Below, one piece after another: positions 1 through 64,000 of a stretch of DNA of 64,000 bases. Position 1 is the first letter of the stretch, and every line of letters begins with the position of its first letter. A program made the translations under genes and the position numbers. This DNA is from Octopus vulgaris (taxonomy: Eukaryota). The stretch lies in contig OX597824.1 in NCBI GenBank assembly GCA_951406725.2, positions 2,666,001 through 2,730,000 on the forward strand, given 5' to 3'. The notes below the pieces were generated by a model. That model had not been told where the DNA came from. It worked only from the letters and a program-made list of their open reading frames with translations, and made no database searches.

Positions 1-471
1 AGACCTCAATGGGGGCAACTCTGTCGTCCCTGGAGCCTTAAAATCTTGTAGAGAAGGGTTCCGAAAGTGTCCATTATTTGTCTTCAGTTCTGACTGAGCA
101 TTTATCAGTGCCATATTAGCGTCGGTACGCTTCCCAAAGTGATGCTGACGTAAGTCTTTTAAGTGACTTTGGTTAAAGAATGTCTTTCTGTGGAGATCAC
201 ACAGTCGGGCAACTTTCTCTTGTTCACTGTTGAGGCTGTTTAATTTACGCCCCAAAAGAAACTGCTGAGTTACGTTGTCATAGAGCAAAACACGAGAAAG
301 CTTCGTTTTCAGAACGAATGCATTTGCCATGCAGTATCTTTTGTTGCCATAGTTGGGAGTGATTCTGGGCGGCCGGTGCATATATTTCAATTTGGCAGGG
401 ATTTCATGAGGATTGATCTCATTCTTCTCTACGGCTATAGTGTTTTTCAGTTTCATCTTCGGATCTACCAT
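1..471 (-). CDS. Coding exon of an unknown protein, open for 157 codons to the window edge (MVDPKMKLKNTIAVEKNEINPHEIPAKLKYMHRPPRITPNYGNKRYCMANAFVLKTKLSRVLLYDNVTQQFLLGRKLNSLNSEQEKVARLCDLHRKTFFNQSHLKDLRQHHFGKR...)
   Basis: Manual translation of the minus strand from the ATG at 471 shows no stop down to base 1. The sequence is complex and non-repetitive. It is preceded by a pyrimidine tract and tandem acceptor (ttctttatattttcag-cag-ATG). It is absent from the ORF track because its stop lies outside the window. No family recognised. Confidence 0.7.
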   Translation of the reverse strand, partial: MVDPKMKLKNTIAVEKNEINPHEIPAKLKYMHRPPRITPNYGNKRYCMANAFVLKTKLSRVLLYDNVTQQFLLGRKLNSLNSEQEKVARLCDLHRKTFFNQSHLKDLRQHHFGKRTDANMALINAQSELKTNNGHFRNPSLQDFKAPGTTELPPLRS

Positions 472-1666
472 CTGCTGAAAATATAAAGAAAATGGACATA
501 TAGAGTCTTGTGTGTGGTAAAAGTAAGGAACACAAAGGGAAAACAATGTAGGAGGTAGAAATTTTAAGAAATGTATTCGTTTAACACTTAAACGAAAGAG
601 AACGAGTTCAGACGTTTCGGCCGCAAGTCTTTCATCAGATAAAATATATTGGAGGAAAATGAATTTAAAAAATTATTGTAGTAAAAAACGGACGAGAAAT
701 TAGGTGCCAGGTGGGATGCGTCTCTACGAGAGAAGGGACAAGGGTGCATATTGGAGTGCTCTTCGGTAGCAAGATATATATATATATATATAGCGCTACC
801 GAGGAGCAATAAATATACATCTTCACACTCTCCTGACGCAGAAAGTACTTTCTCTTCCTTCTTCTACTTCCAATGACTTCAGAAATGTAAACCTACGTGG
901 ACTGTTGGCGATTTTTTCCTGTTTCTAACGAAGAGCTATGCCCGAAACGTAAAACAACTCTCTTCTTTCTCCGAGTGTCATATTAATACATTGCTTGTGC
1001 TACGTCTTCACATTTGCTTGTTTATCGTTTTCTTTTTTCGCTTTTTTTAAAATTGATTTTACACACACACACACACACACACACATAAATAACAACAGTT
1101 GTTTCGTACCTTTAAACATCTATAGATAATTTATTTTATCATATTTCATAATTTATTTTATCGTATTTTAGAAGTAAAGCGCTTACATGTCTACATTAAT
1201 ATGAAAAATCTTTACGTTGCTTAATATCTGCATTAATTTAAAGACTGTCTATATTGAAGCAAGCATGTAAGTACTTTACTTGTCATAAAATATAATAAAA
1301 TAAATTATCTCTACATGTTTTAAGTTGCGAAACAGTTGTTGTTATATAACAGAGCGATATTGCTCCCCTGGGGTGGTGGAAAATTCTAAGGGGTATGAAG
1401 AAAAGCGGGGTGATAGTAGGGTAGCAATTCATGTCAAAAGTGGGGCGATAATAGGGTAAAAACAACAAAATAATGGGTTCCTTAAGTTAAGTTTTATTTG
1501 TGAAATGCAGTTCCTTTAAATTTGCTTCAGAAAGAGGTCTATGTCTGGGATGGGTAGTTGGGGTAGGGTGCTGGGTGCGAAGGGGGCGGAAGCCTGGAAA
1601 AGTTTGGGAATCATTGTTATACAAGAATTTCCAATGGTTAAATAAATCTTATCATACTGCGGTATA

Positions 1667-1738
1667 GCCGTGATCGTCTGGTGGTTAGGACCCCACGTTG
1701 TGGCCGTGGTAACCCAGGTTCGCATCCTGGTCACGGCA
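1667..1738 (+). tRNA. trnH: tRNA-His(GUG), variant copy with A14G and A58C
   Basis: GCCGTGA-TC-GTCTGGTGGTTAGGAC-C-CCACG-TTGTGGC-CGTGG-TAAC-CCAGG-TTCGCAT-CCTGG-TCACGGC-A folds into a full cloverleaf with a GTG anticodon. It matches the invertebrate tRNA-His type apart from two positions. A T-run terminator follows at about 1750. Confidence 0.9.
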
Positions 1739-2492
1739 GCGCAGTATAATTTTAAACGGCGGTGCATCAGCATGGCCGCAGCTCTGAGCTGAAACTAAAA
1801 AAGAGAAGAAAGCGATCCTATAATTCTCTCGTTATTTCTAACTTTATTCACTCCTAATGGTTTTCTTTTGTGTCGTTCTATATATCCAGTGTTCTGTAGA
1901 ATGATACATTAAAGAGATTTTTTTTTATAAGCACCACTGGATTAGCTGAATTTGTGTTTGTGTGTGTATGTATTTATATATATATGTGTGCGTATGTGAC
2001 TGTGTATGCGAGAAGTTTTCTATAGGTGTGCATGTACAAATAACACAAACACACATATGCATGCATGCAAAGATACCCATACAAATACTCAAATACACTT
2101 GTGAACATGAATACATATATATATTTACATATATATGCATGCTTGAATACATACATAAATATACATACACACATATGCTTGCATACAAGTCATCCGTCCA
2201 TCCATCCACACAGATGCATACATACAAATCCACCCATACATATACACACGCAAACATACCACATGTGCACTGATGTATGATGGCGATATTCTCCGGGGAA
2301 CCTGTTTGACACGTGTTCTACAAGAATCACTGCTGCGAACGGAAATACATTCAGTGGGGTTCAGGAAGGGAACATAAAATATAAGGACCACGCAATAATA
2401 ATTGCTCAGTAGTTTTCTAACATTAAGTTCTGTTATCAGATTTCCTGGTCGTTGTATCAAGTCAGTGTTTCCTTCCATGCGTGTACACGTAT

Positions 2493-2536
<44 letters not shown>

Positions 2537-2899
2537 GCGCGCGCGCATATGTGTATGGATTAAGAGTCCAAGCTGTATCCTCGTGAAGCACATTTGCACG
2601 TTCCAGTAATCTGGTTTTACCTTAAATCTGGTTGAATATTTGTTGTAAGTTCTGGTAAATCATATTTGCTGAGTAAGTAGATCTTAAAATAAATAACAGG
2701 AATTTTGGTAGAGTTTCAATTCCATGTTAAACGTTTTCATTACAGTAAAGGAAAAACATTAGGAACATCGTCTTTTAGAGTCCGATTTCTGCACAATGCC
2801 AGTAAATCCGGTTACATCGACCCTTCTACTCAACTGCGACTTATTTTACCGACTCCAAAAAAATGAAAGCCAAAATCGACCTCAAAATATTAATAGATT

Positions 2900-3786
2900 T
2901 ACTTGGTTCGATCAATAAGTATCCGGACTATTGCTATAGTAACGAAGCTAAACCACGCAGAGTGAAGCTGCTCTACACAGATTGACCTTAAACTTTGCTG
3001 TGCATGCGAACTAAGTTTTAACGTTCTGTCTCGCTTCCGTTGTTTACAGCAGTGCTTGGAAGGAACGTGTGTAGCGTGTGATCGTCGCATTGACCATGAC
3101 AGAGAAAGTTGAGCAGAGAACCTGCATCAAATTTTATCAAAATCTTGGTGATTCCTGTTCAGAGGCCTACGCAAAGTTTTCAAAATGTTTTCATCGTTCT
3201 CGACACAATCAAAGAGATCTTGTGCAACTGGAAACCCGAGTGTTTTTGGTCAGCTGTAAATAGTTTTGGCACAAACTTGGCAGACAGGCATCACATACCT
3301 AAACCTTCTGTGATAATAGACTGAACTGAACCGTAACTAATCTGCACATTTTCTGATAACTCACAGATGGTGATTCGACGATTCCCCTCACACATATCTG
3401 CGATGTTTTTACCAATACTGCTGGTTGTGGGTCTCCCAGAACATCCGGCAATATCGACATTATTTCGGCCATCTTAGAAACGTCTGAACCATTCGTACCT
3501 CTGTGTGCGACACATACACTCTTCTCCATACACTTTCTGCAACTTTGTGTTGGCCTCCATGTAGCTGTCACCATGACAACATTCTCTGTCATGGTCAATG
3601 CGACGATCACACGCTACACACCTCCCTTCCAAGCACCGCTGTAAACAGCGGAAATGTTCAAGAACGTTACACTTGGTGCATATGCACAGCAGAGTTCAGG
3701 GTGAATTTGTGCCAAGTGGCTTTACTCTGCGTGCTGTAGCTTCGTTATTATGGCAACAGTCCAGATACTTATTGATCAGATCTCGT
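2900..3786. mobile_element. Mariner-derived non-autonomous foldback element made of two inverted 5' ends
   Basis: About 200-bp inverted arms (about 2909-3107 vs 3583-3779). The plus arm encodes a mariner N-terminus (MTEKVEQRTCIKFYQNLGDSCSEAYAKF). The minus strand carries a degenerate mariner HTH region (YGEEC..RTQRYEWFRRF, SGRPTTS, RRITICELSE, SAKFVPK). Confidence 0.8.
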
Positions 3787-3800
3787 TCGATCTTCATAGA

Positions 3801-3958
3801 CAGGGGCGGACTGAGAGTATTAGGGGCTCTCAGGCTTAACTGTTTACCGTGCCCTTTTGAATGTGTGTTTTAGCAGAGTTAACATGTAGAGTGCGGGCCC
3901 CTCAGAGCTCCGGGCCCTCGGGCAGTGCCCGACTGACCGATGGCTCAGTCCGCCCCTG
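3801..3958. mobile_element. hAT-type MITE, 158 bp
   Basis: Perfect 15-bp TIRs CAGGGGCGGACTGAG / CTCAGTCCGCCCCTG and a perfect 8-bp target-site duplication TTCATAGA (3793-3800 and 3959-3966). Confidence 0.9.
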
Positions 3959-4634
3959 TTCATAGATTATTGCCGTCTCCTTGTATTTCCTTGTTGTCAG
4001 TAACATATCTGACTTTCCAACCATGACCTCTTAGATGACTATTCAGCTCTGCTGCATATCTGCGCGGCTTGAAGCATAGGTGACTAACAAAAGTTGTAAC
4101 TTACTGTGGGTTTCGAACAGGTTACCTTTGCGTGCGTCTCCATGCTTCCATCGCAGGAGGTCTTCCAGCAGAAGGAATAACAAATGAAATCACCGTAAAA
4201 AGACGTGTGTACGCCATTGGATTAACTGTGATAAACGCTTGTAGAACACGGGCACCACATTTTGAGTCACCGTGATTAGTGCTTAATGACAGACCGAAAA
4301 GAGATGACTAGTAATCACATGAAACCGCAGGTATTACATCAGAATGTCCCTCTCCAAGAAAAAATGATGTGACAACAGCTAAAGATCCCTCACTCCCGGA
4401 GGTTCTACTGCAAGCCCTGTCACCAACCGAAGGTATATCTGCGTCCCCGCGATCAGATGGATTATTGTCACATATGCTAGATAATCCATATCTGGGACCC
4501 AGACAAGTATTACTACTTAGAGTGAGTAGACCTGGGAATGACAGTGGCAAAAGCCTGAAACTCCCGAATCAGAGCCCCACGATCGGATGCAATACACACA
4601 CACACACGTGCACACGTATACATACGCACACGTC

Positions 4635-4790
4635 GAGCTTCTTTTAGTTTCCGTCTACCAAATCCACCTATAACGATTTGATGGGCCCGAGGCTATCGTA
4701 AAAGACATTTGCTAAAGGTGCCACGCAGTGGGACTGAATTCGGAACAATGCGATTGGGAAGCAAGACCCTGGTCACACAGCCACACCTGC
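4635..4790 (-). mobile_element. tRNA-derived SINE, family A
   Basis: Reverse complement of the recurring motif ggctgtgtggtaagaagcttgcttccc...cagtcccactgcgtggcacctt...gatttggtagacggaaactgaaagaagc. Confidence 0.75.
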
Positions 4791-4801
4791 ATATATATTT
4801 A

Positions 4802-4907
<106 letters not shown>

Positions 4908-6033
4908 CACACACACACACATATATATACATACATATATATGTGTGTGTGTATGTATATATGTATATGTATATATAATACTTGCACAAAGGCACGCACT
5001 TGCACGTACGTACACACTCAAAACAGAGACACGCAAACATTCATCCATGCATCCATTCGTCTACGCTCCAGTAAGCAAATCTATCGAATGCATAATCAGC
5101 ATTTGTTATCAGCGAAATAAATCGATGTCGATGATTTATACAGAACAAACTTACACCTAGGACCAGGATATAGTTATGGGTTTTTTAGAAATCAATAGCA
5201 ATCAAGGTTGACTTGCAGACTCACGAAGAGCTTTAGAACATGTTGTGACCATGAAATTATTTAATGGAAGAATCTAAATATTTAGTAACTATGTTGATGG
5301 TAACTTGAAGCTGGTCACTAAGGAAGTTTTATTGACCAACTTTGCAGGAAGTGAATGTGACATGTTGTCGACACGGTACTGGATCCCATATTTGCAAAGA
5401 CGAGTTGCAGTTGTTCATTCGGTCCTGAACATAATAAGTCAATTGCTAAAAAGCATTCGTGAAGTAAAATCATGTAGCAACACCGAATGGCGGTGCCCCA
5501 GCATGGCCACAGCTCGTGAGCTGAAACTAGATGAGATGAGATGAAAAAGTGGTTTGTTTCTGAACACTCTGGCGAAATGGAAATTGTGTATGAATTTAGA
5601 ACCTGAAGGTGTGGGTGTACATGTAAATAGCACAAAAGGCGGGTAGTTGGCCTCTGTCAATTGACTACATCAAATGAGATTGTAGGGTGGACGAGATTGA
5701 AAAGGTTGAGAACAGGGGACATTTTGCTCTCAATCATAAAAAGTCTGATAGCTTTAAGAACCCATTGAAGAAAACTCTAGAAATCTAACAAGTCAAAAGG
5801 TGCCTAGAATAATCCAGAAAGAAACAGATTCGAATGCTTTCTTGTAATTCAACCATGTGGAAATCATGTGTGCTTGTTAGTTTTTTCTTTAGGGTTTTCA
5901 CATCAATGGCTTGGATCTCATCAAGTGGCCCAAATCTTCGTTTAAGTACTGGCACTGCAAAATCATTGTGGACCACTGTTTATTGAATGCAGAGAGTTCT
6001 GAGGTCCGAATTTTCTTTATGCATGCATGTATG

Positions 6034-6067
<34 letters not shown>

Positions 6068-6176
6068 TGTATGTATGTATGTATGTATGTATGTATGTAT
6101 GTATGTGTTGTATGTATGTATGTATGGGTGCGTGCATGTACGTATGTATGCATGTATATATTATGTATGGACATAA

Positions 6177-6218
<42 letters not shown>

Positions 6219-6883
6219 GTAAGGTCCAGGATTCGAGGTGTAGGAAGAAAGTTAGCTTCAAGCAATCCGTAGAAAAAAAAACACAATTTTCAGGGACAAT
6301 ATTGGTTTATTGAGACGGAAGGTTGTCGATTTTTTCATATCGAACTACGATAAACTGAAAACAAGTGCCTTTTATATTTCACGGTAGGTGACCAGGATTG
6401 CCGGGTGTGCGATTGCGTATATGAACACAAGAGTTAAGGAATGGAGTAAATAAGATCCGTGCTACATATGTTTCATAGCGAGCGGAATCTCAACATTGGT
6501 AAATATCCAAGCGAGGTGTATACTGCAGGCTACACTTCGAAGGATAAATATCATTATGATATATATTGTGTACAATTATCATAGAGTTATTATACCATGA
6601 GCCTTCCATAGTAGCTTTCACTCCGTAACTCGCAAAGATATTTGCAAAAATATTGTTTATGTAGTATCAAGACAGTTTAACTATACATTAACTAAATTTG
6701 ACTGAAATTGATGAGTGAGCGTTTGGATAATCGGTTTCGCAAGGAGCCATGAAAGCGTCGATTTGTGAGTTCGATTCAGCCTGAGGCTAGATCATCATTT
6801 TTCAGTCATTTGTTTAGATTTAAAAATTGTCGCTTCAAGTCGGAGAATAATTATCATTATGATATATATTATATACAATTGTT

Positions 6884-6965
<82 letters not shown>

Positions 6966-7228
6966 AGACAAAGAATGATTTGAACACATATTTAATCATC
7001 AGTTACAGTTGTTTCTGTACCAAATCATATTTTTATGTGCGTGACGTTGTGCGTTGCATGTGTGTGCGAATGCACAAATGCAAATAAATGGGCATGTGCT
7101 CTCGGATGGGTGGGAGTGTGTGTGTGTGTGTTTGCGCGTATGCACTGATTGATTAGTAGACTTTGTCCAACTTGGTAGTAAAGACTATGTTAGCTTCAGG
7201 CAGCATAGAAATGACAATGTGAATGATT

Positions 7229-7265
<37 letters not shown>

Positions 7266-7695
7266 CACATGAGCACACGTATTCTGTATGTCTATAAAAT
7301 ATTAACGGTTAAGTACGTTATATGTAGAATCATTAACAAACACCTTCATATAAACTTACCCAACGTGTGTGTATGTGTGTGTGTATGTGTGTGTGCGTGT
7401 GTGTGTGTGGCAGCTTCCACAGATCCACATATTGACTTTGCCTGAAGCATGAGCAAGCTCTTATTTTCCCCACCTAAAGTTTATAATATGAAGGGGAAGT
7501 TATGGTGGAAATATCAATAAAATCCATTAACTGTTTGTAGCAGATGTATAGCGATGTATAAAACATATATATACATGGACAGGCATATATGTGTGCGTGT
7601 GTCTGCGCGCGTGCGTGTGTCTGCGCGCGTGCGTGTGTAAAGGTATATATATATATATATAATATATACATTCATATATACATATATATACACAC

Positions 7696-7727
<32 letters not shown>

Positions 7728-7736
7728 GTATATATA

Positions 7737-7799
<63 letters not shown>

Positions 7800-7804
7800 A
7801 TATG

Positions 7805-7836
<32 letters not shown>

Positions 7837-9322
7837 TGTATGTATGTATGTATGTATGTATGTATGTATGTATATGTATGTATTGTAGGTGCGTGTAAGC
7901 AGAGATATCATCGAAACGAAACAAAAGATTAACTTTAAGCTGAGAATATATGTTTAGACTAGTCTGAGAGAGAGGGGGAGAGGGAGGAGGGAGGGATAGC
8001 AAATATAGACGGAGTGCAGCGTCCTGTAGCCATTAATACTTCTTACTGTGTCACCGTTCGAAGCTCCGTTTCCCGACTGCGTATCGATCTGGAGAACTCC
8101 ATTCTTTACGTTGTAAGCGAATCGGGTCGAAGATTACAAATAAATAAATGAAATGAATCCCTCTTCAATTTGTGGTCATCTAGCTGCTGCTTAAGCTCAG
8201 AATATTTCTAGCTGACCCATGGCTAAAGGCTCTGACCACCCCGTTTTATATTTCAGGACGACGGCAAAGAAAGATGGTTCGTTATGATTTTCAGGAGCAC
8301 TGGTTGCTACTTCTCGCATGATTGATGGTCACATAGTTATTTATCCGTTGGTTTGTTCTATCTACGTTTTCTCTACGGACGTCGACTAATGATTGTTGAA
8401 GCTGGACATAAGCGGCATTGATGTCACCAGCTTCCAAGCTCCTGCAACTTTCCCCTTCATTCGAACCGAAATTGACACTCTTTCCGATTTAGCAAAAATA
8501 AAATTAAACCAATTACGGAATAAGATTTGTTAGCCAAATAATGAATGATTAAAGTTGCTGTATTGTTGTTGCATGACTAGATTCAGTGAAACTGTATCAG
8601 TGACCAGGCCGCAGATGGTGCGACGAAAATTTTGACATCAAATTATAAATGTTTAAATGAAGTTAACACATTTTGTGTGTTTTTGAATGGCTAATATGTG
8701 TCTTGCACGCAATAAAAATTAATTACTTGAACCGAAATCGAACTTTGTTTCTCGGGATACCTTCTCAGTAATGATCCGTTTTTAGATTGCGGCGATTGTA
8801 GACTGGATCATGTATTGTAAGGATTAATTAATAACAGAATCACCACCAAAGTCATCATGGAGTAGTGTTTTTTTTATTTTTATAAGAATGTGCATGCGTG
8901 TGTGTGTGTGTGTGTGTGTGTGAGTGTGTGTGTGTGAGTGTGTGTGTGTGAGAGCGGGGGGCATCTCTTAGAATGGCTACGATCATTTAAATTTAAATAG
9001 TTTTAGAACTTTAAAAATTTCCAGCGTCATGATTTAAGAAGAAGAATTATATGAAGATGCAAATTCTAATTTTTGTCTTATCATCTTTAAAGAAGAAATG
9101 ATAAAGACATTACTTTTCCTCAGGTGTGCGCTTGTTAAAATCCGTAGTTAAACTTGTAGATTTAATATACCCAATTGTCATTTTATATTTTTACTACAAT
9201 GCTGTTTGCTAATCTTTTTTCTTTGTTTGCTAATCTTTTTTCTTTGCTAATTTTTTCTTTTTTTTTCTTTTCTCTAAAATTTTTTCCCCTGTTCGAAGGC
9301 AAATATTAACAACATATTACCC

Positions 9323-9404
<82 letters not shown>

Positions 9405-9429
9405 CGAATGTTAAGATTGACTGCTGTCG

Positions 9430-9620
9430 GAATTGGTAACACGCCAAGTAAAATGCTTAGCAGCATTTCATCGGTCTTTGTGTTCTGAGTTCAAGTTCCA
9501 CCGAGGTCAACTGTGCCTTTCATCTTGTTGGAATCGATAAAATAAGTACCAGTTAATCATTGGGGGTCGATGTAATCGACATATCCCATCCCCTAGTATT
9601 ACTGGCCTTGCGTCCAAAAT
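9430..9620 (+). mobile_element. SINE, family B
   Basis: Contains gttctgagttcaa.ttcc.ccgaggtc.actgtgcctttcatc...aagtaccagtt...ggggtcgatgtaatcgac, shared with copies at 9860, 34185, 42015 and 54921. Confidence 0.7.
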
Positions 9621-9859
9621 TTGATACCAATATTAGCTTGCATAGGAATTGCTAGCCTTATGGTCCCAGACAGTCCACCTGAAGCTTACCGATTACGACC
9701 AGGTCTCGTGGACAAGAAGCAAATAAAGAAAAGCATCGCAACTCTAGAATCGAGCCTGCTTTGGAAAAAAACCCCAAAAAACCAAAGTCTCTTTGAACTA
9801 ACATTATTCTAAGCAGAGAGAATATTGTGACGCGAAAAAAGTTACAATATTCCAAAGAT

Positions 9860-10010
9860 ACTACGTTCTGAGTTAAAATTCCGCCCAAGTCGACTTTGCT
9901 TTTCATCCTTTCGAGATCGATGAAATAAGTACCAGTTACACACGGGGGTCGAGGTAATCGACTGTCCCCCTCCCCCAGATTCCAGGCCTTTTGCCTATAG
10001 TAGAAAAGAA
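9860..10010 (+). mobile_element. SINE, family B (partial)
   Basis: Same core motif as the other family B copies. Confidence 0.7.
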
Positions 10011-10052
10011 TATTCCAAGGATAATTGGGATAACACTCAAATTTCCATAACT

Positions 10053-10089
<37 letters not shown>

Positions 10090-10108
10090 ATATGTATATA
10101 CGTATATG

Positions 10109-10193
<85 letters not shown>

Positions 10194-10196
10194 GCA

Positions 10197-10244
<48 letters not shown>

Positions 10245-10247
<3 letters not shown>

Positions 10248-10560
10248 GGTCATCATTCAACTTGTCCAGCCATTCTTCTGCAAACTGCAAGCGATGTTCT
10301 GGATCATCTTCCACTAATCCATGAATCAAACAAGGGATATAAGGATACAGTTTCATATCATGGAGAAAGCATCTTAAAGAAGTCCTTGAAATGTTCAGAA
10401 GATCTGATAAACATCTTGCGATGATTTGAAAATTTTAGGTCAGATATTGCCGAGGCAGGGACAGAAGTGCCTCGTGAAAATATCTGTTCCGATCTGGCTA
10501 TTTCTTACTGACGAATCTAAGGGCCTATGGAAGATTGGCTTGATTTAATTTAATCAGGTT
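10245..10560 (-). mobile_element. Degenerate Tc1/mariner-superfamily transposase fragment
   Basis: [37 protein letters not shown] resembles the 'PY..L.H.L.EDD..RR..F.E' segment that precedes the DDE/D domain of Tc1-like transposases. Confidence 0.5.
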
Positions 10561-10825
10561 AGTTTACCATTAAACAAGAGATGAAACGGTGCATCGTATA
10601 AGAAATTACAGGGTAAATGTTTTTTAATTTTCTCCTGGTTTGCGGAATTAATGTTATTTTGCGGTCGAAGCTTTGGCTGTTATTTCTAGTGGGTGAATGG
10701 CCTATTATGGCCGTTCCTTGATTGTGATGTTGAACTTATAAATGGTCTATGACTATTTAATTTTTTCCCACTAGGCCGCTGGTGGCAAAAAAATTCTACA
10801 AAATTTTTTTGCCACCCTATATTGA

Positions 10826-10943
<118 letters not shown>

Positions 10944-10947
10944 GTGA

Positions 10948-11285
10948 ATGCGCATGGCTCAGTGGTTAGAGCGTCGAGCTTACTATCGTAAGGTTACGAC
11001 TTCGAATCCCGGACCGAGTTGCGTGTTGTGTTCTTGAGCAAGACATTTTATTTCATGTTGGTTCAGTTCACTCAGCTGTAGAAATGAGTTGCGACGTCAC
11101 TGGTGCCGAGCTGTATCGACCTTTGCCTTTCCCTTGGATAACATCAGTGGCATGCAGAGGGGAGGCTGGTATGCATGGGCGACTGCTGGTCTTCCATAAA
11201 CAACCTTACCCAGACTTGTGCCTGGGAGAGTAACTTTCTAGGTGCAATCTCAGGGTCAGTCATGACTGAAGTGGGTCTCAGCTCA
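10948..11285 (+). mobile_element. tRNA-derived SINE, family C
   Basis: A box (tggctcagtggttagagcg) and B box (ttcgaatccc), followed by a non-tRNA body (gtgttcttgagcaagaca...cagctgtagaaatgagt). Confidence 0.75.
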
Positions 11286-11322
11286 GCACAGCACGTATAT
11301 ATATATATATGTTATATATATA

Positions 11323-13214
11323 TTAAGGTATGTAGAAAAATACAACATGGACAAGAACGTATAACTCTTAGAAGACGACACAATAAACACGGACAGGACA
11401 TTCGAAACCCTCAGTCTTCAGTCAAGAACCGGATCATCGTAGTAATTTCGGCTGATTAATCTTGAGATTACTAGATCACGGCCAGCCCTCCAAGAAAAAC
11501 CAAGCAACGAGCATTAGAAAAACTAAGCTGGAAGCGTAGATTTCCTGGAAGAAGGATCGAATGCATACGAACACCAGGACAGCAAAAGGGACAGATATAA
11601 AAAAACAAAAAACAATAATGGAATACAGAAACATGAAATACAGAAGCATTAACGGTGAAAACAACAGTGTCTTACGACTGATGACAAGCAAACAAATTTT
11701 TTCTCTGGCGCAATGGAAAAAGCCTTTATAGTGGCGGACGAAAACAGCGATGTTAACAAGACGAGGGTCAGAAACTGAAAGGCAGATTTCGGCCAACAGT
11801 CACGTGACAGAGAAGAGGGAAAAGAAAAGAAAGAGAAGCAAAGGAAGAGAGAGAGAGAGGAGAGAGAGAGAGGAGGGACAAACGCAACAAAGAGAGAGAA
11901 GAGAGAGAAAGAAGGAATCAGAGAGAAGGGATGGGTGTCGAAGAATGACCTGTGAGTGCAGAGCGAGACAAAGAAATAGGAGGGTAGTGGAAGACTAGAC
12001 CAAAGAATCAGAGGAAAGAGAAGAGAAAAAGAGGATGAGTAGAGAGAAAAGAGAGAGAGGGGGACAGATCAAGTAAAAATGAGAGAGAGAGAGAGACAAA
12101 CAGAGAGTCGTACCAATTATTAAGAATATGTGCTCACATAAATGTTAAGGGGGGTACGGGGCGCCTGGAATATATGTTAAGGTATGTAGAAAAATACAAC
12201 ATGGACAAGAACGTATAACTCTTAGAAGACGACACAATAAACACGGACAGGACATTCGAAACCCTCAGTCTTCAGTCAAGAACCGGATCATCGTAGTAAT
12301 TTCGGCTGATTAATCTTGAGATTACTAGATCACGGCCAGCCCTCCAAGAAAAACCAAGCAACGAGCATTAGAAAAACTAAGCTGGAAGCGTAGATTTCCT
12401 GGAAGAAGGATCGAATGCATACGAACACCAGGACAGCAAAAGGGACAGATATAAAAAAAAAAACAAAAAACAATAATGGAATACAGAAACATGAAATACA
12501 GAAGCATTAACGGTGAAAACAACAGTGTCTTACGACTGATGACAAGCAAACAAATTTTTTCTCTGGCGCAATGGAAAAAGCCTTTATAGTGGCGGACGAA
12601 AACAGCGATGTTAACAAGACGAGGGTCAGAAACTGAAAGGCAGATTTCGGCCAACAGTCACGTGACAGAGAAGAGGGAAAAGAAAAGAAAGAGAAGCAAA
12701 GGAAGAGAGAGAGAGAGGAGAGAGAGAGAGGAGGGACAAACGCAACAAAGAGAGAGAAGAGAGAGAAAGAAGGAATCAGAGAGAAGGGATGGGTGTCGAA
12801 GAATGACCTGTGAGTGCAGAGCGAGACAAAGAAATAGGAGGGTAGTGGAAGACTAGACCAAAGAATCAGAGGAAAGAGAAGAGAAAAAGAGGATGAGTAG
12901 AGAGAAAAGAGAGAGAGGGGGACAGATCAAGTAAAAATGAGAGAGAGAGAGAGACAAACAGAGAGTCGTACCAATTATTAAGAATATGTGCTCACATAAA
13001 TGTTAAGGGGGTACGGGGCGCCTGGAATATATGTTAAGGTATGTAGAAAAATACAACATGGACAAGAACGTATAACTCTTAGAAGACGACACAATAAACA
13101 CGGACAGGACATTCGAAACCCTCAGTCTTCAGTCAAGAACCGGATCATCGTAGTAATTTCGGCTGATTAATCTTGAGATTACTAGATCACGGCCAGCCCT
13201 CCAAGAAAACCAAG

Positions 13215-13218
<4 letters not shown>
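11323..13218. repeat. Near-perfect tandem repeat of a ~855-bp unit (2.2 copies), possibly a Penelope-like partial tandem
   Basis: Units start with ttaaggtatgtagaaaaatacaac at 11323, 12177 and 13034. The third copy stops after about 185 bp. Units differ only in homopolymer length, and the track shows duplicated identical ORFs. Confidence 0.9.
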
Positions 13219-13256
<38 letters not shown>

Positions 13257-13414
13257 AATGTGAGGATAAAATTCTTTTCGAAAAAAAAAATATTTTCTCG
13301 AAAAAAATTTTATCAATGGGCAGCATATTAAAAAAATACCTTTAACGGTTAAATTTATAAACAATTTGCCCTTTCTTTTGGCATTAGAAATTTTTTCCTT
13401 TGCCCTCATTTATG

Positions 13415-13565
<151 letters not shown>

Positions 13566-13630
13566 GGAGTAAACACATAAATGTGAAACAAGGTGGAAAA
13601 AAGAGTACTCAAATACCAGTGGTAGAGTAA

Positions 13631-13808
13631 TATGCTTTATTTAAAGCAGCAGAAAATTCAACAAAACCTGTTACTCTGAGTTTCCCGTTGCCGTTCATCG
13701 GACAGATTTTGGTAGAGTTTTTTCTACCAAAAACTGTCCGAAGAACGGCAAGGGGAAACTCAGAGTAACAGGTTTTGTTGAATTTTCTGCTGCTTTAAAT
13801 AAAGTATA
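13631..13808. repeat. Near-perfect palindrome with a minimal hammerhead-like motif in each arm
   Basis: The two arms are reverse complements around about 13719. Each arm reads ctgt-CCGA(T/A)GA-acggcaa(c/g)gg-GAAA-ctcagag-TA-acag. Confidence 0.75.
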
Positions 13809-13831
13809 TATATATATATATATATATATAG

Positions 13832-13889
<58 letters not shown>

Positions 13890-13894
<5 letters not shown>

Positions 13895-14015
13895 CCAAAT
13901 CCATTCACAAAGTTTTGGTCAGCTCCATACAGACTATAGAAGAAGACTCATGCCCAAGATAGGACTGAACCCAGAACTATGTGGCTGGGAAGCAAGCTTA
14001 TTACCATACAGCCAC
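13890..14015 (-). mobile_element. SINE, family A (degenerate)
   Basis: Similar to the family A consensus. Confidence 0.6.
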
Positions 14016-14075
14016 GTCGATCTATCTATCTGTCTATCATTCTATCTATCTATCTATCTATCCATCTATCTATCC

Positions 14076-14154
<79 letters not shown>

Positions 14155-14323
14155 CATATCTATACATACAACACATACATACCTACATACATACAACACA
14201 TACATACATACCTACATACATACAACACATACATACATACATACAACACATACATACATACATAGATGTATACATATGCGTACACACACATATGTACATA
14301 TATATAAATAAGATAGAGGGAGA

Positions 14324-14385
<62 letters not shown>

Positions 14386-14664
14386 AACAATTTAAATTTG
14401 GATTAAAATGTCGTTAAATGTTAATCTGATGCACACATATTTTCAGTTCGAGAAAGTAGATTGTGACTTGAAAATTTCGCCTAACAATTTGATGATGTCT
14501 AGTTAGCAGGAATTTCGAAATTAAGGTTAATTTTTTCCGTGTATATGCACACACACAGACACACACACACACAAATACACATACACATAAATATATATAC
14601 ATATATGAGTATATTATAAGTAAGTATGTGTATGTATATGTATACATGTACACACATAAGCATA

Positions 14665-14822
14665 TGATTGGCTGTGTGGTAAGAAGCTTGTTTCACCACC
14701 ATATGGTTCCAAGTTCAGTCCCACTGCGTGGCGCCTTAGGCAAGTGTCTTCAACTATAGCCTCGGATCAACCAAAGCCTTGTGAGTGGATTTGGTAGACG
14801 GAAACTGAAAGAAGCCCGTCCT
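14665..14822 (+). mobile_element. SINE, family A
   Basis: ggctgtgtggtaagaagcttg...ggatttggtagacggaaactgaaagaagcccgtc. Confidence 0.8.
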
Positions 14823-14830
14823 ATGTATGC

Positions 14831-14894
<64 letters not shown>

Positions 14895-15010
14895 TATATA
14901 TATATAAATATATATATATATGTATGTATGTATGTATGTATATGAAATCATTGACAGGGGAAGGTGTTAATGTTGCTTTAAGGCAATCTTACCTTAATTT
15001 CTCTTTCCAG

Positions 15011-15106
15011 AGATTCCGCGCACCTTTCTACCTGTCTCCTCCGACTCGTGCCCAGGCAATCGGCGTCTCGCTGCAGCTACCGAAGAACGCACTGCAGTTT
15101 TGTTTC
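15011..15106 (+). other. Candidate spliced exon, CpG-rich, gene assignment unknown
   Basis: Acceptor taatttctctttccag| and donor |gtaagt bound a 96-nt GC/CpG-rich unique segment. A minus-strand donor (aag|gtaaga) also lies at 14993. Confidence 0.4.
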
Positions 15107-15219
15107 GTAAGTAAATCGCACGTGCAGTGCATGATGGGACAGTAACTTCTTGTTTCATCTCTGACTCCCACCACTTTACTGCACGCGGACATATGCACAC
15201 ATACATGCACTCAAGTATA

Positions 15220-15294
<75 letters not shown>

Positions 15295-15558
15295 TTGGAC
15301 GTATGTTTATGGGTATACATGTCCGTGTATGTGTACTGTGTATTTCTGTATATGCAGAAAAATACATACATTCAAATCCTCCCGTTGACGCACAAACACA
15401 CGCACACAAACACACACACAAACACACCCATAGATACTCACACATACACACAAGTACAGTTACACGTGCAGAAATAAATATATATACGTGTGTATGTGTA
15501 TATATGCATATACATGCATACGTACATACATACATACATACATACATACATACATACA

Positions 15559-15589
<31 letters not shown>

Positions 15590-15611
15590 GTATACATACA
15601 TACATACATAT

Positions 15612-16035
15612 GTTCATGGTCTCAAAAATTTGTCCTATGAAGAAAGGCTGAGGACGCTCGACCTTTATTCTCTTGAAAAACGCCGCCGCCGTGGTGATCT
15701 CATTCTCGCCCACAACATCATAAGCGGGAAGTGTAACCTCTCGAAAGAGCTGTTCTTAACTCCTGCTCCAGAGCGTCGGCTGCGGGGTCATTCCGAAAAG
15801 CTCTACCTGCGACGATTTCATCTCAATCGAAGGAGAGGAGCTTTCTCCGTCCGGGTTACGGATCCGTGGAACAAGCTGCCAGACGAGATGGTGAAGATGC
15901 CGACGACCGCTTTGTTCAAAGCCTCCCTTGATCTCAAGTGGCCTGAACTCTTTACATGAACACCACCCTGTACTTAACTCCATGTCCCCCTACATGGCCT
16001 TGCTATTTGCTTTTGAGCCAAATTAACTAACTAAC
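15612..16035 (+). mobile_element. CR1/L2-type LINE 3' end
   Basis: Reads HGLKNLSYEERLRTLDLYSLEKRRRRGDLILAHNII...RLRGHSEKL...FSVRVTDPWNKLP, the typical CR1 ORF2 C-terminus. It ends in a (TAAC)n tail. Confidence 0.9.
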
Positions 16036-16198
16036 ATATATATATATATATATATATAGGTCCCGGGTTGATTCGGGGTTAACCACAGTATAAGGTACTC
16101 ATACATATAAAATTAATTTATTATATAGAAGGAGCTTTATAGTACTATTCAAGAGAAATCTTCATTTCTCTTGATGATATACTATCTTAAACTCCTTC

Positions 16199-16280
<82 letters not shown>

Positions 16281-16359
16281 TGTATATATATGCATATACA
16301 TATATATACACATATATAATTATTTCTGCGCCTGCGTATATATATATATATATATATAT

Positions 16360-16403
<44 letters not shown>

Positions 16404-16697
16404 TGTGTTAATCTTTGTTTTTCAATTCAGTAATACTGGTTTCAAATTCTGCCACAAGGGCTGCCATTTGGGGAAGGGGATAAGTCGATTACATTGACAC
16501 CAGTGATTCACTGGTACTTAATTTATCGACCCCCAAAAGGATGAAAGATATACATATGTTAACATCCATTGACAAGGTTGCGAAAACAAAGAAATTTTTG
16601 AATACACAAAAAAAAATAATGAATAATAAAATGAGAGGAAATTAAACCGGTGTGTGTGTTAGATATGAAGGCAGTATGACCCTCCCCAGACATAACA

Positions 16698-16747
<50 letters not shown>

Positions 16748-16777
16748 CACTCACTTACTCACTCACTCACTCACTCA

Positions 16778-16841
<64 letters not shown>

Positions 16842-16878
16842 GGATGTATGTATGTATGTATGCATCTATACATGTATG

Positions 16879-16917
<39 letters not shown>

Positions 16918-16920
<3 letters not shown>

Positions 16921-17060
16921 TGGTAAGAAGCCTGCTTCCCAACCGCATAGTAGCGGCTTCAGTCCCAGTCCGTGGCACCTTGAGCAAGTGTCTTCTACTA
17001 CAGCTTCTGACATGTCAAAATCTTTCGATTTGGTAGACGGAAAGTGAAAGGAGCCAGTCT
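16918..17060 (+). mobile_element. SINE, family A
   Basis: Matches the family A motif. Confidence 0.7.
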
Positions 17061-17121
<61 letters not shown>

Positions 17122-17513
17122 GTGTGTATGCATGTATGCATGTATGTATGTTGGGGAAAACAAGCAGACACACACACACCCACACAGATTTCAAAAGGTT
17201 CAGCGAGAGAGAGAGAGACAGACAGACAGACAGAGGATGGTATGGGACAAGAGAGGACTGGTATAAAACTCCTCAACCAATCCATGTGGCAATAAGTGGC
17301 TGTATTTTTGTTGTTATACGTGTTCCGAAGTCTATCCATTCAGATGGCTCAATGCTGACACTTTTATATTACCTACTAATGGATGATATGAGTGAGAAAG
17401 AGAGGAAGAGAGGAAGGCTGTGGGGGAGGGGCCGAGAACCACCTCCCGCCCTATTGTGGCTGTGTACATGAGTATGAGGGCGTTTAAGTGTTCCTCTCTG
17501 TATCTATGTTACC

Positions 17514-17568
<55 letters not shown>

Positions 17569-17622
17569 CTGTGTGTGTGTGTGTGTGTGTGTGTATTATC
17601 TTCAGTCTTTTACTTGTTCCAG

Positions 17623-17668
17623 GCATTGTAGTGCGGGGATGTAGATACACTAACACGGTTATCGAGCG
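17623..17668 (+). other. Candidate 46-nt spliced exon
   Basis: Acceptor tcttttacttgttccag| and donor gcg|gtgagt flank a unique island between microsatellites. Confidence 0.35.
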
Positions 17669-17674
17669 GTGAGT

Positions 17675-18125
<451 letters not shown>

Positions 18126-18135
18126 GCGTGTGTAT

Positions 18136-18203
<68 letters not shown>

Positions 18204-18225
18204 GTGTGTATACGCACACACACAC

Positions 18226-18261
<36 letters not shown>

Positions 18262-18382
18262 CTCTACCCCTTGTGGGTAGTAAAGAAATATATATACACC
18301 TCTGAAGGGATTCATCTTTTAATGATTTTAATTTTCTCCTTATTCTTCATTGTTGTTGTTTTTTTGTTCTCCCGTTTGGATT

Positions 18383-18452
<70 letters not shown>

Positions 18453-18964
18453 TACATACATACATATACACATATGGATGCTGTCTAAACAATGAAACAA
18501 GTAAAAGATAAAAGAATAAAAAATACACACACGTAGAGAGGTACAGAGATATGTATATATATGTGTATGTGTGTGTATATCTATGTTTATGCGTATACAT
18601 ACATAAATATACGGTGTGTCCCAAAAGTGAATACATACTTAACATCTGAGAACTTAATTTTTATTTCGTTTTAGATATAACCCATTAGAAAGAATAGAGT
18701 TCAAAAAGATCCACCAACGCGACTTAACTCGATTTAGATAATAAGTTTGAAGCAGACGAAATGTGTTTAGAATTTTGCGCACGGAAAACATTTTGGAAGA
18801 CTTTGGTCATTGAAGAGGCCTGCAATGCAACAAACGGAACTAGAAGCATATTGCCACAGAAAATCACAAGTGAGGGAGTTAAGATTCTTAAAATGAAGCG
18901 GCCATTGCATATTCCGAGAACAGTTCCTGCCTTTAATGAAGAAAGGGATTTTGCAAATAGTACT

Positions 18965-19552
18965 AGGGAGGAGGAGGAGGAGAGGAAGAAGAAGAAGAAG
19001 AAGAAAGAGAAGAAAGAGATGGAAGAAGAAGTAGAAGAAGGAGGAGGAGGAGGAGTAGGAGGAGGAGGGGGAGAAGAAGGAGAAGAAGAAGGAGGAGGAG
19101 GAGGAGAAGAAGAAGACGAAGAAGAAAAAGAAGAAGAAGAAGAAGAAGGAGGAGAAGAAGAAGAAGAAGGAGGAGGAGAAGAAGGAGGAGGAGGAGGAGG
19201 AGAAGAAGAAGAGGAAGAAGAAGGAGGAGGAGGAGGAGGAGGAGAAGAAGAAGAAGAAGAAGAAGAAGAAGAAGAAGGAGGAGGAGGAGAAGAAGAAGAA
19301 GAAGGAGGAGGAGGAGGAGGAGGAGAAGAAGAAGAAGAAAAAGAAGGAGGAGGAGAAGAAGAAGAAGAAGAAGAAGAAGAAGGAGGAGGAGGAGGAGGAG
19401 AAGAAGAAGAAGAAGAAGAAGAAGAAGAAGAAGGAGGAGGAGGAGGAGGAGGAGAAGAAGAAGAAGAAGAAGGAGGAGAAGAAGAAAAAGAAGAGGAAAA
19501 GGAAAAAGAAGAAGAAGAAGAAGAAGAAGAAGAAGAAGAAGAAGAAGAAGAA
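18965..19552. repeat. Compound (GAA/GGA)n purine repeat
   Basis: Directly visible. It explains the poly-E/G and poly-L ORFs. Confidence 0.95.
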
Positions 19553-19747
19553 CTGTAAGTAGGGATATAGACAAATGGTTGGAGATTGTAACAGAATGCC
19601 CTGTAGAGCTTCTACGGAGAGTGTCCCTCTCAGGGACAGGAAAGATTATCAGGAGGGTTCTGAGCACTTGAAAGACTATTGAAAGCTAGCGGACCCGTTA
19701 CCCACATAAATTCTACCAGGAATAAAACCGAACCGCAGTCAAATCAG

Positions 19748-19776
19748 TAACAACAACAACAACAACAATGATGATG

Positions 19777-19825
<49 letters not shown>

Positions 19826-19839
19826 TGATGATGATGATG

Positions 19840-19885
<46 letters not shown>

Positions 19886-19917
19886 TGATGATAATGATGA
19901 TGATGATGATGATGATG

Positions 19918-19951
<34 letters not shown>

Positions 19952-19986
19952 TGATGATGATAATGATGATGATGATGATGATGATG

Positions 19987-20035
<49 letters not shown>

Positions 20036-20067
20036 TAATAGTAATGATAATAATAATGATGATGATG

Positions 20068-20104
<37 letters not shown>

Positions 20105-20186
20105 TATGATAATGATAATAATAATGATGATGATGATGATAATAATAATAATAATAATAATAATGATAATAATAATGATGATGATG

Positions 20187-20253
<67 letters not shown>

Positions 20254-20264
20254 TAATAATAACA
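19748..20264. repeat. Compound (AAT/ATG)n trinucleotide repeat
   Basis: Directly visible. Confidence 0.95.
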
Positions 20265-20881
20265 ATAGCTGCCCAGTCCTGGCTAAGAAGGAATATATTC
20301 ACAGACATGACAGAGTTGGAACCTACATACATTGGAAGCTATGCCAACATTATGGAATAACAACAGAAAAAAGATGGTATAGGCACACACCAGAAAAGGT
20401 CACAGAAAACGAGAAAGCAACCATACTCTGGGATATGCCGATACACACAGATAGAGAAATTAAGGCCAACAGACCAGATATAGTTGTCAGAGATCATGAA
20501 GAAAAAAAATGCTTTCTAATTGATGTATCAATACCGGCAGATGACAACGTGTCTCTAAAAGAAATGGAGAAACTCTCAAAATACAAAGACCTGGAAATAG
20601 AGGTAACTAGAATGTGGAATCTGAAAACAGAAACAATTCCTATTATAGTAGGTGCATTAGGCATGATAAAAAATATTCAGACAAATACATAACAAAAACA
20701 CCAGGACTTACAAACACATATAACATACAGAAAATTGCACTACTAGGCACTGCACACATCCTACGCAGAACACTTTCCATACAATAACCATCAGAGCATC
20801 ACAACAAATCACAGCACATACCCAAGGCACACAGAGCTGCGCTCGGTAGTGAAGTGAAAGCACGCTATAAAAATAAAACTA

Positions 20882-20886
<5 letters not shown>
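20265..20886 (+). mobile_element. R4/Dong-like non-LTR retrotransposon 3' end (restriction-like endonuclease)
   Basis: ILWDMPIHTDREIKANRPDIVVRDHEEKKCFLIDVSIP...KLSKYKDL carries the PD..D..K RLE motif. The element is bounded by (AAT)n on both sides. Confidence 0.85.
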
Positions 20887-20974
<88 letters not shown>

Positions 20975-22650
20975 TCCTGGTAGACAAAACTGTACTTCGA
21001 GACTGCAAGAGGAGGAAAACTAACTTAGCCATGTCATGGATCGACTATCGTAAGGTGTACGATATGATCCCAAATTCTTGGATAATGGAGTGTATGAACC
21101 TATTTGGGATTGCATCGAATGTTGAGCGATTGCTTGGAAAAAGTATGGCAAAATGGAGAACAGAAGTGACAGCAAAGTTTAGTGACAATAAAAATCAGGA
21201 GAAGCATCATCCAAGGGGACTGCGTGTCCCCACTGATCTTTGTACTGTGCTTGATACCACTAACACTGATTCTGAAGAAAGCAAAAGCTGGGTATGATTT
21301 CAAAAAACCGCCAACAAAAAGTCAAACATTTGTTATTCATGGATGACCTCAAACTTAATGGTAAAGTGGAATCCTAAGTTAGTACCCTCGTTAATACGCT
21401 GTATAATTTCAGTGTTGATATCAGAATGGAGTTCGAACTGAAAAAGTGTGGTGTCTTAGTCTTGAAGAGAGGCAAAATCAAATGTTTGAACGGGCTAACG
21501 ATAACGTCGGGGGAGGTTATGAAACAGATAGAAGAAAGGGGTTATAAGTACTTGGGGATATTGAAAATGGATAAATTGGTGGAGAAAGAAATGACAGAAA
21601 AATTTAAGGTGGAGTACTTGCGCAGACTGAGACTGATCCTTAAGGCGAAATTAAACGGACGGAATAAGATTGAAGCTATCAACACCTGGGTAGTTTCACT
21701 CCTTAAGTACGGAGCATGGGCAATCGCATGGACAGTAGACGAACTAAACAGTTTACATAGAAAGACAAGGAAGTCGATGACTAGATATGGGTCACTCCAC
21801 CCAAAACGTGACACAGACAGACTGTATGTATCAAGAAAAAGAGGGGGAAGAGGACTGATTGGATGCGAACACAGCATTAGAGCAAAAAAAACAACAACAT
21901 AGAATGGTATGTAAAAAACGCTACAGAAGCGCTATTATTTGAAGTAAGAAGATCAGGCTTGTGTAGGATGGAAGATTGCAAAGATAAGGCACTGTACAAT
22001 TGCTTTAGAATGAATGAAACTGTAAATAGGTGAATAAAGAAAAGAATGATTGAACAATTCCATAGGGATGTTGAAGATAAGACAGAGAAAAAAGATGTCA
22101 ATGGATGACTAAAAGTGATTTAAAACCGGCAATGGAAGCTCTAATCTGTGCCGCCCAAGAGCAAGCATTAAGAACAAATTACATCCAATACAGAACAGAC
22201 AACATATCAGAAAGAGATAAGTGCAGAATTTGTGGACAAAATGGTGAAACCGTATGGCAGATTACCAGTCAATGTACGCCACTAACCCAGAAAGAATATA
22301 AGAGATGTCATGACAATATAGCAAGGATTGTCTATTGGATACTTTGCAACAAGTATGGACTTGACAGAGCAAAAAAGTGGTACGAACAAAAGCCCGAAGG
22401 CATCATCGAAAATAATAATGCAAAGATGCTATGGGATTTTATGATTCAATGCGACAATGAGATGGAGGATAGGAAGCCGGACATAGTGTTAATTGAGGAA
22501 GAAAGCAAACCGTGCTGGATCATAGATATAGCATGCCCAGCTAACAACAAGGTATGCGATAAGGAAGAAAGAAAAGTCGAGAGATATAACAGGTTAGCGT
22601 GGGAGGTTAAGCAATTTTGGTCACTGGAAAAGGTGGTAGTAGTACCATTG
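20975..22650 (+). mobile_element. R4/Dong-like non-LTR retrotransposon, degenerate RT + zinc knuckle + RLE
   Basis: Motifs SWIDYRKVYD, LLFMDDLKL, FELKKC, YKYLGI, RKRGGRGL, CRICG..ETVWQITSQC and KPDIV..IIDIACP, with frameshifts and stops. Confidence 0.9.
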
Positions 22651-23283
22651 TACGTATGTATGTATGTATGTATGTATGTATGTATGTATGTATGTATGTA
22701 TGTATGTATGTATGTATTTATGTATGTATGTATGTATGTATTTATGTATGTATGTATGAATGTATATGTGTGTGTATATATATGTGTAAATATATATAGA
22801 TGTATATGTGTGAGTGTGTATGTTTACATGTATATACGTGACAAGATAGGTAGATACATACATACATAGAGAGGGAGAGAAAGAGAGAAGTCTGTGTGCT
22901 GGCGGGTGTATGTGTGTGTGCATGTGTGCGTGTGTGCATGCGTATGTTCGTGTATATATGTGTGTTTGTCTATATGTCTTTATGTATATATGTATGTAAG
23001 CACGTATATGTATAAAAATACACATGCACACACTTTCACGTAAGCAAATCTGAAACATTGATGCGTCATAATCAAACATAAATACAACCACGCGCACACC
23101 TAGACACATGCTCACTTGTAGAAGCACACGTATAAAGAACGGATGTGTTAGAAACAAGGAGAGAAAGATCACGTCAAACAGAAGTCTAGTGTTGACAATT
23201 GTGAAGATAAATCAAAGTATATTTATTAAAATAAATACGGAAATATTTGCATCTAAACTGTAAATAATCCATTGACAGAAATA

Positions 23284-23478
23284 ATGTTCTTCTGGCATGT
23301 TTTTTGTGTGAAGATCCTACTGCTTTCTTGCATGGTCTTTCATAGGTTGGCATACAGTGTGAATGATAACTTGTGCGCCAATAATCATCTTATTCTTCTT
23401 CCTAAGGAAATATACAAACAATGTAATATCGTCATTTCTAAAAAAGATGCACGGAAACCGCCAACAGTGAAAGCTCCG
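23284..23478 (+). CDS. PEBP-family gene copy 1, coding exon 1 (signal peptide plus two-Cys N-terminal segment)
   Basis: MFFWHVFCVKILLLSCMVFHRLAYSVNDNLCANNHLILLPKEIYKQCNIVISKKDARKPPTVKAP, 65 codons. Phase-0 donor CCG|gtaggt. Paralogous exon at 52118. Confidence 0.85.
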
Positions 23479-25020
23479 GTAGGTTATCCATGAACAATGC
23501 TAAAATTTTGTCTCATTTAGGCCATCAGTTTGTGAAAAGACGATGAGTTGATACCATCGTCCCCTTGCTTGATTGCTTCTTTATTTTATCGATCTGGAAA
23601 GGCTGAAACGCAAAGGTGACACTGTGTAGGGGATTTGAATGTAAATAGTTGGAAAGCATGTTTCTCGATGTTTTAACAATTCTGCTAGTTCGGCGCCCAA
23701 ATGGTTTCTAAATTAAGTACAACACCAGCAGTTTTAAGATGAGGTGATAAGTAGGTGCCACAAATTCCACTACTTGACAGCTGCTTTAATTCATTTCGAC
23801 ATCCAAGGGAATGAAAAGCAAAGTTAACCCTGGCGGAGTTTTTACTCGAAGTCTGAAGAGCCGAACAAAATTGTAGGTGTTACGCTGGTCACTAACCTTC
23901 ATTATTTGTCGTCTTTTATAAAGCGACATCATTGTATAATACCGAAACATTTCATGTGGTTATGTCCACTGCTCGAGCTTGCTTCTTTCTGTAAATGAAA
24001 AGCCACTGTCCAATGGTGTCTTCCTCTCGTCCAGGATCGCCCGGCTGATCATACTTTTTAAAAACGTTTGTTGATTTGAACTGGAGTGGGATACTGCAAC
24101 TTCTCATCTTACAGTTTGTGCCTCTGAAGAAAGTCGCTCGGATCTAGTTGGTTGGGTTGCCAGCATTTCAAAAATTAAAGTTTATCGAAAGTTTAAATAT
24201 TTGGCACAATAATATACTTTTCCAAGCTGAATTGCTGGAGTTATTTCACTTTCTCCAGAAAAATGTTTCTAAAAAGTTAGAGCGGTTTAAGTTTGATCAT
24301 TTTCATCCCGTCAGGAAAGAAGATTTGGAAACAGTCATTTTGGGCGTATTTTGTCGTTAATATTTGTAAACAGCACGTGCTCTGAAGTTTGGAGCATTCA
24401 ATATGCATTTAACGCGGTAGAACGAACTTAATAGATTTACGCTTGTTACTATGGAAACAGGAATCAGTTTGTCTGTGGCTTCCGATTGGCTAAAATAACC
24501 AAAATGTTCTGCCTTTAATTGCTAATAATCCTTTATTTATTGATTTATAGCGAAAACGATGCTCCCGTGCTTCATTAGCCAATAAAAGTGTATCATTACA
24601 CTGAATATGAAATCATTTCGAACAGAATTTGATGCTGGCTGCCAAACCGAATAGATCCAATCGGTCTTTCTTGGGAAGTGTACTGACGCCAGAGCTAATA
24701 TATCACCCTCGTACACAGGTCACGTGAGAGCTCGATGAGATCTCAAAGAGAGTCGAACGTTTCGGGTCATTTAATTACGTTAATTGAATTTACTTACGTA
24801 AAGCTCAAATGACGATAACAATTTTTTTCCTCCGATCTTCAAGCTGCGTTGAAAAGATGGACTTGACTCCAAAAATTAACATTCAAACACTTCCTGGAAA
24901 ATTAACTTATCAAATTTATTGAGTCAGAGAGATCGACACGGACTATTATTATTCTTCTTGGATTCCGGATGTTATCCCATAATTGTCATACATTTATTAA
25001 ATAATATGTTTAGATAACGT

Positions 25021-26605
25021 ACTTGGTCGAAAACCATGCTGGGTATCACTCAGCAAGTTATTTTCCTCAAGGAATGCGATTAGTTTCTTTCTGACTATCC
25101 GTTCCATGACTTTGCTGATGTGTGAAGTCAGAGATATATGCCTTTAGTTTTTGGCATCTGCTCTACTTCCCCCTTTATGTATTGGGCATATTATTCCCTC
25201 CTTCAGCTTGCTTGGCAGTTTGCCATTCGCAAGAAAGCTCTGGAAGAGAATCTTGAGAGGTTTTGCCAGGGCATGCTTACACGCTTTGAGGAGGATTGCT
25301 GGGAAACCATCTGGACCAGCAGTTGAGTTTGTGTCCACTTCATCTATGGCTAGTAGGACATCTTCTTCGCTAATGTCAATACATTCTATTGTAACCGCCT
25401 CGCTGGTTATAGGTGAGGCGACAAAGAAATCCACTGGTTCGTTCACTTGTCTGTGTTCCAACGGGGTGGTAAAGACACTTTTGAACTGGTCATTCAGCAT
25501 CTCACTGATCTTAGTTGGACTGTCTGTGAGGGAGCCATCCTTTTGGAGGAGGGGTCCTATCTTGTAGTGCACTGAGACTGTTTCTTTCGCGTAATGAAAG
25601 AAGGCCTTTGGGTTTGATTTAATATTTTTTATAACACATGCTTCTTTGTCTGCTTTCTCCTTCACATAGGATTATTGCAGCCTTTTTTCGATCTCCATCA
25701 GTGTTGTTTTCAGGCGGGACGTTTCGCTACTTTTGGGATGTTGGTTGAGACGATTTGCAACCTTCGTCCGTCGTCTCATGAGGATCTTCCTGTCTCTTGG
25801 AATCTTGCTCCTATTTGTTTTGGCCTTGTGCTCTGGGACATATGTCTGGCATACGGCTTGCACAGAAGACATGAAACATTCTAGTTTCATGTCAATGTCT
25901 GGTGTGGAGAGACATTCCGGCCAGTCCTCTCTGAGGATCTCTTTTTGGATCGATTTCCAATCTGCTTTGTGGAAGTTCATATTGGAGAGATTTTGGGTGC
26001 TTCCTTTAGGCTGTATATCTCTGGTTACTTTTGGCCCAAACATAGACAGCTCTATTATGTTGTGATCCGAAACTAATGTCGGTGTCACTTTCACATCATG
26101 AATGATGTCTATATTGTTCGTGAAGCAGAGATCCAGAATGTTATTTGCCCTTGTTGGCTTGAGTACAACTTGCTCCATGAATAAGGCGTTGGTGAGGTTG
26201 AGCAGGGACTCCACCTGTACTTGCTTGCAATGATTAATTCCTGAGAGTATGAGACCTTCAGGCCATTTGACGTTGGGGAAGCTGAAATATGGTCACGTGG
26301 TGTTCCAGATTCATGAGGATTTCTTTAATTCTTGTGAGGCAATCTTCAAACTTGCCTATGTGATTTGGGGCATCTGGTGGGCAATATGTATTGCATATGA
26401 CTATATTATGTTGTCTTATGTATACAATTAGAGTGTCACATACCGAATTTGAGTATGTCATCAAGACCTGGGGTGTGAGGTCATCTCGGATGTATACAGC
26501 AACTCCACCATGGCTCCTTTCCCTTCTGTCTGTTCGCAGTATGGCATAGTTTGGTATGTGTACTTCTGCGTCTTCTATATCAGGGCTGAGGTGAGTTTCC
26601 ACGAG
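25021..26605 (-). mobile_element. CR1-type LINE fragment (APE endonuclease to start of RT) in PEBP intron 1
   Basis: Motifs ETHL..I.D.EVHIPNY...R.DR..RSHGGVAVYI, PTRANNILDLCF, SDHNII, AGPDGFPAILLK and PIHKGGSR, frameshifted. Confidence 0.9.
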
Positions 26606-26644
26606 TGCTATGCATAGGGCTTGATTGCATATATATATATATTT

Positions 26645-26888
26645 ATAACAATTATTAAGGGTTTAGCAAACATGTTGCTAGACCACATACCGAAAAAATT
26701 AGAAATAGCAGCCAAAAGACCGTTATTTCTTTTCGCTACAAAATATGACTCCACAGACGACCCTCTCTGTAACTCACACAGGCAAAAAAGAAAGAAGGAA
26801 AACAATGAAATCAAACAGTCTTCGGTTAAATGTTTCGGTATGTGGTCTAGCAACTTGTTTGCTAAACCCTTAATTATTGTTATAATTA
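26645..26888. repeat. Inverted repeat, ~50-bp arms
   Basis: ataacaattattaagggtttagcaaacatgttgctagaccacataccgaaa pairs with tttcggtatgtggtctagcaacttgtttgctaaacccttaattattgttat. Confidence 0.8.
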
Positions 26889-26909
26889 TATATAAAACTT
26901 CTTGTATAA

Positions 26910-27268
26910 GAGTGGTTGTATACTGTCAATCTAACAAGAACGTGACAGTAGGGGGTACACCACCGCTGTATAGCCCTAGGAAGCATCGAACGCCTCCTGA
27001 TGGCTTTGACACATTTTTCCCTGTGTCCTTATATACATATACGAAGGGGAGACAAACACCCCGGCTGCCGAAACTGCATCTAGGGACACGTGTTTCAGGA
27101 TCGTTGTCCTTCATCGGCCTAGAGTAGCAGACACCTTCGTATATGTATATAAGGACACAGGGAAAAATGTGTCAAAGCCATCAGGAGGCGTTCGATGCTT
27201 CCTAGGGCTATACAGCGGTGGTGTACCTCCTACTGTCACGTTCTTGTTAGATTGACAGTATACAACCA
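26910..27268. repeat. Foldback with ~130-bp near-perfect arms and a hammerhead motif in the loop
   Basis: About 26910-27046 is the reverse complement of about 27135-27268. Confidence 0.85.
27080..27122 (-). ncRNA. Minimal type I hammerhead ribozyme-like motif (U4C core variant)
   Basis: The minus strand reads ctagg-CCGATGA-agga(caacga)tcct-GAAA-cacgtg-TC-cctag: a 5-bp stem I, 4-bp stem II, palindromic stem III and GUC triplet. Confidence 0.65.
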
Positions 27269-27450
27269 TTCTATCGCCCCACCACCGTGCATGTCTCTAC
27301 GAGAGATTTAGAAATTCAATATTTCTTATTCTTGTATAGGTTTTTACCGAATATGGTTCCTTTCCATACCGAAACTACTTGGTAAAATTTATTAATTATA
27401 AATTAATAATTTTTTACCCTATATCTATAATAATAATAATAATAATAATA

Positions 27451-27995
27451 GCAGTACCAGGCAGTGGCTCTCATGGTTTCTGATCTTAACTGATTGGAAG
27501 TGTTATCATGTACATTGTTTTGTCTTGGTATAAAAGATGGGCTACAGCAAATATTCTGCTCAATACCACAGATTTGCTTGTCAGTTGTTTGACCTTAACC
27601 AGTTGAGCATGTCCCTTAGTGGCTGACGATATGTGCATCTCTGATCACGAGCAGAAGTAGTGGGGGAGCATCATAGCCATGTGTTGAGAGGGATTATTTG
27701 GGGTTTGAATAGTTCACCTCTGGAAACATGGGTGGTTCTTTCAACATCCTTAAACAACCCTTATTCAGGGACCGTTTGAGTGGGATGGACTACTCAACCT
27801 GAAGAAAATTCTAACTGGGCCCCACCTGCAAGGTCATGTGCTGTTTATCTTGATATGAGATCACCATGCCGCGCACATATGGTTGTGATGCATGTGCCTG
27901 GTGTACCTTTATCAGACGGGTAGTCATGATGGGTATATTGGGCTTCGTATATTTTACCCCAGTGTCACTTTGATGGCATGAACTGCTCTCTCACC

Positions 27996-27996
<1 letters not shown>
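27451..27996 (+). mobile_element. Interspersed repeat bounded by (AAT)n, probably the 3' part of a non-LTR element
   Basis: A complex segment with (AAT)n tracts on both sides, arranged like the R4-type insertions elsewhere in the window. No protein motif recognised. Confidence 0.45.
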
Positions 27997-28068
<72 letters not shown>

Positions 28069-28385
28069 TATATATATATATATACAGTGATGGTTTGTTG
28101 CCAACTTAATGTGGCAGTTCCAGGAAATGGAAGAATGCTACTGCTATTTAGCACCAGGAAACACCGTTTCCAGTTGGTTATGTGACACAAGCGTTCTGTG
28201 TCCTTAAGTTTCCAAACAGGGGAGTAAAGCACCTCCAACCAGCAAAGCCAGCATCAAGAGTCATTATTGTTATAATTATATATAAAACTTCTTGTATAAG
28301 TTTTTACCGAATATGATTCTTTTCCATACCGAAACTACTTGGTGAAATTTATTAATTATAAATTAATAATTTTTTATCCTATATC

Positions 28386-28458
<73 letters not shown>

Positions 28459-28470
28459 GTGTATATATAT

Positions 28471-28541
<71 letters not shown>

Positions 28542-28586
28542 CATATATACACACACATATATATATATATATATGTGTGTATATAT

Positions 28587-28690
<104 letters not shown>

Positions 28691-28778
28691 GTACCAACAT
28701 CCTTCCTAATATGCTCGAATATGTGTATGATTTAATGAAATAAATTATTCCTAATTTTAAAATCTTTTGTTTTATTAG

Positions 28779-28886
28779 GCAAATGCAACTCTGAAGTCAA
28801 ACATTTATATGCTGCTTATGATTAATCCGGACGAATTTCCGCATTCTGACTTAGCCTATCCGCTTTGGATAAAGACACACATCACC
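28779..28886 (+). CDS. PEBP-family gene copy 1, exon 2
   Basis: ttttgttttattag|...|gtaagt, 108 nt, phase 0/0. [36 protein letters not shown] aligns to the PEBP 'YTL.M.DPDAP...HW.V.NI' block. Confidence 0.85.
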
Positions 28887-29569
28887 GTAAGTATAATTAG
28901 ATATTTTTTAGTAAATGTATTTTTTATGCAGATGTGTGCATTCATACATGCAACTGTTAATTTTAGCACCAATATGCGTATATAATTTCACAAATTGGAA
29001 CGCACCGCGCACACACATACACACACTTTAACAGATTCATACATGCAAAGATACCTACAGATGCACACAGATGCACATATTCATACACACAAATACATGC
29101 AAACACACACATGCATACATACATATATATAGTGAAGAGATTCAAGAAATTGTTTAACTGATAAATCATACTGAATATTGAGAAATTTCACTAAAACCTG
29201 CGCTAAAACATTATGAAAGAAATCAAATATTTCTGTAATTTACCGGTTTCAACACTTTTAAAACATATTCTTTCTAATTAATGATGTTGTCATAATTTCA
29301 TGATTATCTTGTCGGTGATAATGCTTTAATTTCATATGTGGTTGTTGATAATATCAGGGGAAGAGTTAAATAAATATTTACAGTAACTGGGGAGGTTAAT
29401 AAGTTGAATAATTTTTTCGTTCCTTATTAATAGTAATATTATTTTTGGTGAAGTAGCGAGTTGGACGTTGCCGATCTTCTTTGTGCCTCCTGCCGTGATA
29501 TGGGTTCATCCGGTATTGCCGATAAAAACTGAATGTCTAGACGTATTTTGAAGACTTCCATGTCCACAC

Positions 29570-29800
29570 TTTGCAAATCCCTGGTGTTCTGTGGTAGGGA
29601 ATCAAAGTGTTTGAAAGGATGATGAGATCAAGGGTAGTTAGCTTCCTAGTGAGTTACAATCTCCTAAATTCGAACCAGCATGGGTTTCTCTACAGCAGGG
29701 ACTGCCTAACATAGCTCTTGCACCACATAGATGATGTCTTTAAAGCCGCGGGATCAAGTTCAAACTCTGACGTCATATATCTTTATCGATTATCGTAGGT
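29570..29800 (+). mobile_element. Degenerate CR1-type RT fragment
   Basis: KVFERMMRSRVVSFL..YNLLNSNQHGF...RDCLT...NSDVIYL. Confidence 0.6.
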
Positions 29801-29880
29801 GCCCATGAAGTTGTGAGCTAAACCCTCTTCGACCTTCCAAATTTTGTCCATTGGCACATTCAAGGTGTAACAAATGGGAG

Positions 29881-29931
<51 letters not shown>

Positions 29932-30112
29932 GTAACATCACTCAGCTGGTAGCCATACCAACTGAGTGGACTGGGGCGACGTAAAATATACTGCCTCGCT
30001 CAAGGACATAACCTGTTGTATGGTCCGGTAAGTGGAACAACTGCGGAAGCGGAACACATCTTTCAGATTATTAGCTATCCTCTTCCAAATATATATGCAT
30101 GTATAAATATGC

Positions 30113-30155
<43 letters not shown>

Positions 30156-30267
30156 AATCAAAATGAGGGTGAAAAATTGGATATTGATTTGATAACATCA
30201 ATTTCAACACCAGTGGTCTAGCATATAAAAAAAACTGAGATTCAGTAAATAGTATTACATACATACA

Positions 30268-30456
30268 TATAAGGGGGAATTTTTAACCACTATGCGGAAG
30301 CCCTTATGCTAGAAGAATATCCGCTATGGTCTCAACCACTAAGAATTGTTCTCTGGTGTGCTAAATTTTCTGGAGAACAATTCTCAGTGATTAAGACCAT
30401 AGCGGATCTTGTAGCATAAGGGTTTCTAAATAGTGGTTAAAAGATTCCCTCTTATA
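30268..30456. repeat. Imperfect palindromic MITE-like element
   Basis: tataagggggaatttttaaccactat...cttatgcta...atccgctatggtct is mirrored by agaccatagcggat...tagcataag...atagtggttaaaagattccctcttata. Confidence 0.7.
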
Positions 30457-30623
30457 TTGATATATATATATATATATACACATACATATATATATATAGT
30501 TAGTTCAAACATATATATATATAGTTAGTCCAAACATGAAAACACAGAGAGAAAATACAACGCAAGGACGTGGAACAAGTATAGTGTTATTGGACGCTGA
30601 GGAAAAGAAAGAAAGAAGGAGGA

Positions 30624-30656
30624 TTTAACGTTTCGAGCGGAGCTTTTCGTCAGAAA
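30624..30656 (-). ncRNA. Minimal hammerhead-like motif in a Penelope-like repeat
   Basis: The minus strand reads ttt-CTGACGA-aaagctccgctc-GAAA-cg-TT-aaa. Related degenerate copies lie at about 925-955 (+) and 56239-56272 (+). Confidence 0.45.
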
Positions 30657-30731
30657 CATAGGAAAAGGAAAAGTCCAAGGAAGGGAAGACGGAGGAAAAA
30701 ATCGCCAACGATACACACGCGGTCACACACT

Positions 30732-30769
<38 letters not shown>

Positions 30770-31729
30770 CTTACATACATACATCGGACTCAACACAAAG
30801 CCCTCCTCCCAGAGACTTTCCACACACGCACTCTTTTGTAAAAAGAACATTTTACACAATCTTTTTTATTCATTTATTTTTTTGTATATTTTAATAAATA
30901 CTTTGTAATTTAAAAAATCTTTTTATAATTTTTATTTATTTCTGTTACTAATTCTAATTCAGTTACAGAATTGTTTTTTTCCTTTTCTGTTACTGATTTA
31001 GTCACATTTAATTTTTGTTATCACTAATTTTTATTTTTAATTATTTGTTTGTACTATTGATATTTAAAAAAAAAAATTTCATAACTTTTATTTTTTATAA
31101 TTTTTATTTTTCACTATCTATTTGTATTATTTTTTTTTTATATTCCTATATTCCTATACCACACACCACACACATCCGCGAGCGCGGATTAACAGTCCGA
31201 AGGCAAACGAGCCAAGACAATCTTTCAGCTTACATTTAATTATTTGGACACACGTGGACCAGTTTCTGGACTGGTATAATAACCTAACTTTCCTCAGCAC
31301 GAGTTGCCATGACAGATAGCCCGACCCCGTCTACAGCTGTTTCAGAAATATAACAGAAATCCCATCATCACCGACCCCCCAAAGAATTAACACGGGATCG
31401 CCTAACGAGAACGCAAACTTCATAGAATCAAAGTATCCCTGACTTGAAGAGAAGTTTGCTATCTACCCCTTGTTTGGATGATTTACTACTTCTGATGATG
31501 TTATAAAAAAATATGAACTCCCTTCGGAACTTACATACCATGGTCAAGACCCTAACCCTAACCTTCCACACAACATATTCCTTGGAATAGCAAGTTTAAG
31601 ATCTAACATATATTTTCATTTTCATTCTTATACATTCTTATACCCTTTATACTTGCTAAATTTCTCCCTTTCCAAAATAAATTCTTATATTGAACTCAAC
31701 TATTCCCCTCTATTTAACTCTCTCATATC

Positions 31730-31777
31730 GTCTCTGATGAAGGGATATCTTTTAAATCCCTGAAACAGCTGTAAGAC
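31730..31777 (+). ncRNA. Minimal type I hammerhead ribozyme with intact core
   Basis: gtct-CTGATGA-agggat(atcttttaa)atccct-GAAA-cagctg-TA-agac: canonical core, 6-bp stem II, palindromic stem III, GUA triplet and 4-bp stem I. Confidence 0.75.
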
Positions 31778-32019
31778 TACATTTCTCTTTATAAAAATGT
31801 TCTAGAAACTTCACACTGCCTTGGCTTTGTTGTCTTATTTTATTTAACATTTACATTCTTACACACGACCCGCGTTAGACTCCTCACTCATACTTTTATT
31901 GAACCGGGAGTCCATCAGTAGCACTTGCATAGCCTTACCTGCCTTTTGGGTCTTCTGGATACCAAAACCTCTTACATTATATGCACACACAAACACACAC
32001 AGTAATAGATGGATGGATG

Positions 32020-32071
<52 letters not shown>

Positions 32072-32344
32072 CAGAGAGCAAGAGAGAGAGATGTATATAT
32101 ACACACACACATATGAGAAAGAATGAAGGGAAAATAAAACACTCAGCATAGTTAATTACGCAAGTTAATTACGACAATACTTGAATAAATGAAGATACGT
32201 TATTCAATGTATATTACTCTTGTGGTGAGAACAACAACATCAAAAACATTTCTATATGATTACGTAAGTATATGTTTGTGTGTGCGTATTTATGTATGGA
32301 AGCATGTAAGTATCAATGTATTCTTAATGAAATTGTAATTGCAG

Positions 32345-32393
32345 CCCACACAACTGAAAGCAGGCGTAACAGCAGATAAAAAAGACGTGATAC
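32345..32393 (+). CDS. PEBP-family gene copy 1, exon 3 (49 nt)
   Basis: taattgcag|...|gtaagt. It encodes PTQLKAGVTADKKDVI plus 1 nt; phase 0 in and phase 1 out fit exons 2 and 4. Confidence 0.8.
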
Positions 32394-32899
32394 GTAAGTA
32401 ATATTTTCATTGTTACTCAATAGTGATACATGCATGTACATACATACATACACACATACAGACAAACATACATACATATATGCATGCATGCGTGTGTGGG
32501 CACGCGTGAGGTTATCAATATAATTTGTTGTTCCGTTAAGTAAATAAACAAAAATCTACGCCATACAAACACGATCCAGTGAGAGATAAATATCATTGAA
32601 TGTGCACAGAATAAAGATTCGAGCTGGTAATAGTTTCTTGTTTTGTACCTCCAAGCAATCTCAGGCTCTGAGCGCATGGTTCGTTCTATTTCTGAAGAGA
32701 ATAGACCATATGCTCAGAGCCTCTGGATTGCTTGGAGACACAAGGCGTGTTGTAAAAAACCTGTTTGTAAAAAGCCTGTCTAGAGCCGTATCTTCCTACT
32801 ATTGTGTACATTAAATGATATGTATATGTAATAACACTATACTTGTTCCACGTCCTCGTGTTGTGTTTACTCTTTGTGTTTTCATGTTTGGATTAACTT

Positions 32900-32987
<88 letters not shown>

Positions 32988-33041
32988 CAAATGTATACAT
33001 GCATGAATGTATGTGTATATTCATGCACGTATACACACACA

Positions 33042-33123
<82 letters not shown>

Positions 33124-33784
33124 ACCATGCTGGGGCACTGCCATATATATATATATATATATATAATTTCACATGGGTGATTCTTTCTTGCCTTCGGATT
33201 CATGGTCAAACGTCTGGGTGGAATTGCGCGAAAAATGACACAGATGTGTAGAATGATCCGGTGGTGATGCTGGGCTTCGTAGTTTTCATAGCTCTCATGG
33301 TTACCGAGATAATCTACTATGACAATACGTGTTTATGGATGAGAAAGGAAGGGATTGATAGGTGAATAAGGAAGGAAGGAAGGAGTGATATCATACCTGG
33401 TAGTGTACGCTGAAAAATAAATCAAGCAGCGTTTCAACTCTGTGTGAATATATGTGTGTGTATGTAAAATGAAGGGGTATTTGAATGTGTGTGTGTGTGT
33501 GCGCGTGTGAGTGTTTGTGTCTGTGCGCGTGCGCAGGCGCAATGGAAGTGGGATGTTTCATCTTTGTTCGCTTAGTATTTGGGTTTCTTTTTTGATTTGG
33601 TTGAATCTTGGTTGCTTTTTTTTTTGTTGGTCAGTTATTTATAGCGTTTTGATAGAGAAAAGTTATTCTAAAATTGCTTTTTAACGTAAGCGTGCCAAAA
33701 CAAGTCGAATGCTTACACAGAGCAGGTTTTACAGCCACGTCATCCAAACCGAACGGGTGAAACCGGGTTTAGGTGGTAGTATAT

Positions 33785-33830
<46 letters not shown>

Positions 33831-33874
33831 CTAATATAATAATCAAACATATAAATATATATATATACTTATAA

Positions 33875-33905
<31 letters not shown>

Positions 33906-34184
33906 AGTGTGTGTGTGTGTGTGTTTGTGTGTGTGTGGGTGTGTGGGTGTGTGTGTGTAGAATGATGCAGTTATAGAGACTCACACACCGGATGTCAAGT
34001 TCCTGTGTGAAGGATATAAGCGCACTGCGCCTCTTCATTAATCGCAAGTCCAGTACTCTTCGTGTTTAGAGCACTAGACCTCTGACAGGTGAAGCATTGC
34101 AGCGATCATAATAGCTTTGACTCAGAGACTTGAAGTCCTGTGTACAAGAATTCATAACTCTCTCATTCAATATTTTTAATCCTC

Positions 34185-34400
34185 GAAGGTGGTGAGATGG
34201 AAGAGACGTTAGCTCGCCGGGAGAAATGCTTAACAGTATTTCGTCTGCCGCTCCGTTCTGAGTTCAAATTCCGTCGACGTCGTCTTTGCCTTTCATCCTT
34301 TCGGGGTCGATAAATTAAGTACCAGTCGTGTACTGGGGTCGATCTAATCGACTTGCCCCCTCCCCCCAAATTTCAAGCCTTGTGCATTGAGTAGAAAAGA
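34185..34400 (+). mobile_element. SINE, family B
   Basis: Full family B motif. Confidence 0.8.
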
Positions 34401-34490
34401 ATATTTTTAATCCTCTGTTTCCAACGATACTAACGTCCGCCTCTCTAGTCATATGATTTGTCGATAGACATACTCACACATACACAACAA

Positions 34491-34544
<54 letters not shown>

Positions 34545-35111
34545 TGGACATCTACATAGAAATACACACAGACGCACCCACCCACTCATACACATATACA
34601 CACGCACAAGCACGCATGAATAATTTAATACGATATAATATAATATAAAATATAGATTTGAATTGTTTCGAGTATGAAAGAAGTTGGTTTCTAACAAAGA
34701 TACAAAACGAAGTCACATTTTAAACTTGAGAGAGGTCTTGCATCATTTTAGTGTACCTGTAGAGAGTGTGCTTGTAATGTGCGTGTTACCTGGTTGATTT
34801 CTTTCACGGAAAACCTTAGCTTTTCCTGAGTGTTACTTAAACCAAATGCAGCAGTTGTTATTGGTATAAAGGTGAAGTTCATAAATCTGCGTCTGCAAGC
34901 TGGAGACTTCAAAGAAGTTGTCAGTAGCTAACCTCTTCCTCTTTGCTTCTTGAGGAACAATTGATCTCAACGATGATTCATACTTCATCATGTCTGTCCC
35001 AGTTAATAATATCCGTTGTGTTAGGTTTGCACGTGGTACAAGTTTTGAGGGGAAATTTTCAGCAATATTCCTTGTGTTGATATTTATGCATATATTTCTC
35101 TATTGCCCCCA

Positions 35112-38100
35112 AGGGGCCAAACACAGAGGGGACAAACAAGGACAGACAAAGGGATTAGGGGCTAAACACAGAGGGGACAAACAAGGACAGACAAAGGGAT
35201 TAGGGGCTAAACACAGAGGGGACAAACAAGGACAGACAAAGGGATTAGGGGCTAAACACAGAGGGGACAAACAAGGACAGACAAAGGGATTAGGGGCTAA
35301 ACACAGAGGGGACAAACAAGGACAGACAAAGGGATTAGGGGCTAAACACAGAGGGGACAAACAAGGACAGACAAAGGGATTAGGGGCTAAACACAGAGGG
35401 GACAACAAGGACAGACAAAGGGATTAGGGGCTAAACACAAAAAGGGGACAAACAAGGACAGACAAAGGGATTAGGGGCTAAACACAGAGGGGACAAACAA
35501 GGACAGACAAAGGGATTAGGGGCTAAACACAAAAAGGGGACAAACAAGGACAGACAAAGGGATTAGGGGCTAAACAGGACAGAAACAGGGGGACAAACAA
35601 GGACAGACAAAGGGATTAGGGCTAAACACAGAGGGGACAAAAAGGACAGACAAAGGGATTAGGGGCTAAAACACAAAAAGGGGACAAACAAGGACAGACA
35701 AAGGGATTAGGGGCTAAACACAGAGGGGACAAACAAGGACAGACAAAGGGATTAGGGGCTAAACACAAAAAGGGGACAAACAAGGACAGACAAAGGGATT
35801 AGGGGCTAAACACAGAGGGGACAAACAAGGACAGACAAAGGGATTAGGGGCTAAACACAGAGGGGACAAACAAGGACAGACAAAGGGATTAGGGGCTAAA
35901 CACAGAGGGGACAAACAAGGACAGACAAAGGGATTAGGGCTAAACACAAAAGGGGACAAACAAGGACAGACAAAGGGATTAGGGGCTAAACACAGAGGGG
36001 ACAAACAAGGACAGACAAACGGATTAGGGGCTAAACACAGAGGGGACAAACAAGGACAGACAAAGGGATTAGGGGCTAAACACAGAGGGGACAAACAAGG
36101 ACAGACAAAGGGATTAGGGGCTAAAAACAGAGGGGACAAACAAGGACAGACAAAGGGATTAGGGGCTAAACACAAAAAGGGGACAAACAAGGACAGACAA
36201 ACGGATTAGGGGCTAAACACAGAGGGGACAAACAAGGACAGACAAACGGATTAGGGGCTAAACACAGAGGGGACAAACAAGGACAGACAAAGGGATTAGG
36301 GGCTAAACACAGAGGGGACAAACAAGGACAGACAAAAGGATTAGGGGATAAACACAGAGGGGACAAACAAGGACAGACAAAGGGATTAGGGGCTAAACAC
36401 AGAGGGGACAAACAAAGACAGACAAAGGGATTAGGGGCTAAACACAGAGGGGACAAACAAGGACAGACAAAGGGATTAGGGGTTAAACACAGGGGACAAA
36501 CAAGGACAGACAAAGGGATTAGGGGCTAAACACAGCGGGGACAAACAAGGACAGACAAAGGGATTAGGGGCTAAACACAGAGGGGACAAACAAGGACAGA
36601 CAAAGGGATTAGGGGCTAAACACAGAGGGGACAAACAAGGACAGACAAAGGGATTAGGGGCTAAACACAGAGGGGACAAACAAGGACAGACAAACGGATT
36701 AGGGGCTAAACATGGAGGGGACAAACAAGGACAGACAAACGGATTAGGGGCTAAACATGGAGGGGCCAAACAAGGACAGACAAAGGGATTAGGGGCTAAA
36801 CACAGAGGGGACAAACAAGGACAGACAAAGGGATTAGGGGCTAAACATGGAGGGGACAAACAAGGACAGACAAAGGGATTAGGGGCTAAACACAGAGGGG
36901 ACAAACAAGGACAGACAAAGGGATTAGGGGCTAAACACAGAGGGGACAAACAAGGACAGACAAAGGGATTAGGGCTAAACACAAAAGGGGACAAACAAGG
37001 ACAGACAAAGGGATTAGGGCTAAACACAGAGGGGACAAACAAGGACAGACAAAGGGATTAGGGGCTAAACACAAATAGGGGACAAACAAGGACAGACAAA
37101 GGGATTAGGGGCTAAACACAGAGGGGACAAACAAGGACAGACAAACGGATTAGGGGCTAAACACAGAGGGGACAAACAAGGACAGACAAAGGGATTAGGG
37201 GCTAAACACAGAGGGGACAAACAAGGACAGACAAAGGGATTAGGGGCTAAACACAAAAAGGGGACAAACAAGGACAGACAAAGGGATTAGGGGCTAAACA
37301 CAGAGGGGACAAACAAGGACAGACAAAGGGATTAGGGGCTAAACACGGAGGGGACAAACAAGGACAGACAAAGGGATTAGGGGCTAAACACAGAGGGGAC
37401 AAACAAGGACAGACAAACGGATTAGGGGCTAAACACAGAGGGGACAAACAAGGACAGACAAAGGGATTAGGGGCTAAACACAGAGGGGACAAACAAGGAC
37501 AGACAAAGGGATTAGGGGCTAAACACAAAAAGGGGACAAACAAGGACAGACAAAGGGATTAGGGGCTAAACACAGAGGGGACAAACAAGGACAGACAAAG
37601 GGATTAGGGGCTAAACATAGAGGGGACAAACAAGGACAGACAAAGGGATTAGGGGCTAAACACAGAGGGGACAAACAAGGACAGACAAACGGATTAGGGG
37701 CTAAACACAGAGGGGACAAACAAGGACAGACAAAGGGATTAGGGGCTAAACACAGAGGGGACAAACAAGGACAGACAAAGGGATTAGGGGCTAAACACAG
37801 AGGGGACAAACAAGGACAGACAAAGGGATTAGGGGCTAAACACAGAGGGGACAAACAAGGACAGACAAAGGGATTAGGGGCTAAACACAAAAAGGGGACA
37901 AACAAGGACAGACAAAGGGATTAGGGGTTAAACACAGAGGGGACAAACAAGGACAGACAAAGGGATTAGGGGCTAAACACAGAGGGGACAAACAAGGACA
38001 GACAAAGGGATTAGGGGCTAAACACAGAGGGGACAAACAAGGACAGACAAAGGGATTAGGGGCTAAACACAGAGGGGACAAACAAGGACAGACAAAGGGA

Positions 38101-41100
38101 TTAGGGGCTAAACATGGAGGGGACAAACAAGGACAGACAAACGGATTAGGGGCTAAACATGGAGGGGACAAACAAGGACAGACAAAGGGATTAGGGGCTA
38201 AACACAGAGGGGACAAACAAGGACAGAGACAAACGGATTAGGGGCTAAACATGGAGGGGACAAACAAGGACAGACAAAGGGATTAGGGGCTAAACACAGA
38301 GGGGACAAACAAGGACAGACAAAGGGATTAGGGGCTAAACACAGAGGGGACAAACAAGGACAGACAAAGGGATTAGGGGATAAACACAGAGGGGACAAAC
38401 AAGGACAGACAAACGGATTAGGGGCTAAACATAGAGGGGACAAACAAGGACAGACAAACGGATTAGGGGCTAAACACAGAGGGGACAAACAAGGACAGAC
38501 AAAGGGATTAGGGGCTAAACACAGAGGGGACAAACAAGGACAGACAAAGGGATTAGGGGCTAAACACAGAGGGGACAAACAAGGACAGACAAAGGGATTA
38601 GGGGCTAAACACAGAGGGGACAAACAAGGACAGACAAAGGGATTAGGGGCCAAACACAGAGGGGACAAACAAGGACAGACAAAGGGATTAGGGGCTAAAC
38701 ACAGAGGGGACAAACAAGGACAGACAAAGGGATTAGGGCTAAACACAGAGGGGACAAACAAGGACAGACAAAGGGATTAGGGGCTAAACACAGAGGGGAC
38801 AAACAAGGACAGACAAAGGGATTAGGGGCTAAACACAGAGGGGACAAACAAGGACAGACAAAGGGATTAGGGGCTAAACACAGAGGGGACAAACAAGGAC
38901 AGACAAAGGGATTAGGGGCTAAACACAGAGGGGACAAACAAGGACAGACAAAGGGATTAGGGGCTAAACACAGAGGGGACAAACAAGGACAGAGAAACGG
39001 ATTAGGGCTAAACACAGAGGGGACAAACAAGGACAGACAAACGGATTAGGGGCTAAACACAGAGGGGACAAACAAGGACAGACAAAGGGATTAGGGGCTA
39101 AACATGGAGGGGACAAACAAGGACAGACAAACGGATTAGGGGCTAAACATGGAGGGGACAAACAAGGACAGACAAAGGGATTAGGGGCTAAACATGGAGG
39201 GGACAAACAAGGACAGACAAAGGGATTAGGGGCTAAACATGGAGGGGACAAACAAGGACAGACAAACGGATTAGGGGCTAAACATGGAGGGGACAAACAA
39301 GGACAGACAAAGGGATTAGGGGCTAAACATGGAGGGGACAAACAAGGACAGAGAAACGGATTAGGGGCTAAACATGGAGGGGACAAACAAGGACAGACAA
39401 CGGATTAGGGGCTAAACACAGAGGGGACAAACAAGGACAGACAAAGGGATTAGGGGCTAAACACAGAGGGGACAAACAAGGACAGACAAAGGGATTAGGG
39501 GCTAAACACAGAGGGGACAAACAAGGACAGACAAACGGATTAGGGGCTAAACACAGAGGGGACAAACAAGGACAGACAAAGGGATTAGGGGCTAAACACA
39601 GAGGGGACAAACAAGGACAGACAAACGGATAAGGGGCTAAACACAAAAAGGGGACAAACAAGGACAGACAAAGGGATTAGGGGCTAAACACAGAGGGGAC
39701 AAACAAGGACAGACAAAGGGATTAGGGGCTAAACATAGAGGGGACAAACAAGGACAGACAAAGGGATTAGGGGCTAAACACAGAGGGGACAAACAAGGAC
39801 AGACAAACGGATTAGGGCTAAACACAGAGGGGACAAACAAGGACAGACAAAGGGATTAGGGGCTAAACACAGAGGGGACAAACAAGGACAGACAAAGGGA
39901 TTAGGGGCTAAACACAGAGGGGACAAACAAGGACAGACAAAGGGATTAGGGGCTAAACACAGAGGGGACAAACAAGGACAGACAAAGGGATTAGGGCTAA
40001 ACACAAAAGGGGACAAACAAGGACAGACAAAGGGATTAGGGGTTAAACACAGAGGGGACAAACAAGGACAGACAAAGGGATTAGGGGCTAAACACAGAGG
40101 GGACAAACAAGGACAGACAAAGGGATTAGGGGCTAAACACAGAGGGGACAAACAAGGACAGACAAAGGGATTAGGGGCTAAACACAGAGGGGACAAACAA
40201 GGACAGACAAACGGATTAGGGGCTAAACATGGAGGGGACAAACAAGGACAGACAAACGGATTAGGGGCTAAACATGGAGGGGACAAACAAGGACAGACAA
40301 AGGGATTAGGGGCTAAACACAGAGGGGACAAACAAGGACAGACAAACGGATTAGGGGCTAAACATGGAGGGGACAAACAAGGACAGACAAAGGGATTAGG
40401 GGCTAAACACAGAGGGGACAAACAAGGACAGACAAACGGATTAGGGGCTAAACACAGAGGGGACAAACAAGGACAGACAAAGGGATTAGGGGATAAACAC
40501 AGAGGGGACAAACAAGGACAGACAAACGGATTAGGGGCTAAACATAGAGGGGACAAACAAGGACAGACAAACGGATTAGGGGCTAAACACAGAGGGGACA
40601 AACAAGGACAGACAAAGGGATTAGGGGCTAAACACAGAGGGGACAAACAAGGACAGACAAAGGGATTAGGGGCTAAACACAGAGGGGACAAACAAGGACA
40701 GACAAAGGGATTAGGGGCTAAACACAGAGGGGACAAACAAGGACAGACAAAGGGATTAGGGGCCAAACACAGAGGGGACAAACAAGGACAGACAAAGGGA
40801 TTAGGGGCAAAACACAGAGGGGACAAACAAGGACAGACAAAGGGATTAGGGGCTAAACACAGAGGGGACAAACAAGGACAGACAAAGGGATTAGGGGCTA
40901 AACACAGAGGGGACAAACAAGGACAGACAAAGGGATTAGGGGCTAAACACAGAGGGGACAAACAAGGACAGACAAAGGGATTAGGGGCTAAACACAGAGG
41001 GGACAAACAAGGACAGACAAAGGGATTAGGGGCTAAACACAGAGGGGACAAACAAGGACAGACAAAGGGATTAGGGGCTAAACACAGAGGGGACAAACAA

Positions 41101-42018
41101 GGACAGACAAAGGGATTAGGGGCTAAACACAGAGGGGACAAACAAGGACAGAGAAACGGATTAGGGGCTAAACACAGAGGGGACAAACAAGGACAGACAA
41201 ACGGATTAGGGGCTAAACACAGAGGGGACAAACAAGGACAGACAAAGGGATTAGGGGCTAAACATGGAGGGGACAAACAAGGACAGACAAACGGATTAGG
41301 GGCTAAACATGGAGGGGACAAACAAGGACAGACAAAGGGATTAGGGGCTAAACATGGAGGGGACAAATAAGGACAGACAAAGGGATTAGGGGCTAAACAT
41401 GGAGGGGACAAACAAGGACAGACAAACGGATTAGGGGCTAAACATGGAGGGGACAAACAAGGACAGACAAAGGGATTAGGGGCTAAACATGGAGGGGACA
41501 AACAAGGACAGAGAAACGGATTAGGGGCTAAACATGGAGGGGACAAACAAGGACAGACAAACGGATTAGGGGCTAAACACAGAGGGGACAAACAAGGACA
41601 GACAAACGGATTAGGGGCTAAACATGGAGGGGACAAACAAGGATAGACAAACGGATTAGGGGCTAAACATGGAGGGGACAAACAAGGACAGACAAAGGGA
41701 TTAGGGGCTAAACACGGAGGGGACAAACAAGGACAGACAAAGGGATTAGGGGCTAAACATAGAGGGGACAAACAAGGACAGACAAACGGATTAGGGGCTA
41801 AACATAGAGGGGACAAACAAGGACAGACAAACGGATTAGGGGCTAAACATAGAGGGGACAAACAAGGACAGACAAACGGATTAGGGGCTAAACATAGAGG
41901 TGACAAACAAGGACAGACAAAGGGATTAGGGGCTAAACACAGAGGGGACAAACAAGGACAGACAAAGGGATTAGGGGCTAAACACAGAGGGGACAAACAA
42001 GGACAGAGAAACGGATTA
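35112..42018. repeat. 45-bp minisatellite, ~150 copies, derived from a SINE family B 3' segment
   Basis: Unit ggggctaaacacagaggggacaaacaaggacagacaaagggatta. The array is continuous with the SINE body at 42015-42186 and the SINE tail at about 35092-35115. Confidence 0.97.
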
Positions 42019-42186
42019 AGTCGTTTACATCGACTCCAGTGCGTAACTGGTACTTAATGTATCGACTGCGAAAGGATGAAAGGCAAAGTCGTCCTCGGCG
42101 TAATTTGATCTCAGAACGTAACGGCAGTCGAAATACGGCTACGCATTTCGCCCAGTGTGCTAACCACTCTGCCAGCTCGCCGCCTT
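42015..42186 (-). mobile_element. SINE, family B body, host of the minisatellite
   Basis: The reverse complement begins aaggcggcgagctggcagag..., as in the copy at 54921. Confidence 0.85.
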
Positions 42187-42938
42187 GTTGATATTTATGT
42201 ATGTATTCGGTAATAGGATAGAGTTCTATCTCAAATTTTCCATGGCAGTTTTTTTTTTCTGTAGGCATGACATTGAATGTTGTAGCGACAACATTATGTT
42301 AGATTGAAAGGAAGTACGTTCATGATTTTGGGGCAGATGCTGATCTGATCTGATATCTTCCACAGAAATATGACATAATTTACTTTTTCGGTTGTTTCGA
42401 TTTTTATAGGGAACCGAAAGAGAAGTTATAGAATGTTCGCATTAACGTTCATTGTTCGGTTAATAGATCGATCACGCGAGACTATGGTGGTTTTCTTGTG
42501 ATGTCTGACCGCGTATCCAGGGATTTGGTTTCGAATCCTCAATACAATATTGTCGGAAAACAAGCCATAGTGTTTTTTTTCGTTTTGTTTTGCTTTTTAT
42601 TGTTTTTGTTATTTATGGTTGACATTCGGGTTTTCTTTGGGGTATGTTAGTTCGGTTGCTTTGGGTTGTACTGGAGATCATCAGGAAGTGGATGCTTCCT
42701 GAAGGGTTTACTGCTGACTCCTGGGATATTTCTCTCTTCGTTTTACAGGTCATTGTTTATGTATTTACTTTAACTGTTGTTGTTTAACAGGTTCTATGGG
42801 TTGCGTTGGTAAGTTTTGTAGTTGCAGACCCTAGGATGTAGCCATTATATTTTTGTAGCAGAAATGATGATATATACAAATATTTGTATAAATTTTATTT
42901 ACCACTAAATATGTTTCTCTTATTTTTCCCTCCACCAG

Positions 42939-43216
42939 CTTTCGAATCCCCTTCTCCGAATTTTGGAATCCATCGCTACCAGTTCTTACTGTATCCACAG
43001 AAAGGCAAAACTGTCATGTTAAAATCGAAGCTGGCATTAACTCGACTACTTCGTGTTGCTGAATTTGAAGGCTACAACAAGGTACGACCCGTATTCAGCT
43101 ATCAATATGTTATTGTTGCAGAAAGAGGCATTTCAACAGCTTCTGATTTGCTCAGCCAGAGGAATAGTTCTTTGTTTATGATAATTTTTACATTTTTTGG
43201 CTGGTTACTATCGTAA
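42939..43216 (+). CDS. PEBP-family gene copy 1, terminal exon 4
   Basis: Acceptor ttatttttccctccaccag|, phase 1. (P)FESPSPNFGIHRYQFLLYPQ matches the PEBP 'Y..P.P..G.HRY.FLL..Q' motif. It ends ...GISTASDLLSQRNSSLFMIIFTFFGWLLS*. The spliced product is 209 aa. Confidence 0.88.
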
Positions 43217-43231
43217 ATAATCTACAGAAGA

Positions 43232-43292
<61 letters not shown>

Positions 43293-43849
43293 CATACATA
43301 CATATATATGGCGTATCGTCAGATCCCGGCCGACAGGATTTTAGGATCATGCAATACGCCATAAAGTTAAGCCCTTTATGGACGGGAAACCGAAGGTAAT
43401 CCCATAAACCGGTCTTCCCCATTTTTAATATGTACTGCTCTAAACCTTGGAGTGTGCTTCTACTTTCGGATTAATATTTTTAACAAACGATATATATATA
43501 TATATTTATATATATATATATATTTATATATTTATATATATGAACAATAAAACAAGAAATAAACAATAAAGTGTTATATCTTCTCTTCAATGTTCCTATT
43601 TTCATTCCGTGTTTTCTTTTCACCCGAACAAGTAAAGTGTGTGTAGGCAATGTGTTCTGTTGTTATATATTCTTATATTGCACTCTCTCCTAGTCCTTCT
43701 TTCTCTATACTGAGTCCTGCGCTCCTTTACGTATTTCTCTGCATTTTTTTCCTTCATTCATTTTCATTTAGAAATCCTTTTATTCCAGAGATAATTTATT
43801 ACATAGAAAAATGTGAGCAAGAGAAATGATATCCTTAAGATTACAAACC

Positions 43850-44150
43850 TGGAAAAGTACAGGACAAGTTATTACATCTAATAAAGTTTGGAGCAAGAAA
43901 ACTTTTACTTAAAATATTGCAGCTAAGAATAAAATTTGAAATAAAATATTTAGATTTAGAGAATATTAGCTTTTATTAAAACTAAAAAATATATTACAAG
44001 TTTTTAATTTTATTTATTACATGTTACTTCTATTAATATATTAAAAATAACTCAAAATATTTTTTGCATTAATTAATAATTAGAAATTTGAAAATAGGTT
44101 ATAAAAATTAATAATACGACGTAATTAATTAGTGCAATAAATAGAATACA

Positions 44151-44214
<64 letters not shown>

Positions 44215-44582
44215 CAGTAAAATCTACTGTAACAGCAAATTCACAGTAAAATTTGCCTGAGCGTAAGTTATTTGCCAAGTCTTCACATTCTTGGTCTAAA
44301 CCAAATTCCAATTTTTTTACATAATGAAATTGCCCACCAATTCTTCTACTTTGCATAACGCTTTAGCCATTTTGCTACTCTGGGCTCTCATTTTTTAAAT
44401 ATTCTATTGTGTCAATATTTTATCAAAATGATGGTATCTTTTTTTTTTAATTATAATATTACTTTTGTAAATTAAAATCAAATAATTTTTAATATTCAAA
44501 TTTTATCCTTAGCTGCAATATTTTAAGCAAATATTTTCTTGTACTGCACTTTACCAGATATTATAACTTGTCCGGCACTTTT
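43850..44582. repeat. Old MITE-like element with ~100-bp imperfect terminal inverted repeats
   Basis: aaaagtacaggacaagtta...aaaatattgcagctaagaataaaatttgaa is mirrored by ttcaaattttatccttagctgcaatatttt...taacttgtccggcactttt. Confidence 0.6.
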
Positions 44583-45879
44583 TTTAAAGATTTTACATTA
44601 TTGAAAATTGAATTTGATAAACTTTCAAAGATTAACACTTAGTGATATCATCCATCTGCAATAAATTAATGGCAGAGTATTTTACCATCTTTAAGGTTGC
44701 ACTATGGCTTACCAATCGGTGTTACAAACAGCAAGACCCCAAAACCATCAGTTACCAGGCTTACCTGAATTAACCAAGATTTTGAGTTGGTGATAACAGT
44801 AACGACTACTGCTGATCTAGATCTGTCAATAATGATTCAATACAAATGTAATTATGAAAGATTATAAGATATACAAAAGTGAGAATTACCTACATTCCCG
44901 TAATACAAAAATTGATATATGAAAATCCCTTTCAATTAGTTATGATATTAAATAATAAGTTTAGAATATAACCACTTTACGACAATGCATTTTTTGGACA
45001 AACTTACTAAATGCCTTCAGGTCTGCCAATAGAGACACAGCCAAAAATGACTATATTCTTTCCCCAATAAAATTAGATGTGTATATCTGAAGCATATAAC
45101 ATGAACTAGCCTGATTAAATAATTAAGTAAATAGAAAAAGGAAAGCAAGTAAAAAGAAATTAGCAAAAAAAGCATAAAGCAAATAAGGCTGACAGAGAAA
45201 ATTTTAATAATAAAATTTAAAATTACTTAAGTGAAATATCATGTTAAAAATAACTTTATTAAATATTAAAGTTTTAAAATAAATTGTAGAATATAAGCAC
45301 TTTTGACCAATGCCTTTTCTGAACAGCCTTACTACATGACTTCAGTGCTGCCCATAAGAGACGCAGCCAGAAATGTCTGTAGTCTTTCCAGTGAATTTGG
45401 AATTTTTAGGAAAATAAAGTTAAAATAAAATTATTTTTTATGAAAATTTATTTTCTTGCAATTATTAATAAATTGTTTACCTTTTTATAAGCAAAAAATT
45501 ATCAATTTCATAAAAAGGAACAACAGCTACAATATGATCATCATCTTGAATTCGCAACCAAACTATAACAAATTGCAAGACCCGAAAATCTTCGGTGACC
45601 AGGCTCACCTTAAGTCCCGTGGATCCTGAGTTGATGAAAATGATAATAATTGCTGCTTATTGGAATGAAAAATAAACGTGTTATGTAATAAATTTAATTT
45701 AATTAACAATGGTCAAATACATAATTTATTGAAGCATATAAAGGACTTCATTGCTAATGAATTTGAATTTGAAATTAAAAGTAATATAAAATATAACTTG
45801 AAATTAAGGACTTGTGCGCTGGAACACCTGATGAAACAAGACACCTTTCTTTAGTTTTCTCTGATTATTTGCTCTTGAC

Positions 45880-46170
45880 AGACTTTCGTAATTACCTCAG
45901 CAAGTTTGCATACTACTCTCCATTGATGGTGTGGCCATTTTGAATATAGTCAACCGACACAATGCCCTTTACATCCTCAAAACACTGAGGCCGCTCCTTC
46001 CCTGCTGATGTAACGACTCGAGTCTTTTCTGGTGCAGGTGAGGAGGGGTTGTTTCCACTGCATGGATTGTCGCGTTGTCTCTGGCTCAAAGCGATGAACC
46101 CAACACTTATCCGGACTTATGGAACGTTCGAGGAAGCCAGCTGGAGCTGCCTGAAACAATGTCAGATTTT
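45880..46170 (-). mobile_element. Mariner transposase relic
   Basis: PDKCWVHRFEPETTRQSMQWK corresponds to the mariner 'GDE.WV..Y.PE.KRQS.QW' motif. Confidence 0.7.
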
Positions 46171-46206
46171 GCCGTAATATGAAGACGAACTTTTCAGCCC
46201 ACCCTC

Positions 46207-46208
<2 letters not shown>

Positions 46209-46237
<29 letters not shown>

Positions 46238-46311
46238 TGTATGTATGTATGTATGTATGTATGTATGTATGTATGTATGTATGTATGTATGTATGTATGT
46301 ATGTATGTATG

Positions 46312-46343
<32 letters not shown>

Positions 46344-46682
46344 TGTATGTATGTATGTATGTATGTATGTATGTATGTATGTATGTATGTATGTATGTGT
46401 GTATGTATGTATGTATGTATGTATGTATGTATGTATGTATATGTTGTATGTATGTATGTATGTATGTATGTATGTATGTATGTATGTATGTATGTATGTA
46501 TGTATGTATGTATGTATGTATGTATGTATGTATGTATGTATGTATGTATGTATGTATGTATGTATGTATGTATGTATGTATGTATGTATGTATGTATGTA
46601 TGTATGTATGTATGTATGTATGTATGTATGTATGTATGTATGTATGTATGTATGTATGTATGTATGTATGTGTGTATGTATG
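46209..46682. repeat. (TATG)n microsatellite, ~470 bp
   Basis: Directly visible. Confidence 0.95.
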
Positions 46683-47371
46683 TTGATGAAGATGCTGGAA
46701 GTGAGTGGTAGGGATAATGATGATGCTTATAAGATCGACGACGATAATGACAATTAAAATAAAATATAAATGGCTTGATAGAATATATTCCATTGAGCCA
46801 TTCTTCCTTCACTAGGATAACTCCCTCCAGAGTCAGGCCCTGGGAGAAAAAGTGCCATAACTGTTGCCTTGTGTCATCTGAGAAAAAGAAAAAAAAATGG
46901 AACTAAAAGAGATATCGTCTGAATATTTCTTTTATAACAAGTCTCCTATAATTTTAGCGAAAAAGGAGGTATTTGAAGCCGTGCATTTGATGAGATGGAA
47001 AATAGATTCCCCCGAGGATATCGTTGGATATTCCCAAGGCGTTATCTTTCTTTACAAAACAAACTTTAATATATACGCCATTTGTGAAAGATGGATTTTA
47101 CGAAGAAATACTAAGGGAGGTAAGTTGTATTAATCGTTCAACACAAGTGACGAGTCAATTTTGATTAATATGGCGTAATTTTATTTTTTCCATTTTTTAT
47201 TTTACTGTACATTTAATTACCTGTGAAATTAGTCGAAATAATTGCAAAAAATAATCCTACTTTTCCACGAAAGGGATTTCTGATTTAGTTGGTTCCTTTT
47301 AATTTTCAGTAGTAACAATCTAAACACACACACACACACACACACAAACACCTACCCGCCCACAGACACAG

Positions 47372-47416
<45 letters not shown>

Positions 47417-47434
47417 CGTCGGACTGCTTTCATT

Positions 47435-47523
47435 TTGTGGTCACAACAAACCACAGCATATACCCAAGGCACACAGAGCTGCACTCCGTTGTTCAGTGAA
47501 AGCACTTGGTAAAATAAGACTAT

Positions 47524-47526
<3 letters not shown>
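47435..47526 (+). mobile_element. Extreme 3' end of the same R4/Dong-like family as 20265-20886
   Basis: cacagcatatacccaaggcacacagagctgc...gtgaaagcac...actattgaataataa matches 20800-20890. Confidence 0.8.
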
Positions 47527-47602
<76 letters not shown>

Positions 47603-47614
47603 CAACAACAACAA

Positions 47615-49345
47615 ACATCCAGCGTTAATCTTGGCCAGCAGAATGTCATAAAGGAATTAGACCCAGCGGAGAGCTACACATGCCTAGGGGTGATTGAAGG
47701 GGACGGAATCAGGCATTCAATGATGAGGGAAAGGATCAGAAGAGAATGTTATCGCAGGGTAATGACAATACTCAAGTCAGTGCTGAATGCAAGAAACAAG
47801 GTCGAAGCGATCAATAGTTTAGTCATACCAGTCGTGACTTACAGTTTCAATATCGTTAACTGGGCAATTACTGAAATATGTAATCGTGACAGAAAAATGC
47901 AAAAATTGTTGACTGCATAGAATGCACCACCCTAAGGCAGATATATTAGAAAATTATCTGCCAAGAAAGGAGGGAGGACGTGGAATTTTACAACTGGAAT
48001 TAACAATGAAGGTTGCTACAATTAGCCTATACACCTACCTGAAAAACTCTGAAGACTGCATCTTAAAACTTGTCTCAAAACAGGAAAACTAGAAAGCATC
48101 ATACTCAATAACAAAACAGGCAAAGGAATATGTAAGTGAATTCCAAATACAACAAATTCCAGAACAACACGTACTAGAAACATGCACAGAAATAGCTAAG
48201 CATATGAAAACCAGTGCTAAAACTGCTGCCTTAGATATTCTGAATGATAAATGGCAAGAGAAACCTCTCAATGGCAAATACCCAAAGAGAGCTTATAGTC
48301 CCGATGTTGACAAAGCCCTTTCTCATCAATGGCTAGTGGCTTCTGGCTTAAAATCAGAAACATAAGGATTTATCATAGCAGCCCAAGATCAATGCCTACA
48401 AACAAGAAACTACCAGGCTAACAAATTTAAAGAACGGTAGCTGTCCATCATGTCGTGTATGTCAGCAACAAAATGAAACCATTGAGCATGTTGTCTCCAA
48501 GTGCAGTCTTCTTGCGCCTACAGAGTACCTCAACAGGATGATAGAGCAATACAATGTATTTACTGGGTAATTTGCAAAGCCCTGAACCTGCCCCATGATA
48601 AAAACTGGTGGAAATACAAACCACCTCCAGTGCTTGAAAATGATCACATCTCACACTTCTGGAACTTCACCGTTAAAACTGACAGAAAGATAGATGCGAA
48701 TAGGCCAGACATTATATTGAAAGACTTCAGACAAACGTCACGCTTCCTCATTGATATGACTGTCCCAATCGATATAAACGGATCCGTCAAGACCTACCAA
48801 AAACTGAGCAAATATATAGATCTTGAAATAGAAATCAGCAAAATGTGGAACCTGAATATTAAAACAATACCTGTTGTTATAGGTACCCTAAAAATTATAA
48901 AAGGGCTGATTGCTACCTAGCTCAAATACCAGGAAAAACCCAAGTGGAAGAAAATCAAAAGATAGTGATCATGGAAACTGCCCATATCCTACATAAAATA
49001 CGGTCTATGTAATCTCAAAGTATTGTGCATCGTTAGCGAATGCTCGAAATTCACACAACGCGAATATAAAAGACACCATGACAATGTGGCAAGGATGATC
49101 CATTGGGACTTCTGTAGAAATCCCAGCTTATAAAGAGCAAAGGCATGGTATGAGAAAACTCCAGAAGGAGTCACCGGGAATGAGAATTGCAAATTTCTGT
49201 GGGACGCAATGATTCCAGTGCGATCACCTGACCAAACATCGGAAAAGGAATATTGTTGTGGTGAATAAAAGAAAAGAAAGAACATGTATGATAATCGACA
49301 CAGCATGACCTGTTGACAACAGGATCAATGTGAAAGTGGACAAGT
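47615..49345 (+). mobile_element. Two adjacent degenerate R4/Dong-like LINE fragments
   Basis: Motifs YTCLGVIE, LNARNKVEAINS, RKEGGRG, AAQDQCLQTRNY, CRVC..ETIEHVVSKC and ANRPDII..LIDMTVP..KLSKY. A second RLE fragment begins at about 49020. Confidence 0.85.
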
Positions 49346-49534
49346 GACACTTTCCATCACATCCAACAAAATAAGCTGTGTACAATAATAAAAATAGCAA
49401 CAACAACAATAATAATATACGCATGCATGCGCGTATGCGTATACAAAGAGTGTATGAAAGAAGTATTTGAGGACATTAAATTATTAGTGAATTACACTCC
49501 TCAAATGAATTTGGAGTTTGTTTTTATATATTTT

Positions 49535-49935
49535 AGATCCGTCAGAAGAAATGAGCCTGCAGGTTTCGACAGTAAGCCACCTGACAGAATAACCCTCTTC
49601 CGATTGGCGAGAGGCGGATGTCTAGTCTGGGACAGGATGTGTAGCGACACATTCTGCAGCTCCAACCTTGAGGCATCTGCTGCAAACCCCATTGCCCCGC
49701 CGCCCATATCATGCACAAAAGGAAAGTTATGAAGTACAGAAGTCTGGCCGGCCGCTATTGGTTTGTGCCGGTCGCTGTCGGAACCCCGTCCTGCCGATTT
49801 CCTCCGCAAAATAGGGATAGTGGCGACCCGTCGGAGAAATGAATCCCGCGAGGTGAAGTTACTGAGGTATCGAGTGTTGCTGACCATTCTCTGCGGCAAC
49901 GTCATTGTGGTCATTACCGCGAAGTACGGCTGAGC
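49535..49935 (+). mobile_element. CRE-like non-LTR retrotransposon RLE-domain fragment
   Basis: EPAGFDSKPPDRITLFRLARGGCLVWDRMCSDTF...KVMKYRSLAGRYWFVPVAV...RESREVKLLRYRVLLTILCGN resembles the 'RPDG.T..P...G..LVWD.TC.DT...K..KY...F.P.A.E...R.S....RGN' C-terminus. Confidence 0.6.
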
Positions 49936-50464
49936 ACCGTTGCCACATATCCCAGGAAAATAATCGAAATCCTCACCATAACATCACTGAAGGTCGCCAT
50001 TTCCCATCTGATGTCCGAAATAAATAAGGACCGTTTAATGCAAGTATGTCAACGGTTCTGGGCCCACATAGAAGTTGTCATCAAAACTGAAGACGGATCA
50101 TAGGATAATCTTATGAGAAACATTATCGAGAACCTGTTTGTAGTATTCTTATGTCCAATAATGAAAGAAGAGGAATGTGAAAAAAATGTTTTGTATGTGT
50201 TTCGAACGCTGATCACCGACTCCGGCCACTTTATGAATATGACTTTTGTTTCTCTTAAAGTGTGTAATTGAATCTTTCGCTTTCTTAACTTACTGCTCTG
50301 CGTTTATTCGAACAAATCAACTGGGGACTTACTTTTTAAGGTTGGTACATATTCTCTCACTTTCGCCGAGCTGTATAGGTATGGGGACATAAACAAACCA
50401 ACACAGGGTCACAAATGAAGGTGCGGAGCAAACCCAAACCCAAAACATAATCACACATGCATAC

Positions 50465-50620
50465 GACGCGCTTCATTTAGTTTCCGTCAAACAATCCACT
50501 CATTAAGATCTGTTCACTCCGGGGCTATTACAGAAGACCCTTGTCCAAGAAGCTATGCTGAGGAACTAAACATGGAAACATATGCTTAGGAAGCTATTCT
50601 TCTTGCCACACAGCCACATC
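50465..50620 (-). mobile_element. SINE, family A (degenerate)
   Basis: Similar to the family A motif. Confidence 0.55.
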
Positions 50621-50989
50621 GCAAATAATCTTTTTAAGAAGTAAAACATGTATTCTTGTTTGAAACAAGATAAAGTATAAGCTTGTAATATATTTTCTGC
50701 TGGATTACCATGATCTGAACACAGCTAATTAACTAATAATTTTGACAAAATCTGGTCAGCTAAAACCTTTCCTTTGCGACAGAGTGTATCGTTTCATAGA
50801 CGTGTAAGCGGAGGCGCCTGTTTTTGTTTTGCTTTATTCCTTCGTCTGCAAATTGAATCAGACAAGTTTTCTATGGCGGATTTTTCAGTTTTAATCGTAT
50901 TATAGAATTCTTCATACAACCTCACTTCATACATACTTACATATACATACACATGCATCTTCCCACACATATAAATACACCAATACCAG

Positions 50990-51580
50990 GAACAATTGAG
51001 GGCTCATAGTGGAAAGGATTCGTGATTCGACAGCTGAGAATCGCCGGTTGAAGGCAGTAGGGCTTGCCCACCAGGGTCAACAGATGCAGTAGAAACAGAC
51101 ACGTTCTGTTCTGGAAGGAACCCTGGATCACTGGCCAGAGAACATTCTCCTTCCTCCTTCGTGCTGTAGCTGACTTTTTGCCAACAGCAAATAGCCTTAA
51201 AATAAAGGGTAAATAAATCTTTGTACACTGAACAACATTTTGACAGGATACCCCAAGGCACTGAGAGAAGGTCAATTTAAGTGATGATATGACGTGGCCC
51301 TTGCAGAAATTGTCAAGTCGACTGATCTTCAAAGAATGAAGGCTAATAAACACCACCACCAAAGGGAGGACAGACTCTATATTTCTCACCACGTAAAGAA
51401 AACTTCGTCAACAAGGCCTTTGTCAAGGGATGACATGCGGCCTCATTTCCATTGAAGTCGGCAACCGCAGATTTTCAGCTAAAGCAGTGCACTATGATCT
51501 GCAGAAGATAGGTCTGAAACACAGATAACTAAAGAAAGCCATGAAGGAGACAGTCCCAGAACCTAGAACTAGCTGAAGGT
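50990..51580 (+). mobile_element. Degenerate R2/Hero-like non-LTR fragment
   Basis: Remnants LPTANSLKIKG, CTLNNILTGYPKAL and ISIEVGNRRFSAK resemble the Hero-type zinc knuckle/RLE region. Confidence 0.5.
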
Positions 51581-52117
51581 GACTATCTTCGGTAGGGGAA
51601 AACTAGTTCGGTCCTCGATCACGCACTCGGGCGAAGCGTAAATGCTGAGGGACGAAATGCTTGTGACTCTGTGTGTATGTTTGCATGCATGTATACGCAT
51701 GATAGATATATATCTATAGAGAGAGAGAGGTGCGAGAGAGAGAGTGAGAGATATGTGTATGTATGTGTGTCTGCGTGTGCGTATATTATATATGCGTATT
51801 TGTCTATATGTATTTATGTATATATGTATGTAAGCACTTATATATATAAAGGTACACATGCACACACTTTCGCGTTAGCAAATTTAAAACATTGATGCGT
51901 CATAATCAAACATAAATACAACCACGCGCACACTTAGACAAATGCTCACTTATACAAGCATACCTATAAGGCACGGATGTGTTAGAAACAAGGAGAGAAA
52001 GATCACGTCAAACAGAAGTCTAGTGTTGACAATTTTGAAGATAAATCAAAGTATATTTATTACAGTAAATACGGAAATATTTGCATCTAAACTACAAATA
52101 ATCCATTGACAGAAATA

Positions 52118-52312
52118 ATGTTCTTCTGGCATGTTTTCCGAGTGAAGATCCTACTGCTTTCTTGCATGGTCTTTCACAGTTTGGCATACTATGCGAATTA
52201 CCTGTGCTCCAGAAAGGACCAGCTGATTCTTCTTCCTAAGAATATATACAAAAAATGTAAAGTCGACCTTAGTGTAGCTGATGTAAAGAAACCGCCAACA
52301 GTGAAAGTTCCG
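52118..52312 (+). CDS. PEBP-family gene copy 2, coding exon 1
   Basis: MFFWHVFRVKILLLSCMVFHSLAYYANYLCSRKDQLILLPKNIYKKCKVDLSVADVKKPPTVKVP. Same 195-nt length and CCG|gtaggt donor as copy 1. Confidence 0.85.
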
Positions 52313-53396
52313 GTAGGTTATCTATGAATAATACTAACATTTTGTCTGATTTAGGCCATCAATTTGTGAAAAGAAGATGAGTTGATACCATTGATTGCTT
52401 CTTTATTTTATCGATCTGGAAAGGCTGAAACGCAAAGTTGACCCTGTGTGGGGGATTTGAATGTAAATAGTTGGAAAGCATGTTTCCCGATGCTTTAACA
52501 ATTCTGCTAGTTCCCCGCCAGCAGTTTTAAGATGAGGTTATAAGTAGGTGCCACAAATTCCACTACTTGACAGTTGCTTTCATTCATTTCGACACCCAAG
52601 GGAATGAAAGGCTATGTTAACCCTGGCGGGGTTCCTACTCAAAATCTGAAGAGCCGAAAAAAGATTGCACGAAACATATTTTTACCGATGCTCTAAAAAT
52701 TCTGTCAATGTATAAAAATTTCTGCCATTGGTGACAAGGCCCCAAAATGTTGACAATGAAAATACAATTAACAAAAACAGTAGGAGATTTATTTCGGGTA
52801 AAAAGAGGAGAAATCTACAAAAATGACAAGTGCAAAATGTCAACACGATGAGGTTGCAAGTAAGAAGTAATTCCTCTTGATTAACTCGGAGTATCTTCCA
52901 CGAAACTCTGGGTGACGCGCATCAAATGTTAAGTGCGCACTCGTAGTTTGTTGTCTTTTGTTTAGAGTCGTCAAGTCAAAATGGGTTCATTTCGCCTCAT
53001 CAGACTCGCTGTGTTTATATTTTGTAAAGACAATGGAGGAGAGTGATTTCCTCCTCCCTTCAACTGTGTACTTTAAGAATTTGATGTGGGCATTGTTCGA
53101 GAACATCCTTAACAAAATCCTTTTAACCGCGTCCAACACAACTTTCTTTACCATAGCCACTTAGTAGAAATTGGTTAGTCGCCTTTTCTTGTCAATAGAA
53201 AGCAGTGGGCCGATCTTACCTTATAGACTGGGATGACGGCCGAATCTGTTTTACATGTGATGGCATACATTCGATAGAAACTCACAAATCAGGAAAAACA
53301 GGAATACAGAATGAATAAGTGCTTGATGTTTCTAGGACACGCCCGACATTGCTAAGACTCCAGAATCGGTAGAGCTTGTCCGGAGCAGACGGTGCT

Positions 53397-54166
53397 AATC
53401 TATTATGGATTATGACCAGATGTAGGGAATATTTCTATTTTTACGATGATGTATATGACTGGCGAGTGTTGTGCATTTATCGTGTTTCTCGTATCTAGAA
53501 GAATTGAGATGCGCTGCGTATCACTGTTTAAAATACAGGGCGGACCAAAATGATCTGACACATTTGGAGGCTTAATAAAGGCACAAAATAAGAAATAATG
53601 ATAAGAAAAACTTTGTTTTCTGAATGTACAATTTAAAATTTAAATCAGCTAAATGCTTCCCATCATTGTCGTTGACACTGTTGGAGACGTTCATGAAAGT
53701 TATCGATAACTCTATGGATCATTTCTTCTGGAATGGTGAAATGCGATTTCTTCTTCTGGGGATATTTAATATCAAATGTATTCAGTCATCACCTTCGATC
53801 TCTTAATGAATTAAAATGTGCAATATATGTAGAAATAGCAACCATTCCAGAAGAAATGATCCATAGAGTTATCGATAACTTTCATGAACGTCTCCAACAG
53901 TGTCAACAGACAATGATGGGAAGCATTTAGCTGATTTAAATTTTAAATTGTACATTCAGAAAACAAAGTTTTTCTTATCATTATTTCTTATTTTGTGCCT
54001 TTATTAAGCCTCCAAATGTGTCAGATCATTTTGGTCCGCCCTGTATTTTAAACAGTGATACGCAGCGCATCTCAATTCTTCTAGATACAAGAAACACTCG
54101 CCAGTCATATACATCATCGTAAAAATAGAAATATTCCCTACATTTGGTCATAATCCATAATAGATT
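53397..54166. repeat. Long palindrome (~340-bp arms, ~100-bp spacer) within a Tc1-like relic
   Basis: 53397-53737 is the near-perfect reverse complement of 53841-54166, with one ~19-bp indel. The spacer and right arm encode a Tc1-type C-terminus (DFFFWGYL...NELKCAI..EIATIPEEMIHRVIDNFHERLQQC). Confidence 0.9.
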
Positions 54167-54920
54167 CAGGGCTTCCATACCAAGGTCAAAGCTCAGCATG
54201 TAAGTTATGCCTATAAGAGGCGTTCCACATATTAAAATACAGCTTTTAATACTACTAAATAAATATAATGAGGCCCTAGATACATGCAACTGCCGCTTAT
54301 TTTCATACCTTCAAATTTTACCACAAATCTAAATGCCACCTAAATGACCACAGCTCACATATCCCAAACATCTCTTAAGTAATCCCCAACAATCTTATTT
54401 GACTTTCTATTAATTTTGTATCTCTCCAATCTTATTTTAATTGTTTATTTCTACACATATGGGTATGTGAGGATGTATGTGCGGATGTATATGCATATGT
54501 GTGTATGTGTGCATGTTTGTGTGTATATGTGCGCACGTGTATGCGTATATGCATGTATTTATGGGTATGTGTGTGTGTATGTATAAGTATGTGTATATAC
54601 GTGTGTATACATGCATGCGTATGTGTGTGTATGTATTTATATGTATACGTAAGTGTGTGCGTATGTGTATAAATATATGCATGCATTCGTACGGGTTTAA
54701 ATACACAGATGCGCAAACCTATATAATAATGCATACACACACATATATATGTACATAGGTGTGCGCATGCGTTTATCGATATACACTTCTTTCTTTCTTT
54801 CTCTCTGATTCTCCTACCCACACCATCACATTAGCCAGTAGAATAAACACATAAGTCTATTTATAGAAACCTGACCGTTCTTATTCTTCTTCCCTTTCGG
54901 TTTCTGGTTTACATTCGCAC

Positions 54921-55145
54921 AAGGCGGCGAGCTAGTAGAAACGTTAGCACGCCGGGCGAAATGCTTAGCGGTATTTCATCTGCCTCTACGTTCTGAGTTC
55001 AAATTCCGCCAAGGTCGATTTTGTCTTTCATCCTTTCGAGGTCCATTAAATAAGTACCAGTTACGCACTGGGGTCGATACAATCGACTTAATACGTTTGT
55101 TTTATCCCCTCTGTGCTTAGCTCCTTGTCGGTAGTAAAGAAATAG
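54921..55145 (+). mobile_element. SINE, family B, full length with a single copy of the minisatellite-type segment
   Basis: aaggcggcgagct...atcgacttaatacgtttg...cccctctgtgcttagctccttgtcggtagtaaagaaata. Confidence 0.85.
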
Positions 55146-55609
55146 GTTTGTGGTTTACTACTCACTTTAGAAATCTTCCTCGTATACCTTCTTCTGTAAC
55201 CATCCCTTATTGTCATTCTAACATATCACCCCACCTCACACCTCACACATATTCATTACTTATATTCTTATCTCTTCCTACCCGTTCCCTACTCTTCACC
55301 CATCCCACTTCATAATATCTTGATCACCCACTAACACTCCTTTTTTTCACCTTTTTTCACTTTCTTACAATTTTCTTTTCTTTTTCATTTTCTCATCCTG
55401 CTTTCATTTCTCTTCCTCTTCCTTTCCTTCTTCTTTTCTCACCTTTTCCTTTTGACCTCTCTCTTCATTTTAACATATACATCTCTTCTGCCCTCTCTAT
55501 CTACTTAATACTATCACTTCATTCTCATTTTTTCATTCACACCACAAGACACCTTTGAACGAACAGCACATGGAATCTGCATCTCCACACTTTCCATTTG
55601 TAATTACAA

Positions 55610-55950
55610 AATATGAACTCCTATCGGAATTTCCTTACCACGGACAAGAAGCATTTCTACCACTTCTACACACCATTTTCCTTGGATAATGGACATGCTA
55701 CTTTAACATCTTTACACATTTTTATTTCTACTTTCTTTCTCCTATTTCCCTAATACTCGTTATTTCCTTCCTTTTTCTAAATAACTCTTATATTGAACTC
55801 CAATATTTCCCTCTATTTAACGATCTCACATCGTCTCTGACGAAGGAATGTCCCTAATATACCAGAAACAGCTGTAAGACTGACGTTCCGTTTATAAATG
55901 TCCCGAAAATTCCACACAGTCTTGGCTTTGTTGTCTCATTTTATTTAACA
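55610..55950 (+). mobile_element. Penelope-like repeat with a degenerate hammerhead motif (paralog of ~31510-31850)
   Basis: Shares tatgaactcc..tcggaa, cttatattgaactc and gtct-CTGACGA...GAAAcagctgTAagac with the 31730 copy. Confidence 0.6.
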
Positions 55951-55998
55951 CACTGAGACACACACATATGAATATATGCATGCATATATATATGTATA

Positions 55999-56077
<79 letters not shown>

Positions 56078-56357
56078 GAATATATATATATATATATATA
56101 CAGGGTGAGAAAATAGAAAAATGTATTTATACTTATATGTATATATATATATGTGTGTATATATATGGGTTCGCCATGATAGATCGCTAGCTACTATACC
56201 TTTTTCTATTTTCTCTCCCTGTTTATTTCTGTGGTCCCTTCTGCCGAAGAGCGAAGGCTCGAGATGTAAGACATTCTCATTTCCCGAACGTTAAACTAAT
56301 ACATCTGGTTGTTGTTTACACAACCGTCTTCGTCTTTTGCATTTTTTGTAAATTCTC

Positions 56358-56405
<48 letters not shown>

Positions 56406-56450
56406 CATACATATATATGTATATATATATGTATGAGTGTGTGTGTATGA

Positions 56451-56547
<97 letters not shown>

Positions 56548-56674
56548 CTGCTCGTTTAGCCACCGGGGTGGCGTCATTTGAAGAGGAAAACAATGCGAAG
56601 CGCTTTGTGACCAGCGATGTATAGCAACTTCTGATACCCCAGTCGGTCACGTGACATATATACATACATACATG

Positions 56675-56742
<68 letters not shown>

Positions 56743-56743
56743 C

Positions 56744-57352
56744 ACGTGGTCTCATCAATAAATATCTAGAATGTTGCTATAGTAACGAATCTATAGCACG
56801 TAGAGTAATGCCGCTTGGCACAAATTGACCTTGATCTCTGTTGTGCATGCGCTCTAACTTTTAGCATTTTAGCATTTTAGCTCACTTTCACTGCTTACAG
56901 CAGTGCTTGGAAGGAAGGTGTGTAGCGTGTGATCGTCCTATTGACCATAACAGAACGTTTTGCCAAAAGCTTGGTGATACTTGCTCAGAGGCCTACGCAA
57001 AGTTTTCAAAATGATTCAATTTTTCTCGACACAATCAGGGAGATCTTGTGCAACTGAAATTCGAGTGTCTCTTCAGTCCGCTGGAAGCAGTTTTGGCACA
57101 AACTGGGCAGACATGCATCACATACCCAAATCTTCAGTGATAATGGACTGAACTGAACCGTAACTAATCTGCACATCCAATGATAAGTCACAGAATACCC
57201 CTCACAGCTGCACGCATATCTGCAATGTTTTTCCCAGTTCTGCTGGTTGTGGGTCTCCCAGAATGTTCATCAATGTCGACACTATTTCGGCCATCTTGGA
57301 AACAGCTGAACCATTTGTGTGCCACTCATACACTCCTCTCCGTAAACTTTCA
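56744..57352. mobile_element. Second, truncated copy of the mariner-derived foldback element
   Basis: Homologous to 2900-3540, including the same inversion junction (gcaaagttttcaaaatg...tctcgacacaatca). Confidence 0.8.
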
Positions 57353-58687
57353 TACATATGGATATGTAAGTAAACTGATAAATAAACAGACAGGTACATA
57401 ACACACACACATACACACACAACTAAAGACTGAAATACATGGCCATATATACACATACACACTTCACACACGCACACGCGCAAGGACACATACGGAGACG
57501 CACGTCCATACATAACAGATGCGCTACATAGTCACACAAACTCATACACATAGACACACTCAAACATGAGCATACAAATACATGAATATGCAGAATACAT
57601 ACATACAAATGTACGCATATTCATACATATATATGCATACACATACACGCATACACACATACATACACATATTTTAAAATATATCAGTAAGTATATTAAT
57701 GTAATAATTTTATGAGCATGTAATTTGGATAAATATTGATTATTTACGAAATCTTAAGTACTATTCTCTTTTAAGACCTATTGGTGAATCCCGTTATACT
57801 AAAGTACTTGTTACTGTTTGTATTATCTATACACCCCGTTATCCCTAAAGAAAGATTAATCCACCAGTTAATATTCTAGTTTAGTTATTTGCTCATAGAC
57901 TTCAAGCGTTACACTGCAAAATGGTATGATTCAAATATATTTAGCCTTCTTTCCTCATCTCGAGCCCTTGTTCTTTTCTCTTCTCTTTTCTTTTATGTAT
58001 ATGTCTTCACTCTGCTGAAGCTCTATGTACCAGATTGGCTGTGCTATAAAATATGACGAATATTGTTCTCAGAATTTTCTTTGCAGGCGCTGATACACAT
58101 TGGAAGAAGAAACGGCTGTTAGATATGTTTAAGTTTTGTATTTAAAAAATTAATAATCGATGATAGTCAATTTGTTTGTTGATCAAGAAATTTCTCCATT
58201 TTCTGTTTAATTTAAATTTGATTCCAGATAAACACTTGTTTATTTGTTATTGCCTATATCCTATCAGCATAGTATGCTTGCATATGCATATATGCATGCC
58301 CCGGGTTAACATAGGTAATTTATACCGGTAGTAAAAACGGATATTCTTAGACGGTTATTCCAACCGCTAACTCTACTAAACTATATATAGGAGAAGGTAA
58401 CTCAGGTAACTGGGATAACTCCGACAAAGAACCTGCAGATGGTTACAGAAGAAGGTATACGAGGAAGACTTCTAAAGTGTGTAGTAAACCACAAACCTAA
58501 ACTGGTTACCGATGATGTTGACTTGTTCTTCTTTTCGGATTATGACTGCTGTTGCTTAGTGAGTGGGATTAACACAGTGCACAGCCTTTCCTCACTTAAA
58601 AAATACCCTTCTTGCACAGGCATTGCACGATAACAACATTGATTAAGCTTCGTGCAATGGCCATACTCGATAACGAGGGGGCAGCCA

Positions 58688-58718
<31 letters not shown>

Positions 58719-58784
58719 CTGGTAAAACGGGAAGATAACAACAGATAGAAACCTCAATATTATGTAAATAGAGGAATTTATCTG

Positions 58785-58960
58785 TAAATATAATATGTGA
58801 CAATTATTCGGTAGCCAAGATAAAACTATGAGTTTCGGATGCTGAGGTGGAAATCCACACCAACATCTCTTCAGTTGTCCGGCCATCGGATAAGCGGTAT
58901 GAAAAATGTTTCAATAGTTTTATCTTGGCTACCGAATAATTGTTACATATTATATTTACA
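58785..58960. repeat. Foldback with ~45-bp arms and a degenerate hammerhead motif on the minus strand
   Basis: Arms tgtaaatataatatgtgacaattattcggtagccaagataaaactat / atagttttatcttggctaccgaataattgttacatattatatttaca. The minus-strand loop reads CTGAAGA-gatgttg...cagcatc-cGAAActcatagTT. Confidence 0.65.
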
Positions 58961-59744
58961 TATATATATATATAAATCATCTCTATCCAGTATGATACGG
59001 ATGTTATATAGAAACACACATACACACACATATATGGACATTAAAAGACGGTAGAAAATGTCACCTCTACATTAAATGGAGCATCATTGCAAAAGCCAGA
59101 AAATAAAGAGGGCCGCGTAACAAATTTGGATTCTCTGTCACTGTAAAACTAAATGACATTCACTCGACAAGTTTCATCCTAAATATTAGGGGTGAAATCT
59201 CGCCCTACATATTGAAAAAGTATTTCACATTTAAGCACTTCATGAGGACACACCACATGCGCCACTAATGCCGCCACGATTGCCCCTTCTTTATACGAGA
59301 AATGGGAATATACATAACACAGGTACTCGACACACAGTAGAAATATTCCCCTTGACGAACTACCTCAGTACACAAGAATAAGAAGATCATATACACCCAG
59401 AATATAATATAAGATAGCGCAAACAAATTTACCATTTACGTGACTGTTTACCCAAAAGTCAAATTCAAGAGGGTTAACCAGTCGAAAGATGTCACCCAAG
59501 AGTAGCGCACATTGATTTATCGTTTCCTTTATGAGAATCTCCGAGAATTCAACGAGATTTACTGCTTTTATCCAAAATGGTGACGAACACAATTCCTCCA
59601 TTTGATCGGCTAAAAGAAATGAAGATATTAAAATATTTTTATTTTTCCCTTAACATGAAACTAACGTTAGCCTTATCACGCAAACAAAGAAATCCTATCC
59701 ACCAATGCGGTGCAGAGCACTCATTTTTATCGTTCCACATTTAC

Positions 59745-59791
<47 letters not shown>

Positions 59792-60053
59792 ATAATAAAT
59801 CCAAAAAATTAAGAGCAAAAAGAAACAGCGTGAGGGCGTGGTAAGTGATCGCAGATTAACGTGTGATGAGATATTTTCTTCAAGTATGCAATGAACCATC
59901 CGATCTAGCAATTGAAATCACAATCGCCAGATCTTTTGTGCAACATCTTAACCACTATATATATATGCATGCCAACTTCCTAATAAGCTCGTATGTTTGT
60001 ATGTATAATTTAATAAAATAAATTTTTCCCAATTAAAAAAATTGTTTTATTAG

Positions 60054-60161
60054 GCAAATGCAACTCTGCCAGCACAAACATATTTATTGCTCATGATAGA
60101 TGCGGACGAATTTCCGAATTCTGAAATGGTGTATCCGCATTGGATAAAGGCACATATGACC
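60054..60161 (+). CDS. PEBP-family gene copy 2, exon 2
   Basis: ttgttttattag|...|gtaagt, 108 nt. Encodes ANATLPAQTYLLLMIDADEFPNSEMVYPHWIKAHMT and retains the D.D and HW motifs. Confidence 0.88.
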
Positions 60162-60941
60162 GTAAGTATAATAGATATTTTTTGGTAAATGTATTATCCT
60201 TTTATGCAGATATGTGCATTCATACATGCAACTGTTAATTTTAGCACCAATATGCGTATATAATTTTACAAATTGGAACGCACCGCGCACTCACATACAC
60301 ACACTTGCACACATGCATACACGCAAAGATGCATACACATGCACACAGATGCACATATTCATACACACAAATACAAGCAAATACACACATACATACATAT
60401 AAATAGCGAAGAGATTCAAGAAATTGTTTAACTGATAAATCATACTGAATATTGAGAAATTTCACTGAAACCTGCGCTAAAACATTATGAAAGAAATCAA
60501 ATATTTCTGTAATTTACCGGTTTCAACACTTTTAAAACATATTCTTTCTAATTAATGATGTTGTCATAATTTCATGATTATATAACTAGCTCTTGTTGGT
60601 GAAAATGCTTTAAATTCGTATGTGGTTGTTGGTGGTATCAGGGGAAGAGTTAAATAAATATTTACAGTAACTGGGGAGGCAATATGTTCGATAATGTTTT
60701 CGTTCAATTATTAACAGTAATGTATATAGGAATTGAAATTGATAAAATCTGTGTGTTCATGTGCAGTGGCTAGTTTTAAATGAATGCATCTTTTCATTTA
60801 TCCGACATTGTGCATGTGTGTGTGTGTATGTGTGTGCTTGTATGTGAGTGTATGTGTGTGTAGTAAAATAGTAATACGTGTAAGATCTATGATATATTCA
60901 AGTGCGTATATAAATATATATATAAATATATTTATGCTATA

Positions 60942-61046
<105 letters not shown>

Positions 61047-61179
61047 ATAATATATATATATATATCACATATATGTATGTGCATATATAGGCATAGGCGT
61101 GGCTGTTTGGTAAGAAACTAGCTACCTAACTACAAGGTTCCGTGTTCAGTCCCATTGCGTGGCAACTTGAGCAAGCTTT

Positions 61180-62330
61180 AGGACAAGGCTCCAACACCGA
61201 TGCCAACTACTTTGATTTCAGCAGGGTTGATGATAAGATTCTCTTAAAAAACTATCGAACATTGGTGTCTGTGGAATGATGCTACAATGGATCAAGTATT
61301 TCCTGACTGACAGAACTTGACACGTTGTAGTCGAAGGAGTAAAATCAAGCCCAGCCAAAATTAGTAGCGGCATTCCACAAGGCACTTTGCAGATGATTCC
61401 ATGATCCTGAAGGTCATCAATGGATTGGGTGACTGGACATGCCTTCAGTCAGATCCAATAAGTGGAAAATTAATAATATGCTGCTGAACGAGGACAAATT
61501 TGAGTTAATCCACTTCGGAAAGTAGGATACCCTGAAACTCCCATAATCCCTTTCATCAGGTGAAACTCTCATAGCATCCAACAACATCAGAGACGACTTG
61601 GGAGTAATTGTGGACAACAACGTAAGCTGGGCCGCTCATGTAAACAGCAAAGTTGACATAGCCCGCAGAATGTGTTACTGAATTCTCAAAACTTTCCAGT
61701 CGAAAAATATTCACACAATTATCCTTCTGTTCTCCGTTTTTGCTTGACCCCACCTTGAATAATGTTGTCCACTGTGGTCTCCCCAAACGAAACAAAATAT
61801 CATGAAAGTTGAACCGTTTCAAAGGTCAATTACAAAATAATAGATGACATGACAGGCTTTGTCTATTGAGGTTGACAAGAAAAGCTCGAGCTTTATTCTC
61901 GGTTTGATCACTGCTTCATCTGCAGGATGTAGAAAATATATCAGCAGCATTGCCCAAATGATGTTCGTATCAACTTAAGATATATCCAGATTTGGGCCCC
62001 GTGCTACCCGCCCACACCATAGATCACATTCGCATCTCATAACAATAATACGGCACAATTAGTTCACCTCAATTGGCCCCGCTCTGTTTAATATTTCATC
62101 AAAACACATTAAAACAGAAATAGACATCATAAAGTTTAAGAACTCTTTGGACAAATTCATTCAATAAATGCCGGGCAAAGCTCTACACCCGGATATGTCT
62201 CCGTAAACCATAACCCTTTACTTAAGTGAGCCATGTTATCCGATTCCTGAACTGAATGGCTTCGCCAAGTGGTGCCATTAAGTTAGATATCACCTGGGCC
62301 AATACTGGCCGAAACCTATCTAAGTATCAA
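61180..62330 (+). mobile_element. Degenerate CR1-type LINE RT and 3' end
   Basis: MLQWIKYFLTDR..VVVEG.KSS....SGIPQG, FADD, LNEDKFELIHFG, DLGVIVD and PHLE.CCPLWSP, with many stops. Confidence 0.85.
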
Positions 62331-62763
62331 ACTATAAAATAGTGTACATTTAGACACAAGAGAAATTAGATTTAACATGTAATTTTACACGCTAGAAAAA
62401 GCAGTCAAAACGACCGAAACCACATTTAAGAGTTATTTCGAAGGGAATGAAGAATAAAAACCTTCATATTGTTAATTTTTTACGGTTATACATAGGATTC
62501 AAATTTTTTTAGCAAAAAAATAATAACACTTTGAATATGGCCCTCGAGAAAGAGTAAAAGTAATTACCCGATCAATGACGGGTATTACAGCTACTACTTG
62601 AATAAATGAAGATACGTTATTCAATGTATATTACTCTTGTGGTGAGAACAACAACAACAAAAACATTTCTATATGATTACGTAAGTATATGTTTGTGTGT
62701 GTGCATATTTATGTATGGAAGCATGTAAGTATCAATGTATTCTTAATGAAATTATAATTGCAG

Positions 62764-62812
62764 CCCACACAACTGAAAGAGGGAGTAACAGCAGCATCCA
62801 GCGATTTGCTAC
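62764..62812 (+). CDS. PEBP-family gene copy 2, exon 3 (49 nt); exon 4 expected beyond the window
   Basis: taattgcag|...|gtaagt. Encodes PTQLKEGVTAASSDLL plus 1 nt, with the same size and phase as copy 1. Confidence 0.8.
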
Positions 62813-63343
62813 GTAAGTAATATTTTCATTGTTACTCAATAGTGATACATGCATGTACATACATACATACACACATAAAGACAAACATACATACATATAT
62901 GCATGCATGCGTGCGTGGGCACGCGTGAGGTTATCAATATAATTTGTTGTTCCGTTAAGTAAATAAACAAAAATCTACGCCATACAAACACGATCCAGTG
63001 AGAGATAAATATCATTGAATGTGCACAGAATAAAGATTCGAGCTGGTAATAGTTTCTTGTTTTGTACCTCCAAGCAATCTCAGGCTCTGAGCGCATGGTT
63101 CGTTCTATTTCTGAAGAGAATAGACCATATGCTCAGAGCCTCTGGATTGCTTGGAGACACAAGGCGTGTTGTAAAAACCTGTTTGTAAAAAGCCTGTCAA
63201 GATCAGTGCTTTGTTCGGTGAACCTTCCTGCTATTGCGTACATTAAATGATATGTATAAATGGATGTATGCATTCGTGGATGTATACACACACACAATGT
63301 GAGCGCACACAGACACTGACACACACACACATATACATATACA

Positions 63344-63379
<36 letters not shown>

Positions 63380-63462
63380 TATACATATCTATATATATTC
63401 ATGTATGTATGTATGTATGTATGTATGTATGTATGTATGTATGTATATGCACCAACAGCAGT

Positions 63463-64000
63463 GGAGGCGCAATGGCCCAATGGTTAGGGCAGCGGACTCG
63501 CGGTCGGAGGATCGCGGTTTCGATTCCAAGACCGGGCGTTGTGTATGTTTATATATATGCTTAACGAAAACACATAAAACTCCGAGGCTCCGGCAGGGGG
63601 TGGTGGCGACCCCTGTTGTACTCTTTCGCTCCAACTTTCTCTCACTCTTTCTTCCTGTTTCTTGTCCCCGACTTCTTACGCAACCGCTGAGCCAGGATGC
63701 GCATTCATTCATCCGTCGATGCTCTCGGTGTCAGGGGTTGATCTGCTTTCTCTTCTGCGGGTCTTACGAATAGCAAAGGACCACGTTTCGGACTTCTTCC
63801 ACTAAAGGGACGAAGACCGCTGCGCTCAACAAACAAACAATCAGGCACCAACAGCAGAAGAAGTAGACTAATTTTAGAAAGAAATACGGTCGGCAAAGGA
63901 ACAACAACCTCTCAAAATGTCTATCAAAACAACGAACTCTGTGCCTGAACAACTCTGGACCCATATAACAACTGAAGAGGTCACTCAAGGAGTGCAAAAT
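63463..64000 (+). mobile_element. Retroelement 5' end with a tRNA-like head
   Basis: ggaggcgcaatggcccaatggttagggcagcggac...ggtttcgattcc has A/B-box-like motifs. A long GC-richer unique body continues to the window end. Confidence 0.55.

Follow-up and report, generated by a model that had tools for sequence, protein, structure and literature searches.

Organization of the PEBP gene array

The window, 64,000 nucleotides of Octopus vulgaris DNA, contains g1 and the first three exons of g2, the two genes that begin a tandem array of nine PEBP-fold genes located at 2.69-2.90 Mb of G000:C11 (Table 1). Exons were resolved in all nine genes, of which eight are intact and one (g8) is a pseudogene; exon 1 had nine matches on C11, and exon 4 had eight besides that of g1 itself. 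The larger array that had been presumed from the window alone was thereby confirmed, and four older relatives were located on C8 and C10. No additional array gene was found in the flanking regions C11:2646001-2666000 and 2905100-2930000. An exon-1 match on C21, with an internal stop and the other exons absent, was discarded as a family member.

Each array gene consists of four exons and codes for approximately 210 residues, arranged as a signal peptide, a PEBP-fold domain and a hydrophobic C-terminal tail. The tail is encoded by exon 4, which had been absent from the sequence-only reading of g1 and g2. The exon architecture given there was otherwise accurate, with GT/AG splice sites, phases 0, 0 and 1, and open frames in both genes; introns add up to 19.3 kb in g1 and 14.3 kb in g2. 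Frames, splice sites, the Cys pair and the N67 sequon are preserved in all eight intact genes, for which a signal peptide, an N-glycan at N67 and a Cys31-Cys47 disulfide are predicted. The conserved block that follows each gene is possibly a 3' UTR or a regulatory element.

Table 1. Position and properties of array features within the window.
Feature	Position	Strand	Properties
g1 exon 1	23284..23478	+	195 nt, phase 0; predicted signal peptide (~24 aa) and mature N-terminus with Cys31/Cys47 pair
g1 exon 2	28779..28886	+	108 nt; N67 sequon, strand 3, DPD-equivalent is NPD, H87-equivalent replaced by Leu
g1 exon 3	32345..32393	+	49 nt, phase 1; same sequence as g9 exon 3
Intron-3 block	32491..32734	+	99-100% identity among g1, g2, g8 and g9 only; probable conversion tract
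g1 exon 4	42939..43216	+	GxHR motif, hypervariable loop, S-T-A-S-D motif, hydrophobic tail (predicted GPI signal), stop
Non-coding block 3' of g1 stop	43558..43801	+	present after all nine genes, 96-99% identity to g1
g2 exon 1	52118..52312	+	mature part shares 98% identity with pseudogene g8 exon 1
g2 exon 2	60054..60161	+	DAD motif, His retained
g2 exon 3	62764..62812	+	g2 exon 4 lies outside the window (G000:C11:2732799-2733076)

Public annotation represents the array by chimeric gene models: P0001 joins exon 1 of g9 to exons 2-3 of g8, and P0002 is similar. A Pfam search of the genome missed every array locus but recovered three further PEBP loci. Eight of the 11 matches of an exon-1 profile search were family members, six of them from Octopus, a result that says nothing about absence from squid or cuttlefish; P0009-P0011 were left out as repetitive multi-stretch matches. 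When g1 exon 4 was searched against longer proteins, none of the 69 candidates matched.

Assignment to the PEBP family was upheld by relatives of the array. Five of the seven relatives scanned (P0004, P0005, P0006, P0008 and P0012) pass the 24-bit cut-off of Pfam PBP (PF01161), and single array exons gave weak matches (three of eight for exon 4, best E 0.0028; two of nine for exon 2, best E 0.01). A model of P0012, which is 32-39% identical to g1-g9, was built from an alignment that took in five canonical PEBPs (pLDDT 72). Foldseek matched it to FT (E 2.6e-9), human PEBP (E 1.0e-8) and CEN; the PEBP-fold carboxypeptidase Y inhibitor complex 1wpx was also among the fold matches. The Atlas structure match had a TM of 0.66, with PEBP4 as top feature match. 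The fold is thus shown for a close relative and would extend to the array proteins. The first fold model, made from six sequences, had been set aside (pLDDT 39).

Divergence, gene conversion and selection

The sequence-only reading had proposed that the coding exons of g1 and g2 diverge far faster than the introns around them, and its exon counts were reproduced. Exon 3 differs at 13 of 49 nucleotides and exon 2 at 25 of 108, with 14 amino-acid changes and four codons changed only synonymously; in exon 1 the changes affect two of the 24 residues of the signal and 21 of the 41 of the mature part. Alignment of 32178-32780 with 62595-63198, exon excluded, gave five substitutions and two indels. 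The description of quiet flanks held in part: the stretch quoted for exon 2 (29130-29305) lies in intron 2, approximately 245 nt downstream of the exon, and the 77 sites directly upstream are 0.16 diverged. Since just 1660 intron sites can be aligned between g1 and g2 (5.2% different), the near-identical blocks quoted are the most similar ones. For this pair NG86 yields a dN/dS of 0.95 when the whole gene is counted, with lower values for exon 2 (0.49) and exon 3 (0.74). Five of its 34 fourfold sites are changed, which exceeds the intron rate (P=0.03), so that conversion inflates the exon/intron contrast. By itself the g1-g2 pair is weak support for positive selection; the whole array is strong support.

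Among g3-g7, 532 of 6576 intron columns (8%) and 53 of 150 second codon positions of the mature region (35%) are variable, a fourfold difference. Fourfold sites vary at the intron rate (1/27), and five of 66 codons with an invariant amino acid carry a synonymous change. Mature-region NG86 dN/dS exceeds 1 in all 36 pairs of the array (1.02-2.29), and maximum-likelihood omega amounts to 0.43 in the signal, 1.80 in the mature region and 0.72 in the tail. Codon models, run with custom code and with sites called by naive empirical Bayes, gave an LRT of 78.5 for M2a against M1a on a single tree, 58.6 with a tree per exon and 33.9-37.9 when multi-base changes were added, terms which improve the fit. 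M8 against M8a gave 57.9, and g3-g7 alone 21.7-36.0. A site class with omega above 1 therefore survives modelling of recombination and multi-base changes, and dN lies above the neutral rate. Sites of high posterior (33-34, 73-74, 101, 112-116, 125-128, 140-146, 163-168) are scattered over many loops of the domain. CpG hypermutation was rejected as the cause of divergence, with 22 of 142 variable sites being of CpG type.

Exons of the array are mosaic (PHI-type test, p=0.001), and identical runs are Bonferroni-significant in six of 36 pairs. Conversion is therefore present, as the earlier reading had allowed, and it accounts for part of the extreme intron identity of g1 and g2, whose closest-matching intron blocks appear to have been converted. 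The intron-3 block is probably a conversion tract in which a piece of an older dispersed repeat is embedded; a young transposon was rejected, as copies elsewhere are 71-90% identical over short parts.

It could be argued that a relaxed mature domain, introns homogenised by conversion and multi-base mutations together raise dN/dS in the absence of positive selection. Conversion does occur, multi-base terms fit better, strongly constrained mature sites are few, one gene has decayed and the g1-g2 ratio stays below 1. However, fourfold sites in exons of g3-g7 change at the intron rate whereas second positions are four times more variable, introns can be aligned over 7-13.5 kb with 2.9-4.4% divergence, and eight genes have kept their frames, splice sites, cysteines and sequon. 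When exactly this scenario was simulated (14 null data sets with recombination and multi-base changes), the simple LRT gave nominal false positives in most of them, yet none reached the observed values (simulated LRT 3.1-29.2, observed 78.5; simulated omega 0.67-1.07, observed 1.59). The array data largely refute this explanation, which we consider very improbable. The positive selection that had been suggested is borne out for the array as a whole, and we hold it with high confidence for the mature domains. Tandem arrays are difficult to assemble, and small indels occur in a 45-bp satellite of g1 intron 3; an assembly or haplotype artefact is nevertheless hardly credible, given copies that differ by 3-11% in their introns and in intron length, occur in both orientations and lie within 264 kb without any Ns, and given an O. 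sinensis gene model that carries pieces of two copies.

Pocket residues, predicted anchor and candidate roles

Five PEBP residues (D71, D73, H87, H118, R119) are described as near-invariant, and replacements of this kind as exceedingly rare, in PMC8793217 (the latter in section 6). The quintet D, D, H, H, R is complete in g2, g4 and g9, and two to four of its residues are replaced in the other five intact genes (g1, NDLHR; g3 and g7, HEHNH; g5, HEHNR; g6, HEHSH). The rebuilt pocket of g3 and g5-g7 (His-x-Glu plus His) possibly binds metal.

GPI signals combine an N-terminal signal peptide with a C-terminal small-residue site, a polar spacer and a hydrophobic end that lacks a cytosolic tail. 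By eye and by hydropathy, the eight intact genes are consistent with this layout. C-terminal hydropathy peaks at 1.75-2.42 as compared to at most 1.40 in mid-protein, and S183, A185, S186 and D187 are invariant. Attachment is predicted near Ser183, and a GPI anchor at the cell surface appears likely. Predicted targeting signals agree with the extracellular PEBPs first proposed; the hydrophobic tail predicts tethering to the membrane and not free secretion.

On balance we favour a reading in which the nine genes, with mature domains that outpace their introns and a predicted GPI anchor, form a repertoire that binds or inhibits a variety of external partners. The array would have grown by duplication through unequal crossing-over; conversion would homogenise non-coding blocks and exchange exon pieces, and selection would maintain differences between mature surfaces. 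Tethered paralogs would most likely act, as binders or inhibitors, on targets from microbes or parasites or on proteases. PMC5157087 cites PEBPs as inhibitors of serine proteases. Should positive selection and GPI anchoring both be true, a defence or protease-interface role would be plausible at somewhat below even chance, a chemosensory accessory role rather unlikely, gamete-surface and gland or venom roles each slightly less likely again, and some other role the least likely.

Taken without these premises, the alternatives fare as follows. Toxin genes of snakes and cone snails likewise have exons that outrun introns, and array products might be shed secretion components of the salivary (venom) gland or tethered inhibitors that guard its lining from the gland's own proteases. 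The O. vulgaris posterior salivary gland proteome includes a PEBP4-like protein of 178 residues, 69.8% identical to O. bimaculoides XP_014771394.1 (PMC7693380, Tables S1 and S5). However, that match consists of one peptide and one spectrum and belongs to a gene outside the array: by similarity and length the protein is probably the tail-less relative C8c, which is 70-75% identical to P0006, isoform X2 of the XP_014771394.1 locus. Array genes encode a membrane tail, and among the matches listed the literature holds no octopus link between venom and PEBPs; we regard this role as improbable. Equally improbable is recognition by PEBPs anchored on sperm or egg, which would suit a hypervariable mature part between conserved signal and tail; vertebrates possess GPI-anchored fertilisation proteins. 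Species-specific change would be expected here, whereas an O. sinensis gene model equals g9 exon 1 at 65 of 65 residues, so that no fast change is seen at this exon between the sister species. The test is weak, since pseudogene g8 matches the same model nearly as well (50/51). A little less improbable, though still unlikely, is capture or presentation of small molecules by remodelled pockets of PEBPs tethered on sucker or olfactory epithelium. Pocket residues vary among paralogs, paralogs diverge whereas the O. sinensis piece stays unchanged, and one fruit-fly PEBP is a predicted odorant-binding protein according to PMC8793217; high-posterior sites, however, lie along the whole domain and not just near the pocket.

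Array genes had no matches in the supplements of PMC9712504 (three files), PMC10138644, PMC12919962, PMC10142993 and PMC7656900, where other identifiers may be in use. A run search with g1 exon 4 matched 24 runs, none on record as RNA, and is evidence neither for nor against expression.

Comparison with known systems

The PEBP family is usually very conserved, and the core function of its fold is still debated. Genes of this young array differ naturally in their pockets but share an almost identical gene background, which makes the role of pocket residues testable by paralog comparison. The array also lets selection and conversion be told apart in a clear-cut instance of exons that outrun introns, and it supplies a compact, unannotated candidate set for surface recognition in octopus, an animal about whose variable components of immunity and chemosensation little is known.

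PEBP1/RKIP, FT/TFL1/CEN and yeast carboxypeptidase Y inhibitor share the fold of the array but are intracellular and retain the five polar residues, from which five of the eight intact genes depart. Residues 140-146, the loop with the greatest variability, align with the CEN loop after the GxHR strand, which distinguishes FT activity from TFL1 activity. Mammalian PEBP4, a single-copy, soluble protein, resembles the array in its signal peptide, N-terminal cysteines and fold (g9 and rodent P0013, 35% identity over 113 residues, E 7e-15), but P0013 has no hydrophobic tail and the PEBP4 pocket is intact. The 13 octopus rows of a tree with long branches and few outgroups form one clade (100/99) apart from five other PEBPs including PEBP4, and orthology to PEBP4 is therefore not established.

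A literature search found no description of the octopus array, in agreement with the claim of an undescribed system; it is not a wholly new kind of system, because insects are known to have tandem as well as secreted expansions of PEBPs. The whitefly Bemisia tabaci has 202 PEBP genes, 127 of them in five clusters (PMC5157087), and the mealybug Planococcus ficus 46 predicted secreted PEBP-like proteins with one cluster of more than 10 (PMC13732444). These hemipteran expansions share tandem clustering with the array but arose in an independent lineage, and the parts of both reports consulted mention no GPI tail, selection test or pocket remodelling.

In gene pattern alone, the array recalls families of unrelated fold. 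Snake PLA2 and conotoxins combine a conserved signal peptide and introns with fast mature exons, birth-and-death and conversion; Ly6/uPAR clusters are GPI-anchored, and Ly6 has tethered members beside soluble ones. We tentatively suggest, as a possibility short of an even chance, an octopus counterpart of Ly6, namely a GPI-anchored, hypervariable PEBP recognition family with a rebuilt pocket, a soluble salivary-gland sibling and exon shuffling driven by conversion. Such a family, if real, would be a first surface receptor or inhibitor repertoire on a PEBP fold, and it could provide variable recognition for octopus immunity or for sensing by touch and taste.

The PEBP array and its relatives

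Searches with exons 1 and 4, together with 200 kb of neighbouring sequence, delimited a tandem array of nine PEBP-fold genes (g1 to g9; two plus-strand, seven minus-strand) on C11 of the 2.8-Gb genome G000, where the window spans positions 2666001-2730000. This is the larger array that the sequence-only reading had predicted from the pair g1 and g2. The exons measure 195, 108, 49 or 52, and 272-293 nt, and the fourth exon of g1 completes a protein of 209 residues. Eight genes are intact (predicted proteins of 207-215 residues), among them the pair g1 and g2, which the sequence-only reading had judged not to be decaying pseudogenes. In g8 a stop interrupts exon 4, whose acceptor is altered, and the tail is shifted. 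Publicly available gene models cover the array in chimeric or partial form; one from O. vulgaris agrees with g9 exons 1-2 at 101/101 residues.

Elsewhere in G000 there are four older relatives: one gene on C10 and three on C8 (C8a, C8b, C8c). O. bimaculoides counterparts show 88% identity for C10 and 70-75% for C8c. In the protein tree g1-g9 form one clade (97/99) nested in an octopus clade (100/99), and six of eight database family matches, i.e. all named ones, bear Octopus names. Database protein P0003 is an exon-1 read-through protein of array type; its mature part is 44-63% identical to g1-g9, which suggests a diverged array in another octopod.

Coordinates of features in the window and in G000
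Feature	Position	Remarks
g1 exon 2	28779-28886	
g1 exon 4	42939-43216	found by motif scan
AG near g1 start	23270-23283	
45-bp satellite	35112-42018	g1 intron 3; 153 copies, 96% matches
Non-coding block	43558-43801	plus eight copies on C11; ~340 nt past stop
Tandem duplication	11324-13218	period ~855 bp, 99% identity
Broken reading frames	20105-22869, 25144-26662, 48486-48920	one inside g1 intron 1; presumably akin to non-LTR retrotransposon fragments
Older family members	C8:33058288-33162809; C10:95768587-95777447	four genes
Other PEBP loci	C11:97744812, C2:187077353, C5:71270236	Pfam search; canonical motifs in the C11 and C2 pieces

The satellite is probably a dispersed repeat because translations from C21 and from the neighbourhood of C8c contain similar text. 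The non-coding block lies behind all nine genes with 96-99% identity, has only one partial copy elsewhere (C11:2907029) and is conserved above introns between the two clades. An AG five bases ahead of the start codon in all array genes may mark an upstream non-coding exon.

Selection and gene conversion

The g1-g2 differences counted by hand were reproduced for exon 1 (2/24 signal and 21/41 mature residues), exon 2 (25/108 nt; 14 amino-acid changes, and 4 codons changed only synonymously), exon 3 (13/49 nt) and the intron around it (5 substitutions, 2 indels). The segment 29130-29305, cited with exon 2, is actually a block within intron 2. This pair is insufficient to demonstrate selection because its NG86 dN/dS was 0.95 overall (mature 1.12, exon 2 0.49, exon 3 0.74) and fourfold sites (5/34) differed more than alignable introns (86/1660; P=0.03).

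Across the array, by contrast, positive selection was borne out. Mature dN/dS exceeded 1 in 36/36 pairs, which are non-independent, and second codon positions differed 2.3-9.3 times more than introns, again in 36/36. The young clade of g3-g7 offered the cleanest test, with introns alignable over 7-13.5 kb and differing by 2.9-4.4%. In the five-way comparison, 53/150 mature second positions were variable (35%, P 3e-20) as against 532/6576 intron columns (8.1%), 1/27 fourfold sites, and 1/24 (signal) and 3/27 (tail) second positions.

Custom-written codon models for the eight intact genes, g8 being excluded, gave an omega of 1.59 overall (LRT 78.5; signal 0.43, mature 1.80, tail 0.72) and an M8 versus M8a LRT of 57.9. 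Giving each exon its own tree lowered the LRT to 58.6, and permitting double and triple changes as well lowered it to 33.9-37.9. Fourteen null simulations that included recombination and multi-base changes yielded LRTs of 3.1-29.2, most of them nominally significant; none approached 78.5, and simulated omega was at most 1.07. Sixteen sites had a posterior >0.95 (naive empirical Bayes); aligned by eye to the secondary structure of the P0012 model (below), most appear to fall in loops, one group of them clustered at 140-146. In the array, adaptive diversification of paralogs on this normally conserved fold is real and statistically robust.

Gene conversion was also detected (PHI-type permutation, p=0.001). 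Exon trees conflict; exon 3 is identical between g1 and g9, exon 1 is 98% identical between g2 and g8, and codons 49-59 are common to g2, g3, g7 and g8, crossing clades. A 240-bp intron-3 block with 99-100% identity is confined to g1, g2, g8 and g9. Mosaic exons and this block argue that conversion would homogenise non-coding blocks and relocate exon pieces, with selection holding mature surfaces apart.

Predicted proteins and possible function

All intact array genes encode a hydrophobic N-terminus, two cysteines (the first at position 30 or 31, the second at 47) and an N67 sequon that never varies. The proteins end in a hydrophobic stretch, ahead of which lie the invariant residues S183, A185, S186 and D187 and a variable-length linker. 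By the usual rules, this layout is a predicted GPI signal. P0012, a full-length relative, scored above the Pfam PBP cut-off; its nearest Atlas entry is PEBP4, and its predicted structure matches FT and human PEBP. According to the review PMC8793217, five PEBP pocket residues are near-invariant, with multiple replacements in just two groups. Two to four of these are replaced in five of the eight intact genes. C10, C8a and C8b likewise have pocket replacements and tails, whereas C8c retains all five residues and lacks a tail.

The array combines a predicted membrane anchor with a remodelled pocket. As function we tentatively infer a set of surface proteins that face antagonists such as microbes, parasites or proteases; among the functional readings this one is favoured because of selection over many loops, birth-and-death and the tethering signal. 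PEBPs are cited as serine-protease inhibitors in PMC5157087, and one PEBP among the fold matches was solved in complex with carboxypeptidase Y. The array may instead have a chemosensory, gamete or gland role. The single piece of expression evidence comes from a relative outside the array: a proteome of posterior salivary gland from O. vulgaris includes a 178-residue PEBP4-like protein (one peptide, one spectrum; PMC7693380). Matched through O. bimaculoides locus identity and length, not sequence, it probably corresponds to C8c. Compared with the sister species O. sinensis (g9 exon 1 identical at 65/65, C10 gene almost identical), no fast per-locus change was seen, with low power since the pseudogene matches equally well.

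Full-text searches, chiefly of open-access papers, turned up no account of a PEBP array in octopus, of GPI-anchored PEBPs or of positive selection on animal PEBPs, and passages of PMC12919962 contained nothing pertinent. Tandem or secreted PEBP expansions have been described in whitefly and mealybug (PMC5157087, PMC13732444; also PMC10510153, PMC7079503), and PEBPs that are secreted occur in mammals, fly and gall wasp (PMC8793217).

Diversification of the array was found in mature regions flanked by slower-changing signal and tail. Its comparison systems we take to be the PLA2, conotoxin and Ly6 families.

What the first reader, a model, noticed from the sequence alone, without database searches (positions are those of the whole stretch)
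23284..43216. PEBP with a signal peptide and a GPI-anchor-like C-terminus
Seen: a hydrophobic N-terminus, a two-Cys segment, an N-glycosylation sequon (NAT, in both copies), and a C-terminus with small residues (G-I-S-T-A-S), a polar spacer and a terminal hydrophobic run (LFMIIFTFFGWLLS) with no cytosolic tail. Established: PEBP1/RKIP is cytosolic, while PEBP4, insect antennal A5 and nematode Ov16-type proteins are secreted. I know of no well-characterised GPI-anchored PEBP. Inference: a surface-tethered ligand-binding or recognition protein.
Basis: partly seen in the sequence, partly recalled or inferred. Interest (0 to 1): 0.7.

Follow-up and report, generated by a model that had tools for sequence, protein, structure and literature searches.

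The report
Octopus PEBP with probable GPI anchor
This octopus gene encodes a member of a well-known, usually soluble lipid- and ligand-binding protein family that appears to be exported and tethered to the cell surface by a glycolipid anchor, and it sits in a duplicated gene cluster whose protein-coding parts differ far more than the DNA around them.

Summary
Four GT-AG exons (23284-43216) give an open 209-aa protein. Exons 2-4 match an Octopus vulgaris predicted protein at 100%. It is a divergent PEBP with a signal-peptide-like start, a Cys pair shared with other secreted PEBPs, an NAT sequon, and a C-terminus of GPI-signal shape (best omega Ser183). About 1-3% of background stop-terminated frames look like that. 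Four relatives also carry hydrophobic tails and two close ones do not.

Against: no dedicated predictor could be run. No public model joins exon 1 to exon 4. One model (P0004) splices out before the tail. Copy 2's exon 4 lies outside the window. A predicted GPI-anchored PEBP is already in print (Cryptococcus Ova1, PMC1828699).

Beyond the finding: the two tandem copies differ at 75 of 280 mature-coding bases but at 104 of 1871 flanking bases. Copy 1 has lost two canonical pocket residues.

Verdict: probably a GPI-anchored, secreted-type PEBP in a diversified octopus paralogue cluster; ligand and tissue untested. New variant of a known kind; interest 0.45.

The parts
23284..23478 (+). Copy 1 exon 1 (residues 1-65): signal peptide plus first strands of the PEBP fold, with Cys31 and Cys47
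   Evidence: 68% identical to Octopus proteins P0001/P0002; the model of relative P0007 aligns to solved PEBPs from residue 27
23284..23358 (+). Predicted signal peptide (residues 1-25, cleavage probably after Ser25)
   Evidence: hydropathy; 22 of 24 residues identical in copy 2 and 19 of 24 in P0001; cleavage site inferred from the recalled (-3,-1) rule
28779..28886 (+). Copy 1 exon 2 (residues 66-101): NAT sequon at 67; degenerate DPD motif (Asn81-Pro-Asp); Leu94-Trp95 where relatives have His-Trp
32345..32393 (+). Copy 1 exon 3 (49 nt, ends in phase 1)
   Evidence: spliced identically in public model P0003
35112..42018 (.). Tandem array of 153 copies of a 45-bp unit inside intron 3; not part of the protein
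42939..43216 (+). Copy 1 exon 4 (residues 118-209 + stop): GxHRY motif (42965-42979), last strand of the fold, C-terminal signal
43079..43087 (+). Internal donor-like site (cut after 43081) used by public model P0004; its use removes the last strand and the tail
   Evidence: 7 of 9 consensus matches, the same as the six donors of the two copies
43133..43141 (+). Best omega/omega+1/omega+2 triplet, Ser183-Thr-Ala, with 26 residues after Ser183
   Evidence: home-made rule; same triplet at the equivalent place in P0007
43172..43213 (+). Terminal hydrophobic run (residues 196-209), no charged residue, directly followed by the stop
43546..43570 (+). Three AATAAA hexamers about 330-350 nt after the stop (candidate polyadenylation signals)
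   Evidence: use not tested, and the region is AT-rich
52118..52312 (+). Copy 2 exon 1
60054..60161 (+). Copy 2 exon 2 (keeps the Asp and His that copy 1 lost; Pro of DPD replaced by Ala)
62764..62812 (+). Copy 2 exon 3; its exon 4 would lie beyond the window end

Best explanation
The locus is an Octopus gene (exons 2-4 identical to an O. vulgaris predicted protein) for a secreted-type PEBP that has a GPI-attachment signal. SHOWN in sequence or by computation: the four-exon open frame; the PEBP fold ending at about residue 178; hydrophobic ends; the Cys pair; the sequon; the tandem paralogue. INFERRED from established secretory biology: the signal peptide takes the chain into the ER and is cut near Ser25; Cys31-Cys47 probably form a disulfide; Asn67 is glycosylated; GPI transamidase cuts near Ser183 and attaches a glycolipid, leaving a domain of about 158 residues on the outer membrane leaflet, releasable by phospholipase. 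INFERRED, weaker (about 0.4 given anchoring): the domain is a paralogue-specific binding surface for an extracellular partner at an exposed epithelium, most likely a protein such as a protease or a microbial or prey surface molecule. It is probably not a phospho-headgroup binder like PEBP1, because copy 1 lacks the Asp70 and His86 equivalents and the C-terminal pocket residues. Paralogues differ in these positions, and their mature exons have diverged while signal peptide and intron flanks stay alike. The likeliest cause is selection for distinct proteins combined with gene conversion of non-coding flanks.
For: Gene model and splice sites. Public models reproduce the junctions: exon 1-2-3 in paralogue P0001, exon 2-3-4 with tail in P0003. 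All 11 PDB matches of the full-length profile are PEBP-family, best E 1.5e-6. AlphaFold model of P0003: domain pLDDT 80-97 up to residue 100, tail 50-57 in the last three blocks. The full-length relative P0007 aligns to FT at Z 14.6, rmsd 3.1, 145 residues, over residues 27-189, so both hydrophobic ends lie outside the fold. Tail is rarer than 1-3% in background. In the supported 8-row clade (99/97) all 3 rows that reach the end of the domain have a hydrophobic extension preceded by an (S/G)-T-A triplet; the other 5 rows are truncated. P0013 and P0014 are single proteins with signal peptide, Cys pair, PEBP and a rule-passing tail, and their matched stretches do not include the tail. Divergence: 75 of 280 mature-coding, 5 of 72 signal-coding, 104 of 1871 non-coding bases, Fisher p 2e-24; 41 of 93 mature codons change the amino acid.
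Against: No dedicated predictor and no transcript data. The GPI rule is home-made and post hoc. Only about four residues separate the last strand from Ser183, so the omega-minus region is hydrophobic rather than a polar linker, and the spacer holds two leucines. Two clade relatives fail the strict rule: P0005 has 17 residues after its hydrophobic run, and P0007's run is weaker (1.6) with three charges. Close relatives P0006 and P0011 end at the last strand with no tail. The public O. vulgaris models start at internal Met76/Met79 without exon 1, and P0004 leaves exon 4 before the tail at a site as consensus-like as the real donors. dN (0.27) does not exceed dS (0.30) over codons 35-117. O. vulgaris and O. 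sinensis exons 1 and 2 of one paralogue are identical over 101 residues, which argues against a fast ongoing arms race. An open frame after 75 random substitutions occurs in 9.5% of simulations, so it is weak evidence of selection.
Confidence: 0.65

Rival explanations
1. The main product is a soluble secreted PEBP. The tail is spliced away, never converted to GPI, or the anchored form is shed at once, so the protein works in mucus, saliva or haemolymph like tail-less relatives.
For: P0004 uses the internal donor at 43081, which scores 7 of 9 like the true donors. P0006, P0011, P0015 and P0019 are secreted-type relatives without tails. A conserved signal peptide with a divergent mature part is also seen in venom-gland multigene families (PMC4963849, section 6 read).
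Against: P0004 drops the last strand, which relatives keep and which is modelled as a confident strand (residues 95-103 of P0003). P0004 joins two gene copies, and its last codons were not found in the window. The tail is in frame, non-random and shared with relatives.
Confidence: 0.15
2. The tail is an uncleaved C-terminal transmembrane anchor (type I protein without a cytosolic tail).
For: P0005 has 17 residues after a strongly hydrophobic run, as a short cytosolic tail would. P0007's tail is modelled as a 24-residue helix. The linker before Ser183 is short.
Against: In copy 1 the run is only 14 residues; the last 19-residue window averages 0.93. There is no basic stop-transfer residue after it, and a small-residue triplet sits 26 residues from the end, as GPI signals require (rule recalled).
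Confidence: 0.1
3. The 209-aa model is not made: exon 1 is not spliced to exon 2 here, or the copy is a decaying duplicate whose tail is chance read-through.
For: No public protein contains both exon 1 and exon 4 of this copy. Two pocket residues are lost. P0003 scores 20 bits on Pfam PBP, under the cut-off of 24.
Against: Frames and all splice sites are intact in both copies. Paralogue models join exon 1 to exon 2 at the same point. Exon 1 supplies part of the fold. Random read-through passes the GPI rule in only 0.7% of trials.
Confidence: 0.1

Closest known systems
PEBP family (Pfam PF01161 PBP): PEBP1/RKIP, plant FT/TFL1/CEN, Tm16, mL38
   Same: Same fold and motif order (DPD-like, HW-like, GxHRY, last strand).
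   Different: Has a signal peptide, Cys pair, sequon and hydrophobic tail. Copy 1 has Asn and Leu where relatives have the pocket Asp and His. The structural match to human PEBP1 stops at its residue 176, so pocket residues L180/Y181/L184 (list from PMC3338619) have no counterpart.
Secreted Cys-pair PEBPs, including vertebrate PEBP4-like proteins (label for P0016/P0017/P0022 recalled from motifs, not from a call) and P0015, P0019
   Same: Hydrophobic N-terminus and both cysteines align; no C-terminal helix after the last strand.
   Different: They end 0-9 residues after the last strand. The tree does not place the octopus clade with the PEBP4-like rows on a supported branch, so orthology to PEBP4 is not shown.
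Cryptococcus neoformans Ova1
   Same: PEBP domain, secreted mannoprotein, predicted GPI anchor (PMC1828699, passages seen).
   Different: Fungal. The anchor is a prediction in the passage seen. No sequence comparison could be made here; independent gain is inferred, not tested.
Octopus paralogues P0001 (O. sinensis LOC118765305) and P0002 (O. vulgaris); unnamed relatives P0005-P0011, P0013, P0014
   Same: Same exon-1/2/3 layout and near-identical signal peptide in P0001/P0002; tails in P0005, P0007, P0013, P0014.
   Different: P0001 and P0002 lack an exon-4 equivalent; P0001 ends in translated sequence matching intron 3 of copy 1 at 24 of 25 residues. P0006 and P0011 have no tail. Source organisms of P0005 onward are unknown.
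Multigene secreted-protein families with conserved signal peptide and accelerated mature exons (crotaline venom PLA2, SVMP)
   Same: [quoted passage not shown] The PLA2 papers were seen only as titles in its reference list; their intron-versus-exon result is recalled.
   Different: Analogy of evolutionary pattern only. Nothing here shows venom-gland expression or toxicity, and a GPI anchor would argue against an injected role.

Membership tests
PEBP (PF01161) | Profile match to the PBP domain | tested here: met
   P0004 (window exons 2-4 part plus copy-2 exon 2) 27.3 bits, above cut-off 24; P0003 20 bits, E 9e-4, below it. 9 of 11 relatives pass the cut-off; P0014 is at 23.8 and P0010 has no match. 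11 of 11 PDB matches of profile A6 are PEBP-family. The spliced 209-aa protein itself was not scanned.
PEBP (PF01161) | PEBP fold | tested here: met
   P0003 model: Foldseek probability 1.00 to CEN, FT, PEBP1 and mL38, though no E below 0.001. Full-length relative P0007: Z 14.6 to FT, and the first 47 rows are PEBP-family.
PEBP (PF01161) | GxHRY motif (His118/Tyr120 of human PEBP1) | tested here: met
   G127-I-H129-R-Y131
PEBP1/RKIP-type anion-binding PEBP | Pocket Asp70 and His86 | tested here: not met
   Copy 1 has Asn81 and Leu94; copy 2 and P0002 keep Asp and His. Mapping is through CEN/FT and family alignments; the human residue list is from PMC3338619, and the placing of D70 and H86 in the motifs is recalled.
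PEBP1/RKIP-type anion-binding PEBP | Cytosolic protein without signal peptide, with C-terminal helix capping the pocket | tested here: not met
   Hydrophobic N-terminus; alignment to human PEBP1 ends at residue 176 (on relative P0007)
PEBP4 orthologues | Signal peptide and N-terminal cysteines | tested here: met
   Both Cys align with P0016/P0017; their PEBP4-like label is recalled
PEBP4 orthologues | Supported clade with vertebrate PEBP4 | tested here: inconclusive
   31-row tree: the octopus clade and the PEBP4-like rows are separated only by weakly supported deep branches; no named PEBP4 reference was available
GPI-anchored proteins | Cleavable N-terminal signal peptide | tested here: inconclusive
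   Hydropathy and conservation fit; no dedicated predictor available
GPI-anchored proteins | Small omega/omega+2 residues, spacer, terminal hydrophobic run, no cytosolic tail | tested here: met
   Home-made rule: Ser183-Thr-Ala, 26 residues after Ser183, 14-residue run; background 0.7-2.2%
GPI-anchored proteins | Polar unstructured linker before omega | tested here: inconclusive
   Only about four residues after the last strand; short linkers occur in Ly6-type proteins (recalled)
GPI-anchored proteins | Glycolipid attached; released by PI-PLC | not testable with these tools
   needs a bench test

The most novel reading that the evidence does not exclude
Octopuses have expanded a cluster of GPI-tethered and soluble PEBPs into a diversified cell-surface recognition repertoire (immune, chemosensory or adhesive). 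Paralogues carry different pocket residues, conversion keeps their splice flanks interchangeable, and read-through splicing between neighbouring copies (as in models P0004 and P0002) adds combinatorial variants. This would be a new use of the PEBP fold as a variable receptor.
Probability: 0.15. Interest if true: 0.75.

Novelty: new variant of a known kind. Interest (0 to 1): 0.45.

Why it matters
PEBPs are known mainly as cytosolic regulators or as soluble secreted proteins. An animal PEBP fixed to the outer membrane would have to act on extracellular partners and gives a clean system for asking what secreted PEBPs bind. Within one supported family, some members have the tail and others lack it, so tethered and soluble versions can be compared. 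The strong excess of coding over non-coding divergence marks the cluster as a candidate for octopus-specific surface biology. The public gene models found for this cluster are all fragments or chimeric-looking (P0001-P0004), which may be why it is unannotated. My ten literature searches found no paper on a cephalopod PEBP, but the library lacks most subscription journals, and supplementary tables were not searched.

Tried and rejected
Word search with exon 4 among proteins of 161-2000 aa: none of 69 candidates scored.

Pfam on single exons was too weak: exon 4 PBP E 0.31; nothing for copy-1 exons 1 and 2. P0001 against PDB sequences gave only an unrelated match at E 1.6.

ESM Atlas: best feature scores 0.77 and 0.83, leads only, though PBP-labelled; best structure match TM 0.52/0.70 to an FT-like cluster.

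Alignments A1, A2 and A5 misplaced the exons, A3 lost most of exon 4 in its profile and A4 added P0002's unrelated ends; none was used for a search.

The tree test of the 'tail' label (5 changes; 500 of 500 shuffles as low) shows no clustering. It counted five truncated rows as tail-less, so it cannot decide between repeated gain and loss. Left out of the tree: P0003, P0004, P0010, P0023, P0029, most of P0012, and five mammal-like rows.

Positive selection by dN/dS alone was not shown (0.27/0.30). Fourfold sites in unchanged codons differ at 3 of 25, not significantly above non-coding (p 0.16).

A retroelement origin for the intron-3 stretch that forms P0001's tail was suspected but not supported: no Pfam match for the adjacent minus-strand frame. 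A cryptic acceptor at 42651 would give an in-frame hydrophobic ending without GxHRY; considered unlikely.

No further family exons were found in the window.

Paper searches for PEBP with GPI gave only Ova1 as a precedent. Passages of PMC10510153, PMC8959702 and PMC3244413 mention both terms without linking them. One search found no PEBP4-focused paper.

No complex prediction was run, as no binding partner is claimed. Source organisms of P0005-P0038, expression, and the metagenome and viral collections stayed unchecked.
Full report
OBSERVATION. The window is AT-rich and full of microsatellites. A four-exon gene on the + strand runs from 23284 to 43216 with GT-AG introns and gives an open 209-aa product. 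A second copy has exons 1-3 at 52118, 60054 and 62764 with the same lengths, phases and donor sequences. Its exon 4 is not in the window, so its tail is unknown.

IS THE TAIL CHANCE? SignalP, NetGPI and DeepTMHMM were not available. I wrote a simple GPI rule from recalled criteria, after seeing the sequence. Copy 1 passes with Ser183-Thr-Ala and 26 residues after Ser183. The rule is passed by 22 of 980 background stop-terminated frames, 8 of 634 non-repetitive ones, 0.7% of 20000 random read-throughs and 5.2% of 5000 tail shuffles. An equally hydrophobic uncharged end occurs in 29 of 981 frames. So the tail is unlikely to be chance, but this is not a validated prediction. One weakness is that only about four residues separate the last strand from Ser183.

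IDENTITY. Exon 4 matched P0003, an Octopus vulgaris predicted protein, at 100%; P0003 is exon 2 from Met76 through the tail. Exon 1 matched O. sinensis LOC118765305 (P0001) and another O. vulgaris model (P0002) at 68%. Family: P0003 hits CEN at E 2e-5, and 8 of 8 PDB matches are PEBP-family; the full-length profile gives 11 of 11. AlphaFold gives a confident domain and a low-confidence tail for P0003, with PEBP matches at probability 1.00 but no E under 0.001. The full-length relative P0007 aligns to FT at Z 14.6, rmsd 3.1, over residues 27-189. Exon 1 therefore supplies part of the fold, and both hydrophobic ends lie outside it. P0003's start at Met76 is best read as a truncated model (inference).

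RELATIVES. The profile search returned 38 proteins; 33 were examined for tails, five mammal-like ones being left out. Besides P0003, two passed the rule (P0013, P0014), both with signal peptide, Cys pair and a PEBP domain matched without the tail. P0005 and P0007 have hydrophobic extensions after an (S/G)-T-A triplet but fail the strict rule. P0006 and P0011 end at the last strand. A tree of 31 rows gives a supported clade (99/97) of the two window copies, P0001, P0002, P0005, P0007, P0008 and P0009. All 3 complete members have a tail; the other 5 are truncated. Tails are scattered over the wider tree, so gain or loss has happened more than once. The Cys pair is shared with tail-less secreted PEBPs. 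The organisms behind P0005 onward could not be determined; a cephalopod origin for the closest ones is inference from similarity.

EVIDENCE AGAINST. No public protein holds both exon 1 and exon 4 of this copy. That site matches the donor consensus at 7 of 9 positions, as do the six true donors. But the product loses the last strand of the fold, and its final codons are not in the window. I read it as a chimeric model, without being able to exclude real minor splicing.

First, the copies differ at 75 of 280 mature-coding bases (26.8%), 5 of 72 signal-coding bases (6.9%) and 104 of 1871 flanking non-coding bases (5.6%), p 2e-24; around exon 3 the flanks differ at under 2%. 41 of 93 mature codons change amino acid; this count is ungapped and slightly inflated at residues 25-34. 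dN is 0.27 and dS 0.30, while fourfold sites in unchanged codons differ at 3 of 25. More distant paralogues show the same flank conservation: P0001's tail matches translated intron 3 at 24 of 25 residues, and P0010 ends in the same four read-through residues as copy 1's intron 1. One paralogue's exons 1 and 2 are identical between O. vulgaris and O. sinensis. The best reading is older, selected divergence among paralogues plus conversion of non-coding flanks, not a current arms race. Second, the pocket has changed. Human PEBP1's pocket includes D70, H86, H118, Y120, L180, Y181 and L184 (PMC3338619, two passages seen). Copy 1 keeps the H118 and Y120 equivalents but has Asn and Leu at the D70 and H86 positions; copy 2 keeps both; P0001, P0007, P0008 and P0014 vary in other ways. 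The structural match to PEBP1 ends at its residue 176.

MECHANISM. Most likely (0.65): ER entry, signal cleavage near Ser25, a Cys31-Cys47 disulfide, glycosylation at Asn67, GPI attachment near Ser183, and display of a PEBP domain on the outer leaflet. These steps are inferred from sequence and established secretory biology. Given anchoring, I put about 0.4 on a paralogue-specific binding role toward an extracellular protein or microbial surface at an exposed epithelium. PEBPs have been linked to serine-protease inhibition (PMC3244413, passage seen), and yeast Tfs1 inhibits carboxypeptidase Y (PMC1828699). No tissue or ligand data were obtainable. Rivals: soluble secreted product (0.15), uncleaved membrane anchor (0.10), wrong model or pseudogene (0.10).

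KNOWN PRECEDENT. Cryptococcus Ova1 is a secreted PEBP predicted to carry a GPI anchor (PMC1828699; 12 of 15 matching passages seen), so the architecture is not new to biology. Ten searches found no animal example and nothing on a cephalopod PEBP or LOC118765305; subscription journals and supplementary tables were not covered. A conserved signal peptide in a diversifying secreted family is described for snake venom metalloproteinase genes (PMC4963849, section 6 and passages); this is an analogy of pattern only.

VERDICT. Observation confirmed; interpretation partly supported. It is a PEBP-family member but not a PEBP1-type anion binder, and PEBP4 orthology is not shown. It is probably GPI-anchored. 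New variant of a known kind; interest 0.45. Novel case (a variable surface-recognition repertoire built on the PEBP fold): probability 0.15, interest 0.75.

Noticed in passing
window 35112-42018: 6.9-kb tandem array, 153 copies of a 45-bp unit at 96% match, inside intron 3. It runs directly into a dispersed repeat that also occurs near 9451-10014, 34186-34405 and 54919-55125; a SINE origin is recalled, not tested.
   Followed up: partly
window 1-672 (minus strand): Open frame of 224 codons running off the window start; possibly an exon of an unrelated gene. Pfam gave only DUF5528 at E 0.024, below its cut-off; no PDB match.
   Followed up: partly
window 1667-1738 (+): tRNA-His (GTG) gene.
   Followed up: yes
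window about 11316-13326: Tandem repeat of about 857 bp, first two copies 99% identical, third 75% over the compared 300 nt; a recent duplication or an assembly artefact.
   Followed up: no
window 20611-22650, 25000-26600, 48379-48567: Broken retroelement-like reading frames flanking and inside the gene; only 48379-48567 had a Pfam match (zf-RVT, E 2.7e-5, below cut-off). LINE identity of the others is recalled.
   Followed up: partly
window 26634-27432, 28263-28392 and 30245-30479: Long inverted repeats and short duplications in introns 1 and 2 (for example 26909-27272, 86% self-complementary), resembling foldback elements.
   Followed up: no
window 42644-42718 (+): Intron-3 stretch whose translation matches the C-terminus of O. 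sinensis model P0001 at 24 of 25 residues, although P0001's mature exons are only 38-61% identical to copy 1. A weak in-frame acceptor lies at 42651.
   Followed up: partly
P0002 (public O. vulgaris model): Contains one exon 1 followed by two different exon-2 sequences, the second identical to exon 2 of O. sinensis P0001: either a model merging neighbouring copies or alternative duplicated exons.
   Followed up: partly
P0029 (unnamed hit): Multi-PEBP protein with a transmembrane segment and cytosolic tail, showing another way a PEBP is membrane-tethered.
   Followed up: no
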